The position numbers were made by a program, and so were the translations under genes. Positions 1 through 64,000 of a stretch of DNA of 64,000 nt are shown here, piece after piece (position 1 is the first letter of the stretch; each line of letters begins with the position of its first letter). The stretch covers positions 163,742,001 through 163,806,000 of the forward strand of contig OZ024741.1 in assembly GCA_964016885.1 (NCBI GenBank), in the 5' to 3' direction. Source of the stretch: Eledone cirrhosa (taxonomy: Eukaryota). The notes beneath the pieces are model-generated. The model did not search any database, was not told the origin of the DNA, and was given only the letters and a program-made list of their open reading frames with translations.

Positions 1-60
1 AGAAGAAGAAGAAGAAGAAGAAGAAGAAGAAGAAGAAGAAGAAGAAGAAGAAGAAGAAGA
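1..60. repeat. (GAA)n microsatellite, probably the (TTC)n tail of the adjacent minus-strand SINE
   Basis: Pure AGA repeat running to the window edge and abutting the SINE 3' end (GTAGAAACCAT on the minus strand). Confidence 0.95.
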
Positions 61-266
61 ATGGTTTCTACTGTAAGGACAATTTTCGGGGAAGAGCAGG
101 TCGATTAAATCGACCCCAGTGCTTTGCTGGTGCTTCATTTTGTCGACCCCGTAAGGATGAAAAGCAAAGTTAATCTCGGCGAGATTTGAACTCAGAACGT
201 AAAGGGACGTAATTATGTCACGAAACATGGTATCCGAGACTCTACCGATACTGTCAATCCACCGCC
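61..266 (-). mobile_element. tRNA-type SINE, older variant of the family repeated across the window
   Basis: Reverse complement starts GGCGGTGGATTGACAGTATCGGTAGAG, with B-box-like GAGTTCAAATC and core TTCATCCTTACGGGGTCGA shared with copies at 42861, 56048 and 60590. Confidence 0.85.
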
Positions 267-270
267 CTTA

Positions 271-290
271 TAATAACAATAATAATAATA

Positions 291-350
<60 letters not shown>
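271..350. repeat. (AAT)n tract switching to (TTA)n; 5' flank of Tx1 copy A
   Basis: taataacaataataataataa followed by about 20 TTA units. Confidence 0.95.
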
Positions 351-566
351 GAATGCTATGGTTGACGGAGGCTCGGCTCTGTAAGGTATTGTAAATTTTG
401 AACGCTATAACAATTGTAAATTGTTTAAAACTTTAACCAACTTGTAGACAAAAACACCCTCCTCCTCGTGAGAGGGGTCTTTCTGCCCGTTATTTGGCCC
501 TTCGGGGTTAAATAACTGCTTATTAGGGTTTTGTGCCCAATATTTATTTTAAACAAAAAAAACAAC

Positions 567-2668
567 ATGGCTACGAAAAAGAATTTTCATAGGTCACTCC
601 CACTCATTCCGTCTTCTTCTTCCTCAATCGTCACTACACCAGAGGGAAGATTGTCTCTCTCGCCCTCCCTTCTCTAAATGTGTCTCTCTCCCTCCCTTCT
701 CTTTCGCAAGCGACGACAGAAAAGAAAAGTCTTGTGCAAAGCGTGCAAGATTTCTCCACGACGACAACGACGACGAAACAGGTGTGCGGGAAATACGAAA
801 ACCCATTTCATTCGTCTGACGTCAGGAATAATAGCAGTAGCAGCCGTAATAACAACAGCAACAGTGACAATGAAAACAACAGTAGCAGCCGCAACAGTAT
901 CAGCAACAGCATAAACAACAACAGCATTAGCAGCAGCAACACCAACAACAACCACAGCAACAGCGGCGGCGGCAGTAGTCGTAGTACCTGCAGCAACAAC
1001 AAAAGTGACAGCAGCTCTGACGACAACAACAACAACAACAACAACAGAGGCAAAGAAAAACCAACTCGTTTGCAGGTATCGCGAAGAACCTGGAAACAAT
1101 CCTCATAACAAATGAGGAATTAGAGGAAGCGAAGGAGATGGTGACAAAAACTGGACACCGAGCAATTTGCAAGGCAGCGGAAACATTTTTTCGAAACCCA
1201 ACAGCACTGTACGGTCACGTACCGTACAGTAAGTACAAAATCCCGTAGGGTTGAAAGAGGCACAGAGGCTCAAATACAAAAAGCCTTGGGGTCTGTGTGG
1301 CAGCGGAAAACGCACATCACCCGAGGCAATAAATATGCCACCGTAGACGTACTTTTTGCCACACCCCAGGAGGCAAAGGCTCAATCCGTAGTGACCCTAA
1401 GGAGCGAGGAAATAGTGTTGGTGCCCTCCTACTGCGGGCAAAAAATTGTGAGGGTCAAACTGACCCCCCCCCCCCCCCGGGATGGCCCCTTCTTGGCTGG
1501 CCGCGTCTGTCCTTGTCGGAATCGAGGACAAAACAACTGTACTGCAAGTACAGAAAAAAGTAAGAGAAGATTGGGTCGGCACCTCCATTGAGATGTTAAT
1601 CCAATCCAACCAGGAGTGCATCGAAGCTATCCCGGATGTGATAGACTTCGATAACGGCACTCAACTGCCCATAAGTGTTGAGGGCAAACGCCCGAAATGC
1701 TTTTTCTGTGGATCGAAGACTCACCTCAGGGCCTTCTGCAACGAGAAGACCCTGAGAAAGGAGAAAACCCCCCTCCTTCCGAAACCGGCTCCACGGCTAC
1801 CAGCAACAGGACAAGCGGCATCCAGGAACGATAGGTCCGTGGCACCCATACCCACGCCACGGAAATCAAAACCAGCAGCAGCAGTGGAAGTATTAACAAC
1901 AACAGCAATACCAAATGTAAAAGAGACTCCAGTGCAAACATCACCAACAACAACAAGTGAAAGAGTGGAGCTGGTACCCCTCCCCGACCTCACAGAATCA
2001 GACATGGAGTGTGAGGTGGAAGAGGGATGGCAAAAGGTCGTAAGAAGGCACAAACGCAGAAGCAGCGCATCGTCGCCTTTGAAAAGGGAGGAAAGAAATG
2101 AAAAAAGGGTAAAGTCTACTGCAAAGAGACTCACAGCAGCAACACCACCAACACCATCACCACCCACACTAGCACCACCATCACCACCGGCGACAACCCC
2201 ACCGCCAACAACACCTTCAACACCACCACCACAAGCACCAACATCGCAAACACAACAACAAAACACACACACCCAGCAACAACGACAAGAAAATAGCAGA
2301 ACCACACCCCACCCCAGAAAAATAAATGCACGGCAATAAATACACACAACAAGAAACTAATGACTTACATAATTGAACACACAGACATTTCACAACACGA
2401 CTACATAATACCAGCACCAATCAAAACGCCAACTAACATAAGACTGCTAAAAATAGCACAGAAACAATACACAAACATTAAAACGAAATTCCCCAACGCA
2501 GTTGGCGATTTCAGAGACCTAGGAGGAACTATCAACCGAAGAGTATATTCGGACATACTCATAGAAGAGCCGACGACCAGCCGAAGGGACGATTCAACGG
2601 TCCCTTCACCAGACGATCAAGTGAAAAGAGATGGAAAAACTATCCCTCCTCTACGAAAAGTACGATAA
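567..2668 (+). pseudogene. Tx1 ORF1 type 1, frameshifted (Asn/Ser-rich N-terminus, CCHC knuckle, Pro/Thr-rich linker)
   Basis: ORF pieces 680-1108, 1286-1591, 1482-2339 and 2360-2668; knuckle CFFCGSKTHLRAFC; colinear with 19106-21209. Confidence 0.8.
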
Positions 2669-2703
2669 GTGGTCTTTCCCATCTTTTCCACTCTATTTTA
2701 AAC

Positions 2704-4392
2704 ATGACCTCACTCAGAATAGGCAGCATAAATGCGCGTGGCTTCGGGTCGTCATGGAAGCAGGGTCACCTGCTCAACGACCTCAGGTCACTAAACATAG
2801 ATGTAGTGGCCATCAGCGAGACCAGAATCTCCGAAGCACGGGCCTTCGCACCGATCTTCGGCGGCTACGTGTGTACGCATCTCCCAGCCGTCCTGGATCG
2901 GGGGGGAGGAGTTGCTGTGCTTTTTCGCAGAGGTTTGGATCTCGCCATACGGGCCATCTTCCTGGACCCAGAGGGTAAGTTGGTGGTGCTGGACGTGACC
3001 AGCGGAAACGGGCAAGCTTTCAGGCTAGTGGCCGTCTATGCCCCGACAGGTGCAGGGCGGCCTCATTTCTTCCGGCGTCTGGAGACCTTTCTTGGAATGT
3101 CCCGCTCTTTAGTGTTAGTGGGCGACTGGAACGGGATCTTAGATGCACGCTGGGATTGTGTGGGATTAGTGGATAGGGGTGGAGGGTGCAAGAGCCTCAC
3201 CAAACTGCTCAGGCGTTTTGAACTGTCTGACAGGTACCGATTGGATTTCCCGAATGTGCCAATGTGGACTTGGACAAATCGCATAGGGTCATCCAGATCA
3301 TATCTAGATAGAGTATTTTGTAGGGACATAGATAGGTCTAGCATAGGCTGTCCACAATTCAAGTCAGCTACACGGACCACAAATTCGTGATCTGTGTGCT
3401 TGACTTAGATAGGCTTCATAGACGAGGACCCGACTACTGGAAGCTAAACGCGTCCTTACCAGCGCGCAAGGCCTACAGAGACCGGATTAGCAAACTAGTT
3501 AAGCGGGCGTTGACGGGGGCCATCGTCAACAACAAGTGGTGGTTTGCTCTGAAAAGAGCAATTAGAATAGACTCCTCTTCCTCGGCGGTGATCAGGTGTG
3601 GTCGCCGTTTGCTAGACACGTATTTCCTCAGCTCGTTTCCTTGACGGAGCTGCAGTCCTGGGTTAAGAGAAGACCGAGAGGGAGTGCCTGGAGACTGGAA
3701 TGTCTTCAGGCGCTCACAGCTCTCGACCAATCGGGCAATGTGATCGGTGGAAACTCCACCTCGGCGTTCTATACAGGATTAGTGGAGGGGAAGAGCGACG
3801 ACGTACTTGGGGAAACTCTAGGCGTCGACGAAAATCAACTAGCCAATCTCTTCGGAAGAACTTTCGGGCCAGGGCCTATGGACAACTTCCAGAAATCTCT
3901 GGCCTGGCAGTGCTACCGAGGAGCTTGCCAGTTCGGGATAAACTCTACAGGCATGGAGGTGCCGTCAGCCGGGCATGTCCGAGATGTGCGCAGGGCGACG
4001 AAACCGTCCTGCACGCACTCGTCCAGTGTCCGAAAATTGCTGACTAGTGGGTGTATGTCGAATACCTGCTGTCACGTGTAGGACGGATCCGGCTATCATC
4101 TCAGTCCATCGTGAGGATTGCCCCGCCCTCCTCCTTTAGCCGGGATGGGCAGGCAGTTTTTATCTGTCTGGTGGCCATGGCGAAAGAGATAGTATGGTGG
4201 ACACGTTTGAAAGGGCTGTAGTCGAGCACTTACCTCTTCGGTGATGCTCTGATTGACTTTTTCAAATTTCATTTGAAAAGGAAAATCAGAGTAGAGAGAG
4301 AAGTGCTCTCTTCCCAGCATTTTGTTGAAAGATGGGTGAGAGAAGCAAGAATGGCCCGAGTGAATGGGCCTACTCTGAGTATATATCTGTAA
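2704..4392 (+). pseudogene. Tx1 ORF2 remnant: APE endonuclease joined to the C-terminal zinc-knuckle region, RT missing
   Basis: APE motifs SINARG, AISETR, VGDWN, YLDR; junction near 3575; CPRCAQGDETVLHALVQC. Confidence 0.88.
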
Positions 4393-4640
4393 ATTAAAGG
4401 TGGAAAACTGGGAGAGGGCACTTGCCTTGGTGGTCAGGGTCACTGTGGCCTTTTACTGGGCTTTCTCCATAAATGTCCCTCCGAAGTCTCCCCCCTATTG
4501 GGGAATTTTTCATTGTTATTTTTTGTTACATCCTCTGTATTTGTTTTTTACACGGAGAAATGCCCATTTGTACCGTACTGTATTTTCCTGCACTGTCCTT
4601 AATGTCTACTTTATGTAAACCCTTGTGGTTAATAAAGAAA

Positions 4641-4642
<2 letters not shown>

Positions 4643-4696
<54 letters not shown>
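4643..4696. repeat. (TTA)n tract 3' of Tx1 copy A
   Basis: Direct reading. Confidence 0.95.
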
Positions 4697-4697
<1 letters not shown>

Positions 4698-4860
4698 GCG
4701 GTGGATTGGCAGTATCGGTAGAGAGTCGGATGCCATGCCATAGTTACGTACCTTAACGATCTGAGTTCAAATCCCGCTGAGGTTGACTTTGCCTTTCGAT
4801 AAAATAAGGTACCAGTAATGCACTGGGAAATTGCTGGCCTTGTGCCAAAAAGTAGAAACA
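4697..4860 (+). mobile_element. tRNA-type SINE inserted in the TTA tract
   Basis: GGCGGTGGATTGGCAGTATCGGTAGAG...GTAGAAACA; ATTATTATTATTATTAAT on both sides (TSD-like). Confidence 0.9.
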
Positions 4861-5467
4861 ATTATTATTATTATTAATAGCTCCCGTAAGTTTTTGATTT
4901 TTTACATATTTAAAACAATTGTGATAGAATAATTCTTATTACAAATGGAACATAAGATACCAGTCTTAACTCTCAGGAAGTGACAACGCATCACATTATG
5001 GCACAGGGCTCCAATATTTAATATTTAATTTTGTATCAGAAATTGTATAGTCAAAAAAGAAAATGGTTACAAACAACAGCCAAATAATTTCCCCACCAGC
5101 ACCACCACCGTCGCCGCCACCATCACCACCGTCGCCGCCACCATCACCACTACCATAAGAAATCTAGCCAAGTACAAAACAACGGCTGAAACAACACCAT
5201 CACTATAGTACTGCTATCCCATCACCACCGCTACCACTGCATCATCGCTACCACCACTATTCCCTCATTACTTCCTGTTAAGAGAGGGATGGTTGTAGTG
5301 CCACTACACAGGAATAGAAGTGAGGAAGGCATCAAAAGATATAAATAGACTGATTTAGTGACCCGGTTAAACAGCTAACAACAACAACACCAAAATAATT
5401 ATTGTTGTTGTATCTCTAAACTCTCTCAAAATGTTTAATTTAAACGATGTCAAATCCAGACTATAAT

Positions 5468-5674
5468 ATTGTTTCTACTTTTGGCACAAGGCCAGCAATT
5501 ACCCAAATAACAATTGTTTCTACTTTAGGCACAAGGCCAGAAATTACCCAGTGCATTACTGGTACTTTATTTTATCGACCCCGTAAAGGCAAAGTCAACC
5601 TCAGATCGTAAAGGGACGTAACTATGCTGGAAAGCATGGTGTTTGACCCTCTACCGATACTACCAATCCACTGC
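5468..5674 (-). mobile_element. tRNA-type SINE with duplicated 3' terminus
   Basis: Two tandem copies of TTGTTTCTACTTT(T/A)GGCACAAGGCCAG(C/A)AATTACCCA, then the SINE body in reverse. Confidence 0.85.
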
Positions 5675-6073
5675 CCACGATAATATAATAATAATAATAA
5701 GCAACAAGTCGAAAGATTATAGAACAGAACACAGACAAAAACAAATTTCAAAAGTTTTGAACGCATCAACCCCCAATGCCCTCGTAGCTAAAATCAAAAA
5801 CAGCAGCAGCAGTAACAACACTAGTAACCGATGTTACTGGCCTTGAAAAACGAAAAACGTAGAGGAAAAAAAACAAACAAAAAAAAAAACTAAGTCAGAC
5901 ATTCAAACATTACAATGAAACTTATATTTATTTTTTTAAGTTTTTATCTATTTATTTGTTTATTTATTTATTTCGTCTACAGCGTGATGGTGCCACGCTA
6001 AAATCACCGGGGTGATGAAATCACCGGTGGTTATGTAACCATACATTCACCCATCCTCGATTTGAGTGTTTAA

Positions 6074-9000
6074 ATGTCGAACCTAAACAGTTCGAATAAC
6101 GGTGAAGAGGAGACTGGAACGTCATCTGACACACTCTCACCCAGCAAGTGCCCCCTGGCCCAGCAGCAGGGACCTGGGTGTCATCCAAATACTGCTGGTG
6201 TTGGAGGAAGAAGAAGAAGGAAAGGGACAAGAACCAACTGGACGAAAGAATTGAATAGAACTGTAATGAAATGTTACCTGAAGAGTAACCCCAAGGAAAA
6301 AAGCTACAGGAAACGGATGCATAGCATCTGGAACGAGATTGGTCTATTTAAATTAGATGAACAAAAATTGGCCGAGCAGGTTCGGGTAATAAGAACTAAT
6401 GGATGGATAAGCGAGCTGGAACTGGAGGAACTCAGCAGAGAGATTAGGCTGGAAATAGAGAGTGGAGTATGTCAGGCAAACGAGAAAGTGGGAAATGAAG
6501 GTGAAGAGGTTGAGAGAACGGAGGAAGCTTCCGAAGCAGACAATGATCTGAATGCTGAAATAAATAATACCTGGAACAAAGATACGGCCATTGAGGAAAT
6601 GAATGCTGACGGGCTAGGACAAGATATCCTAAACTTAGTGGTAGACAGGAAAAAGGATTTGTAGACAGGAAAAAGGATTTGTAGACAGGAAAAAGTTAAA
6701 AGAAACAACAGCTAAGGTAAAGACAGTCATCCCATACCTTGAGGCGAGGAACCTTCACCAGTGCAACAATATCCTCAAAGCAACAGCAAATGCGGTGAGG
6801 AAATTACTTGGAATAAAAACGAGAGGAAACAACAAACAAGAAAGATCAGAACCTTGGTGGAGGAAACGACTGAATGATCAAATCAAGGAAATGAGAAATG
6901 ACATTGGAAAGTTTGAGTCCTTACTGAATGGGACACAAAACATAGACAATAAAAATAGATTGGAAATAAAGTACAAAACTAGGAGGAAAAAGCTAAATAT
7001 CATCATAGAGGAACTGAAGCAACGCATTGTAGCAAAGAGCGCAAAGATTAGGCGATACGAGAGCAGAGTCAGTCAGTATAGACAGAACCGCATGTTTCAC
7101 AAGAACCAGAAGATATTGTTTGGGCAGCTTGAAGGGAAAGAAAGAGGCAACGACTTGATCCCTGAGGCGGAACAGACTAAGACATTCTGGAGAGGATGTT
7201 AAATATAATGACCAGGCAGTGTGGATTGAGACAGTACAAAAGGAGATTAGTGAACAAGCACACCAACAAACTGATTTGAGTATCACAGTTGTAACTCTTA
7301 AGGGGCAGGCCAAAAAACAAACCAACTGGAAATCACCAGGCCCAGATGGTGTGCAGGGGTATTGGATTAAAAATATAACATCCCTCCACCCGAAACTGAC
7401 AACCATGTTCAATGACTGCTTGATGTCGGGTGAGGTACCAGAGTGGTTGACAAAAGGTACCACAGTTCTGGTAATGAAAGACCGAATCAAGAGTAATGAT
7501 GTTACCAATTATAGACCTATCACATGTCTGTCCGTAATGTGGAAACTGTTAACAAACATAGTGTCTGAGGAAATCTACCATCACCTCCACATAAACAACT
7601 TCTTACCGGACTAACAGAAAGGATGCCGAAAGAAGTCCCGTGCTACAAAAGACCAGTTACTTATTGATAAGATGGTAATGGGGAATTGCAAGAGAAGACA
7701 CACTGGTCTTGCCATGGGATGCATAGATTACAAAAAGGCACATTCGACATGGTACCTCATTCTTGGATAACCAAAAGCCTAGAGATCTTCAAGGTGACAG
7801 ATAACATCAGACGTTGTTGAGCAAAAGTATGAAGTCCTGGGAAACAGAGTTAACATCGGGTGGAGAATCCTTGGGAGGCGTGAAGATCAAGAGGGGTATC
7901 TTGCAGGGAGATAGTTTGTGCCCTTCTGTTGTTTGTCTTTGCCCTGATAGCCCTGACCATTATACTGCGAAAAGTGTGAGCAGGATACAAGTTGGGAAAA
8001 GGAGAGCTTACCATCAACCACCTCCTCTTCATGGACGATCTTAAACTCTTTGGGAAGAGTGAGAAGGAGTTGGATGTACTTTTGACACTGTCAAGTATTT
8101 TCAGCAATGATATATGTTAACAATTTGGTATTAATAAGTGTGGAGTCCTTGTGATGAAGAGGGGTAAATTGAGCAGAAGCAACGGAATCCGGGTACAAAC
8201 AGGTGAGATGATAAAGGAAATTGACACTAAAGGATACAAATATTTAAGTGTTCTGGAGGCAGATAACATCACGAACAAAGAAAATGAAGGAATTGATAAG
8301 ATGTGAGTACATTAGGAGAGTAAGGAGCGTATTAAAATCACATCTAAATAGTAGGAATGTCATAAGTGCAGTGAATTCCCGAGCTGTATCTATTATTAGG
8401 TACAGTGCGGGAATTCTGAAATGGAATGTTGCTTAACAAAAAGAAATGGATAGGAAGACTAGGAAGCTATTGACTATCTACAACAAGTTCCACAAGAGGA
8501 GTGATGTCGATAGATTCTACTTAAGGAGATCTGAAGGTGGAAGAAGTCTTATCAACATAGAGGACTGTGTTCAGATGCAGAAAAACAACCTACACAAATA
8601 CGTGACTGATAGTAAGGAGCCAATGCCCAGAATTGTACTGAAGGAGAGGACAATAGACCAGGGGATGTCCAAGGAGGAAATAACAACAAGGAGCAAGAGC
8701 AGCCTTCATGAAAAATCCCTTCATAGTACCTTCTTTGAGAAAACTGAATTCAGAGATCCACAGACATGGAACTGGTTGAAAAGAGGAGACCTTAAAAAGG
8801 CTACAGAAGGAATGCTATTGGCTGCACAAGAGCAGACCCTCAAAACGAAGTGGTTGAAACACCATATTTACAAGGAGGAGGCTATCCCACTGTGCAGGAT
8901 CTGTGGAGAGAGAGAGGAGACTGTGGCTCACATTGTATCCGAGTGTAAACACCTAGCCCAGACTCACTATAAAGGCTGGAGACATGATGTGATGGGCAGG

Positions 9001-9397
9001 GTGATACATTGGCACCTATGCAAAGTAAACAATTTACCACATTCTGAGAAGTGGTATGAGCATAAGCCAGAGTCGGTGATAGAAAACGATCAGGTGAAGG
9101 TGCTGTGGGATTTTAGGATACAGACGGACAAGAAACTGGAACACAATAGACACGAGAGTGCAAGAGAAGGAGAGGGAGAAAATTAACCGATACCAGGACT
9201 TAAAGTGGGAAGTAAAAAGGATTTGGAACTGCCATGAAGTCAAAGTGATCCCGATTGTCATAGGCGCACTAGGTACTATCTCAAAAAGTTTCCAGGGATG
9301 GTTAAAGAAAATTGTTCCCGCCCCGCTTTTTGGAACACTTCAAAAGGCATGCTTGCTGGGAATAGCAACAACTCTCCGATACGTCCTGAATATCTGA
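6074..9397 (+). pseudogene. Dong/R4 single ORF (RT, CCHC, RLE) broken by stops, frameshifts and a deletion of the PD motif
   Basis: ORF pieces 6074-6664, 6795-7202, 7219-7614, 7814-8044, 8248-8436, 8446-9186 and 9158-9397; the 3' pieces are colinear with the intact ORF 24286-26214. Confidence 0.88.
6641..6695 (+). repeat. 20-bp tandem duplication GTAGACAGGAAAAAGGATTT, about 2.7 copies
   Basis: Direct reading; the TAG at 6662-6664 ends ORF 6074-6664. Confidence 0.9.
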
Positions 9398-9474
9398 GGC
9401 TGCAGGTAGTGGCTTGATATTCACTTCAACAAACTTTTCAGTTAACTAACATCAATGACTGAGACTCAAAGAAC

Positions 9475-9518
<44 letters not shown>
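9475..9518. repeat. (AAT)n spacer between Dong copy 1 and Tx1 copy C (tail to tail)
   Basis: Direct reading. Confidence 0.95.
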
Positions 9519-9763
9519 GGTTTTCTTTATTAACCACAAGGGTTTACATAAAGTAGACATTAAGGACAGTACAGGACAATACAGGACGGTACAAATGGGC
9601 ATTTCTGCGTGTAAAAAAAACAGAGGTTGAAATAAAATAACAAAGAAAAATTCCCCAATAGGGGGGAGACTTCCGAGGGACATTTGTGGAGAAAGCCCAT
9701 TAAAAGACCACAGTGGCCCTGACCTCCAGGGCAAGTGCCCTCTCCCAGTTTTCCACCTGTAAT

Positions 9764-12700
9764 TTACAGACACATACTCAGAGAAGGCCCATTCATTCGG
9801 GCCATACTTGCTTCTCTCACCCATCTTTCAACAAAATGCTGGGAAGAGAGCACTTCCCTCTCTACCCTGATTTTCCTTTTCAAATGAAATTTGAAAAAGT
9901 TAATCAGGGCATCACCGAAGAGGTAAGTGCTCGTCTTCAGCCCTTTCAAACGTGTCCACCATACTATCTCTTTCGCCATGGCCACCAGACAGATAAAAAC
10001 TGCCTGCCCTTCCCGGCTAAAGGAAGGGGGCGGGGCAATCCTCACGATGGACTCAGCTGATAGCTGGATCCGTCCTACACGTGACAGCAGGTGTTCGACA
10101 TAAACCCACAAGTCAGCAATGCTCGGACACTGGACGAGTGCGTGCAGGACGGTTTCGTCGCCCTGCGCGCATCTCGGACATGCCCGGCTGACGGCACCTC
10201 CATGCCTGTAGAGTTTATCCCGAACTGGCAAAGCTCCTCGGTAGCACTGCCAGGCCAGGGATTTCTGGAAGTTGTCCATAGGCCCCGGCCCGAAAGTCCT
10301 TCCGAGGAGATTGGCTAGTTGATTTTCGTCGACGCCTAGAGTTTCTCCAAGTACGTCGTCGCTTTTGCCCTCCACTAATCCCCTATAGAACGCCAAGGTG
10401 GAGTTTACACCGATCACATTGCCCGATTGGTCGAGGGCTGTGAGCGCCTGAAGACATTCCAGTCTCCAAGCGCTCCCTCTCGGTCTTCGCTTGACCCAGG
10501 ACTGCAGCTCCGTCAAGGAGACGAGCTGGGGAAAAACGCGTCTAGCAAACGGCGACCACACCTGATCACCGTCGAGGAAGAGGTGGAGATGTCGTAGCCT
10601 GAGCGCGTGTCTGCGCATCATCAGCCCTCCACGTAGCGGGTGTTGACAGCAGATGGACCGCCTGACCATCGGAGCGCGTCCCTTCCACAAGAAGCGAAAG
10701 AGCAAACGCTCCAGCGCAGTCAGGCGGGGCTTAGGACAAGGTACGACGGTCAGGCGGTAGTAGATGACGGATGCGATGTACGCATTCGCCACCCCCGCTC
10801 GACCTTTCAGGGATAGCTTCCTCTCGGCCCATTTCTGGGTGAGAGAAGCCACCCTGCTCGTCACCTCGTCCCAGTTTTTGTCCGTCTGGAGGTCTGGACC
10901 GAACCAGACCCCTAGCAATTTAACCGGTCCGTCCGTCCAGCGCCAGACGACGCTGTTGGACGGCATGGACCTGCCTCTCCAGGTGCCGAGCTGCAGGTCC
11001 ACTGACTTTTCCTGGTTGATCATTGCTCCTGTCACCGCTTCGTATTCTCTTAGTGTAGTGCCGATCGCCTCGATGTGTTTGGCGTTCGACACCACTACGG
11101 TAACATCGTCGGCATATGCTGACACGGATCTTCCGCATCCTAGTTCGCGCGGGACCCCCCTCAACGTCTCCAGTTTGTGCAGTAATGGCTCGAGAGTCAA
11201 TACGTACAATAGGGACGAGAGGGGACATCCTTGGCGGACCGAGCGCATGATGTTGAACGGTTCCTAAAGGTGACCGTTCACTCTCACTACAGAGCAGATG
11301 TCGCTGTGCATGGCAGCGATCCAGCCTCTGAAGACGGGCCCAAAGCCAGCCGCCCTCAGGACTGCCGCTAGGTAACGATGGTCGACCCTATCGAAGGCTT
11401 TCGATTGATCTAAATTAATCAAAGACCCACCCTTGCCAGGTTCCCTAGCTACCCTCTCTACGATGTATCGCATGAGGTGGAGGTTGTCGTGGATGGATCT
11501 GTCGGGAATGGCGCATGTCTGAGCCTCTCCCACCAGACCACCAACGACAAGCGCCAACCTCTTTGCTAGCACCTTGGCCAAAATCTTGAACTCTGTGTTT
11601 AGCAGAGTTATGGGCCTAAAATTATCTATGTTATCCCCCTTGTTCAGATCCTTTCTCAGCAGCGCCACCGCTCCTCGGCTCACAGAGCTGGGAATTCTCC
11701 CGTTCTGTTGCCAGTTGCAGTAGACGTCCGCCAAGAGGCCTCCGAACAAGTTTGGCATTTGTACGTAAAGTTCATAGGGCAGACCATCTAAACCAGGCGA
11801 TTTACCCCTTGTGCAACTAGTCATTGCATCCCGTACTTCAGCGGTTGTTATCGGCTTTTCGCAACACTCCGCCTCAGTGGCCGAAAGCCGCGGCAGTCCG
11901 TCGAGGTAGACACTAAAGTTCATCCCTCGATCCGGCCCGCCACTGCCTCCGAACAGTTGAGCGAAGTGTCGCTGAAAAGCTTCACACATTTTCCCGGGAT
12001 CGAGTAGCATGCGCCCGTCGTGGTCCACCAAAGACCGGATCGTGGCTTTGTTGCCACGACGCGCCTCCGCCACTCGGGCCTATTGAACGGCTTTCGTCCC
12101 CTCGTGTCTGAGAGCACGCACCCTAGCTCTGACAACGCAGCCTTCGTGCTTTGCCTTGAAGAATTGGTCAAGGGCCAATTTCGCCGCAAGTACGTCGGTC
12201 GCGATGCCTTTGCTAAGCGCCTCATCTAATTTTCTAACTAGTTCTCCCTCTGCTCTATTTTTCTCTATTGCTAAAGTCTTACTAAACCTAATGGACTCTA
12301 TTCTAATTGCTCTTTTCAGAGCAAACCACCACTTGTTGTTGACGATGGCCCCCGTCAACGCCCGCTTAACTAGTTCGCTAATCCGGTCTCTGTAGGCCTT
12401 GCGCGCTGGTAAGGACGCGTTTAGCGTCCAGTAGCCGGGTCCTCGCCTATGAAGCCTATCTAAGTCAAGCACACAGATCACGAATTTGTGGTCCGTGTAG
12501 CTGACTATCTTGAATTGTGGACAGCTTATGCTAGACCTATCTATTTCCCTACAAAATACTCTATCTAGATATGATCTGGATGACCCTATGCGATTTGTCC
12601 AAGTCCACATTGGCAAATTCGGGAAATCCATTCGGTACCTGTCAGACAGTTCAAAACGTCTGAGCAGGTTGGTGAGACTCTTGCACCCTCCTTCCCTATC

Positions 12701-13168
12701 CACTAATCCCACACAAACCCAGCGTGCATCTAAGATCCCGTTCCAGTCGCCCACTAACACTAAAGAGCGGGACGTTCCAAGAAAGGTCTCCAGACGCTGG
12801 AAGAAATCAGGCCGCCCTGCTCCTGTCCGTGCATAGACGGCCACTAACCTGAAAGCTTGCCCGTCTCCGCTGGTCACGTCCAGCACCACCAACTTAACTT
12901 CTGGGTCCAGGAAGATGGCCCGTATGGCAAGATCCAAACCTCTCCGAAAAAGCACAGCAACTCCTCCCCCCGATCCCGGGCGGCTGGGAGATGCGTACAC
13001 ATCGTAGCCGCCGAAGATTGGTGCGAAGGCCTGTGCTTCGGAGATTCTGGTCTCGCTGATGGCCACTACATCTATGTTTAGTGACCTGAGGTCGTTGAGC
13101 AGGTGGCCCTGCTTCCATGACGACCCCAAGCCACGCGCATTTATGCTGCCTATTCTGAGTGAGGTCAT
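9764..13168 (-). pseudogene. Tx1 ORF2 (APE, RT, zinc knuckle) with two in-frame stops (12080, 11264) and a 15-bp deletion
   Basis: MTSLRIGSINARG, YTDHK, NFRPITLLN, LDQSKAFDRVDH, RQGCPLS, YADDVT, CPRC...H...C. Confidence 0.92.
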
Positions 13169-13202
13169 GTTAAAAAGGAGTGGAAAAGATGGGAAAGACC
13201 AC

Positions 13203-15163
13203 TTACCTTACTTCTCGTAGGGGAAGGACGGTTTTTCCATCCTTTTCACTGCTTGTGGCCCCCTCAGGAAGGATGTCCTTATAAATCCTCCTGGAGAGTG
13301 CTTGTCGGAAGTCTCCGATGTCTTTGGGGAATTTTTGTTTTAGTGTCATGTACGTTTTCTGTGTGATGCGAGTGATTTGTATGTGTGGAGGTGGTGTGAA
13401 TTTTGGGGTTGTTGTGTAGTATTTTTCTGTGATGCTGGTGTTGTGTTGGATGTAGTGTAATAATTGCTTGTTGTTCAATTTAATGCTGTGTAGTGTGTAT
13501 CGTTTTGGTTGTTTTGTTTTGTTTGCGTTTGTTGTGGGTTTGTTTCTGTTTCGCATTTTGGTGACTTTTGTGATGTAGGTGATGGTGGTGTTGGGGTTAA
13601 TGATGGTGATGGTGTTAGTGTTTGGGTTGATGGGGTTGGTGATGCTGGTGTGGATGGTGGCATATCTGTCCTAACTTTTTTGTTTCTTAATTTATTTGTT
13701 TCCCTCTGTATTTTGTTTTTGGAGGGGGAAGGAAGAGAATTTTTTCTTTTTTGGTTTCTTTTTTTTTTCCGGATATCGTTTCCCACTCCTCGTCGTCACA
13801 ATCTGTCTCCAGTTGTGATAGGCCGGGGAGTGGAAAATCCTCCACAGCCGTTAGTTTTGGTTGTGGTGTGGTGGATGGTGTAGGCGCTGGTGCTAGTTCT
13901 GAAGCGTTGGGTGGTGGTGGTGTTGGTTTTGCTACTGTTGCTGGGGTTGTTGCTGTTATAGTTGCTTCTGTTGTTGCTGCTACAGTTGTTGCTGCCATCT
14001 CTGCTACTGGTGGTGTTGATGGTTGTGTCACTGGGGTGGGTAGGAGAGGTGGCCTCAACCTTTTAGCCTGAAGGCTGAAAGCCCTTAGGTGGGTTCCTTC
14101 ACCACAAACGACACACCTAGGTCTTCTGCCCTCGATAATTACCGTGAGGTGGCTGCCGTCAGTGAGGTCTATTACCTCTGGGATCTCCTCAATGCTTTTT
14201 TGGTCCGCTTGGATCAGGAGCTCCATCCCAGATCCGGACCAGTTTTCCTGCTTTTCTTTTGCTACTGCTATTATTTTCGTGTTGGCTTCGATGCCGGCGA
14301 GGACAGCCGCTATTAGCCAGGGAATTTCGATGGCCGGTGGAAGGTGGGTCACCCTGATCTTTACGAGTCTCTGGCCACAATAGCTTGGGACGAGTGTGAA
14401 GTCGTCACTTTTTAATGGGGCCATGGAGTGTTCTCTAGCCTCCTCTGGTGTTTCAAAGAACACATCCACGGTTCCATACTTTTGCCCACGTCTGATGTGG
14501 GTTTTTCTTGCCCACACATGTCCCAAAGCTTTTTGGATTTGGGACTCGGATGCCCGTTCCACTCGGCGCGATTTTACATTTATTGTTCTATACGACACGG
14601 TGCATAGGCACCGATGCTCCATTTTATTAGGTTGGGGGGGGGGGTGAGGCTGACACTGTACCCATCTTTCTTTACCATTTGTTTGGCATTTTCTAAATCC
14701 TCTTGAGTTACCGTGAACGCTTCGAATTGTTTTGCTACGATGGCGAATCTGAGGGTCGGTTTTATAATGTCATTGTTGTTGTTGTTGTTGCTATCGTTAT
14801 TTGTGTTAATCTTAATTTTAGTTTCAGTTGTGGTGGTGGTGACGTCAGTCGTCTTTGGTGGGGAATAGTCCATTTTGCTTGATTTCATTTCGACATCACG
14901 AGTTAATTTTTTTTTTTCTTCTTTTGTTTCTGTTGTCGCGGTGGTGGTGGGGGTGGTGGTTGTCGCGGTGGTGGTGGTGGTGGAGGCAGTCATTGGTAAT
15001 GGTGGGAAATGAATGTCTGCCTGAGACAAATTTAAAATATTGCTACTGCTTATATTTTTTTTGTGTTGGCAAACGTAGTAACATTTACAATGGTGGTGTC
15101 GGTGTGAGGTGTTATTTTGTGAGGAAGGCTTTCAGCTGCTTCGTGCAGAGGGGAATTGGCCAT
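13203..15163 (-). pseudogene. Tx1 ORF1 type 2, frameshifted at homopolymers
   Basis: Pieces 14580-15029, 13687-14622, 13475-13786 and 13203-13556; KTHIRRGQKYGTVDVFF aligns with type 1 KTHITRGNKYATVDVLF; CVVCGEGTHLRAF. Confidence 0.8.
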
Positions 15164-15371
15164 TTTTTTTCAAAGAAATTTTTGGATAATAATAAACGTT
15201 AAAATTTTGGGCACAAGGCCCCAATCTTTTTGGGTGTCCTTTTCGGAAAACAATGTATGTGTGCTTATAAACAGTTAACAATAAAATTTTCCATAAATGG
15301 CAATTTTTAACAAACGGAAATAACAAACCTTTGCGGAGCTCACGATGATACGATTTACTACGTAGGTCGCC

Positions 15372-15410
<39 letters not shown>
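15372..15410. repeat. (AAT)n spacer between Tx1 copies C and B
   Basis: 13 AAT units. Confidence 0.95.
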
Positions 15411-15411
<1 letters not shown>

Positions 15412-15652
15412 TTTTCTTTATTAACCACAAGGGTTTACATAAAGTAGACATTAAGGACAGTACAGGACAATACAGGACGGTACAAATGGGCATTTCTGCG
15501 TGTAAAAAACGGAGGTTGAAATAAAATAACAAAGAAATATTCCCCAATAGGGGGGAGACTTCCGAGGAACATTTGTGGAGAAAGCCCATTAAAAGACCAC
15601 AGTGGCCCTGACCACCAGGACAAGTGCCCTCTCCCAGTTTTCCACCTTTAAT

Positions 15653-18600
15653 TTACAGACACATACTCAGAGAAGGCCCATTCATTCGGGCCATACTTGC
15701 TTCTCTCACCCATCTTTCAACAAAATGATGGGAAGAGAGCACCTCCCTCTCTACCCTGATTTTCCTTTTCAAATGAAATTTGAAAAAGTTAATCAGGGCA
15801 TCACCGAAGAGGTAAGTGCTCGTCTTCAGCCCTTTCAAACGTGTCCACCATACTATCTCTTTCGCCATGGCCACCAGACAGATGAAAACTGCCTGCCCTT
15901 CCCGGCTAAAGGAAGGGGGCGGGACAATCCTCACGATGGACTCAGCTGATAGCTGGATCCGTCCTACACGTGACAGCAGGTGTTCGACATAAACCCACAA
16001 GTCAGCAATGCTCGGACACTGGACGAGTGCGTGCAGGACGGTTTCGTCGCCCTGCGCGCATCTCGGACATGCCCGGCTGACGGCACCTCCATGCCTGTAG
16101 AGTTTATCCCGAACTGGCAAAGCTCCTCGGTAGCACTGCCAGGCCAGGGATTTCTGGAAGTTGTCCATAGGCCCCGGCCCGAAAGTCCTTCCGAAGAGAT
16201 TGGCTAGTTGATTTTCGTCGACGCCTAGAGTTTCTCCAAGTACGTCGTCGCTCTTCCCCTCCACTAATCCCCTATAGAACGCCAAGGTGGAGTTTCCACC
16301 GATCACATTGCCCGATTGGTCGAGGGCTGTGAGCGCTTGAAGACATTCCATTCTCCAAGCGCTCCCTCTCGGTCTTCGCTTGACCCAGGACCGCAGCTCC
16401 GTCAAGGAGACGAGCTGGGAAAAACGCGTCTAGCAAACGGCGACCACACCTGATCACCGTCGAGGAAGAGGTGGAGATGTCGTAGCCTGAGCGCGTGTCT
16501 GCGCATCAACAGCCACGGCATGCCCAGCCCTCCACGTAGCGGGTGTTGACAGCAGATGGACCGCCTGACCATCGGAGCCCGTCCCTTCCACAAGAAGCGA
16601 AAGAGCAAACGCTCCAGCGCAGTCAGGCGGGGCTTAGGACAAGGTACGACGGTCAGGCGGTAGTAGATGACGGATGCGATGTACGCATTCGCCACCTCCG
16701 CTCGACCTTTCAGGGATAGCTTCCTCTCGGCCCATTTCTGGGTGAGAGAAGCCACCCTGCTCGTCACCTCGTCCCAGTTTTTGTCCGTCTGGAGGTCTGG
16801 ACCGAACCAGACCCCTAGCAATTTAACCGGTCCGTCCGTCCAGCGCCAGACGACGCTGTTGGACAGCATGGACCTGCCTCTCCAGGTGCCGAGCTGCAGA
16901 ACCACTGACTTTTTCAGGTTGCTCATTGCTCCTGTCACCGCTTCGTATTCTCTTAGTGTAGTGCCGATCGCCTCGATGTGTGTGGCGTTCGACACCACTA
17001 CGGTGACATCGTCCGCGTATGCTGACACGGATCTTCCGCATCCTAGTTTGCGCGGGACACCCCTCAACGTCTCCAGTTTGTGCAGTAATTGCTCGAGAAT
17101 CAATACGTACAAGAGGGACGAGAGGGGACATCCTTGTCGGACCGAGCGCATGATGTTCAACGATTCCGAAAGGTGACTGTTCACTCTCACCACAGAGCAG
17201 ACATCGCTGTGCATGGCAGCGATCCAGCCTCTGAAGACGGGCCCAAAGCCAGCCCGCCTTAGGACTGCCGCTAGGTAACGATGGTCGACCTTATCGAAAG
17301 CTTTCGACTGATCTAAATTGATCAAAGACCCACCCGTACCAGGTTCCCTAGCTACCCTCTCTGCGATGTATCGCATGAGGTGGACGTTGTTGTGGATGGA
17401 TCTGTCTGGAATGGCGCACGCCTGCACCTCTCCCACCAGACCACCAACCACAACCGCCAACCTCTTTGCTAGCACCTTGGCCAAAATCTTGAACTCTGTG
17501 TTTAGCAGAGTTTTGGGCCTAAAATTATCTATGTTATCCCCCTTGTTCGGATCCTTTCTCAGCAGCGCCACCGCTCCTCGGCTCACAGAGCTGGGAATTC
17601 TACCATTCTGTTGCCAGTTGCAATAGACGTCCGCCAAGAGGCCTCCGAACAAGTCTGGTATTTGTACGTAAATTGTACGCAGACCATCCAAACCAGGCGA
17701 TTTACCCCTTGTGCAGCCAGTCATTGCTTCCCGTACTTCAGTGGCTGTTATCAGCTTTTCGCAACACTCCGCCTCAGTGGCCGAGAGCCGAGGCAGTCCG
17801 TCGAGGTAGACACTAAAGTCCATCCCTCGATCCGGCCCGCCGCTGTCCGCGAACAGTTGAGCGAAGTGTCGCTGAAAAGTTTCACACATTTGCCCGGGAT
17901 CGAGTAGCATGCGTCCGTCGTGGTCCACCAAAGACCGGGTCGTGGCTATGTTGCCACGACGCGCCTCAGCCACTCGGGCCCATTGAACGGCTTTCGTCCC
18001 CTCGTGTCTGAGAGCACGCACCCTAGCTCTGACAACGCAGCCTTCGTGCTTTGCATTGAAGAATTGGTCAAGGGCCAATTTCGCCGCAAGTACTTCTGTC
18101 GCGATGCCTTTGCTAAGCGCCTCGTCTAATTTTTTCACTAATTCTCCCTCTGCTCTATTTTTCTCTATTGTTAAAGCCTTACTAAACCTAATGGACCCTA
18201 TTCTAATTGCTCTTAGGAGAGCAAACCACCACTTGTTGTTGACGATGGCCCCGTCAACGCCCGCTTAACTAGTTTGCTAATCCGGTCTCTGTAGGCCTTG
18301 CGCGCTGGTAAGGATGCGTTTAGCTTCCAGTAGCCGGGTCCTCGTCTATGAAGCCTATCTAAGTCAAGCACACAGATCACGAATTTGTGGTCCGTGTAGC
18401 TGACTATCTTGAATTGTGGACAGCTTATGCTAGACCTATCTATTTCCCTACAAAATACTCTATCTAGATATGATCTGGGTGATCCTATGCGATTTGTCCA
18501 AGTCCACATTGGCAAATTCGGGAAATCCAATCGGTACCTGTCAGAGAGTTCAAAATGCCTGAGCAGGTAGGTTGGTGAGGCTCTTGCACCCTCCTCCCCT

Positions 18601-19071
18601 ATCCGCTAATCCCAAACAGTCCCAGCGTGCATCTAAGATCCCGTTACAGTCGCCCACTAACACTAAAGAGCGGCACGTTCCTAGAAAGGTCTCCAGACGC
18701 CGGAAGAAATCATCCCGCCCTGCTCCTGTCGGGGCATAGACGGCCACTAGTCTGCAAGCTTGCCCTTCTCCGCTGGTCACGTCCAGCACCACCAACTTAC
18801 CTTCTGGGTCCAGGAAGATGGCCCGTATGGCGAGATCCAAACCTCTCTGAAAAAGCACAGCAACTCCTCCCCCCGATCCCGGACGGCTGGGAGATGCGTA
18901 CACATCGTAGCCGCCGAAGATCGGTGCGAAGGCCCGTGCTTCAGAGATTCTGGTCTCGTTGATGGCCACTACATCTATGTTTAGTGACCTGAGGTCGTTG
19001 AGCAGGTGACCCTGCTTCCATGATGACCCCAAGCCATGCGCATTTATGCTGCCTATTCTGAGTAAGGTCAC
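15653..19071 (-). pseudogene. Tx1 ORF2 with several frameshifts; start codon reads GTG
   Basis: Pieces 18550-19071, 18213-18530, 16402-18138 and 15653-16405 carrying APE, RT (YADD) and knuckle motifs. Confidence 0.92.
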
Positions 19072-19105
19072 GTTGAAATGGAGTGGAAAAGATGGGAAAG
19101 ACCAA

Positions 19106-21209
19106 TTACCTTACTTCTTCTCGCAGAGGAAGGATGGTGTCACCATTCCTTTTCACTTGATCGTCTGGTGAAGGGACCGTTGAATCGCCCCTTTGGCTTT
19201 GTCGTCGGCTCTTCTGTGAGTATATCCGAATATACTCTCCGGTTGAGTGTCCCTCCTAGGTCTCTGAAATCACCAACTGCGTTGGGGAATTTCGTTTTAA
19301 TGTTTGTGTATTGTTTCTGTGCTATTTTTACCAGTCTTATGTCCGTTGGTGTTTTGATTGGTGCTGGTATTATGTAGTCGTGCTGTGAAATGTCTGTGTG
19401 TTCAATTATGTAAGTCATTAATTTCTTGTTATGTGTATTTATTGCTGTGCATTTGTTTTACTGGGGGTGGGGTGTAGTTCTGCTATTTTATTGTCGGTGT
19501 TGCTGGGTGTGTGTGTTTTGTTGTTGTGTTTGCGATGTTGGTGCTTGTGGTGGTGGTGTTGAAGGTGTTGTTGTTGTTGGCGGTGGTGTTGTCGCCGGTG
19601 GTGGTGCTAGTGTTTGTGGTGTTGCTGCTGTGAGTCTCTTTGCAGTAGCCTTTACCCTTTTTTCATTTCTTTCCTCCTTTTTCGAAGGCGACGATGCGCT
19701 GCTTCTGCGTTTGTGCCTTCTTGCGACCTTTTGCCATCCCTCTCCCACCACACACTCCATGTCCGATTCTGTGAGGTCGGGGAGGGGTACCAGCTCCACT
19801 CTTTCACTTGTTGTTGTTGGTGATGTTTGCAGTGGAGTCTCTGTTGCAGCTGCAGTTGGTATTGCTGTTGTTGTTGTTAATACTTCCACTGCTCCTGCTG
19901 TTCTTGATTTCCGTGGCGTGGGTATGTGTGCCACGGACGTATCCTTCCTGGTTGCCGCCTGTCCTTTTGCTGGTGGCCGTGGAGCCGGTTTCGGAAGGAG
20001 GGGGGTTTTCTCCTTTCTCAGGGTGTTCTCATTGCAGAAGGCCCTGAGGTGAGTCTTCGATCCAAAGCGAAAGCATTTCGGGCGTTTGCCCTCAACACTT
20101 ATGGGCAGTTGAGTGCCGTTATCGAAGTCTATCACATCCGGGATAGCTTCGATGCACTCCTGGTTTGTTTGGATTCTCAATGGAGGTGCCGACCCAATCT
20201 TCTCGTACTTTTTTCTGTACTTGCAGTACAGTTGTTTTGTCCTCGATTCCGACGAGGACAGACGCGGCCAGCCAAGAAGGGGCCACCGGGGGGGGGGGGG
20301 TCATTTTGACCCTCACAATTTTTTGTCCGCAGTAGGAGGCCACCAACACCATTTCCTCGCTCCTTAGGGTCACTAAGGATTGAGCGTTTGCCTCCTGGGG
20401 TGTGGAAAAAAGCACGTCTACGGTGGCATATTTCTTGCTCCGGGTGATATGCGTTTTCCGCTGTCACACAGACCCTAAGGCTTTTTTATTTGAGCCTCTG
20501 TGGCCCTTTCAATCCTACGGGATTTTGTGCTTGCTATACGGTACGTGACCGTACAGTGCTGTTGGGTTTCGAAAAAATGTTCGGCTGCCTTGCAGATTGC
20601 TCGGTGTCCAGTTTTCATCATCATCTTCTTTGCTTCCTGTAATTCCTCATTTGTTATAAATATGGTTTCCAGGTTCTTTGTGATACCTGCAAACGAGATT
20701 GGTTTTTCTTTGCCTCTGTTGTTGTTGTTGTTGTTGTTGTCGTCAGAGCTGCTGTCACTTTTGTTGTTTCTGCCGGTACTACGACTACTGCCGACGCCGC
20801 TGTTGCTGTGGTTGTTGTTGTTGTTGCTGCTGATGCTGTTGTTGTTTATGCTGCTGCTGATGCTTTTGCGGCTGCTACTGTTGTTTTCCTTGTCACTGTT
20901 GCTGCTGCTGCTGTTATTACGGCTGCTACTGCTATTATTCATGACGTCAGACGAATGAAATGGGTTTTCGTATTTACCGCACACCTTTTTCGTCGTTGTC
21001 GTCGTCGTGGAGAAACGTTCCACGTTTTGCACGTGATTTTGGAAACTATTTTTCTTTACTGGCGTCGCTTGCGAAAGAGAAGGGAGGGAGAGAGGCACAT
21101 TTAGAGAAGGGAGGGAGAGAGACAATCTTCTCTCTGGTGTAGTGACGATTGAGGAAGAAGAAGACAGAATGAGTGGGAGTGACTTGTGAAAATTATTTTT
21201 TGTAGCCAT
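19106..21209 (-). pseudogene. Tx1 ORF1 type 1, disrupted
   Basis: MATKNNFHKSLP start; pieces 20475-21242, 20119-20415, 19488-20180 and 19140-19418 match copy A. Confidence 0.82.
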
Positions 21210-21424
21210 GTTTTTTTTTGGTTTAAAATAAATATTGGGCACAACACCCCAATAAGCGGTTATTTAACCATGAAGGGCCAAATAACGGGCAGAAAGACCC
21301 CTCTCACGAGGAGGAGGGTGTTTTTGTCTACAATTTGATTAAAGTTTTAAACAATTTACAATTGTTATAGCGGTTAAAATTTACTATACCTTACAGAGCC
21401 GAGCCTCCGTCAACCATGCCATTC

Positions 21425-21500
<76 letters not shown>

Positions 21501-21503
21501 TAA
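21425..21503. repeat. (AAT)n spacer between the Tx1 B head and Dong family 2
   Basis: Direct reading. Confidence 0.95.
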
Positions 21504-24200
21504 GAGTATAAGGCGCTTTGAAAAACGAGCTACATTCTATAAGGACAATAATATGTTCAAAAACAATCAAAGAAACTTCTACAGAAAAATTGGTAAGTCA
21601 ACAATAACTGCTAAATCAATACCACCCAAGGAGGAAGTGCAAGAATTCTGGGAAAAGATCTGGGCCGAAGAAAAAGTTCATAACATACATGCCCCATGGA
21701 TAGACAGACAAATGAAAGATACAGCTCACCTTGAGGAACAAATACGGGAAAATATAACAGTTGAACAGTTGCGCTTGGCTCTAAGAAAAACCAGCAAATG
21801 GAAATCCCCAGGAAAAGACAAAATACAAAATTTTTGGATAAATGCCTTCACAGAGTCTCATGAGCTGTTAGCCCAACTTTACAATGAAATAGTTAAGGAG
21901 CCAGAAACGATACCATCATGGCTAGTTAACGGCATTATATTCCTGCTTCCGAAGAATGATGAGACAAACAATCCCAAAAATTACAGACCGATAACTTGCT
22001 TGACCACAATGTATAAAATTTTAACATCAGTCCTAACTGAATACACATATGACCACCTGATAACAAATGACCTATTTCCCATTGAGCAGAAAGGGTGTAA
22101 ACGAGGCTCATATGGCAGTAAGAATCAGCTTCTGGTTAACAAAATGATACTGGAAGATTGTCATAATAGACACAAAAATCTATCGATTGCTTGGATAGAT
22201 TATAAAAAAGCATTCGATAGTTTGCCACACAGTTGGATTGAAAAATGTTTAGAGATTTTCAAAATATCCCCCGTTGTCAGGGGGCTTTTGTCATTCAGTA
22301 TGAAGACATGGAAAACGACACTCCTTTTGAATAGTGAAACAAAATCACTGGAAGCTGGAGAAGTTAATATTAATTGTGGAATTTTTCAGGGTGACTCTTT
22401 ATCACCGCTTTTATTCTGCATCGCACTTATACCATTAAGTAAAATGCTCAATGAAACAAAACATGGATATAAAGTCTATGACAAAACCATTAATCACCTG
22501 TTCTACATGGATGACCTGAAACTATTTGCAAAAAAATGATGAACAATTGCAAGGGCTATTATCCACTGTGGAACAGTTCAGTGATGACATTAAAATGGAG
22601 TTTGGTCTAGATAAATGCGCCAAAGCAACGTTCACCAGAGGAAAGCTGCTGAAGAGTTTTGACATTAATCTTGATCGGGAGAACGTGATAAGAGAACTTG
22701 ATCAAGAAAAAACTTACAAATATCTAGGTGTTTGTGAAGGAGACGGAATCAAGCACTCGACAATGAGGGAAAGGATAAGGAAGGAATGTTACCGCAGAGT
22801 AAGAGCAATCTTAAGAACGGAATTGAATGCAAGGAATAGGATCGATGCCATAAACACGCTTGCCATACCAGTAGTAACCTACAGTTACAATGTCATCAAC
22901 TGGTCAAGCACAGAGATCCGTAGGCTCGATACAAAAATTCGAAAATTCTTAACCATGCACAGAATGCATCACCCTAAGGCAGATATAGATAGAATATATC
23001 TCCCTAGGAAAGAAGGAGGGCGTGGGTTAATCCAGTTAGACATTGCGTTGAAAACTGCAACAATTGGATTATCTACATATCTAAGGGAATCACATGATTG
23101 GATGATCAAACTCGTTTTGAAACACGAAAGCATCAAAAGATCATATTCCATTACAAAAGATGCACAAAGATACAGTAATGGACTACAAATTTCAGAAGCC
23201 CCATTTACTGCTGAAATGGAAAACACAGAAAAAGCAAAGCAGGTAAAAGTAACTGCAAAGAAAGAACTGCTACAGAAACTGGCAAAGAAATGGCAAGAAA
23301 AGCCTCTGTATGGAAAATACCCAGAGCGAGCTAACAATCCTGATGTTGACAAAACTTTAATCCATCAGTGGTTGGCATCCTCTGGACTGAAATCGGAGAC
23401 TGAAGGACTGATTATATCAGCACAAGATCAGTGTCTGCCAACAAAAAATTACCAAGCCAACATAATAAAAAATGGATGCAGCCCATTATGCCGTGTATGC
23501 AAAAAACAACCAGAGACCATTGACCATATAATTTCAATGTGCAGTCCTATAGCTCCAACCGAATACCTAAACAGGCATGACAGAGCTGCACAATACATAC
23601 ATTGGATAATGTGTAAGCATTTTGACCTGCCCCATCAAAAGAATTGGTGGGAGCATCAACCACCTCCCATACTTGAAAAAGATCACATCTCAATCTTGTG
23701 GAACTTTAGCATCCAAACAGACCGAAAAATAGATGCAAATAGACCTGATATAATATTGAAGGACTTTAAAAAGAGGGTATGCCTGCTAATTGATATGTCT
23801 GTTCCAATAGACAAGAATGTATCTATAAAAATATTTGAAAAATTGAGCAAGTATAAGGACCTGGAGATAGAAATTGGAAAAATGTGGAAATTGAGAACTA
23901 AAACAATACCAGTGGTTGTAGGCGCTCTGGGAATGATACCTAAGGAGTCTAATGATTACTTATCGCAGATCCCAGGAAACCCGCGTATAGGAGAAATACA
24001 AAAGATAGTACTAATGGGAACTGCCCATATACTAAGGAAGATTCTGTCAATATAAGTACATCACAAGTCTAAACACTAAAGATGCATGTGTGAGTATGTA
24101 TGTTCTTCCTTGAACATGGCGGACCTTGTTGTCTCTTGAGGTCACTGGTTGTGACTTGGTGATAACTCGTATGAACATAAAGCAAGATAAATGCAACTGT
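21504..24200 (+). mobile_element. R4/Dong-clade retrotransposon family 2, 5'-truncated
   Basis: ORFs 21553-22539 and 22526-24055: [57 protein letters not shown]...IDMSVP...EKLSKYKDL; one extra A in the run near 22530. Confidence 0.92.
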
Positions 24201-24206
24201 AATAAT

Positions 24207-24269
<63 letters not shown>
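24201..24269. repeat. (AAT)n spacer
   Basis: Direct reading. Confidence 0.95.
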
Positions 24270-26287
24270 CACATGTCTGCCCGTAATGTGGAAACTGTTG
24301 ACGAGCATTGTGTCTGAGGAAATCTACCATCACCTCCACACAAACAACTTGTTGCCGGACGAACAGAAAGGATGCCGAAAGAAGTCACGTGGTACAAAGG
24401 ACCAGTTGCTTATTGATAAGATGGTAATGGGGAATTGCAGGAGGAGACACACTGATCTTGCCATGGGATGGATAGACTACAGGAAGGCATTTGACATGGT
24501 GCCTCATTCCTGGATCACCAAAAGCCTGGAGATCTTCAGGGTGGCAGATAACATCAGACAGTTGCTGGGCAGGAGTATGGGGTCCTGGGAGACAGAGTTG
24601 ACATCAACTGGAGTATCCTTGGGAAGCGTGAAGATCAAGAGAGGTATCTTCCAGGGAGATAGCCTGTCCCCTCTGTTGTTTGTCCTTGCCCTGATGCCCT
24701 TGACCATTATGCTGCGAAAAGTGAGAGCAGGATACAAGTTGGGAAGGGGAGAGCTTGCCATCAATCACCTCCTCTTCATGGACGATCTTAAGCTCTTCGG
24801 GAAAAGTGAGAAGGAGTTGGATGTGCTTGTTGACACTGTCCGTATTTTCAGCAGTGATATATGTATGCAGTTTGGTATTGGTAAATGTGGAGTCATTGTG
24901 ATGAGGAGGGGTAGGTTGAGCAGAAGTAACGGGATCCAGATACCAACAGGTGAGATGATAAAGGAAATTGACTCTGAGGAAGGATACAAGTATTTGGGTG
25001 TTCTGGAGGCTGATGGCATAAAGAACAAAAAAATGAAGGAATTGTTAAGAACTGAATACATTCGGAGAGTAAGGAGCGTATTGAAGTCACATCTGAACAG
25101 CAGAAATGCCATAAGCGCAGTAAATTCCCGAGCTGTGTCTATTATTAGGTACAGTGCGGGAATTCTGAGATGGAATGTTGCTGAACAAAAAGAAATGGAT
25201 AGGAAGACTAGGAAGCTATTGACTATCTACAACATGTTCCACAAGAGGAGTGATGTCGATAGACTCTACCTAAGGAGATCTGAGGGTGGAAGAGGTCTTA
25301 TCAGCATAGAGGACTGTGTTCAGATGGAGAAAAACAACCTATACAAATACGTGACCTATAGTAAGGAGCCAATGCTCAGAGCTGTACTGAAGGAGGGGAC
25401 AGTAGGCCAGGGGATACCCAAGGAGGAAATAACATCAAGGAGGAAGAGCAGCCTTAAGGGAAAATCCCTTCATAGTACCTTCTTTGAGAAAACTGAATTT
25501 AGAGATCCACAGACATGGAACTGGTTGAGAAGAGGAGACCTCAAAAAGGCTACAGAAGGAATGCTAATGGCCGCGCAGGAGCAGGCCCTCAAAACGAAGT
25601 GGTTGAAGCACCATATCTACAAGGAGGAGGCTAGCCCACTGTGCAGGATCTGTGGAGAGAGAGAGGAGACTGTGGCTCACATTGTGTCCGAGTGTAAACA
25701 CCTAGCCCAGACCCACTATAAGGGCTGGAGACACGATGTGATGGGCAGGGTGATCCACTGGCACCTGTGCAAAGTAAACAATCTACCACATTCTGAGAAA
25801 TGGTATGAGCATAGGCCAGAGGCGGTGATGGAGAACAGTCAGGTGAAGGTGCTGTGGGATTTTAGGATACAGACGGACAAAAAACTGGAACACAATAGAC
25901 CTGACCTGGTGGTTGTGGACAAAGAAAAAAGATCGTGCCTGATTGTGGATGTGGCCTGCCCGTTCGACACGAGAGTGCAAGAGAAGGAGAGGGAGAAAAT
26001 TAACCGATACCAGGACCTAAAGTGGGAGGTGAAAAGGATTTGGAACTGCCATGAAGTCAAAGTGATCCCGATTGTCATAGGCGCACTGGGGACTATCTCC
26101 AAAGGTTTCCAGGGATGGTTAAAGAAAATCGGCCCCTTCACGCTTTTTGGAACGCTTCAAAAGGCATGCTTGCTTGGAACGGCAAGAACCCTCCGATACG
26201 TCCTGAATATCTGAGGCTGCAGGTAGTGGCTTGATATTCAATCCAACGGACTTTCCAGTTAACCAACATCAATGACTGAGATTCAAG

Positions 26288-26288
<1 letters not shown>
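24270..26288 (+). mobile_element. Dong family 1 copy 2, 5'-truncated, young
   Basis: Begins mid-RT (CACATGTCTG, equivalent to about 7521); 3'UTR ends ATTCAAGG then (AAT)n. Confidence 0.93.
24286..26214 (+). CDS. Uninterrupted 642-aa C-terminal part of the Dong polyprotein (RT, CCHC, PD-(D/E)xK endonuclease); N-terminally truncated, expression unproven
   Basis: [57 protein letters not shown]...IVDVACP...EREKINRY. Confidence 0.8.

Positions 26289-26366
<78 letters not shown>
26289..26366. repeat. (AAT)n spacer
   Basis: 26 AAT units. Confidence 0.95.
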
Positions 26367-26369
<3 letters not shown>

Positions 26370-27384
26370 ATGGAATGTTGCTGAACAAAAAGAAATGGAT
26401 AGGAAGACTAGGAAGCTATTGACTATCTACAACATGTTCCACAAGAGGAGTGATGTCGATAGACTCTACCTAAGGAGATCTGAGGGTGGAAGAGGTCTTA
26501 TCAGCATAGAGGACTGTGTTCAGATGGAGAAAAACAACCTATACAAATACGTGACCTATAGTAAGGAGCCAATGCTCAAAACTGTACTGAAGGAGGGGAC
26601 AGTAGGCCAGGGGATGTCCAAGGAGGAAATAACATCAAGGAGGAAGAGCAGCCTTAAGGGAAAATCCCTTCATAGTACCTTCTTTGAGAAAACTGAATTT
26701 AGAGATCCACAGACATGGAACTGGTTGAGAAGAGGAGACCTCAAAAAGGCTACAGAAGGAATGATAATGGCTGCGCATTGTGTCCGAGTGTAAACACCTA
26801 GCCCAGACCCACTATAAGGGCTGGAGACACGATGTGATGGGCAGGGTGATCCACTGGCACCTGTGCAAAGTAAACAATTTACCACATTCTGAGAAATGGT
26901 ATGAGCATAGGCCGGAGGCGGTGATGGAGAACAATCAGGTGAAGGTGCTGTGGGATTTTAGGATACAGACGGACAAAAAACTGGAACACAATAGACCTGA
27001 CCTGGTGGTTGTGGACAAAGAAAAAAGATCGTGTCTGATTGTGGATGTGGCCTGCCCGTTCGACACGAGAGTGCAAGAGAAGGAGAGGGAGAAAATTAAC
27101 CGATACCAGGACCTAAAGTGGGAGGTGAAAAGGATTTGGAACTGCCATGAAGTCAAAGTGATCCCGATTGTCATAGGCGCACTGGGGACTATCTCCAAAA
27201 GTTTCCAGGGATGGTTAAAGAAAATCGGCCCCTTCACGCTTTTTGGAACGCTTCAAAAGGCATGCTTGCTTGGAACAGCAAGAACCCTCCGATACATCCT
27301 GAATATCTGAGGCTTCAGGTAGTGGCTTGATATTCATTCCAACGGACTTTCCAGTTAACCAACATCAATGACTGAGATTCAAGG
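26367..27384 (+). mobile_element. Dong family 1 copy 3, 5'-truncated, with an internal deletion of about 104 bp
   Basis: Near identical to 25167-26288; GCGCA|TTGTGTCC junction near 26777 removes most of the CCHC motif. Confidence 0.93.
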
Positions 27385-27397
27385 AATAACAATAATG

Positions 27398-27430
<33 letters not shown>
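27385..27430. repeat. Imperfect (AAT)n spacer
   Basis: aataacaataatgataat... Confidence 0.9.
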
Positions 27431-28157
27431 GACCTTAAAAAGGCTACAGAAGGAATGTGAATGTTAATGGCTGCGCAGGAGCAGGCCCTCAAAACGAAGT
27501 GGTTGAAACACCATATTTACAAGGCGGAGGCTAGCCCACTGTGCAGGATCTGTGGAGAGAGAGAGGAGACTGTGGCTCACATTGTATCCGAGTGTAAACA
27601 CCTAGCCCAGACTCACTATAAGGGCTGGAGACATGATGTGATGGGCAGGGTGATCCACAGGCACCTATGCAAAGTAAACAATTTACCACATTCTGAGAAG
27701 TGGTATGAGCATAGGCCAGAGGCGGTGATAGAAAACGATCAGGTGAAGGTGCTGTGGGATTTTAGGATACAGACGGACAAGAAACTGGAACACAATAGAC
27801 CTGACCTGGTGGTTGTGGACAAAGAAAAAAGATCGTGCCTGATTGTGGATGTGGACACGAAAGTGCAAGAGAAGGAGAGGGAGAAAATTAACCGATACCA
27901 GGACTTAAAGTGGGAGGTAAAAAGGATTTGGAACTGCCATGAAGTCAAAGTGATCCCGATTGTCATAGGCGCACTAGGGACTATCTCAAAAAGTTTCCAG
28001 GGATGGTTAAAGAAAATTGGCCCCTTCACGCTTTTTGGAACGCTTCAAAAGGCATGCTTGCTGGGAACAGCAAGAACCCTCCGATACGTCCTGAATATCT
28101 GAGGCTGCAGGTAGTGGCTTGATATTCATTTCAACAAACTTTCTGAGACTCAAAGAG
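27431..28157 (+). mobile_element. Dong family 1 copy 4, 5'-truncated, copy-1-like alleles
   Basis: ORF 27461-28102; 12-bp in-frame deletion (ACPF lost); shortened 3'UTR. Confidence 0.92.
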
Positions 28158-28158
28158 C

Positions 28159-28225
<67 letters not shown>
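28158..28225. repeat. (CAA)n tail ending the array
   Basis: About 22 CAA units. Confidence 0.95.
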
Positions 28226-28229
<4 letters not shown>

Positions 28230-29199
28230 ATTTAAAATTATTTCTAATAAATGATGATATTAAATAATCTGAAGAAAAAAATAAATACTAAAATATATTT
28301 TATAAAATACACTAGTAACATTTATAGTTATCACTCCCATATGGATGAAAAAACATTGGTTAAATCTGAATAGATCATCTAACATCTTTTTCCTGCTTCC
28401 ACTGCCTTTTCCCCTCCCATCTTTGCTTTTTTATTATTTTGGGTGATGTTGCTTCTTTTGGGACAGAGAGCTTTAGACTCAAATCGCACAAGAAAAACAA
28501 AAATAATAACATATTCTCTGCACACATCTCCATTGTACAAAACTTAAAAGTGTTTGCATTTCAAGACATTTCATTGCGTGGTCACTACGAACCACTTATG
28601 CAAGAAGAGGAAAGCAATTTTAGAAAGTATTAAGAGTTATTGAAATTGTTGGAAAACATTGATCCCTCATAAACGGACGTCTCAGTAATGACAATAAGAA
28701 TGCTGAAAGAATATATTTATTTTCGTTCGTGTAGAATGAATGATTCAACAGATGACTTCTATTATTTGCAGGAAATAGTTTTATAGCTTTTATAAGACTA
28801 TATATTTAGTCTGAAGTCTGAAGTTTGATTCTAATCCAGACCAAAACATGGAGACAAAATAACAAAAACAGTTTGTTATATTGATAATTCATTTTATGGA
28901 GAGAAAGCATTATTTGGAAAATGCTTTTCTTCGATTTATCCAAAGTGTACTACAAAAATGGTAGAAGTTAAGGGGTTAATACGATTCGAAGACTGTATTT
29001 TAATGCGTTGTTAATTTTGCAGTTATGGTTCACTATAAAAGTTGTGTTTAACAGGGACAAGTGAAAGAATTGGCAAAGCAATTTGTATAAATCGCGATAA
29101 TCATTTTCTAAATTTCCTTGGAGTGTCGACAGTCGATGGACTTTAGTCAAATCGTACCGATCAAACAATGTTTCCATTGGTATTTCTAATACTATCTAT

Positions 29200-29315
29200 C
29201 GGTCGCAACTCCAGGTAGAAGGAGCAACATGAAATAAAATGTTTTGCCCAAGGTCATAACACATCACAACCTCACGTTTGTGAATCCAATTCTCTAACCA
29301 CTCAGCCACGCACCT
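29200..29315 (-). mobile_element. Remnant of a second SINE family (CORE-like)
   Basis: TGTTTTGCCCAAGGTCATAAC and CTCTAACCACTCAGCCAC resemble the reverse CORE and tRNA A-box segments. Confidence 0.45.
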
Positions 29316-29599
29316 TCGTTGGAGTGTATGTTGTTAAATATGATGAATTAATTGTAACTTTTTTAGTGCAATTTATTAGCTTTTTTTATTCTTTATATGC
29401 TCAACAGTACGTCGGCAATAGCTGAAAGATGCCATAACAATAGTTGGTAAATTTAAGCCGAAAGCCCAGCGGAGTTCCAAAAACAAAGGTTTTGATATCA
29501 GTTCATGAAAACTTTCAAACAAAAGTGAAACTTGTGCAAAGCAAGGTTTCTGAGATGTGAAAGTGGAGAAGAAAGTAAATAAAATTAATTTGTTCAATC

Positions 29600-30020
29600 A
29601 CATACATGAGGGTGTGTCCGTGAAACATATGCACATACACAAGGTCCGAACACAAAAGATCCAAACTCCCACTGTCACTGCTTCCGTCTTTGCCGCTCTC
29701 CCTATATCTCACTATTATGAGGAAACGGGGACCCATGCACTGGCTGACCCGTGGTCCCGGCGGACAGAATAGAGAAGCCGTTTCCCTGGAGGATGGTGAG
29801 GGAGATGCGCTGGAAGAGCCTTTCCAGCTCGCGAGGCTCACACCTGCGCTTAGCCAACTTTGTGCCGATGGTGGTGAGCAGAGAGGTAGCCCTAGGGCCA
29901 AGGAAAGCAGAAGTCTCAACTGCCATGGACTCACCCGCAAATATGTCGGAGAGCGACCGATATTTGGAGAAGATTGCTGATCAGGATCAAACTTATGATA
30001 CAAGCGGTGAGCCAAAGTAG
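29600..30020 (-). mobile_element. 3' fragment of a CRE-like (RLE) non-LTR retrotransposon
   Basis: SKY...MAVETSAFLGPRA...EPRELERLFQRISLTILQGNG matches the AVETxG...FQRxSxxxQRGNA C-terminal pattern. Confidence 0.65.
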
Positions 30021-31929
30021 TCACTGAATCAAGTTTTGATATTTAATATCTTGGTTTTTCTTTCATGAATTTAAAGCCAGGCTGAAGCTATATGAATACT
30101 GTATTATTCAAGAACAAATACGCCTAAGAATGGAGAAACAACTGCATATGATGGAAAGACAAATATTTAAGTTTTACTACGAATGATGAGAATAAGACAA
30201 ATATTCATAATGAAGTAAAAGAAAGATTTATTGCTCTTCATATTTTGAATTCGAATTTGAATTTCCTCTAGATACTACAGCATTATTCTTTGCTCAAATG
30301 AAAACAATGATATTCATATCGTGTATATTATTTTTAATTTGTCTCAACAGTGGACAGCTTTATGACACCGATATAGACGGGTGTTAGCTTTATGAAGAAA
30401 TATTGGACTTTAAGATGCTTTTGAATAAGTTTTATTTCCATTCTAAACAAAACTCTTTTTTGTTCAGCATAGAAATTAAATTGTTTTTCAGACATTGAGG
30501 ATAGTTATTGAGATAATGCTTACTAATCCAATTTCAATCGCCGGATGTGAGTAATCTCTCAGCAACTCAAAATCGATCTCATATTTAAACTAAAGTTAAA
30601 GAAGTACTTTTTTAAAATTATGTTCAGAATTCTTCATGATAACAAAAAAAAAATAGTTGCTAACAAGTCATTTGTTTTAAAGTTCTTTATAGTTAGTATA
30701 ATTCCATTTTAATATGTTTACACATTTTTGTATTGTTTTGATTTCAAATGTTATAAGTTTTATATATGTCTTATATATAACCGTTCGTCTATTTGTCGCA
30801 AAATACACATCTTAGAAGTATATAAGAGTTATTATTCCATGTAACAATAGTACCTTAATAGAAATTAACTGTAATTGTAAAAAAAATACTAGTTTTATGG
30901 GCGCCATTTATTGATTTGCCTTGGCAGTATAAACTTTAGTTTCCCTCCTGCCACCTGCTTATTTATAAAAAAATAAACTTCTTTATATTACATCTTTCTT
31001 CTTTATTGTGATTTATAATCGGACTTTGTTCATTGTTACAACCATGTATCCCAAAATACAAAATTTTTAATGAATAAAATTGTTTTCTGTTTAATATTGG
31101 GAAGGACGTAATAAAACAACATTGTAAATTTGTATTCTTTATTTTATAAACGCATGCCTTAGCCGAGATGCTTCAGCCATTGATCCCAATTAATATACTC
31201 TTCATGAATGTTATTGCCTATTTTATTGCTAATTTATAGAAAATTGTGTGTTACCGTCTCCTGCCAATTTCACAGTGAGCCAATAAAGGTTGTATTTTAA
31301 TGGCAACAGCAACATTACTAATCATAGCACTTTTTCACTAAGATTCCTTAAATAGTCTTTTACGATCTAAAGCCGTCATGGATATAGCTTGTTCCTATTA
31401 ATTTTGTTACAGTTTATGTAACACCACATGTCTAGAGAACGGAAGCTGGACTAGTGGCAAGCAGAATTCATGGTTCTATTTCAATTCTTGTACCAATTCT
31501 ATTCCCTTGATATCATTAATATCATTTTTATCACCAGAATGAAATCTACTTATTTAAAGTTCAACAGGAAGCCACTGCAGTATGCTTTCCTTGAGTTTCC
31601 ATTGATAATCATTATAAAATTATGTCGTGAAACAAATATACTTTGAAAATCAATATTCTTGCCGAGTTATCAAAATGCATATCAGCATTTTTACAGTAAC
31701 ATATCGAATTTAATTTGGTGGATTAGTTTTCCACAGTAATGATGATGGATCGTCCGCAGGTATCGATGATCAGATCTCATGCATTAAGGGGTAATTCATT
31801 GAATGTTTCAGAGACACCTGTATCCTTAACGCATTTCAAAAGTGGAATTAATTTGACACAATATGTAAGTAGACTAGACCTTTGAATTTTTCATTCAAAC
31901 TATTGGCTTAAAATTCTACTATAGTGATA

Positions 31930-32547
<618 letters not shown>

Positions 32548-33501
32548 AATGTAGAGAAGTGACACATGAATTGATATATATAAAAAGGTAAAAAATAGAG
32601 TAGAAAATGCTAGAAGGATTTTTTCAATATAACTTCAAAACATTTTTTTATAAAGTAGGGATTTCCGCATTTAATTATGTACCGGTTTCAGCTTTATATG
32701 CTTTTTTCAACGACAGAAGTGTGTAGTGCAGTTAAATTGCATATTTATACGAATAATAATAAAATGGAGACATTTTTTTAAACTTTTTACATACATATTT
32801 AGAGAGGAAAGTTCATTTTTTTTTCCGTAGTTTTATTAGTGTTGACCAACAGAGGTGGTAGTAGTTTAAATTGTTGACTACGACTCGTAGTAGTGGGGTA
32901 GAAGGGGAAGGAGAGGAAGAAGGAGAAGAATAAGGAGAAGAAGTGGGGGTGGGGGTGGAGAAGAAGAATATATATATTTGTTTTCGTGTATATATATGTA
33001 TCGATAGATAGATATATGTGTGTATGTGTGTGCACATAAATTTGTAGGTGGCACACACAAATGTTAGAATGTCAAACAAAATATCTTGAACTCTTTATTC
33101 CGATTCCTTGCGTTCTGAATTCAAATCCATCGAGGTCAATTTTGCCTTTCATCATTCTGGATCGATAAATAATCTAGTCTAGGCGAGTGAACTGGTTGAT
33201 TTTTTTAGATCATTCGATAAGATGTCGTATTATATTACTTCTGGCCATTTGCGTTCTGAGTTGAAATACATCCCTGGCCTACATGAGTGATAGAATTACT
33301 TGGTCACCTGTTTTAAAACCAACACCTGTCCCTTGATTTGATACGTCATTAAAATCAACCACATGATTTATTACCCTCTCATACTAGCTGTTAAGCTAAG
33401 AATTCTTGCTGTGTTGCAAATGATATTGACTTTATAAAGCCACGAGATACATAAATAATACATAAATCTCTTATATTCCGCCTCACGTCTTACACACACA
33501 G

Positions 33502-33509
33502 TATATATA

Positions 33510-33582
<73 letters not shown>

Positions 33583-33623
33583 ACTGTGTGTGTCCGTGTG
33601 TGTGTGTGAGTGTGCGTGTGTGT
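33502..33623. repeat. Compound (TA)n(TG)n microsatellite
   Basis: Direct reading. Confidence 0.95.
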
Positions 33624-35499
33624 AAATTGATTTTGCAGATAAGACGTTTTTTCAAACTTATACTATTTCTAGAGCAATAAAAAATATATACGGGAAATCT
33701 TCAGAATTTGCCCCAGCATGGCCTCAACCTTTTGGCTAGAAACACGCAATAGAGTAAGAGTAATTTGTGAAACTGAAATGACCAAGGAAATGATAGTTAA
33801 TTCACCAACTCTCTAGCATCTTAATAGGATATCTATCAGCTCCTTAATATGGCATACTAACAGTAGTTTAATCGAACTCAGAGTCAATACATATAAAGAT
33901 GGCCATAATTGGAATTTCTCACAACTATCCGCTATTAGGATATATGTTAAACCATATCTGTCCTGAAATTGGCTGACAATTTAAAAATTACAGCTGAGAA
34001 TTTTGGAACAATTATTAGTAGAGTTATTAAAGACTAGCTAGCCATAATTATAGTCATTTGTTTCGATAAATTCAATTGGCACTTGTCTAAAATAACATTT
34101 ATCGATCAGCCTCTTTCCAATCAATCAATGATGGCAGCTTTTATATTTGGATTTAGAAATTTAAATATTATTTATTTACTATACATACATTGTTTATTTA
34201 GTTGAAAATATATTCATGAACCTCAGTCTCTTCCCCCTCTTCTTCCTTTGCGTTTAAGATGATTGTCTTATAGAAATGTCCGCTATGCACAATGACCATG
34301 GTCGGTGACACAACATTCCATTGTAATGAGTTACAACTTTATTCAACTCGTTTCAATTCTCAAGCCAGTGAGGAGATTTCTATGTGAGGGCATGAGCTGC
34401 TAGAAATAGCAGCAATCTGTCTTTAAAAAAATAACTTATTAGATAATTCGATGATGAGTGAAAAGGGTGAACGTTTATGGTGAAACGCCTTTGGTCATAC
34501 ATTTGAACAAGATTGACCTGGAACTCCACACCAACGACATCAACAACATACAGTAACTATTTCTAACTTTGCCACATATTGTACATGATGGGTATAGTTG
34601 GTGCAGCCGAGCCTGTCATATTTTTATGTCACCATGCTGAAGAATTAAATTAATCTCAGTAATATATAAACACAGAATTGAAAGAAAAAACAAGACAAAA
34701 TACCACGTTGAAAAATGTATCTGCCACATATATAATTGATTTCTAATTTAGGCATAAGGCCAACATTTTTTTTTCTCGTTAAGTGCAAATTTGATAACAT
34801 CATCCCCAATAACTGACTGATATTTTAGTTTATCGATTCCAGAAGTATAAAACGCAGAATTTAAAGAGCCAGAATAAATGCCGCAATGGTACTTCATCTG
34901 ACAAGCTACAGCCGTGTCGTTTTAATATGATATTAACCATGACTATTAGATGAAGTGGCACAAAGTCACACTTTCTATGGTATAAATTTATTTTATTTAT
35001 TCTACGCCAATGCTAAAAATTAGCTTTGGCCTCAGAAACACAAAGAGCAGTTAATAATACAAAAATAATAACCAGCCACTATGATATTTAAAAACTTTGA
35101 GAGCAACATTAGCAAAGACATTTCTAATACATCCACCATATTTGTGGAGCAGCTGCTAACTGCAATACAACAACTTCAAGGTAAATATTCATTTCATATT
35201 TATGGAAACAAATGAAGAAATGATTTCTCTCTTGGCAGACACGTACTGCTAGAGATTGGGTCGCAGGAGTGGATAATGATATGGCTACCAGATATGATGG
35301 TTAGTTACGATATAAACGTGCTTTTGTCGGGCGAATAAACAACCAAGGAACAACAGCGATAAACTAATAGGGAAGATGGATCAATTGGTGACACTATTAG
35401 CTCTCAAGAAAACTCTCATAACCCAGTGGTGTAGCTACGACGGGGCGAGTAAAGGCCGTTTTTAAAGAGACTTAGTATTCATGGACGTGAGAAAAGTAA

Positions 35500-35966
35500 C
35501 ACATTGGTGACTAACGCGAATAAGATCACCACCAACAATAAAGGCATTCATACCTCATCGCCCTTCGCACAGGAAAACAAGGAACGCGTTCATGCCTTTG
35601 TAGAGGTGCCTGTTCGAAAATTATATAGCAGTCGCCACCCAACTCGACAAGAACTGACGATGGGATTGCGACCTGAACTGGGAGGCTTACCATGGAAGCA
35701 CGAGACAGACGTATCCCAAAACCCCAAAGAGGGTCCGAAAGGTAGCAACCTTGCCAATTGGCAATTGCAACGTTACAACCCTTACAGATTTTACGAGCTA
35801 AGGTCAACTGGTAGGAGGCCCACGGTAAACCCCGAGCAAAATATTTAGATAACATCCTTGTGCTTGACTGGTCATGCTCGGAAATCCAACCGGATTAGTT
35901 GGAGGTGCTTCTGATGGAAAGAGTACTTCAGGACTCTGTGTCTTTGACCCTCCCAAGAAGAAGAAG

Positions 35967-35996
<30 letters not shown>
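35500..35996 (+). mobile_element. Internally deleted RTE-type element with (GAA)n tail
   Basis: IGNCNVTTL (APE start, cf. IGTWNVRTL) near 35757 closely followed by a GRRP/KPRAKYLDNI C-terminal motif and (GAA)n at 35955-35996. Confidence 0.5.
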
Positions 35997-35997
<1 letters not shown>

Positions 35998-36704
35998 GAT
36001 TTTTAATTTAGGCACAATGCCGGTAATTTGGGGAAAGATGAGACGATTACCTCTACCCTTTTGCCTGACTGGCACATTGTTTTTATTGACTAGGATGAAA
36101 AGCAAAGTTGACATCGGTTTAATTTTAACCCTGAACAAAGAAAACGCAAACAGAACTGAAATATATTTAAACTCAATGCCTCCTCTTCATCTAATCTCAA
36201 CATGAATTCTCACATAGCTAAGCTCTTATTGTGATTATTCATCAAACACGTTATGTTATTTTTTTTTTTAATCGGGAATCATTTATAAGGAGGAATCTGC
36301 GAATTTTTCGTTCAATTTATGCTTTATGAGTAATACTGAAATAGAAAATGTGAAACATTTGATGAGACTTCTTTTAATACAGATCATGTGGTTCAAACTC
36401 AGCCCATTTCACAGTACCCACGTCATATTTCTGTGTTAAGAAAGTTTATCTAAATGATTGTATAGTAAACAACTAGTAGAACTACAAAGGCAATTAATAT
36501 ATAAGTACAGATTTAAACTTGTTTCCTCATCGTTTCCATAACTAACGTCTTCAGCTGTTGTTTGACCCGTTGTTGTACTCTTCAGCCGATATTGAACCGA
36601 TAAGAACTGTACCGGTAGATACTTTTGCATCGATAAACAAGACCGACATCTCTCCTTTCCTAACGGGCTGCCAATTTAGAAAAAAATAAAGAGAATATGG
36701 ACAA

Positions 36705-36782
36705 AGAGAAGAGAAAGAGAGAGGGGGAGAAGTATAAGAGAGAGAGAGAGAGAAGAGAGAGAGAAGAGAGAGAGAGAGAAGA

Positions 36783-36829
<47 letters not shown>

Positions 36830-36873
36830 AGAGAGAGAGAGAAAGAGTGGAAGTGAGAGATAGAGAGAGTAGA

Positions 36874-36932
<59 letters not shown>

Positions 36933-36963
36933 TAGACACACAGAGATAGACAGAGAGAGAGAG
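36705..36963. repeat. Imperfect (GA)n purine tract
   Basis: Direct reading. Confidence 0.95.
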
Positions 36964-37402
36964 GCGAGAACCAGAGAATCGGAGTATGCATCGCAAATCT
37001 TCCACCGCCATCACCTAACATTGTACAATGATCTTAAAACATTTATTACAACGACATCAACTAGATGTCTCATATTAGGAACAAACCTTTATACATTGCA
37101 AAACAAACTTCGACTAATCAATATTGAAAAAATATTAAATCTAATAAATTTTATTCCAGTTAATACAATATTATTTTTACTAAAATAAAAACATATTCAA
37201 ACTTTTCAGAAATAATTTAAAGAAATTTAATGTTTTATGTTTGTGAAGAAATCAATTTAAGTAAATGAAATTAAAAATATCACTTATGTTTTGAAAAAAA
37301 ATCAAACATTTGTAATTTGCGATTGATTACACTCTATCAGTTAAAAATATCTAATCAAATCAAATTGACAAAAAACTCTTCCAACAATATATATATATGT
37401 GT

Positions 37403-37449
<47 letters not shown>

Positions 37450-37536
37450 TGTATAAGTCCCGGGTTCATATATGTGAGTCCAAGGGTAGCTACAGTACGT
37501 AATGTACTCAATACATAGTAGAGTGTAAACATCGAG

Positions 37537-37650
37537 TTTAATATAGAAATGGTTTCTACAGGACTAGAACTGTTTCATTCAAAAGGGTTTCCTGCTGATT
37601 TCTTTTGAATGAAACAGTTCTAGTCCTGTAAAATCCATTTGTATATAAAA
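37537..37650. repeat. Fold-back inverted repeat with a partial hammerhead motif
   Basis: TACAGGACTAGAACTGTTTCATTCAAAAG and CTTTTGAATGAAACAGTTCTAGTCCTGTA are reverse complements. Confidence 0.85.
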
Positions 37651-37659
37651 CATGGTTAT

Positions 37660-37753
<94 letters not shown>

Positions 37754-37932
37754 ATAATAATAAATTTGAAGACTAAAATCCAAAGAGGCTCGATAAGGAT
37801 AAATATATATCAAATATACAAGAACCGTAGAGCAAATATTTATGAGTTTCAGAAGATCGCGTTAAGGGTGAGAGCAGCGATTCTTTGCTCAAACTTTAAT
37901 CTGTTATTTTAATAAATATATATATATATATA

Positions 37933-38143
37933 TAGAAGTGGTTACACAACAGTTAGTTCACCATACCGAGAACAATTGTTTCACCTTAGCGGATCCTCGT
38001 AAATTACGAGCTGAGGATCCGCTAAGGTGAAACAATTGTTCTCGGTATGGTGAACTAACTGTTGCGTAACCACTTCTACCTAACTCGTCCCATTTGACTG
38101 AGTGCTCTACCACTACGGATATTACCTTCCAGTGTTCTACCAC
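37933..38143 (+). mobile_element. Penelope-like pLTR fragment with inverted 5' arm, between (TA)n tracts
   Basis: Arms 37933-37998 and 38013-38078; homologous to 55098-55281. Confidence 0.7.
38007..38044 (+). ncRNA. Minimal type I hammerhead ribozyme motif (weak stem II)
   Basis: cgag CTGAGGA tccgctaaggt GAAAC aatt GTT ctcg. Confidence 0.6.
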
Positions 38144-38160
38144 TATATATATATATATAT

Positions 38161-39075
38161 TCCAGGCTTATGGAATCCCCAAGAAGATAGTGGATATCAC
38201 CAACACCAGAGCCCAAGTTATTACACATGACGAAGTTCTTTGAGATACATTGGCTCCCTACGTTTTCATCATCACAGTGGCCTACTGTATGCGCTTTGCA
38301 CTGGAGAAACACTCGGGCTTTACTATAGCACCGGCTCAGAGCAGGAGAGTTAAGTCTAGAATGATTTCAGATGCTGCATTTGCTAACGACACAGTTCTGT
38401 TGACAAACACAGTGAAGTGGGAAGAGGAGTTGATGCAGGAGGTGGGAATTGTGTCGATGAGTGTGGGGCTGAGAATAAATGAAAGTAAGACGAAGTATAG
38501 TGTAGAAAACATTAAGGAGCCAGAAAAGATTATGAATGTGGGCGGGAAACCACTAGAGTTGGTTGAGGACTTCCTGTATATAGGAGCAAAGATTGGGAGC
38601 ACAGAGAATGATGTGTTGGAGTGGAAGAGAAAAGCCTGGGCGGCGTGTCACAGTTTGGGGTCGGTGTGGAATTCCAACCTTCGTAAAGATCTGAAGATCC
38701 ATCTCTTCATCGCTACAGTGGAGTCTGAGACTTGGACACTGACCAAGGGACAGATGATGGATAGGTTCTACACGAGGATGATACATTAATCAGTATGCAC
38801 TAAGGATGAAGAACACAGAGCTGTACGGGAGCCTCGCAAAAGTCAGCCCGTAAGTGACACAGAGGAGACAGGTTAGCTTGTCATGCTCACCCACCGACAT
38901 TCAGAGTTTATACTGCACTCAGTGATCCTGTGGGAGCTTTTACACGGAGACACTGGAAGGTGGAGACCCAGGTTGACATATATTGATCTGGGAGACGCAG
39001 GACATGGCGGCGATGATGAAGTATAGAGACAGATAAAGAGAACTCGTCCATGGATCTCGGGAATTTTACACACCC
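38161..39075 (+). mobile_element. RTE-clade LINE 3' remnant
   Basis: LAPYVFII, FANDTVLL (FADD-like), GLRINESKTK, EDFLYIG, ETWTLT; 3' end GAGAACTCGTCCATGGATCTCGGGAATTTTAC recurs near 50945-50976. Confidence 0.75.
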
Positions 39076-39076
39076 T

Positions 39077-39118
<42 letters not shown>

Positions 39119-39205
39119 GTAGAAGTTATATTTAATTTGTTGGGATACAACAAGCAAATATTTTTATAACTGATATAAAGCACTCAACAAACTTTTGGAG
39201 TAAAA

Positions 39206-39606
39206 ATACAATATATTAATAAATGGAAACTATATTTATAAAACCATATGTATTTCATTATACATATTTCAAGGACACCAAAGCAAATTATGGTGCGCTT
39301 TCATCAGATAAAATATAATATAGATCAGTTTTATAAACAAATATTGACATACCCTTAAAAGAATGCGACCATGTCTGTTGATCTTACTTTGTTCATCGGC
39401 AATCGGAAAGTCACCACTATCCAGAAGCTTCCAACAGACATGGTCGCATTCTTTTAAGGGTATGTCAATATTTGTTTATAAAACTGATCTATATTATATT
39501 TTATCTGATGAAAGCGTACGATAATTTGCTTTGGTCTCCTTGAAATATGTAAGATGAAATAAATATGGTTTTATAAATATAGTTTCCATTTATTAATATA
39601 TTGTAT
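39206..39606. repeat. Inverted repeat with about 175-bp arms and a degenerate hammerhead core
   Basis: 39206-39380 is the near reverse complement of 39432-39606; CTGATGA...GAAATATGTA in the right arm. Confidence 0.88.
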
Positions 39607-39772
39607 ATATATATATATATATATATTGTATAAAATACAAGGCAAGCTGGCGTATACCTTCCTAGATATTCTGTTTCCCGAAGCAAGTTGATCTTACTTT
39701 GTTCATCAGCAATCGGAAAGTCACCATTATTTCTTTAGTGATTACAACCACACATTCGGGCAACAATATATA

Positions 39773-39821
<49 letters not shown>

Positions 39822-40022
39822 TGCCTTATCTATCCAGTTCTTAGTAACAGGATATCCTTGCATTTCCTAAAAGTGATGCAGTCAGAAAGAAGATCCAGGT
39901 GCAAACTACTGCGTCGAATAATCCGTTCCAGCCCATACCAGAATAGAAAAGCTTAAGGAAAATGCATAACAAACACACACACACATACACACACATACAC
40001 ACACACACATTTATGTATTATG

Positions 40023-40806
40023 CAGGGCCTGCGCAAACATATAGGCAAACTAGGCAGCCACCTAGGGCACTGATTTCATGGGGTGCAATTCTCCAAATCA
40101 ACAATAATTTTGGAAAATAAATAAATAAATTTCAGTTTTATTGAGTATCGTTTTTTTATCCAGATATATTTCATACAGGGCCAAATAATGGGAGAGATAT
40201 AGTCTGACCAGAGCAAGCAAAATGAATGAGTGAAAATCACGCGTGTAAGAAACTTTCAGGACGCAATTACGCCCACGTGTTTTTATAGGCCACGAGTTTT
40301 TCCAACAAAAACTTTTGGATAATTTCCCTAATGCTGCTATTGCATTGAGGATCCTTCTTACACTTCCAATATCAGTGGCAACTGGTGAGAGTAGTTTCTC
40401 AAAGCTCAAGCTTATAGAATCTTACACACACTCTTCAATGCTACAAGAGAGACTAGTTGGCTTGGCAATTATATCAATTGAACATGCTCAGGTGAAAAAG
40501 GCACACAAAATGAGATTTTGAATTGCCTTTCTGATTACATTTATCCCTCAGTCAAATTTGGTTTCAGGTGTGTTAGCATGGATGGTGGGAGCAATTCTAA
40601 ATTGGGGTCCAAATTTGGACAATTTAGTTGTAGTAATTAGTTTAGCTCTTTGCACTGTAAAATGGTCAGAAAACTTCGATATGCGATAAACATAACATGT
40701 ACATAAATTATAACGCATATCCAAATAGTCATGTGTTTTGGTAGTTTGGGGAGAAAATATAATCATTGGAGGGGGCATGCCCTCCTCCCCAGTTCCACCG
40801 CCACTG
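40023..40806 (+). mobile_element. hAT transposon remnant(s) with dimerisation domain
   Basis: FPNAAIALRILLTLPISVATGESSFSKLKLI...MLQERLVGLAIISIE (40315-40521); CAGGGCC-type start and CCGCCACTG-type end. Confidence 0.75.
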
Positions 40807-40922
40807 TATATATATAATGTTAAAAGAATTATGCTCTGTGCCCTTTCCTAAGGGGTTAAGATATCGAGCTTCTTCGCATTTGGTAAGAAACTTATATTAT
40901 ACTCAATTTATATATATACAAT

Positions 40923-41051
40923 AATTTATTATGGCTATTGGTGAGCTTTGTTACTCTAAAGTTTCACCTGCGCACTCACAGAATCACCAAACTTGTCTGG
41001 TGAGTACGCAGGTGAGATTCCAGAGTAACACGGCTTATCCATGATAAATTA
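40923..41051. repeat. Decayed fold-back repeat with a degenerate hammerhead core
   Basis: TGTTACTCTAAAGTTTCACCTGCGCACTCAC versus GTGAGTACGCAGGTGAGATTCCAGAGTAACA. Confidence 0.7.
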
Positions 41052-41149
41052 ATATTTAAATTCTACTTCAGTATTGAGTTTTCATTCTTATGTCCGTCAA
41101 TAATTCACGTACTCTCGGGTCTTTAATAATTATTAATCGTCCCCACACC

Positions 41150-42700
41150 CCGCGTAATAATTTGTCAGATTCCCCCGGCCCGCTTACTAAATCTGGGATT
41201 TCCTTTCTAAAGAGGATGTTTCATGACTGTCGTTTATGAGCATGTCCCTACTCTAGATACTTGCTAGAAATCAATCATGGCTTTTTACCAAGATTTATGG
41301 GGGTATATAACATCGATTCCACATTCGAGAAAGATCTTATTTCTTGGAGATGTAGATGTGGAAAAGGACGACCACATCTGGAGTGTTTGTGACGTCACGG
41401 CATATACGCTATGATAACCAATGATCTTCTCCTTTTGCTACTATGCTCTGAGTTTGAGTTAGTCGTGTGCAATACTTTTTTCAGAAAAATATGCTCTACA
41501 AAACAAAATGGATACACTCGAGGTCCAAACATGGACACATCTTAGGAAGAGAAACCTCGCGGATATCTTCTCTGTAAGAGTAATGTATGGTGCAGAATGT
41601 GGTACAGACCACAAATTGGATGTGGCAAGATGAAGATGCAGATCAGAAGAAAAGTGAAGGTAACAGAAGTACAAGTTCTAAAACGTATAGATGTGCCCAA
41701 ACTGAAAAGTACAGAAATGCGAAATGCTCTTCTTAATAAACTTGACGTTATCTTTCATGGAACTTGGAACAATTCAAGACACAGTTTAATGTGTTGTAAT
41801 CAGTCTTAAGAAGACATAACACCGAGACAGGTTTTATGATAATGAATACATCAGAATAAGGTAAGCTTTTGGCCCACAACCATCAAAAATAGAAACATTA
41901 AAGTAAAAAGATTGGAACTTCCTCATCAAACATCCAACAAGAATCATGAGTCGATAGACTGAACATTTTAAACATTTGTTTGATAACCCGTCTGCAGTAG
42001 AGGAGAAGTTAATAATGGAATACTGCACAAGGAGACAGTGACAGAAATGATAAATGATCCAACTATTGGTAAGATAAGGTCTACTATCAGAGAGATTAAC
42101 ATAGGAAATCTCCAGTTAGAATGGAATACTTGTTGAACTAATCCGATATGGAGGCGACAATGTTGTTATGGTCATTCATGGGCTAGTTGTATGTGTATGG
42201 CATGGTGACCCCGACCCACAAGACTAGATAGATGCAATTTTGCTGTCGATTTACAAAGGCATGAACGCCAAGTCCGAATGCGGTGATTATTGTGGTTTAA
42301 GTATTTTCCAAGGTCCTACTAAATTGTCTAATAAAATGGATCTGTTTTGGTACCATCCCTGAGACCCAGTGTGGATTCAGAGTTGGGTGGGATACTATGG
42401 ACATGATTTTCACAGAAGTGTGTCGAGCAGAGAGTTCCACTCTACCAGGTATTTATGGATACTATTCATTGTAGTGCATTGTGGGTCAAATTGGGGAAAC
42501 TTGGGTGCCTTCCTGAATTTGTTAGAATATGCAAAGAAATTCCATCAAAATGTGAAAGCAGAATTAAATATGAATGAGACACTCTCACCGTTAACCTCAG
42601 TGGGAAACGGTGTCAAAGAGTGTGACATCTGCACCCACCCTGTTCTTCATTTACTTCGCCGCATTGCTGACAAATTCCTTCCATGTTCATATATTCAATA
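41150..42700 (+). mobile_element. Heavily degraded RTE/BovB-like LINE
   Basis: QCGFRVGWDTMDMIF near 42365-42410 and YKG...SECGDY near 42250-42290. Confidence 0.5.
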
Positions 42701-42860
42701 CCTCAATATCTCGAAGTTAGTGTTGTTGATGATGGGTAAATATCATGAAATACATGTATACAGTATTATTACATGGGTGTACTGTGATACGACCTGAGTT
42801 AAAATATTCAGAGTGAGATTATATGTATGTTTGTTATTTTCATATGCTGTGGATTTCAAG

Positions 42861-43062
42861 GGCGGTGGATTGGCAGTATCGGTAGAGGGTCGGACGCCAT
42901 GCTTTCCAGCATAGTTACGTCCCTTTACGATCTGAGTTCAAATCCCGCCGAGGTTGACTTTGCCTTTCATCCTTACGGGGTCGATAAAATAAAGTACCAG
43001 TAATGCACTGGCCTTAAAATAAAGTACCAGTAATTGCTGGCCTTGTGCCTAAAGTAGAAACA
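42861..43062 (+). mobile_element. tRNA-type SINE with 18-bp TSD
   Basis: GTTATTTTCATATGCTGT at 42833-42850 and 43063-43080; 10 extra nt between the left TSD and the SINE head. Confidence 0.92.
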
Positions 43063-43947
43063 GTTATTTTCATATGCTGTAAACGTTGCTATTTGGTACC
43101 AATTAATAATCAACTATATTTCTGGAGGTTGTTCAGAAATTAAACATTAAACTTGAAAACGACATATCTTATTCCGGAATAAATGTTATTTATCAAAATA
43201 ATAACCATTTGAATCTACATATTTTTACAAATAACACACCACTTTATTTAATTCGGTAATCACCTATTAAATATGCACCTCCTATACTATGATCACTAGG
43301 ATTTATTTTCCTATTCACTACAGGAAGATTAACTGGAATTGTATTATCCAACTCATCCTTAGGTATTATACTCTACGATACATATTACGTCGTAGCCCCT
43401 TTCCCTTATGTTTTATTTATAGGAGCAGTATTTTCTTTATTTGCTGGATTTAATCATTGATATCCTCTAATCACGTTAAATCATCAATATACAAAATCTC
43501 ACTTTTATATAATGTGTGTAGGTGTAATTCTGACGTTCTGGAAGTAACGTATTCTTCAAAGGCAGATTTTGCGGATTTTGGTTGTTGGAATCTTTTCTTT
43601 GCAAGAAGTTGTCGAAATTATGAGAAGGTTTTAGTCGGTTGGTGAAAGATCTGATGAGTAATATAGATGAGAGTTTCTTGGACCAATTCGCTCAACTCCT
43701 GAAGCGTTGGTTGTGCGACACATGGACATCCTCTATTAACCAATGCTTAACATATATGCTTCAATATCTTTTATGAATTTCATCAGTTTTGTGACAATAC
43801 ATCTCTGCTACGATTTTTTCGCTGGAATTCAGAAAACTATAGTGGTTTAATCCGGCTGAAGACAACCAAACACCGACCAGAATATTATAGTCCATAACGT
43901 TCCTTGGTGCACTCTTGGCTTTGTCAAGTGTTTAGAACTATCTTCAA

Positions 43948-44110
43948 AGGCGGCAAATTGACAGAGTAGTTAGAGTGTCAGATTAAATATACCTCGATAT
44001 TTGTTTCGATTCATTATGCTCTGAGTTTAAATCTTGTTGAGGTCAACTTTGCCTTTCATCCTTTGGAAGTATATAAATAAAGTACCGTCCAGTACTTGGG
44101 TCGATTCTTC
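43948..44110 (+). mobile_element. Older SINE copy
   Basis: GAGGTCAACTTTGCCTTTCATCC...AAATAAAGTACC core. Confidence 0.7.
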
Positions 44111-45479
44111 CTCTATCTCTCTTTACTGCATTCTCTCTGTCTCTGTCTCTCTCTTCTGTGACCCCTCTCTCACTATAAAAAATCAGCTGTTTCCGACATA
44201 GAGATTAACAGATTCCACCAAGTTTAAAATACCAAAAACACGCGATATTTTAAGACATTGCCCCTAGGACCATATCAGGAGTTATAAAAACTTTACATTT
44301 TTATTAATTTTACAATATTTTCAAAAATATTCAGCTTAAAACTTTGCAAAACATTTGTATCTTAATAGATATGTAGAGTTTCTGAAGCAGAAAACTCACA
44401 AAATACACGAGGAAACAAATCTATAAATGTTTTTGAACACGTGTATTTTTAATTAAAAATATCTATTCTGTGCCGGTCCACGGCCAAAGAAAACATTGGT
44501 GCCCTCGACCGCTAAGCTGTTATCTCCCTCTTTCGACTCAGGTGTAGAATGACTGGTGCAGCGAATATAGCTAGCTGTTCTTCGCGATATTTTCGCTATC
44601 GTATTCATGTGTGTATGGGTGGGGGTAATTGAAACATTCTGTCCAACTGAGAGTTTAGTTTTGGCCCCTTCACACATACTTTTTCACTCGCTTTACTTTT
44701 CATTTCACTTTTCATTCTGTATAATGAAATCTAAAGAAAATGTTTTCCAATTATTTATTGTACAGATGATCTTTATGTATGATAGCCTGCGTGAAAATGA
44801 AGCAAACTATATTTATTTTTCAATAAATATATATTTTACTGTTTGAATATTCTTTTTTATTTAATCGGTCTATCAAATCAATGATTCGTTTTAATATGAA
44901 TTAGTTGGAATTCGATATCAGATTTTCAGATCTTAATTTCTTATCATATCTAATTAATGTTATCTATTCTATACGAATCAGTATTCCCTACTTTTGAAAA
45001 TAATATTTTTTTATCATTCTATATATTTTATTCAGAAAGCTGATAATATGACACAAACTATAGAGATAATTACATTAATTATTTGTCTTCCTCTGTATGA
45101 ATTCGAATCCAGGCAAATTTGTTTTTTATCATTTTACCGTTCATAGAAAACATAGAAGTGATAAACGGTGTTCGATTTAAGGGCGACCGCCATAACATGT
45201 ACACAATCATATCTATATTACATACGTATAGTTTATATTTAAATGTGTGTTGGACTCCTAGGAGATTGGGTATTTCTCTTATAAATTACTGAAAGAAATT
45301 GTAATGTTAAAAGGTAATGATAGCATGTTTTTTTCCACTGGTCATGTTTCGTAGACAGAAGATGTTTATTTTAACTGTGTCGTCAACTTAATTTGTAATC
45401 AAAGATTAGTCAAGAATTAAGTCAAGTTTTCACCTGAACATTTCTTGCTGGAGCATCTGATATAATACAGGGAAAAAAC

Positions 45480-46345
45480 ACAGTTTTGAAAGCACCTTAC
45501 TATTGGCTTTGCAGTATATTTGATGTGTTAATACAAATCTGTGGCGATATTTGTCTTACAGGATCGTCTGGTAATTCTCAGGTTGAAGCGCTTGGATTTG
45601 CAAATAACATTTGGAACTTTACATTCATCGTTTTCCTCATTATTTGGCATGTTTGAGATCAATATATCAATCAAAGAACTTTAAGAGCAGGAATTTCATA
45701 TACATGTTGTAGTCGTGCAACTAAAAGAAACAAAAAAGATATTTAAAGATAGCACGAACGATGATGAATATGGGAACGTATTAATAACTGCAAAGAACTT
45801 TGTGGAGGAGTTAAGAATATCAGTAAATATTGGAATGTAAACCAGAGATATTTCGTTAAAAAACGAAGAAACAATTCACATATGAAATAGATAATGGAAG
45901 AATACAAAATGCCAGGGAAAAATTCAGGGTGAATAGTCATTTTGCAGTCTTAGATTCAGCAATACAATTAGTTGAACAAAGATTCTCATGTATACATTCA
46001 GTTAATCCTTTGTTTGGTTTCCTTTATGACATCAACAGGATGTGGAAAATGAGGAAGAATAAAACAATGGAACATTGTTTTGCATTGTTTGTGATATGAA
46101 CGGTATTGATCCTTGTAGATATGTGTAGGAAATTATCAAGTACTGCAAGATGCGGGGAAAAGTGTGCCCTTCACCCGCCACAAGATATTCTGAAATGTAT
46201 ATACAAAAAAGACAAACATATTCCAAATGCATTTATTGCGTTGTGTATTCTCTTAACACTTATTGCTTTGTATTTGTCTATTTATGGTCAGTTGTGAGAA
46301 GTTTTTTTTCCAAATTAAAATTAATAAATACGTATTAATGCTCAA
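45480..46345 (+). mobile_element. hAT transposase remnant
   Basis: FRVNSHFAVLDSAIQLVEQRF near 45923; PNAFIALCILLTL and SKLKLINTY at 46220-46338. Confidence 0.65.
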
Positions 46346-46576
46346 GGATGGTTAGGGTTTCTAGTCTGCCAGTGGAACTATGTAGCTAGCTTCCTTAATC
46401 TACTATTGTTATAGTATTAAATATTTGTACTATTCTTATATACACTACGTGTATATTACATTAATATATTTTTAAAAAGTATGGTATAATATATACTTTC
46501 AAACAAATGTGGTATTTCAACCCTCGTAATTTTAAACACACGATTTGCTGTGTTTATCACTACATATATTATTATA

Positions 46577-46762
46577 ATTGTTTCTACTTTTGGGACAAGG
46601 CCAGCAATTACCCCAGTAGATTACTGGTACTTTATTTTATCGACCCCGTAAGGATGAAAGGCAAATTAACCTCGGCGGGATTTAAACTCAGACCATAATG
46701 GGCCGTAACTCTTTGCTGCAAAGCATGGCGTCAGACCCTCTACCGGTACTGCCAACCCACCG
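46577..46762 (-). mobile_element. tRNA-type SINE
   Basis: Reverse complement of the 42861-type body. Confidence 0.9.
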
Positions 46763-46806
46763 TTAATTACAGGGTATCAGTATGAGTTATTAACTCTGCC
46801 TTTTAA

Positions 46807-46873
<67 letters not shown>

Positions 46874-47019
46874 ATACTTTGGGAGGGTCATGTTGCCAAT
46901 AAGAAACACACGCACCACATGTTCACTCCAATTTATTATAAATTAAATTTATAAATTTAAGAATTTAGAAATTTCCGGTTGGTTGATTGGTTCCACAACC
47001 GGACGGATGTTCATATATT

Positions 47020-47062
47020 GTCAAAGTTCTTTCGTCACCCATTCTGTGACCTCTTCAGTGAC
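47020..47062 (-). ncRNA. Minimal type I hammerhead ribozyme motif
   Basis: Minus strand: gtca CTGAAGA g gtcac agaatgg gtgac GAAAG aa CTT tgac. Confidence 0.72.
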
Positions 47063-47562
47063 TGGGGATTCTTCTCTTTGTTTTGTTCCTCTCCTTTATT
47101 CTGTCCTACGCCATCTTGTTTATATGTGTGTGTTGTGCTTAGTTTGCGCATGTGTTACATCCGGGTGTCTGTGTGTGTTTTTATTTGTTTATTTATTTGT
47201 TTATTTACATGTTACTTTTTGGTTGTTTGTTCTGTGTGTTTTCATTTTGTCCTTAATTGTAAGTTGTCATGTTGCTATTCCATTCGTGTTTTCTATTTAA
47301 TTTTGGTTGGAGTTCATTTATGTTTATTGCCTTTGTGATTTGTTTAGACAAATCACAAAGGCAATAAACATAAATGAAAACACACACACATAGAACAAAC
47401 AACCAGCCAGTAACATGTAAATAAACATATAAATAAACAAATAAAAACACACACAGACACCCGGATGTAACACATGCGCAAACTAAGCACACAACACACA
47501 CATAACTAAGATGGCGTAGGACAGAACAAAGGAGAGGCACAAAACAAAGAGAAGAATCCCCA

Positions 47563-47605
47563 GTCACTGAAGAGATCACAGAATGTGTGACGAAAGAACT
47601 TTGAC
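47563..47605 (+). ncRNA. Minimal type I hammerhead ribozyme motif (mirror copy)
   Basis: gtca CTGAAGA gatcac agaatgt gtgac GAAAG aa CTT tgac. Confidence 0.68.
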
Positions 47606-47813
47606 AATATATGAACAACCATCTGGTTGTGGAACCAACCAACCAACCGGAAATTTATAAATTCTTAAATCTATAAATTCAATTTATAATAAATTGGAGT
47701 GAAAGCTACTGGTGCGTGTGTTTCTTATTGACAACATGACCCTCCCAAAGTATAACAATATCGGTTTCAACACAAGTTTTCAGATAAAGAATCTTGCTAA
47801 ACAAATTCAGAAA

Positions 47814-47937
<124 letters not shown>

Positions 47938-48705
47938 TAATTGGAGAGAGTGTTATTTCACAGAGATTTGGCTGCTATTTCTAGCAGTTAGAAATTTCAG
48001 TGGCTTCTTTGCCTTCACAATGTTTCGATTTATTGTTTGGAAAAACATTGTTTCTATATAAATTGCATTCGTCAGCAACTTAACAATTGGTATTTTTTTT
48101 TTTGTTTTGTTACTTTTTGTATAAGAATTTATCCAGAGGAAACTGATTTAAATAGATATATATGTTTCTGTAAGATTTATCGAAAGAAAGACCAAATTTT
48201 CTTTTTTAAGATATTTTTTCACTTCTATTTCGGAGAACAAAAAAGGCACTTGATTTAGAGAGCCTAACTAAAGCGATCGGCTTTTCATATGAAAAAGAAG
48301 TTTTACTCGTACAAGTCTTTTAGTAATAAAAATAAATGAATAAATAATATTGGAAATATTGTAATTATATTAATTCCAATCGATACTTATTGACTAGGAG
48401 AATAAAAGCAATTTTACAATTCAATATATAACAAAAGATACAATAATAAGTATTTGCTAAATTAGTTAAACATTTAAAATATCGGTTACCCTGTTGACTC
48501 CATCAGTCACATTATTCAGTGTAATGAATAAAAGAAAAACTTCAAGTTCTTGGCGAAGAAAGCAAATATCGATTTATGTTAATAGACGAGTGGAAAGGGA
48601 AACCTTGCTAAAGTAGTAAATTAAAACAAACATTGCACAATTTGGGTAGAACCGAAAAACATGATTTCTTTGAAAACTTTGACGCTCAAACACCCAAAAA
48701 GATTG

Positions 48706-48773
<68 letters not shown>

Positions 48774-48815
48774 AAAGAACACAAGAGCGTCTACAACATC
48801 AAACGATTTTTATTG

Positions 48816-48860
48816 GCTTACAATGTTTCTTCCTTACGTAACCGTAGGATTCGTCAGAGC
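48816..48860 (-). ncRNA. Minimal type I hammerhead ribozyme motif in a short unit between (TA)n tracts
   Basis: Minus strand: gct CTGACGA atcctacg gtta cgtaaggaa GAAAC att GTA agc. Confidence 0.68.
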
Positions 48861-48897
48861 TATAAAAGGGGTTTGATTGGTGTTAATATATATATGT

Positions 48898-48941
<44 letters not shown>

Positions 48942-49181
48942 AACGAGTTCCTATATACCATAACTAATAAGCTCTGTTCCTATTACCCACTCTACTACCC
49001 TAAGTATTGAGTACTTTGGTGCGTTATGGTCCACCTGGTTCCTTACCACATTTCCTTCGTTATATATATATATATATATATTATATATATTATATATATT
49101 ATATATATATATATTATATATATTGAAACAAAATGAAAACGAAATTTCATTTCTCACTCTTACATGCATACTTATATTATA

Positions 49182-49220
<39 letters not shown>

Positions 49221-49524
49221 TATATATATATATAATATATATATAATATATATATAATTTACATATATATGTTACATATATATATATATATTATATTTTA
49301 TATATATTATATAAATATATATATATTTTATATATATATATATATTATATATATATTTATTAAAATAACAGATTATATATTTGATATATATTTATCCTTA
49401 TCGAGCCCTCTTTGGATTTTAGTCTTCAAATTTATCATTATTACTATTATATATATTATCAAGAACGTGAATAATAAATAAATATATTATATATATATCT
49501 TATATACATATCTTCTTTATATGT

Positions 49525-49695
49525 CGGTAGATTGGCAGTATCGGTAGAGGGTCGGACGCCATGCTTTACGGCCCTTTATGGTTTGAGTTCAAATCCCGCC
49601 GACGTTAACTTTGCTTTTCATCCTTACGGGGTCGATAAAATAAAGTACCAGTAATATACTGCCTATTTGTTAGCCTTGTGCCAAAAGTAGAAACA
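49525..49695 (+). mobile_element. tRNA-type SINE
   Basis: ATTGGCAGTATCGGTAGAGGGTCGGACGCC...GTAGAAACAATTATT. Confidence 0.9.
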
Positions 49696-49712
49696 ATTAT
49701 TACTATTATATT

Positions 49713-49743
<31 letters not shown>

Positions 49744-49744
49744 G

Positions 49745-50068
49745 TGCAAATTTATACGGGAACAAAACAGAGAGGCAGACAAATAAAGGTTTACTAGGTT
49801 CACGCTTTTGAGAGTGGGGGGGCGTTTCGGGCATAAGCCCTTCTTCAGGAGGAAATAGGTTAGGAAGAGAGTTCAGAGGGTGTGTGGAAATACATTTAGA
49901 AAAACGGAGGAAGGAGAACAAATAGGAAAAATGGAAAAAAATAGGAAAAAATAACAAGCAAAGAAAAGGTTGTAGGGGAGTGTGGGGAGTGTGGTGGTCA
50001 CGGCGGATTAAGTCGGGGTTGAGCCGGTAGTAAAGGTAGTATTCCGAGGTGGTGTGGAGCCGTGTAAT
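49745..50068 (-). mobile_element. Penelope-like pLTR remnant with an incomplete hammerhead core
   Basis: Minus strand CTGAAGA a gggc ttat gccc GAAAC at 49824-49848; no cleavage triplet retained. Confidence 0.5.
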
Positions 50069-50524
50069 TATATACATATATTTAATATGAAATATCCGAG
50101 ACCCCAGTAGACAACTGATGAGGAACCGCCCCCCTACCCCACCCGTTCTTGCATTCTTCTTATTCTCACTCCATTTTAAGCTACCTTAAGTAGCAACCAC
50201 ACAGCCAATCCTATTCTCCATATATTTTATCATGTTTCGCTGTGACCTGTCTTCTCTCTCCTTCTACCTACCTATTTCATTACTATCAACTCTTACCCCT
50301 CTTTTTTCCTCTCCCTTTCTCCCTCTCACTTTCACTCATTCTCTCTCTTCTAGCCACCTCATTGTTTCCCTCGCCTGACCCTATAGCAGTTCTTTTCTTA
50401 CTTACATTCGCTGGGGTCAGTCGTGCCTTTTCATTCGTCCACACGGGTAGATATCTTGTCTTAAAAGCGTTAAAATACCCAAGACCCCCCAGTTCTTGCT
50501 TTCTTCTTATTCCATTTTAAGTTA

Positions 50525-50922
50525 TACTATATACATATATTTAATATATATTTATATATTATATATATATATATACTAAATATATATTATATATAAATAT
50601 ATTATATATATATTATATATATATATTATATATATATTATATATATATATTATATATATAATATATATATATTATATATATATATGTTATATATATATAT
50701 ATATTATATATAAATATTATATATAAATATTATATATATATATATACAAATATTATATATATATTATATATATATATTATATATATATATATACAAATAT
50801 TATATATATATATTATATATATATATTATATATATATTATATATATATTATATATAATATATAATATATATTATATATAATATATAATAATATATATAAT
50901 AATATATATAATAATATATATA
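50525..50922. repeat. Complex (TA)-based low-complexity tract
   Basis: Direct reading. Confidence 0.95.
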
Positions 50923-51112
50923 ATGAGGGACAGAGACCGCTGGAGAGAACTCGTCCATGGATCTCGGGAATTTTACCCGCCTTAGATAGATAGATATATA
51001 TTACATATATATATATATGAAGTATTTCCGTAGGAAAGGTACAGGAAAAGAGAGTGCTCTATGTAGGCTACAGAGCTTATTAGTTATGTAATTAACAACA
51101 TAAGATAATTAT

Positions 51113-51174
51113 TTCATTTACCAGTGGTTTCTTGAACGCAGATATTTATATCTGTCTTCAGTCGTCAGAATGAA
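51113..51174 (-). ncRNA. Type I hammerhead ribozyme motif
   Basis: Minus strand: ttcatt CTGACGA [long stem II] GAAACC act GGTA aatgaa; 6-bp stem I, GUA triplet. Confidence 0.75.
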
Positions 51175-51233
51175 TAAATAACATGGTATTTTTATTAAAT
51201 ATCTAGATATTTAATAAAAAAACACCATGTTAT

Positions 51234-51294
51234 TTATTCTGACGACTGAAGACAGATATACATATCTGCCCTCAAGAAACCACTGGTAAATGAA
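51234..51294 (+). ncRNA. Type I hammerhead ribozyme motif (mirror copy)
   Basis: ttatt CTGACGA ctgaagacagatatacatatctgccctcaa GAAACC act GGTA aatga. Confidence 0.7.
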
Positions 51295-51334
51295 ATAATT
51301 ATCTTATGTTGTTAATTACATAACTAATAAATAA

Positions 51335-51392
<58 letters not shown>

Positions 51393-51587
51393 ATTATATA
51401 CATATCTTCTTTATATACATATATATATATTATATATATTATATATATATATTATATACATATCTTCTTTATATACATATATATATATTATATATATTAT
51501 ATATATATATTATATACATATCTTCTTTATATACATATATATATATATAATATATATAAATATATACATATATATATATACATATCT

Positions 51588-54388
51588 TAAAAGGTCACTC
51601 TAACGAGGTTGTAGAAATGCTTGAACGTAAGGAGGTTGATGTTTGCTGTATCCAAGAGACCAGATGGAGGGGTGGGTCTGCTAGATTCATTGTGGTTAAA
51701 AAACGATGCTATAAGCTTTTCTGGGTGGGAAATGACAATGGGCTGGGTGGAGTAGGAATCATGCTAGCAGAAAAATGGGCAGATAAGATAATAGACCTAA
51801 ATATAGTGAACGACAGAATAATTAAAATAAGACTTGCCCTAAATAGAACTACTGTGACAATAATATCTGCGTACGCACCCCAATCCGGACTGCCCGGCGC
51901 TATAAAAGACAGATCCTATGAGTCATTAATGCTCACTACCTCCCAAATAACCGACAGTGACTACATAATTATTGCTGGCGACCTAAATGGTCATGTTGAA
52001 CAACATTGTGACGGCTATGACGGAATCCATGGAGGCTATGGGTTTGGTACTAGAAATGAGGAAGGCCCCAGAATCCTGGAATTCTGTGACGCAAATAACC
52101 TAACTATCTGTAACACAAACTTCAAAAAACGAGACAATCACTTGATCACCTATAGATCGGGGGAACACGCCAGTCAGATAGATTATATCCTTACCAGAAG
52201 ACGTGACAGAGTGTCTGGTGTAAACACTAAATCCCTCCCCCATGAAGAATGCACCTCCTAACATAGACTCATAGTTAGCGACCTCATAGTCAGGACAAGA
52301 CGTACTCGACAACAGAGGAGGACTATCCTCAGGAGAAAAATATGGAAACTAAAGGACCCCACAACCAGTAATAAATTTAAAAGCATAGTACTTGATGCTT
52401 TTGACAGAAAGGAAGAGCAATTAGAGTCGTACAATATAGAGGTACGGTGGGAATTCCTGAAAGCTAACCTGCTAAAGGCGACAGATGAAATCTGTGGCTG
52501 GAGCAGACCTATAGGCAGAAGGAGAGTAACGTGTTGGTGGAACAGTAAGGTGGAGGAGTCAATCAAGGCCCAAAGCAGGCTTGGAAATTATGGCGGGATG
52601 GGGGGAAGTAGAGAAGTCTATCAAGTGGCCAGGAGGGAAGCTAGGAGACAAGTGTACTTCGCAAGAAGGGAAGCAGAGGAAAGAAAATTCAAGCATGTTC
52701 TACAACGCGAGGACCAAAAACGTGAGGTGTTCAGGATTGCTAGGCAATGTGTCAAGGAAAACCGTGATATTGTCGGGGAGAAGTGTGTCCTTAATAATGA
52801 TGGTGTACTTGCCATCACTGACGCTGATAAGAAGGTAGCTTGGAAGTGTCACTACGAAAGGCTACTAAATGAGGAGAATAAATGGGAGAAAGACAGTCTG
52901 CCCCACATCGATCCAATAGATGGACTAGCAGTGCAAGTTGTAGGTAGTATAATAAGTAAGACAATCAAATATATGAAGACGGGCAAGGCGGCTGGGCCTT
53001 CGGAAATAGTTGCTGAAATGCTGAAAGCAACTGGAACGGTGGGACACACTATGGTCACCCGGATAGTAAACCAAGTCATACAGAATGGGGTCGTACCGAA
53101 GGACTGGCGTAGTAGCATCATCATTAACTGCTACAAGGACATGCTCTAGATAGAGGAAACTATAGAAGCATTAAATTAATTGACCAGGTCATGAAGGTCA
53201 CAGAAAAAGTAATAGCACAACTAATCAGAGAGCGAATTGATCTGGATGAAATGCAGTTCGGGTTTGTGTCAGGTAAAAGTACCACAGACGCTCTTTTCAT
53301 TGTACGACAACTACAGGAGAAGTACCTAGCTAAAGGTAAACCCCTATACTTAGCTTTTGTTGAATTGGAGAAAGCCTTTCACAGAGTCCCCCGTTCCATT
53401 ATCTGGTGGGCTCTTAGAAAACTAGGTGTAGATGAATGGCTTGTGAGAGCTATACAAGCCATGTATAAAGAAAGAGACAGCAAGGTTAGAATTAACAACG
53501 AATATAGTGAAGAGTTTAGCGTAAAAGTTGGTGTCCATCAGGGCTCTGTTCTTAGCCCCCTACTATTTATTATTGCCGTTCGGGCTATAACAGAGGAGGT
53601 CAAGACCGGCTTCCCATGGGAACTCCTATACGCTGATGATCTAACGCTTATAGCTGAATCAATGACTGAACTAGAGAAGAAATTTCAAACATGGAAGCAT
53701 GACCTAGAATCAAAAGGCCTTAAAATTAACCTGTCTAAGACTAAACTTCTAGTATGTAGGAAGGAAAATAGGGCACTGGTCCCATCTGGGAAATAGCCAT
53801 GCTCAGTGTGTAGGAAAGGAGTAGGCAGAAACTCCATTTTATGTCCCAAATGCAAAAGATGTAGTGGGATCACAGGTAAGCTAACTAAGAATATAGATTT
53901 TATATGTGGCCGGTGCTCAGGTGCAATAAGTAGCAGCAAGTGCCCACGGAATACTAGCTCATTCCATTGGACAGATGGTTCTCTAGAAATAGTGGACACC
54001 TTCCGTTACCAGGGTGACAAAATCAGCAGTGGTGGAGGGTGCTCTGAAAGTACAGTAGCTACAGTCAGAACGGGATGGAAAAAGTTCTGAGAGCTTATAC
54101 CACTATTGGCCGCTAAAGGTTTCTCTCTAAATATGAAAGGCAGGCTGTATGATGCCTGCATACGAACAGCAATGTTACATGGCAGTGAGACATGGGCATT
54201 GTGTGCAGAGGATCTACGCAGACAGGAGATGAACGAAGCTTGCATGCTCCGTTGGATGTGTAATAGTAATATACGTGAACGGCAAAGCATAAATGAACTA
54301 AGTGAGAAATTAGGAATAAGAGGGATCAGATTCTGTTTACTCGAGAGAAGACTACGTTGGTATGGTCACCTGATGCGCATGAAAGACG
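51588..54388 (+). mobile_element. RTE-clade LINE, near-complete decayed ORF (APE, RT, Cys-rich insert)
   Basis: VDVCCIQETRW, SAYAPQ, AGDLNGH, QIDYIL, MQFGFV, HQGSVLSP, LLYADDL, HGSETW, RRLRWYGH across ORFs 51617-54441. Confidence 0.9.
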
Positions 54389-54559
54389 GTCTTTCGGCAT
54401 CGGTTGAGTTGTTGCGAACACGTGGTCCGGATGTCTGGTGATCGTATTCCCAAGCAACCTCTCTACAGAGAACTGTGTGAAGGTATGTGGCCACAACACA
54501 AACCAAAAATGTGGTGCCGGGACTGTGTCAGTGACACCTTGGCTTATGCTGGATTTCTT

Positions 54560-55044
54560 CTGATGAATGGGAGAAAATGGTGAGGGGCGTGTGAAGTGGA
54601 GACGTTTGATCAAGTCAAGTAGTGAATTCTTTGAAATTAATCGAAGAGAACACCTAACACTGAAAAGGAAAGTGAGGAAAAGAGACTGTTCTGAACTGCC
54701 AGCTGTTGAGCATCATCTGGTTTGCCAGCAGTGTAGTCGAGTCTACCTGAGCAAAGTTGGTTTAATTAGACACGAACGGTCATATCAGTAGACCTCATGT
54801 AGATTATGATCTGAAAAGGTGTAAGGAATTTGGCAAGGAATGTACAAGCATGGGATGTCTTAAAAGACACATGAGAACACACAACCAGAACAAAGCAATG
54901 GAAAGTCCCAGAAGAGCCTACAGTTGTCATATGTGTGCTAGAGGGGCAAGTTTTTGGGTGGTTTAAAGAGCCACATCCGTCCCTCACATTTTTTAGCATT
55001 TTATCGGGCGATGAGAATGCTCGAACACGAGTTTGCAGCCATCA
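54560..55044 (+). mobile_element. 3' fragment of an RTE/BovB-like LINE with C2H2 fingers
   Basis: CQQCSRVYLSKVGLIRHERS; 3' end CTCGAACACGAG...GCAGCCATCAT then (TA)n. Confidence 0.65.
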
Positions 55045-55097
55045 TATATATATATTTACATATATATATATATAAACAGAGAGAGAGAGAGAGAGAG

Positions 55098-55281
55098 AGA
55101 AATGGTAACACAACAGTCATGCAGATCTTCAGCTCAGGCCAGTCCGAGCTGAAGATCCGCATAAGCTGAAACAATTGTTCTCGGTATGGGGAACTAACTG
55201 CTGTGTTACCATTTCTACCAAACTCTTCCCATGGACTGAGTGCTCTCCCACTACGGATATTACCTTCCAGTGTTCTACCAC
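55098..55281 (+). mobile_element. Second copy of the 37933 hammerhead element with a partial inverted arm
   Basis: ccgag CTGAAGA tccgcataagct GAAAC aatt GTT ctcgg at 55144-55184; (GA)n on the left and (CT)n on the right. Confidence 0.7.
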
Positions 55282-55329
55282 TCTCTCTCTCTCTCTCTCT
55301 GTACCAGTTGTGGGAATATAATATTCCCA

Positions 55330-55800
55330 CAACTGGTGCAGCCAGTCGTTGGGGTTTCTATTCTTCGTCATGCGTAGAATGGTCTCAGTGATGTGACCAG
55401 TCCACTCTTTGATGTTTTGGGACCAGGAGTTTCTTCTTTGCCTTCCTCTTCTTCGCCCTACCTAGACCGGGTTCAGAAGAATGGTTTTGCAAGTGCTTCT
55501 CAGTAAGAAGTCTAGTATTAAATACCTGCTCTGTTGTACTTCTTTTGAGCCTGAATCCTGTCTGTTCTTCTGCCAAGTTTTCTTTTACGCTTCCCTTAAG
55601 TATATTTAGAACTCATAGCAGTATTTTCGCTGGAGTGAAGAAATTGTTTGCCATACCTTCTGACGGTTAAAATGCCAGTGCCTTAATAAGTTTTGGCCCT
55701 TCATACTTTAGGAGATCTGATGGAATGTTATAGACTCCGGGGAGTCGGGACTACCATATTTAAGTATGTGCACCGCCTCTTTGAGTTCCTCCTGGAAAAT
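55330..55800 (-). mobile_element. RTE LINE remnant
   Basis: AEEQTGFRLKRSTTEQVFNTRLLTEKHLQ (55385-55576). Confidence 0.65.
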
Positions 55801-56047
55801 TGCAGTATTAGTTCGGTCAGAATCTAATGGAAGAAATTTGTAACGGATAAAACTCCATCGTAGGATAACATATACAACTATTCTGTATCGCCTTTTATAT
55901 GTGGAAGTGATGTTGATATGTTAATAAGGTCAGATAGGCTATTGTCATTTAGAATGTAGCGTGTTTGTGTAGATCATTCAAGAAGGAAAGATTGAATTGT
56001 TTGACAAGGACAGAAGCTAGCTCTATATCACATTATTTGAGATTGAT

Positions 56048-56229
56048 GTGGATTGGCAGTATCGGAAGAGGGTCGGACGTCATGCTTTGACGCATAGAGT
56101 TACGGCCCTTGCCATTCTGAGTTCAAATACCGCCGCGGTTAACTTTGCCTTTCATCCTTACAGGGTCGATAAAATGAAGTACCAGTAATTCACTGGGTTA
56201 TTGCTGGCCTTGTGCCAAAAGTAGAAACA
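56048..56229 (+). mobile_element. tRNA-type SINE with 16-bp TSD
   Basis: ATTATTTGAGATTGAT at 56032-56047 and 56230-56245. Confidence 0.92.
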
Positions 56230-56682
56230 ATTATTTGAGATTGATTTACTGGACACCATAATAATTATCACTTCCTTGCTGAATTGAAACGGACGTATAA
56301 GTTTAGTTCTTGACACATGTTCACTGATAATACTGAGTCAAGCGATGTGTCAAATTTCCTTAAAATTATACCCTATCGCCTTATATAATAATACTTTCGA
56401 GAATATAGGCTCTGCTATACTAAATTCATGGAATGTTTACGTCGGGAATGCTTTTGATCATACATTAGTCTGAAGCTAATCAACAACAATACCAAGAGAA
56501 GTCGAACAGTTGTTGGTATTTATTGGAAACTTAGAGGAATGAGAAAGAGATAGCCTGAATAACTGCAAAAGTACTCAATACGTTATTTAGATTATATATA
56601 TTTTGTTTATTAGGTTAACAACACTCTATATGTAACTGTAGTGCTCAGGTTTTGTATATGAGACTTATTGTCTTGTTTACAG

Positions 56683-56758
56683 GCAACTTGGACGTCAAAT
56701 TAACTACAAGAATTTCTCGTGCTGAACCAGGATTTTACGAGGTTTATAGTGACACAAG
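56683..56758 (+). CDS. Candidate internal exon of an unidentified host gene
   Basis: tcttgtttacAG acceptor and AAG|GTATGA donor; single open frame NLDVKLTTRISRAEPGFYEVYSDT. Confidence 0.3.
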
Positions 56759-57489
56759 GTATGACTGTGTGTTTATGTTGCAAGCACGTAGTTCTGGGTT
56801 TGATTTCACTGTAGAGTATAACAAAAACTCAATAAATGTGTTATAAAATTAAAATATAGATACAAAATGTTACATTTATTCCTGGTTAGAATGAGATTAC
56901 CGTGAAGATTCCCTGCGTGTATATGAATATTTCTAAAGCAAGCTTAAAGATATAAAAAGAAACCTACTATAGTAAATAAAGTATTTCTTATATTATTAAA
57001 ATTCGTTCAACTTTCTCTTCGAAATAGTTATCTTGGGGATAACTACTTCAGTGCGTCTTACACGTCTCAAAATTCCATAGAAATTATCTTCCTGGTGGCT
57101 ATCTGATAACATTTTTCATCCTCTGCCGTCTCCGGCCAGTGTCAACATATTTTGTAAAACACGGTGAAATTACAGTGGAGGTAAGCCAGGAGATGAGGCA
57201 GTGTTAAAACGACCACAATATTGTATAAGAGCTGATGAATTGTACGGCGATGCTCCTTGAATGAGTTCAAGATATTTTCCACATATTTTAACGTTTTACT
57301 AAAAGCCGATCGGTCATGAATCGTCCATTCCCCCCAAAAAACCTGTGTTCGACATTGAAGATGTTCGCTAAAATCTCGGTAGCAAATTTGTTAAGCATCG
57401 TGTAACATTTAATGTAAGCATGTTGCTTGAATTTGTGAGTTATTTCTAACACAGCACAAAGAACATCGCCTAATAACTGAACATACATA

Positions 57490-57690
57490 GCAGAGTGGGT
57501 TAGCAGAATTGATGTGAACAGAGTGACGGATAAAAGACGATATGTTTTGTCTTATTACATTCTGAGTTCACATCCTGTCGAGTTCAACTTTGTCTTTCAC
57601 CCTTTCGAGGGGAATAATATAAAGTACCAGTCAAGTACTAGGTTGGTTGATTTATCAACTTTTACTGAACATGTGCCTAAATGAGAAACT
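57490..57690 (+). mobile_element. Older SINE copy
   Basis: TTCTGAGTTCACATCC...CAACTTTGTCTTTCACCCTTTCG...AAAGTACCAGT. Confidence 0.65.
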
Positions 57691-58452
57691 AATAATTGAA
57701 CCTAAATGTTTAGTATGAAGCCTATTTGTAGACTGACACTATAAACTGCCTATCGTTGATCATTAGCTGAGAGGGCGTTTCTGTTGAGCAGTACTGTCCC
57801 ATAATATGTAACTCAAATGCGTTCTAACACAATGTTTTAGTGTATGTCTGTATGTGAACATATACTTTGTACACGTCTATATCATTCTTCTTTGAGACTT
57901 ACGTTCAAAATAAGCTTAAAAACATTATTTTTCCTCTCTGATAAATCAGTAATTTCCGGCCTTTGTAACGAGGATATTTGACTTCGGATATATAAAATAC
58001 TTATTCAACGTGAAGAAACAACAAAATATATAAAGAAGAATTACAAACTGCAGTTGTTCTGGTGGAAGTTCATTAATGCCTATGGGTACATTGTAATAAA
58101 AGAGAGAACGTCATGAGTTAAACATTTAACAAATATCTATTAAATACAAATGAAAGGGAAAACACAAGTATATATTTTTCCTAAAATCAAGATGATGCTA
58201 ATCAGGAAGATGAGGGGAAAATATGATAAAGTGATGATGCTAAAAAGAATGGAACGTAGATAATAAATATTAATATCTAACCTCTGTTCGCTCATAAATT
58301 GTAAATTTTACTTGTCGACAATCCAGAATTCACAAAATAAATGCATAAACACAAGTACGCCCATATATACGCATACACACAAACACACATAAACACACAC
58401 ATATATATATATATACACATTCAGAAACAGAAACACACACACAAACACACAC

Positions 58453-58492
<40 letters not shown>

Positions 58493-58796
58493 TCACGCAC
58501 AGAAACACACGCACATACACACACACACACAGATACACAAACAGAAATACAAGCATACAAGATTGTCATAGAAAACACTCACCTATAAATATTTATATAC
58601 AATCATCGACTTTTAGCCATAAAGAAGCTACTGTCCATTACTAAATCAAAACTACAACAAATGCATTATGTATTATACAGTAAAAAAAAAGCAAAATAAT
58701 TAAATTTCCTTCTACATATTCTTCTGCTTTTCCGCATATATTTTATACATATGTATATGTGTGTCTTTGTGAGCGTCGGTATACATATAGATATAG

Positions 58797-58922
<126 letters not shown>

Positions 58923-59099
58923 ATTAACTGACTGTTAATGATGCACTCCACAGTTACACAGGTTTTCAAACTCGTATGCTTTAAAACCCTGATTAATGAG
59001 ACAAGTTTATAAATGAAGGCAGAAGATATACTGTCCGCAGAGTATTCGTAACGCCAATTTTTATTTATCAAGGAAAATCACGTGGTTCAAATTGTAGAA

Positions 59100-60560
59100 G
59101 ACCTGAGGAATGGTGGCTACAATACAGTGATGTAAGGGAAATAACTTAGTCAAGGTATGTATTCATTAACAATAAAGAAGTCTTTTTTATCAATTAGCTA
59201 GTATATTTGCCATTTTGAAGGGTTGCAAAACTTATAGGAGAGAGGGAGGGTAAAATATACTCAAACTGGAAAGCCGACATGTTTGTTTGCAGCAGAGTAG
59301 ACTCCATGAAAATATTCAAATGTCAGGCCGTGGCGTTATTAAGTATTGCCTAGTATTCAATCTCCTAAGAATTTTCCGAAAGGACAGTTCTCAAATGATG
59401 ACAGTGAGACAATACTTCTGATCTCCTTTTCACATCACTGGCTGCTTCAGTATCTACATCTTCTCAATTAGACAAAGGCTACAGTTAGGCGATCGTTTGG
59501 ATTATTTTGTAATTAAATCGACAATGGTATGTTATTGAAGGACGTTCGGATTTCTGGTTTCAAAATTATGAAATGTATTAGCACCAGGATTATTTTATAA
59601 TTGTATCGACAGTAGTGTATTATTGAAAGACGTTCGGAGCTCTGGTGTCTACGTTATTAGATGTATTAGGACTGGGATGCGAGGTTTACCTGTTCTCTAT
59701 TCCAAAAATGTAAAGATATGGATGGCAAAGATTGTGAGGTGATTTATCATATAACCCGTGTAATTTCTTTTAACCTCATATAGTGATGTTAACCTTATTT
59801 GATATAGATCTCTCTTAGAAGGGCAGAACCCGCTAAGCAGATAGGTAGATCAATTTTGACACTTGTAAGTTGACTGTTGGGGAGGATACTGTGGAGGTGG
59901 TTTTTCTTTTCGATTACAGCATCTGAAATGTAATATTGTCTAAGCAATATGTTGGTGGAAGGTGTTGCCTTAAAAGTATTATGAAATACCTGACAATGCT
60001 TGCAATAGCATCCAAGCTGGATTTAGCTATTCTAATTTCCTCTTTCTATGTTATTCCTTGTTCGGAATTGGTCGGGTAGTACCCATATAAACTAGCATCC
60101 CCCCAAATATTCTTCTAGCAAAATAGTAACAAGGACTTACATCAATCGGTATTGTCAAGTGGTTCCATGATATTGAAAACAAAGCAAGCTCAATTTGATA
60201 TGGCAATTCAATTATACTTAATTCATTACTTCTTAATTCCCACAGGTTTGAGTGACAATTAACAGCAAGTTTGACATTAAGATAGCCATGAATGCTAGGA
60301 GTTCAGTGGTATATCATAATCATTCCTACATGATAAAAATAAGAGGACGACAATCATTTGTCCAGATTAGCTCTATTTCATAGCGAGCTATAATGGCGCT
60401 GTAGTGGTGAGTCGCATAATGTCTTATATCCAGAAAAGTTTTGATAACTCTTGTAAAGCAGCATTTCAATAAGCTTTTCAACGCATCCAATGTTAAGGTG
60501 GTCTGTTTTTACATTAGTAAGATCAGTTATTCTTGCCTGAACAATAGCGCTTCTCAGATC
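59100..60560 (-). mobile_element. Ancient L1-like LINE remnant
   Basis: Faint minus-strand traces (TLDA near 60490, SYMG near 60085) in L1 RT motif order; no open frame. Confidence 0.3.
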
Positions 60561-60590
60561 TCATGATACATTTGTTCTACTAGTCATAAT

Positions 60591-60774
60591 TGTTTCTACT
60601 TTAGGCACAAGGCCAGCAATTACCCAGTGCATTACTGGTACTTTATTTTATCGACCCCATAAGGATGAAAGGCAAAGTCAACCTCGGCGGGATTTGAACT
60701 CAGATCGTAAAGGGACGTAACTATGCTGGAAAGCATGGCGTCCGACCCTCTACCGATACTGCCAATCCACCGCC
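60591..60774 (-). mobile_element. tRNA-type SINE, close to consensus, 9-bp TSD
   Basis: AGTCATAAT on both sides; body nearly identical to 42861. Confidence 0.93.
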
Positions 60775-61318
60775 AGTCATAATGTAATGTATTTGGTTAT
60801 AGGGAATGTATTATTAAGCACGGAATTCATGTCGCTATAAAATAGCATACCACTGTTAAAAACAATATATTTCATAACATCCATAATATTAAAGGTTATG
60901 AACCATTGTCTTCTAATCTAGAGAGGAATGTTGAACTAATTACTTAATATTTACTAAATAGTTTGAAGAATATAATGTGTACAGGGTAAAATACTAGTGT
61001 CCAAGGACATTAGTGTAATAGCGATCTGTATCAGTAAATCTCAATTCAATAAAATCCCAAAATCGTGTTCCAGGAAAAGAAAAAGCTAATGTTCTTCTAG
61101 TCACACAAGTTTATTCCTTTATTGTGAACACTTTAAATGGTCGTTGTTCTATGAAACAACGTTTGGACAGACTATTATATACAACCGCATTCATTGGTTC
61201 GAGGAGATCTTTCTTAAAATTTGTATTCGATAAAATTTTCTTGAAATATAAAGAATGCATATATATCCTATTTAGAACTCCATAGATTTCTTAGTTATTT
61301 TCATTTATTTTTTTATAG

Positions 61319-61353
61319 ATTGTCAGAAGGCTTCGTTCATTACATTTATGAAG
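61319..61353 (+). CDS. Candidate 35-nt exon, phase-compatible with 56683-56758
   Basis: ttttttttatAG acceptor and AAG|GTATCC donor; LSEGFVHYIYE. Confidence 0.27.
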
Positions 61354-61798
61354 GTATCCTTATTGTATACATTTTATATGTTTAGAAATAATATTGAAAG
61401 TTCAAGGTTGTCTATACGGTTTATTATCTGAAATATATTGTTCACATTTACAAAGTGAGGAGATGTGTACAGTTCAGATGAGGTTTAACTATCTTCTCAT
61501 TTCGTTTATTAATTAAACTTTCAGTAAGCTGGGATTTCACCATATTATTACAGAAATAATGAATTAATAGAAAATAACCAGATATTATGAAAAGAATAAG
61601 ACGTCGAGAGAATCTATCAGAATGCAATCAATATTTCTATGTTCTTTCCTGAAGAGATTTTCTCACAGTCTTTTGGCCTTTCATGCTTAAATATACTTTA
61701 TTCTTCTTTTTATTCATTGACACTATTTGATACTGATACATAGAATCCTGTATCAGAGCTTTTGCATTTTGCATGGCGGGTCACGCGATAAGTAAAAT

Positions 61799-61850
<52 letters not shown>

Positions 61851-62056
61851 GTATATTGACAAATCCCTTTTTTGCAAAGCCCTTTAAACTGTATGTTATT
61901 ACTCTGAGGTCCTATACCTTGTCGAGTGCTTGGCTGCACTGCTGAAAGCATTCGTTGGCTTAGCTGAGGCTCTCGGTTCGAATATGCTGTACTGTCATTA
62001 CTATATATATATATATATATATATATAAACATACAGTTTGTTTTATATATAAATTA

Positions 62057-62529
62057 GTGCTCTGAAATAGCGATGTATACATGAATGTATGTATAGTATA
62101 TTTGGCAATATACCGTATGTTTAATTAAAAACATTTTGAAGACCTTGCGCTATCATTTTAAAGTAGTGACTATGTCGCTTACTTCTTTTTTCGGCAAAGG
62201 AAGGGAGAGAAGCTGCCAGATTCTGTTTCACTGTTGGTGATCCTCAGAGCAACGTACTCCCCGCCTTTGCCAAAACTTTTAGAGCTAGATTCTTATAGAA
62301 TTCCAGTAATAATCAGGAACTGGTTATACAGAGCGATTGCCGTTCCAGCAAAAATTAAAATTTAGGATTGGTGCTCTGAAATAGCGATGTATACATGAAT
62401 GTATGTATAGTATATTTGGCAATATACCGTATGTTTAATTAAAAACATTTTGAAGACCTTGCGCTATCATTTTAAAGTAGTGACTATGTCACTTATTTCT
62501 TTTTTCGGCAAAGGAAAGGAGAGAAGCTG
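62057..62529 (-). repeat. 1.5-unit tandem of a 314-bp monomer with a hammerhead-like core
   Basis: 62057-62215 repeated at 62371-62529 with few mismatches; minus strand gct CTGAGGA tcaccaacagt GAAAC agaatct GGC agc at 62212-62250. Confidence 0.8.
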
Positions 62530-62544
62530 ACATATTTACATATA

Positions 62545-62582
<38 letters not shown>

Positions 62583-62624
62583 CGTTTATATATATATATG
62601 TGTGTGTATGTTTAAATGTATATA

Positions 62625-62667
<43 letters not shown>

Positions 62668-62704
62668 GTATGTATGTATGTATATATGTATAATGTGTGT
62701 ATAT

Positions 62705-63706
62705 GGAAAGCTCTATGTGTGACAGTATAGAAGCTCTCGTGCTTAAGCAACGACTCCGTTGGAGTGGTCACCTTGCCAGGATGAAGGATTCTAGAATACC
62801 AAAACAACTCTTTTATGGAGAGTTGGTTAAAGGAAAACGACCGCCATATAAACCAAAAAAGAGTTATAAGGATTCCTTGAAAGCCTCTCTGAAAGACGCT
62901 AACATCTCTGCTGATACATGGGAAAATATTGCTGCTGATCGTAATAAATGGAGAAAGACTGTATATGAGGGAAAAGTTGCCTTTGAGGCATCTCGAATCG
63001 CATACGAGAAAGTAAAGCGGGATGTGAGGAAGGGCATTGCTGTTGCACTTCCAGACGGCGAGGGTCCTCCTATGGTGCTGACATGCAGCGCTTGTGCGAG
63101 ACTCTGCCTAAGCAAAGCTGGACTCGAAAGTCATCTTCGCGGTCATAAAGTAAGACCAGTGGTTGACTACCAGGCTGCTGTTGGAGATGCTACTCATCAT
63201 GCTTGGCAAACATGTGGTAGAGAATGTAAATCAGCAGGAGGGCTCAAACGACATGCAAAAGTACATGAACTCCAACCACAGCCGGCTATTGCCAATGAAT
63301 GTTTTGGTTGCCGACTCTGTGCAAGACATTTTAGATCATTGGCTGGGCTAAAAAGCCACATTCGATCGCAACGCTCTTAGTTGCTATCGTGTATGTGTAT
63401 AGATATGTTTATGTGTTCGCGTGTGTGTGTATATATGTATATGTATATTATTATTGTTGTTATTATTATGTACTGGGTGATTGCTGGCCTTGTGCCAAAA
63501 GTAGAAACAATTATTATTATTATTATTGTTATTAATGTATATGTGTGTATGTATATATATATGTGTGTATATATGTATATGTATGTGTGTATGTATATAT
63601 ATATATATATTTCTTTTTTTTTATTTTATTTTATTTTTTATTTATCTATTATTATTTTTTTCTCCTCGTGCAATGGCCATACTCGATAACGAGGGGGCAG
63701 CCATCA
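62705..63706 (+). mobile_element. 5'-truncated RTE/BovB-like LINE with three C-terminal C2H2-type fingers; 3'UTR interrupted by microsatellites and a SINE tail
   Basis: QRLRWSGHLARMKDSRIPKQLFYGEL, WENIAADRNKWR; terminus CTCGATAACGAG...GCAGCCATCAT near 63681-63707. Confidence 0.85.
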
Positions 63707-63765
<59 letters not shown>

Positions 63766-63850
63766 CATATTCAGATGATAGAAAACAATTCTTACATCAT
63801 TTAATGATGTAAGAATCATCATTTAATGTTTTACATTAAAGGTTCTTAAC

Positions 63851-64000
63851 GCCCCCCCCCCCCCCCCCCCCCGGGTGTTTCGTAGCTCCAGGGGGTGTTA
63901 TGCAGTGAGGGGGCGAGGGGGGCGTTATGCAGTGAGGGGCGTTAGGGGGGGGGGGCGTTACACAGTGAGGGGGCGTTAGGGGGCCGTTATGCAGTAAGGG
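63851..64000. repeat. Poly-C run followed by a G-rich minisatellite
   Basis: Units such as GGGGGCGTTATGCAGTGAGGGGCGTTA repeated about 4 times to the window edge. Confidence 0.8.

What the first reader, a model, noticed from the sequence alone, without database searches (positions are those of the whole stretch)
271..4696. (ATT)n-specific Tx1-clade family whose orientation flips with tract polarity
Seen: copy A is on + where the tract reads TTA; copies B and C are on - where it reads AAT. All three 5' junctions have the same phase (ATTATT|GAATG, ATTATT|GAATG, ATTATT|GGCGA), and 3' ends are AGAAATC|ATT, AGAAAAC|ATT and AGAAAACC|TTA. A 3' tail alone cannot explain repeats at intact 5' ends. Established Tx1 targets include TC and TTC repeats (Kibi, Koshi), U2 snRNA genes (Keno) and tRNA arrays (Dewa). 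I do not know of an ATT-specific family, but cannot exclude one.
Basis: partly seen in the sequence, partly recalled or inferred. Interest (0 to 1): 0.75.

Follow-up and report, generated by a model that had tools for sequence, protein, structure and literature searches.

The report
Octopod LINE that targets ATT repeats
Three copies of a Tx1-type jumping gene in this window, likely from an octopus-like animal, sit inside ATT repeats in one fixed orientation, opposite to an unrelated retrotransposon using the same repeats, which likely reflects a repeat target I could not find described for this group.

Summary
Observation confirmed. Copies A (351-4642, +), B (9519-15371, -) and C (15411-21424, -) all lie in (ATT)n on their sense strand, with the junction phases reported. 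Corrections: B and C share one tract, so there are two independent loci; A lacks about 1.7 kb including RT; B's 5' half is a second type on the same ORF2. The RT tree places the family among Tx1 elements, apart from vertebrate L1; the nearest named protein is from Argonauta hians (67%). The outer tracts abut RLE-type (Dong/R4-like) LINEs and a SINE-like repeat that read them as (AAT)n, so they likely predate the insertions. Raw reads show two further internal breakpoints joined to the tract, with no denominator. The nearest relatives with visible flanks (43% ORF2 identity) form head-to-tail arrays without ATT, so the target is not shared across the wider clade. No paper search found an ATT-specific Tx1; Repbase and Dfam could not be searched. 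The scan had not noted this on other DNA. Verdict: a likely new target for a known kind of site-specific LINE; genome-wide specificity is unproven. Interest 0.42.

The parts
291..350 (+). (ATT)20 tract, 5' flank of copy A; meets a short (AAT)5 run (278-292) that follows a SINE-like repeat at 113-266 (+)
351..4642 (+). Tx1-type copy A: 5' type 1, frameshifted ORF1, ORF2 start at 2704 with the APE domain, about 1.7 kb internal deletion near 3570-3574 that removes RT, 3' UTR ending AATAAA plus 6 nt
4643..4694 (+). (ATT)17 tract, 3' flank of A; abuts the 3' end of a SINE-like repeat on the minus strand
4695..4874 (-). SINE-like dispersed repeat (8 near-complete or 3'-part copies in the window), here with (AAT)n on its own sense strand at both ends; no Rfam match
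5975..9474 (+). Degraded RLE-type (Dong/R4-like) LINE whose 3' end runs into the tract that holds B; its 5' boundary is approximate
   Evidence: about 90% identical to 24270-26288, typed
9475..9518 (+). (AAT)14 tract, 3' flank of B
9519..15371 (-). Tx1-type copy B: 5' type 2, and the least damaged ORF2
9764..13168 (-). ORF2 of B: 1134 codons in one frame with two internal TAG stops; APE endonuclease (PF03372), RT (PF00078), C-terminal zinc motif (PF13966)
13687..14769 (-). ORF1 core of B with a CX2CX4H knuckle; paralogous to ORF1 of A/C (49-62% aa in the two best blocks against A)
15372..15410 (+). (AAT)13 tract shared by C's 3' end and B's 5' end
15411..21424 (-). Tx1-type copy C: 5' type 1, full length, several frameshifts
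21425..21500 (+). (AAT)25 tract, 5' flank of C; also the 5' flank of a truncated RLE-type LINE
21501..28157 (+). Four 5'-truncated RLE-type LINE copies in tandem (21501-24199, 24270-26288, 26367-27384, 27431-28157), each preceded by (AAT)n; polarity opposite to the Tx1-type copies

Best explanation
This is a Tx1-type LINE family with an APE endonuclease and reverse transcriptase whose three copies sit inside (ATT)n tracts in one polarity and phase, likely because its ORF2 protein nicks the (AAT)n strand at a T/A step and primes reverse transcription there. Shown: the anatomy, the junctions, the tree position, and that the outer tracts abut other elements which read them as (AAT)n. Inferred steps: (1) the nick is 5'-AAT/AAT-3' on the strand opposite the element's sense, read from the 3' junctions; (2) the primer end may pair with a few AUU units on the RNA, since AATAAA lies only 6-7 nt before the tract and no poly(A) is copied; (3) second-strand joining falls in the same tract, so both flanks are ATT and a target duplication cannot be measured; (4) the tract left at a copy's 3' end is again a target, which gives tandems such as C-B; (5) targeting maps to the ORF2/3' half, because two different 5' halves show the same phase. 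Dong/R4-like LINEs and a SINE-like repeat use the same tracts in the other orientation and likely supply targets.
For: Six of six ends lie in ATT, with one 5' phase; p about 3e-5 for two loci, and none in the more abundant (AT)n tracts. The 5' tracts of A and C have no Tx1 copy upstream. In raw reads of run X12, 2 of the 12 rows shown in table 5c join an internal point (16110, 123 reads; 16601, 115 reads) to the tract through AAT-type letters; neither point is an AATT library cut site. APE and RT motifs are present. The tree puts the family with TX1-named proteins (93/93 and 94/95 branches); grouping with vertebrate L1 is rejected, p-AU 0.0145. Precedent: Tx1 families target TC, TTC and TTCC/TTTC repeats (PMC4494074, passages and section 15). 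In SART1/TRAS1 the endonuclease sets the target, TRAS1 nicks at a T-A step, the two insert in opposite directions in one repeat, and short target-like RNA ends improve accurate priming (PMC7265360, passages).
Against: Only two independent window loci and no whole genome. Table 5c lists only joints with both sides on the stretch, so copies with non-ATT flanks could not appear there; 515 rows of it and 9064 loose-end rows were hidden. One large loose-end pile (18065, 25,593 reads, mixed AT-rich letters, agreement 0.35) is not ATT; it sits exactly on an AATT site of the kind where this library's fragments end, so it is likely a ligation chimera, but that is my inference. The nearest relatives with visible flanks show no ATT: 0 of 82 (redundant) 3' ends. 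Four such relatives share one endonuclease hairpin-loop sequence or differ by one residue, yet carry different junction sequences, so sequence-specific cutting is not evident in the sister group. No cleavage data exist.
Confidence: 0.68

Rival explanations
1. RNA-guided choice: the endonuclease nicks T/A steps loosely, and the target is set mainly by read-through 3' RNA. A founder that landed in an ATT tract makes transcripts ending in (AUU)n, which pair only with nicked (AAT)n strands, so the target is inherited through the flank.
For: AATAAA lies 6-7 nt from the tract in all three copies, with no poly(A) in the DNA. In the sister lineage about 17 nt follow AATAAA before the next unit, for full-length and truncated next units alike, and families with 93-100% identical ORF2 carry different such stretches. 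R1Bm needs downstream target sequence for accurate reverse transcription (as stated in PMC7265360, passages).
Against: Endonuclease swaps moved target specificity between SART1 and TRAS1 (PMC7265360), and Tx1L endonuclease alone nicks almost only its target (PMC1950540, passages). In two sister arrays the flank before the first unit does not equal the internal 17-nt stretch, so that stretch looks like the element's own end, not a copied target.
Confidence: 0.12
2. No strict target: the element has a relaxed preference for AT-rich T/A steps, makes its own (ATT)n tail, tends to insert next to earlier copies, and survives best in gene-free repeat piles such as this one.
For: The sister lineage builds head-to-tail arrays at unrelated sites. 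B is adjacent to C, and both read joints land next to the 3' end of the stretch laid. The window was chosen because it looks striking.
Against: A is a single copy and C has a non-Tx1 5' neighbour, yet both have 60-76 nt of perfect ATT at the 5' end. No copy lies in (AT)n, which is richer in T/A steps and twice as abundant.
Confidence: 0.14
3. The 5' (ATT)n is part of the element itself (transcription starts in the tract and it is copied along), or the junctions are assembly joins across microsatellites.
For: Microsatellites are common places for mis-joins (general knowledge). No single contig spanned the stretch laid.
Against: Two internal breakpoints also join to the tract in raw reads. The copies differ by 5-10% and carry private indels. 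Both 5' types show the same phase. The tracts continue directly into the ends of unrelated elements.
Confidence: 0.06

Closest known systems
Kibi (TC)n, Koshi (TTC)n and the crocodilian (TTCC)n/(TTTC)n Tx1 families (PMC4494074, PMC3812793; passages)
   Same: Tx1-clade APE LINEs inserted in microsatellites, identified by repeats on both flanks
   Different: Target unit is ATT, host is a likely octopod. No labelled Kibi or Koshi sequence was available, so kinship to them is untested.
Xenopus Tx1L (UniRef YTX2_XENLA entry, P0043)
   Same: ORF2 layout APE-RT-zinc motif; 29% identity over 982 aa, E 3e-87; same broad branch of the tree
   Different: Tx1L targets the Tx1D DNA transposon (PMC4494074); its hairpin-loop stretch is 2 residues longer by the same motif search; separate sub-lineage
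Dong / R4 clade, (TAA)n-specific in insects, molluscs and cnidarians (PMC7998251, PMC3812793; passages)
   Same: Same microsatellite. Dong/R4-like copies lie in this very window, in the tracts around B and C.
   Different: Dong uses a restriction-like endonuclease (PMC7998251; the review PMC3812793 lists it among APE types) and here reads the tract as (AAT)n; this family uses APE and the opposite polarity
SART1 and TRAS1 in (TTAGG)n; Keno and Utopia in U2 genes (PMC7265360, PMC4640811; passages)
   Same: Two retrotransposon lineages share one repeat target, in opposite directions (SART/TRAS) or with unrelated endonucleases (Keno/Utopia)
   Different: Here both features occur together, on a simple trinucleotide repeat
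Unnamed sister lineage in host DNA within genome G001 (loci L035-L073, L076-L085)
   Same: 43% RT-region identity, 100/100 clade with this family, homologous ORF1, and the same exchange of 5' halves on a near-constant ORF2
   Different: Intact head-to-tail arrays with no ATT at the junctions

Membership tests
Tx1 clade | ORF2 with N-terminal APE endonuclease, RT and C-terminal zinc motif | tested here: met
   PF03372, PF00078 and PF13966 in B's single ORF2 frame; catalytic motifs present
Tx1 clade | RT groups with Tx1 elements and not with L1 proper | tested here: met
   37-row tree: inside the 25-row set holding all TX1-named proteins (93/93), with the Xenopus Tx1L group at 94/95; vertebrate L1 separate at 100/100. 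AU rejects union with L1 (p 0.0145) and does not reject union with the Tx1L group (p 0.092). Groups were named after seeing the tree; model LG+G4; support is good but under the 95 bootstrap mark. Two L1 rows were checked against human ORF2p, about 600 bits against 171 for B.
Tx1 clade | ORF1 upstream of ORF2 with a zinc knuckle (recalled feature) | tested here: met
   CX2CX4H(X4C) in both ORF1 types; homologous to the sister lineage's ORF1, best E 4e-12. No Pfam hit above cut-off, no database homolog.
Target-specific Tx1 family | More than 20% of copies genome-wide flanked by the same repeat (criterion of PMC4494074) | tested here: inconclusive
   3 of 3 window copies (2 loci) and 2 read joints; no genome-wide denominator
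Target-specific Tx1 family | Endonuclease cleaves the target in vitro | not testable with these tools
   needs a bench assay
Kibi / Koshi lineage | Inserted in (TC)n or (TTC)n | tested here: not met
   all six flanks are (ATT)n
Kibi / Koshi lineage | RT groups with Kibi/Koshi | not testable with these tools
   no sequence labelled Kibi or Koshi was returned; Repbase is not available
Dong / R4 clade | C-terminal restriction-like endonuclease and no APE | tested here: not met
   Copies A-C carry APE. The plus-strand neighbours do fit: RT and a C-terminal PD..D-type stretch align to R2Tg. Their assignment to Dong/R4 rather than another RLE clade is inferred from target and host.
L1 clade proper | RT groups with vertebrate L1; poly(A) tail | tested here: not met
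   union rejected; no poly(A) at any of three 3' ends

The most novel reading that the evidence does not exclude
The family acquired its target without changing its enzyme: a few (AUU) units of read-through RNA guide each new copy to any (AAT)n strand, so a LINE's insertion target is inherited through its own 3' flank, and an RLE LINE in the opposite orientation keeps making new targets for it.
Probability: 0.12. Interest if true: 0.8.

Novelty: new variant of a known kind. Interest (0 to 1): 0.42.

Why it matters
It would add (ATT)n to the targets of APE-type LINEs and give a case where an APE and an RLE retrotransposon share one microsatellite on opposite strands, like SART/TRAS and Keno/Utopia. 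L1-Tx1 is a sizeable, recently active class in Octopus vulgaris (80 families, 56 Mb; 13 recently active families; PMC13282606, passages and one supplementary table), and that paper's main text does not use the word 'target'. A target rule would explain nested repeat piles and the interruption of AAT microsatellites in these genomes. The natural 5'-half swap and the non-ATT sister lineage give a ready comparison for asking whether the endonuclease or the RNA end sets the target.

Tried and rejected
No whole genome is held for the window, so no genome-wide junction logo was possible. JGI metagenome scan: 34 loci; of the 15 whose ends and repeats I printed, none had an ATT/AAT tract, and all were distant relatives. 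Viral contigs: 98 pattern matches, 0 relatives. ORF1 homolog search: 0 of 3009 candidates passed. Rfam on the window: 0 matches, so the SINE-like repeat's head is unassigned. Rfam and ARAGORN on nine sister-array loci: no RNA-gene target; Rfam on eight other loci found only U1 genes around the distant L074. The idea that the 17-nt stretch between sister units is a duplication of the original host site was not supported in the two array starts seen. The loose-end table shows no row at either element end, but 24 of 9088 rows were shown, so I do not count that. Depth is not a copy number. Runs X4 and X10-X14 had small or unmeasured shares of the query's words; 4 of 14 runs were laid. The ESM Atlas gave no clade name for the RLE neighbour. 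Earlier-finding look-ups found nothing on this DNA or idea; one search gave two notes on another Tx1 topic. Paper searches returned no ATT- or AAT-specific Tx1 family; PMC3124438, PMC5753468, PMC11203168, PMC8869645 and PMC8967140 (passages) added nothing on targets. No structure prediction was run.
Full report
What is there. The window holds three related LINE copies: A 351-4642 (+), B 9519-15371 (-) and C 15411-21424 (-). Every end abuts a perfect trinucleotide tract that reads (ATT)n on the element's sense strand. The 5' junctions are ATTATT|G in all three. The 3' junctions are AATAAA plus 6-7 nt and then the tract, with no poly(A). Such tracts are 1.06% of the non-element DNA, which gives p of about 3e-5 for two loci with set polarity, post hoc; the more abundant (AT)n tracts hold no copy. 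No further copy of the family lies in the window.

Corrections. B and C share the tract 15372-15410, so there are two independent loci and the argument from B's 5' end is void. A has lost about 1.7 kb including RT. B's ORF2 is one frame of 1134 codons with two stops and carries APE, RT and the zinc motif. B's 5' UTR and ORF1 are a second type: 40-60% nucleotide identity to A/C in alignment windows, ORF1 49-62% amino-acid identity to A in the best blocks, against 90-100% from ORF2 onward. A and C align from base 1, so both are likely full length.

Where the tracts come from. A lies between two copies of a SINE-like repeat facing tail to tail; its 3' tract runs straight into the 3' end of the minus-strand copy. 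Only 3 of the 8 copies of that repeat with a 3' end are followed by (AAT)n, so the tract is not an obligatory SINE tail. B and C lie between the 3' end of one plus-strand LINE (ending 9474) and the truncated 5' end of another (from 21501). These neighbours have RT and a C-terminal restriction-like stretch that align to R2Tg. All 4 truncated ones are preceded by (AAT)n; 4 of 5 are followed by it, the fifth by (CAA)n. This fits Dong/R4, which targets (TAA)n in molluscs (PMC7998251, passages) and is abundant in octopus (PMC13282606, PMC8967140, passages); the clade name is inferred. So the outer tracts are likely older than the Tx1-type copies, and the two lineages use them in opposite polarity.

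Family placement. The nearest named protein is from Argonauta hians (67%), after an unnamed NCBI protein (77%), so the host is likely an octopod. Xenopus Tx1L aligns at 29% over 982 aa. A quick 90-row RT tree (L002 dropped for lack of an RT match) and a careful 37-row subset place B and C in a 100/100 clade with unnamed relatives, inside the set that holds all TX1-named proteins (93/93) and apart from vertebrate L1 (100/100). Union with L1 is rejected (p-AU 0.0145); union with the Tx1L group is not (0.092) (groups named after seeing the tree). Kibi, Koshi and Keno could not be placed.

Evidence from outside the window. No genome is held. Nine of 14 listed runs hold part of copy C; four were laid on 15399-21436. 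In all four the family is abundant and diverse (10,635 to 411,837 records laid), in at least three coded organisms. The ORF2 part is several-fold deeper than C's 5' half, as expected from truncation and other 5' types; depth is not copy number. Two of the 12 rows shown in table 5c join an internal point to the tract through AAT-type letters (16110, 123 reads; 16601, 115 reads). I read these as 5'-truncated copies at other loci whose breakpoints are in (ATT)n, possibly in tandem with another copy's 3' end. Neither is at an AATT site. That table cannot list non-ATT flanks, and most rows were hidden. Against my reading, a pile of 25,593 reads leaves the element at 18065 into mixed AT-rich letters. 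This is an AATT site, and four listed fragment ends of the library also fall on AATT sites, so I take it as a ligation chimera.

The sister lineage. The genome-contig scan found 41 loci of intact close relatives in host DNA binned into one bacterial genome, G001, 43% identical to C in the RT region. They form head-to-tail arrays. None of 82 3' ends counted (overlapping loci, so redundant) has three ATT/AAT units within 60 nt. About 17 nt follow AATAAA before the next unit, whether that unit is full length or truncated. Among eight units sampled, ORF2 is 93-100% identical while 5' halves fall to 54-68% between types. So exchange of 5' halves is a trait of the wider clade, and ATT targeting is not. 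This is one host only.

Mechanism. Shown: anatomy, polarity, phase, neighbours, tree. Inferred: target-primed reverse transcription from a nick at AAT/AAT on the strand opposite the element's sense, possibly helped by pairing with a few AUU units on the RNA; second-strand joining in the same tract; re-use of the remaining tract for tandems; targeting carried by ORF2 or the 3' end, since both 5' types share the phase (one B-type copy only). Precedent: endonuclease swaps move the target between SART1 and TRAS1, TRAS1 nicks at a T-A step, and target-like RNA ends improve priming (PMC7265360, passages); Tx1L endonuclease is sequence-specific and the hairpin loop shapes nicking (PMC1950540, passages). 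This family's loop stretch is 9 residues by a motif search, against 11 in Tx1L and in the G001 relatives. I give this 0.68, relaxed preference with tandem re-insertion and retention bias 0.14, RNA-end-guided choice 0.12, and element-borne repeat or mis-assembly 0.06.

Novelty. Targets named for Tx1 in what I read: Tx1D, U2, (TC)n, (TTC)n, (TTCC)n/(TTTC)n, other transposons, and by figure legend U5, 5S and satellites (PMC4494074, passages and section 15); telomeric repeats (PMC10088271, passages). A review lists microsatellite targets ACAY, AC, TC, TTC and TAA, the last for Dong (PMC3812793, passages). Searches found no ATT-specific Tx1. I could not see Figure 3 or the supplements of PMC4494074, Kojima and Fujiwara 2004, Repbase or Dfam, any of which may already hold it; I put that at roughly one in three (judgement). 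The scan's own notes held nothing on this DNA or target.

Verdict. A real feature and a new variant of a known kind: a microsatellite-targeting Tx1 family with a target unit I could not find described, sharing its target with an RLE LINE in the opposite orientation. A specialist would find it neat more than surprising, because Tx1 targets are known to change often. Interest 0.42.

Noticed in passing
window 13250-15371 (-) against 351-2620 (+) and 19157-21424 (-): Two 5' types (5' UTR plus ORF1) on one ORF2; the switch lies about 80 nt before the ORF2 start, next to a GTAAGT splice-donor-like motif.
   Followed up: partly
L035-L073, L076-L085 (genome G001): Many contigs of this bacterial genome bin are animal-like DNA made of intact Tx1-type head-to-tail arrays with about 6.4-6.8 kb units, several 5' types and embedded truncated units; likely host contamination and a self-tandem lineage of interest in itself.
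   Followed up: partly
window 5975-9474 and 21501-28157 (+): Two distinct RLE-type families (54% RT identity over 178 columns) stacked in AAT tracts; the last copy is followed by (CAA)23 instead of (AAT)n.
   Followed up: partly
window 113-266, 4695-4874, 5506-5675, 42861-43068, 46568-46762, 49521-49709, 56048-56235, 60578-60775: A SINE-like repeat of about 190-200 nt, 75-90% identical between copies; some copies have (AAT)n at one or both ends on their sense strand, others none; no Rfam match.
   Followed up: partly
window 51560-53796 (+): A third, unrelated APE-RT LINE remnant, used only as a tree outgroup.
   Followed up: no
window 46866-47761, 39206-39606, 37933-38078: Long inverted-repeat (palindromic) elements, 85-91% self-complementary, MITE-like.
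   Followed up: no
L074 3036-3199 and 9961-10137: A distant Tx1-type element lies between two U1 snRNA gene matches.
   Followed up: no
L013 1-80: The contig starts with sequence that I recall as U2 snRNA-like, just upstream of an RT match; not tested.
   Followed up: no
L010 4285-4339: A distant relative is followed by an (AT)n tract at the contig end.
   Followed up: no

Follow-up and report, generated by a model that had tools for sequence, protein, structure and literature searches.

We consider it quite probable that many retrotransposon trains in the genome of Eledone cirrhosa were built by independent insertions, with Dong elements reading into AAT, Tx1 elements and a SINE reading into ATT, and strand-opposite insertion renewing the target. 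This explanation is based on the observed element types, their flanks, polarity and clustering, the separate origin of copies, the SINE duplications and a CTTGT hairpin. The initial annotation of the window (the whole 64,000-nucleotide stretch analysed here) had proposed a self-renewing insertion site divided by strand between two endonuclease classes; this interpretation is supported overall, with qualifications, and was refuted neither by the 5′ flanks nor by the orientations of copies elsewhere. The features of the window are as follows.

62–270, minus strand: SINE, left of the span first annotated, with its tail in (AGA)n and its head in an AAT tract
278–350, no strand: palindromic tract, (AAT)5 then (ATT)19, where the polarity flips
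351–4642, plus strand: third copy of Tx1B, RT region internally deleted, ATT on both sides
4643–4693, plus strand: (ATT)17 tract
4694–4875, plus strand: SINE with CTTGT hairpin and (ATT)5 tail
4876–9474, plus strand: Dong1, nearly full length, lacking ~35 nt at its 5′ end that other copies have
about 5466–5680, minus strand: SINE pieces within a short internal AAT tract of the Dong1 5′ UTR
9475–9516, plus strand: (AAT)14 between the Dong1 tail and the Tx1A tail
9517–15371, minus strand: Tx1A, full length, with ORF1 and an APE-RT-zinc-finger ORF2 interrupted by stops, and the 3′ hairpin AACC-CTTGT-GGTT
15372–15410, plus strand: (AAT)13
15411–21424, minus strand: Tx1B, full length, frameshifted, of the same ORF2 family as Tx1A with another 5′ UTR and ORF1
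21425–21499, plus strand: (AAT)25 between the Tx1B head and the truncated Dong2
21500–24199, plus strand: Dong2, 5′-truncated
24200–24269, plus strand: about (AAT)23
24270–26288, plus strand: Dong1, 5′-truncated, young, with a 647-aa open frame
26289–26366, plus strand: (AAT)26
26367–27384, plus strand: Dong1, 5′-truncated, with a ~95-bp internal deletion
27385–27430, plus strand: about (AAT)15, interrupted
27431–28157, plus strand: Dong1, 5′-truncated, of another subfamily
28158–28226, plus strand: (CAA)23, the end of the train

The seven elements were indeed found in the order and orientation first described, Dong1(+), Tx1A(−), Tx1B(−), Dong2(+) and three Dong1(+), and the AAT tracts said to join neighbours at about 40–80 bp are six in number and 39–78 bp long. 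Both ends of the train needed correction. The first Dong1 had been started at 5975, whereas its 5′ UTR extends back to ~4876; because 5975 falls within this UTR, AAT flanks were seen at the equivalent point in 0/30 Dong1 copies. The last tail, at 28158–28226, is (CAA)23 rather than AAT. Nor is it shown that the train occupies one microsatellite, since a SINE(−), a Tx1B(+) and a SINE(+) lie leftward on locally flipped ATT tracts, and another AAT train, of four LINEs, stops ~360 bp left of the window. An inverted block at 293–4875 fits this arrangement, and palindromic AAT/ATT tracts account for it equally well. In the first Dong1, an ORF from 6074 is interrupted by stops and frameshifts, and RT, CCHC, RHD and PD..D RLE motifs are present; the 3′ part of the young Dong1 has a 100% identical match elsewhere in the genome. 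The window Tx1A and Tx1B are 95% identical in ORF2 over 3.8 kb and differ in their 5′ halves.

The window locus is ordinary for this genome and is one of many trains. An exact-pattern count found 7481 Dong1, 4313 Dong2 and 6357 Tx1 exact 3′ ends genome-wide, and in a 62-Mb sample 201/263 ends were clustered. Of 100 Tx1 ends, 51 lay within 15 kb of a Dong end, as against 4.7 expected under uniform placement and 20.3 with ±100 kb jitter. Orientation is clearly non-random: the opposite polarity first proposed for the two families was kept by 130/136 neighbours in the 62-Mb sample and violated by 6/136, and Tx1–Tx1 neighbours were co-oriented in 47 cases versus 2. Genome-wide, Dong1-tail/Tx1-tail junctions numbered 677 and same-strand Dong1-tail/Tx1-head junctions 0, with 444 Tx1-tail/Tx1-head junctions as the positive control. 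The window lies at 163.7 Mb of a 416-Mb contig, so its AAT target is interstitial. Separate origin of the window copies was shown by comparison with sampled copies elsewhere in the genome: for 6/8 tested copies the nearest relatives lie outside the window, and, of the remaining 2/8, one lacks a sister in the window for comparison and the other lacks a close relative in the sample.

The flanks predicted from the window, ATT at Tx1 heads and AAT at Dong, precede most copies elsewhere in the genome. Genome tiles placed arbitrarily and totalling 200 kb gave a background of 0.08% of 15-mers scored as ATT tract and 0.05% as AAT tract. ATT preceded, in phase and directly joined to the initial G, 28/30 Tx1B and 29/30 Tx1A heads, each set comprising the 30 top-scoring heads and including the window's own copy; full-length heads that lacked ATT included one after CTT repeats and one after non-repeat DNA, and for the only Tx1A with a non-repeat head, the opposite edge of the insertion site was not found within 40 kb. 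When 40 Tx1 copies were taken in order of position, all 22 full-length ones followed ATT (two re-classed by eye). Altogether, 28/40 position-ordered copies and 57/60 top-scoring heads follow ATT, exceeding the level of over 20% of flanks used as a criterion of target preference (PMC4494074). A clean ATT 5′ flank was found in 6/18 truncated Tx1, against the 0.08% background; the other 12 followed CTT (2), ACT (1), AAT, the opposite repeat (1), or other sequence (8, about 4 of which carry short or degenerate ATT). AAT preceded truncated Dong1 in 14/18 and truncated Dong2 in 14/16 cases and ATT in none, and truncated Tx1 is thus the less strict of the two (Fisher p 0.0007). Because clean ATT precedes no more than these 6/18 truncated copies, Tx1 specificity resembles the reading of a short ATTAT motif more than strict targeting of microsatellites. 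Tx1A heads in four other organisms were also preceded by ATT, in 4/4 runs, with the runs contributing small shares (X4, X5, X12 and X13) left out.

Judged from their protein sequences, the elements are an R2-group family (Dong) and an L1-group family (Tx1). Dong has a single ORF with RVT_1, intact in other copies as 1141-aa and 1216-aa frames, and its C-terminus carries CCHC and PD-(D/E)xK motifs, with the R2 RLE as a weak second-domain match. At least 120 homologues are listed for Dong, under names that are uninformative as to R4/Dong membership. No Exo_endo_phos match, and hence no APE, was found in Dong, and Pfam gave no SANT/Myb match in its N-terminus, where the published detection of the divergent Myb/SANT domain without zinc fingers that marks the clade took HHpred on an alignment. 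A search of Dong and Tx1 heads against Rfam returned no ribozyme or structural RNA, with only low-scoring simple-repeat matches, and the consensus fold of 19 Dong heads reached ~ −1 kcal/mol; therefore, no 5′ ribozyme is claimed. Single ORF, RT plus RLE and (TAA)n target are features of known Dong elements of the R4 clade (Bombyx mori, DongAg, DongBg, ostracod Dong), and AAT precedes 28/34 truncated copies and 14/19 full-length heads here. This target has been described in most insects, molluscs and cnidarians (PMC7998251; PMC3812793), and Table 1 of PMC13282606 shows Dong-R4 to be abundant and recently active in Octopus vulgaris. The target is therefore not new; unlike in known Dong, two families with 35% protein identity, Dong1 and Dong2, share it here and form long mixed trains with Tx1.

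Tx1 consists of ORF1 and an ORF2 with N-terminal APE, RT and C-terminal zinc finger, as in the Tx1 clade, and one intact 1204-aa ORF2 frame with all three domains was found elsewhere in the genome. ORF2 is 29% identical to Xenopus Tx1 ORF2 over 974 aa. Bit scores were 229 for Xenopus Tx1 ORF2, 147–149 for human L1 ORF2p and 50–70 for R2, the scores coming from different databases. By these scores, Tx1 is a closer relative of the RT than mammalian L1 or R2 is. In the tree, in which Kibi, Koshi and Keno are absent, the element groups with four unnamed proteins (100/100), and the fork to the named TX1 rows is open. APE-type Tx1 elements aiming at microsatellites are known as Kibi at (TC)n, Koshi at (TTC)n and crocodilian Tx1 at (TTCC)n/(TTTC)n (PMC4494074). 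The present Tx1 differs from these in its (ATT)n target, in the ATT-repeat tail that follows a CTTGT hairpin, and in that the opposite strand of the target is used by an RLE family. An ATT-aiming Tx1 was not found in the passages of the literature searched, PMC4494074 among them, and neither ATT tracts nor the hairpin were seen in the 15 inspected of 34 JGI metagenome loci with Tx1 relatives, which are distant and mostly incomplete.

Some of these patterns could also arise if Dong alone targeted the repeat and Tx1 were little specific, its RNA carrying ATT at both ends and making tracts that Dong invades, so that the polarity would come from Dong. We regard this as unlikely. It would accord with ATT flanks being near-universal in full-length Tx1 compared with truncated copies, and R2 is a known case in which target sequence is co-transcribed (PMC4494074). 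However, truncated Tx1 has lost any leader and is still hugely enriched for ATT, some full-length heads lack ATT, Tx1–Tx1 neighbours are co-oriented, ATTAT begins the duplications of the SINE and of short Tx1 at unique sites, and at one locus (L227) a truncated Tx1 occupies the tract ahead of a Dong2 head.

It is slightly less likely still that targeting is real but most of the growth of the long trains came from unequal crossing-over or tandem duplication between tracts and elements. The train at C1:55.42–55.46 Mb repeats a Dong2(1888–2700)+Tx1B unit with an identical truncation point and contains equal-length Tx1B runs, and therefore duplication or misassembly contributes there; at C1:45.78 Mb, three Tx1 ends are spaced 395 bp apart. 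Against this as the main route, truncation points within the window all differ, its copies have closer kin elsewhere, and four other inspected trains are mosaics of differing families and truncations. Least probable of all, and very improbable in our judgement, is that the train is an assembly artefact in which separate copies were joined at microsatellites, even though the polarity would persist in that case too. Short-read contigs do break at the tract. Nevertheless, tracts of 39–78 bp are far below read length, and raw reads from two runs cover the Dong1-AAT-Tx1 junction at depths of 36 and 40, flat across 9471–9521, which we take as spanning reads and which shows the junction class rather than the locus. 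A short-read contig from another organism (a loose end in X10) also links a Tx1-like tail via ATT to a Tx1A head.

The SINE, which is very abundant and has pol III-like boxes, is likely a passenger of Tx1, because the 3′ hairpin, the ATT tail and ATTAT-led duplications of 16–18 bp are common to both. The full range of its duplications is 14–21 nt, and the short Tx1 duplications at unique sites also begin with ATTAT. The stems of the CTTGT loop covary, with AACC/GGTT in Tx1A/B, GGCC/GGCC in a relative and TGGC/GCCA in the SINE, in each case before ATT; single-sequence folding predicted the hairpin for Tx1 and a different fold for the SINE. Similar links have been drawn for crocodilian SINEU and Tx1-Mar, where riding on Tx1 was inferred from the common target and tandem insertions occur around the duplication (PMC4494074), and for stringent LINE/SINE pairs, which are marked by common 3′ stem-loops (PMC3747384). 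Here, by comparison, the link consists of the covarying CTTGT hairpin, the ATT tail, the polarity and the duplication pattern. SINEs make up 11.6% of the O. vulgaris genome (PMC13282606).

From target-primed reverse transcription we infer the nicked strands, the nick positions, tail-primer pairing and the role of the hairpin. The first nick made by Dong is likely on the ATT strand and that made by Tx1 likely on the AAT strand, at the T/A step of 5′-ATAAT, with a second Tx1 nick probably ~16–18 nt on. The repeat tail of each RNA would pair with the freed primer, and Tx1 RT may recognise the hairpin and thereby make the SINE its passenger. Tx1 would read the short ATTAT motif, which recurs densely along a pure tract, whereas Dong would need the tract more strictly. 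Repeat likely remains on both sides of each insertion and serves as new target. Tracts between a Tx1 tail and a Tx1 head have a floor at 18 nt, with 98/100 at or above it (8 allowed), which matches the SINE duplication length. Duplications of full-length Tx1 are unreadable because the flanks are pure repeat (no 3′ end was found at 6/20 loci), and for Dong no target duplication was established. With one tract gained per insertion, cluster growth would be rich-get-richer and need no further mechanism; this growth model fits only with ~15,000 effective tracts, and with 75,000 it predicts 35% clustered versus 76% seen. More broadly, and tentatively, octopod Tx1 may read ATTAT opposite the strand of Dong, recognise a CUUGU hairpin and drive a major octopod SINE, such that the three feed one another's targets and produce thousands of polar trains and a real share of transposon hotspots.

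TRAS belongs to the R1 clade, and R1 and R2 both insert into 28S rDNA. The Dong/Tx1 pair works like SART/TRAS without being a member: opposite orientations in one simple repeat are confirmed here, whereas SART/TRAS are telomeric and both R1-clade APE elements, and Dong and Tx1 are RLE and APE families at numerous interstitial sites. In Bombyx, SART and TRAS, which are similar in structure, enter (TTAGG)n in opposite orientations (PMC7265360). The sharing of a target by RLE and APE families is already known from Keno (Tx1, APE) and Utopia (RLE), both in U2 snRNA genes (PMC4640811). As in Keno/Utopia and R1/R2, two endonuclease chemistries act on one target; in contrast to those gene sites with the same 3′ flank, the target here is a microsatellite entered on opposite strands and probably renewed by insertion. 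Each ingredient has a precedent (Dong/TAA, Kibi/Koshi, SART/TRAS, Keno/Utopia), and the result would be neat and publishable rather than startling; the combination of opposite-facing Dong and Tx1 on AAT with a likely hitch-hiking SINE was not found in our literature search.

If true, this explanation would add ATT as a new target for the Tx1 clade, offer a partner for an abundant SINE, and provide two unrelated nucleases that naturally act on opposite strands of a single three-letter repeat, a system in which it would be simple to test whether the nuclease or RNA tail-primer pairing sets site and strand choice. It would also give a mechanistic basis to some of the LINE hotspots that PMC13282606 maps in cephalopod genomes without discussing targets, the words 'target' and 'nested' being absent from its text. 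AAT microsatellite markers and assemblies in such genomes would then lie in unstable arrays, which serves as a warning for their use.

Inspection of the window sequence bore out the initial annotation's account of seven LINEs linked by six AAT tracts (39-78 bp), laid out as follows.

From ~4876, + strand: Dong1
9517-15371, - strand: Tx1A
15411-21424, - strand: Tx1B
Then to 28226, + strand: Dong2 and three truncated Dong1 copies

The train indeed contains two element classes. In Pfam and structure-sequence searches, the RT of Dong1 and Dong2 came closest to that of R2 and is accompanied by a C-terminal CCHC/RHD/PD..D region, whereas Tx1A and Tx1B combine an AP-endonuclease with an L1-group RT and a zinc finger. 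The element positions described earlier stood, but the Dong1 5' start and the AAT nature of the last tail did not: Dong1 reaches back to ~4876, as shown by other copies, which align with the window from that point and themselves begin ~35 nt earlier behind an AAT tract, and the last tail is (CAA)23. The stretch to the left of 4876 carries two SINEs and, between them, a third Tx1B, all on ATT polarity, and a four-LINE AAT train follows beyond the left edge of the window. The whole cluster spans ~40 kb with two polarity flips, both at palindromic AAT/ATT tracts, and on either side of them every element keeps the orientation of its kind with respect to the local strand. Such flip tracts were noted at window 278-350 and 4861-4876 and at 163,729,735-163,729,781 of the same contig; 293-4875 could be an inverted block, whose reversal would give a single polarity throughout.

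A short AAT tract is present within the Dong1 5' UTR, and SINE pieces sit there in the window copy. These pieces (window 5466-5698) recur in several copies (L092-L120), some with common breakpoints, which suggests that a Dong1 subfamily is spreading a captured antisense SINE fragment. The first ~200 nt of Dong1 and Dong2 (window 4876-5075; L151-L156) are alike (~73%, versus 35% protein identity), and neither a known ribozyme nor a stable fold was found in them. A separate, stop-broken APE-RT LINE at window 51560-54700, which we take to be RTE-like, is without flanking AAT tracts.

In the 3.0-Gb genome (1796 contigs), exact 3'-end patterns, whose counts are lower bounds, matched at least 7481 times for Dong1, 6357 for Tx1 and 4313 for Dong2, and reversed control patterns for these ends gave 0 matches. 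We sampled the places below 62.03 Mb on another contig, C1, among the matches listed (97 of 100 Dong1, 100 of 100 Tx1 and 66 of 100 Dong2; 263 ends), of which 201 fell in clusters whose gaps did not exceed 12 kb; the biggest cluster had 8 ends. Clustering exceeded random placement, as had been proposed: in this sample, 51 of the 100 Tx1 ends had a Dong end no more than 15 kb away, against null means of 4.7 for uniform placement and 20.3 for jitter of ±100 kb (highest value in 2000 draws, 33). Orientation was likewise far from random, with 46 of these 51 ends opposite in strand to the nearby Dong and 130/136 neighbours in the sample keeping the rule that, relative to the AAT tract, Dong and Tx1 occupy opposite strands and same-class neighbours the same strand. 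Junction patterns recovered 677 Dong1-tail/Tx1-tail joints and, by direct pattern, 0 Dong1-tail/Tx1-head joints on one strand; 444 Tx1-tail/Tx1-head joints served as the head-motif control. Five further clusters, selected for density, were mosaics 20-40 kb long in which these families mingle with older Tx1 and Dong relatives, so the window is typical, not special. Taken together, the polar train pattern is real and general across this genome.

Flanks of copies elsewhere agree with the proposed repeat targeting. ATT was scored at 25 of 30 Tx1 3' ends, the remaining 5 beginning with few or interrupted ATT units, and heads stood behind ATT, with an ATT|G joint, in 28/30 Tx1B and 29/30 Tx1A; the three exceptions were a degenerate tract, a CTT tract and a non-repeat site. 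In a position-based selection of 40 Tx1 copies, ATT preceded each of the 22 full-length copies (20 by script, plus one degenerate and one deleted copy reassigned on visual inspection). Only 6 of the 18 truncated ones did so cleanly, far above the 0.08% background but below the rate for truncated Dong behind AAT (14/18 and 14/16, ATT in none; Fisher p 0.0007). A few insertions of either class lie instead in (AAG)n/(CTT)n, with polarity unchanged (2 Dong2 and 2 Tx1 truncated copies). Tracts of (AAG)n and (AAC)n border elements with the polarity of AAT (window 1-61 and 28158-28226; L047, L206, L208, L258, L263, L265), a hint that the third base may vary. ATT precedes the Tx1A head in 4/4 runs (contigs, four other coded organisms, three studies), so the habit extends beyond this assembly and this species. 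Two metagenome Tx1 relatives (L271 1-100, L283 1-100) lie behind what are presumably U1-like and U2-like snRNA sequences, an arrangement familiar from snRNA-headed and Keno-type Tx1.

Pol III-like A and B boxes can be read in the sequence of the ~200-bp SINE, which presumably resembles octopus SINEs. Together with the published abundance of Dong-R4 and L1-Tx1 in Octopus vulgaris, this likeness suggests an octopod host. The SINE's 3' hairpin is as in Tx1, with a CTTGT loop followed by ATT; the stem is AACC/GGTT in Tx1A/B (87 matches), GGCC/GGCC in a relative, also followed by ATT, and TGGC/GCCA in the SINE (25 matches, with 28 more paired over three positions). At least two older Tx1 relatives (~75-80% identical), ATT-ended and with GGCC-type stems, occur in trains (L044, L050, L054, L061, L193, L224). 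Among 83 SINE copies with 3' ends in the fetched loci, a sample biased towards trains, the 5' side was pure ATT in 22 and an AAT tract in none. A script called duplications in 24 of 39 copies without a pure tract, starting ATTAT in 12 and ATTAA in 4; 14 of the 24 were 14-21 nt long, and calls of 8-11 nt may be chance in AT-rich DNA. Two short Tx1 copies (L214, 16 nt; L011) show a like duplication by eye, and SINEs in arbitrary genome tiles lie mostly at short ATTAT-type motifs, not in tracts. Because these duplications often begin ATTAT and tile SINEs mostly occupy short motifs, the Tx1 machinery seems, from sequence, to need ATTAT, a motif that tracts contain in dense succession. A second hairpin, GGGC-CTTGT-GCCC followed by a short ATT run, lies ~150 nt into the Tx1A 5' UTR (window 15190-15220, - strand), and a similar one ~180 nt into Tx1B (21230-21260, - strand; both L121-L150); Tx1 heads may be short elements captured from an upstream neighbour.

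In target-primed reverse transcription, the DNA strand that is nicked first is the one with which the RNA can pair. This would be the ATT strand for Dong, whose RNA ends in AAU repeats, and the AAT strand for Tx1 and the SINE, whose RNAs end in AUU repeats; the latter nick would fall at a T/A step, provided that duplications begin where the nick lies. Nicking of opposite strands would explain the opposite polarity. Every insertion would split the tract, adding a tail and a duplication, and targets would multiply beside earlier insertions. We consider these steps, from nicked strands to target multiplication, quite probable. In the first 100 Tx1-tail/Tx1-head joints listed, the tract was at least 18 nt in 98 (exactly 18 in 17), where the pattern allowed 8 nt, and a multiple of three in 98. 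Since free Tx1 tails can be shorter, down to one to four units, this floor is best read as a 16-18 bp duplication. A growth simulation with one new tract per insertion and 15,000 starting tracts placed 79% of elements in clusters, and 10% in those with at least seven members, compared with 76% and 8% (22/263) observed; 75,000 tracts gave only 35% clustered. Tract number is poorly constrained, as 200 kb held 1 tract of at least 12 units, 2 of at least 8 and 5 of at least 6, and the agreement amounts to consistency, not proof.

Target-specific behaviour itself is already known. In the published excerpts consulted, Dong-R4 and L1-Tx1 are abundant in Octopus vulgaris (PMC13282606; PMC8967140), TAA repeats are the Dong target (PMC3812793; PMC7998251), the Tx1 families Kibi and Koshi aim at microsatellites and SINEU rides on Tx1-Mar (PMC4494074), insertions of SART and TRAS into telomeric repeats face opposite ways (PMC7265360), one U2 site serves both Keno (APE) and Utopia (RLE) (PMC4640811), stringent LINE/SINE pairs are recognised by shared stem-loops (PMC3747384), and octopus SINEs are named without a Tx1 link (PMC4758252). 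Our literature search found neither mixed Dong/Tx1 trains nor a Tx1 partner for an octopus SINE, nor an ATT-aiming Tx1, although such a family may be listed in sources outside its scope: Repbase, Kojima & Fujiwara 2004, or the supplements and target figure of PMC4494074. ATT-aiming Tx1 and mixed Dong/Tx1 trains are thus a variant new to the literature searched.

Duplication or misassembly might also build such arrays. For INDEPENDENCE and the artefact question, eight window copies were compared with one another and with the fetched loci. Six of these copies had closer relatives among the loci outside the window than within it; of the other two, Dong2 lacks a sister there, and the long Dong1 is an older copy to which nothing in the sample is closely related. 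Truncation points in the window train all differ. One other train contains a repeated unit, so duplication contributes somewhere. In this train, at C1:55,423,000-55,456,000 (L165-L168), five near-equal full-length Tx1B with intact ORF2 accompany a repeated Dong2+Tx1B unit, either a tandem duplication or a misassembly. Two RAD-seq runs gave flat depth (36 and 40) over an entire Dong1-AAT-Tx1A tract, which we read as reads spanning this class of junction, possibly with PCR copies, and not as proof for the window locus. All three families have intact ORFs and copies 99-100% identical, and have therefore been recently co-active.
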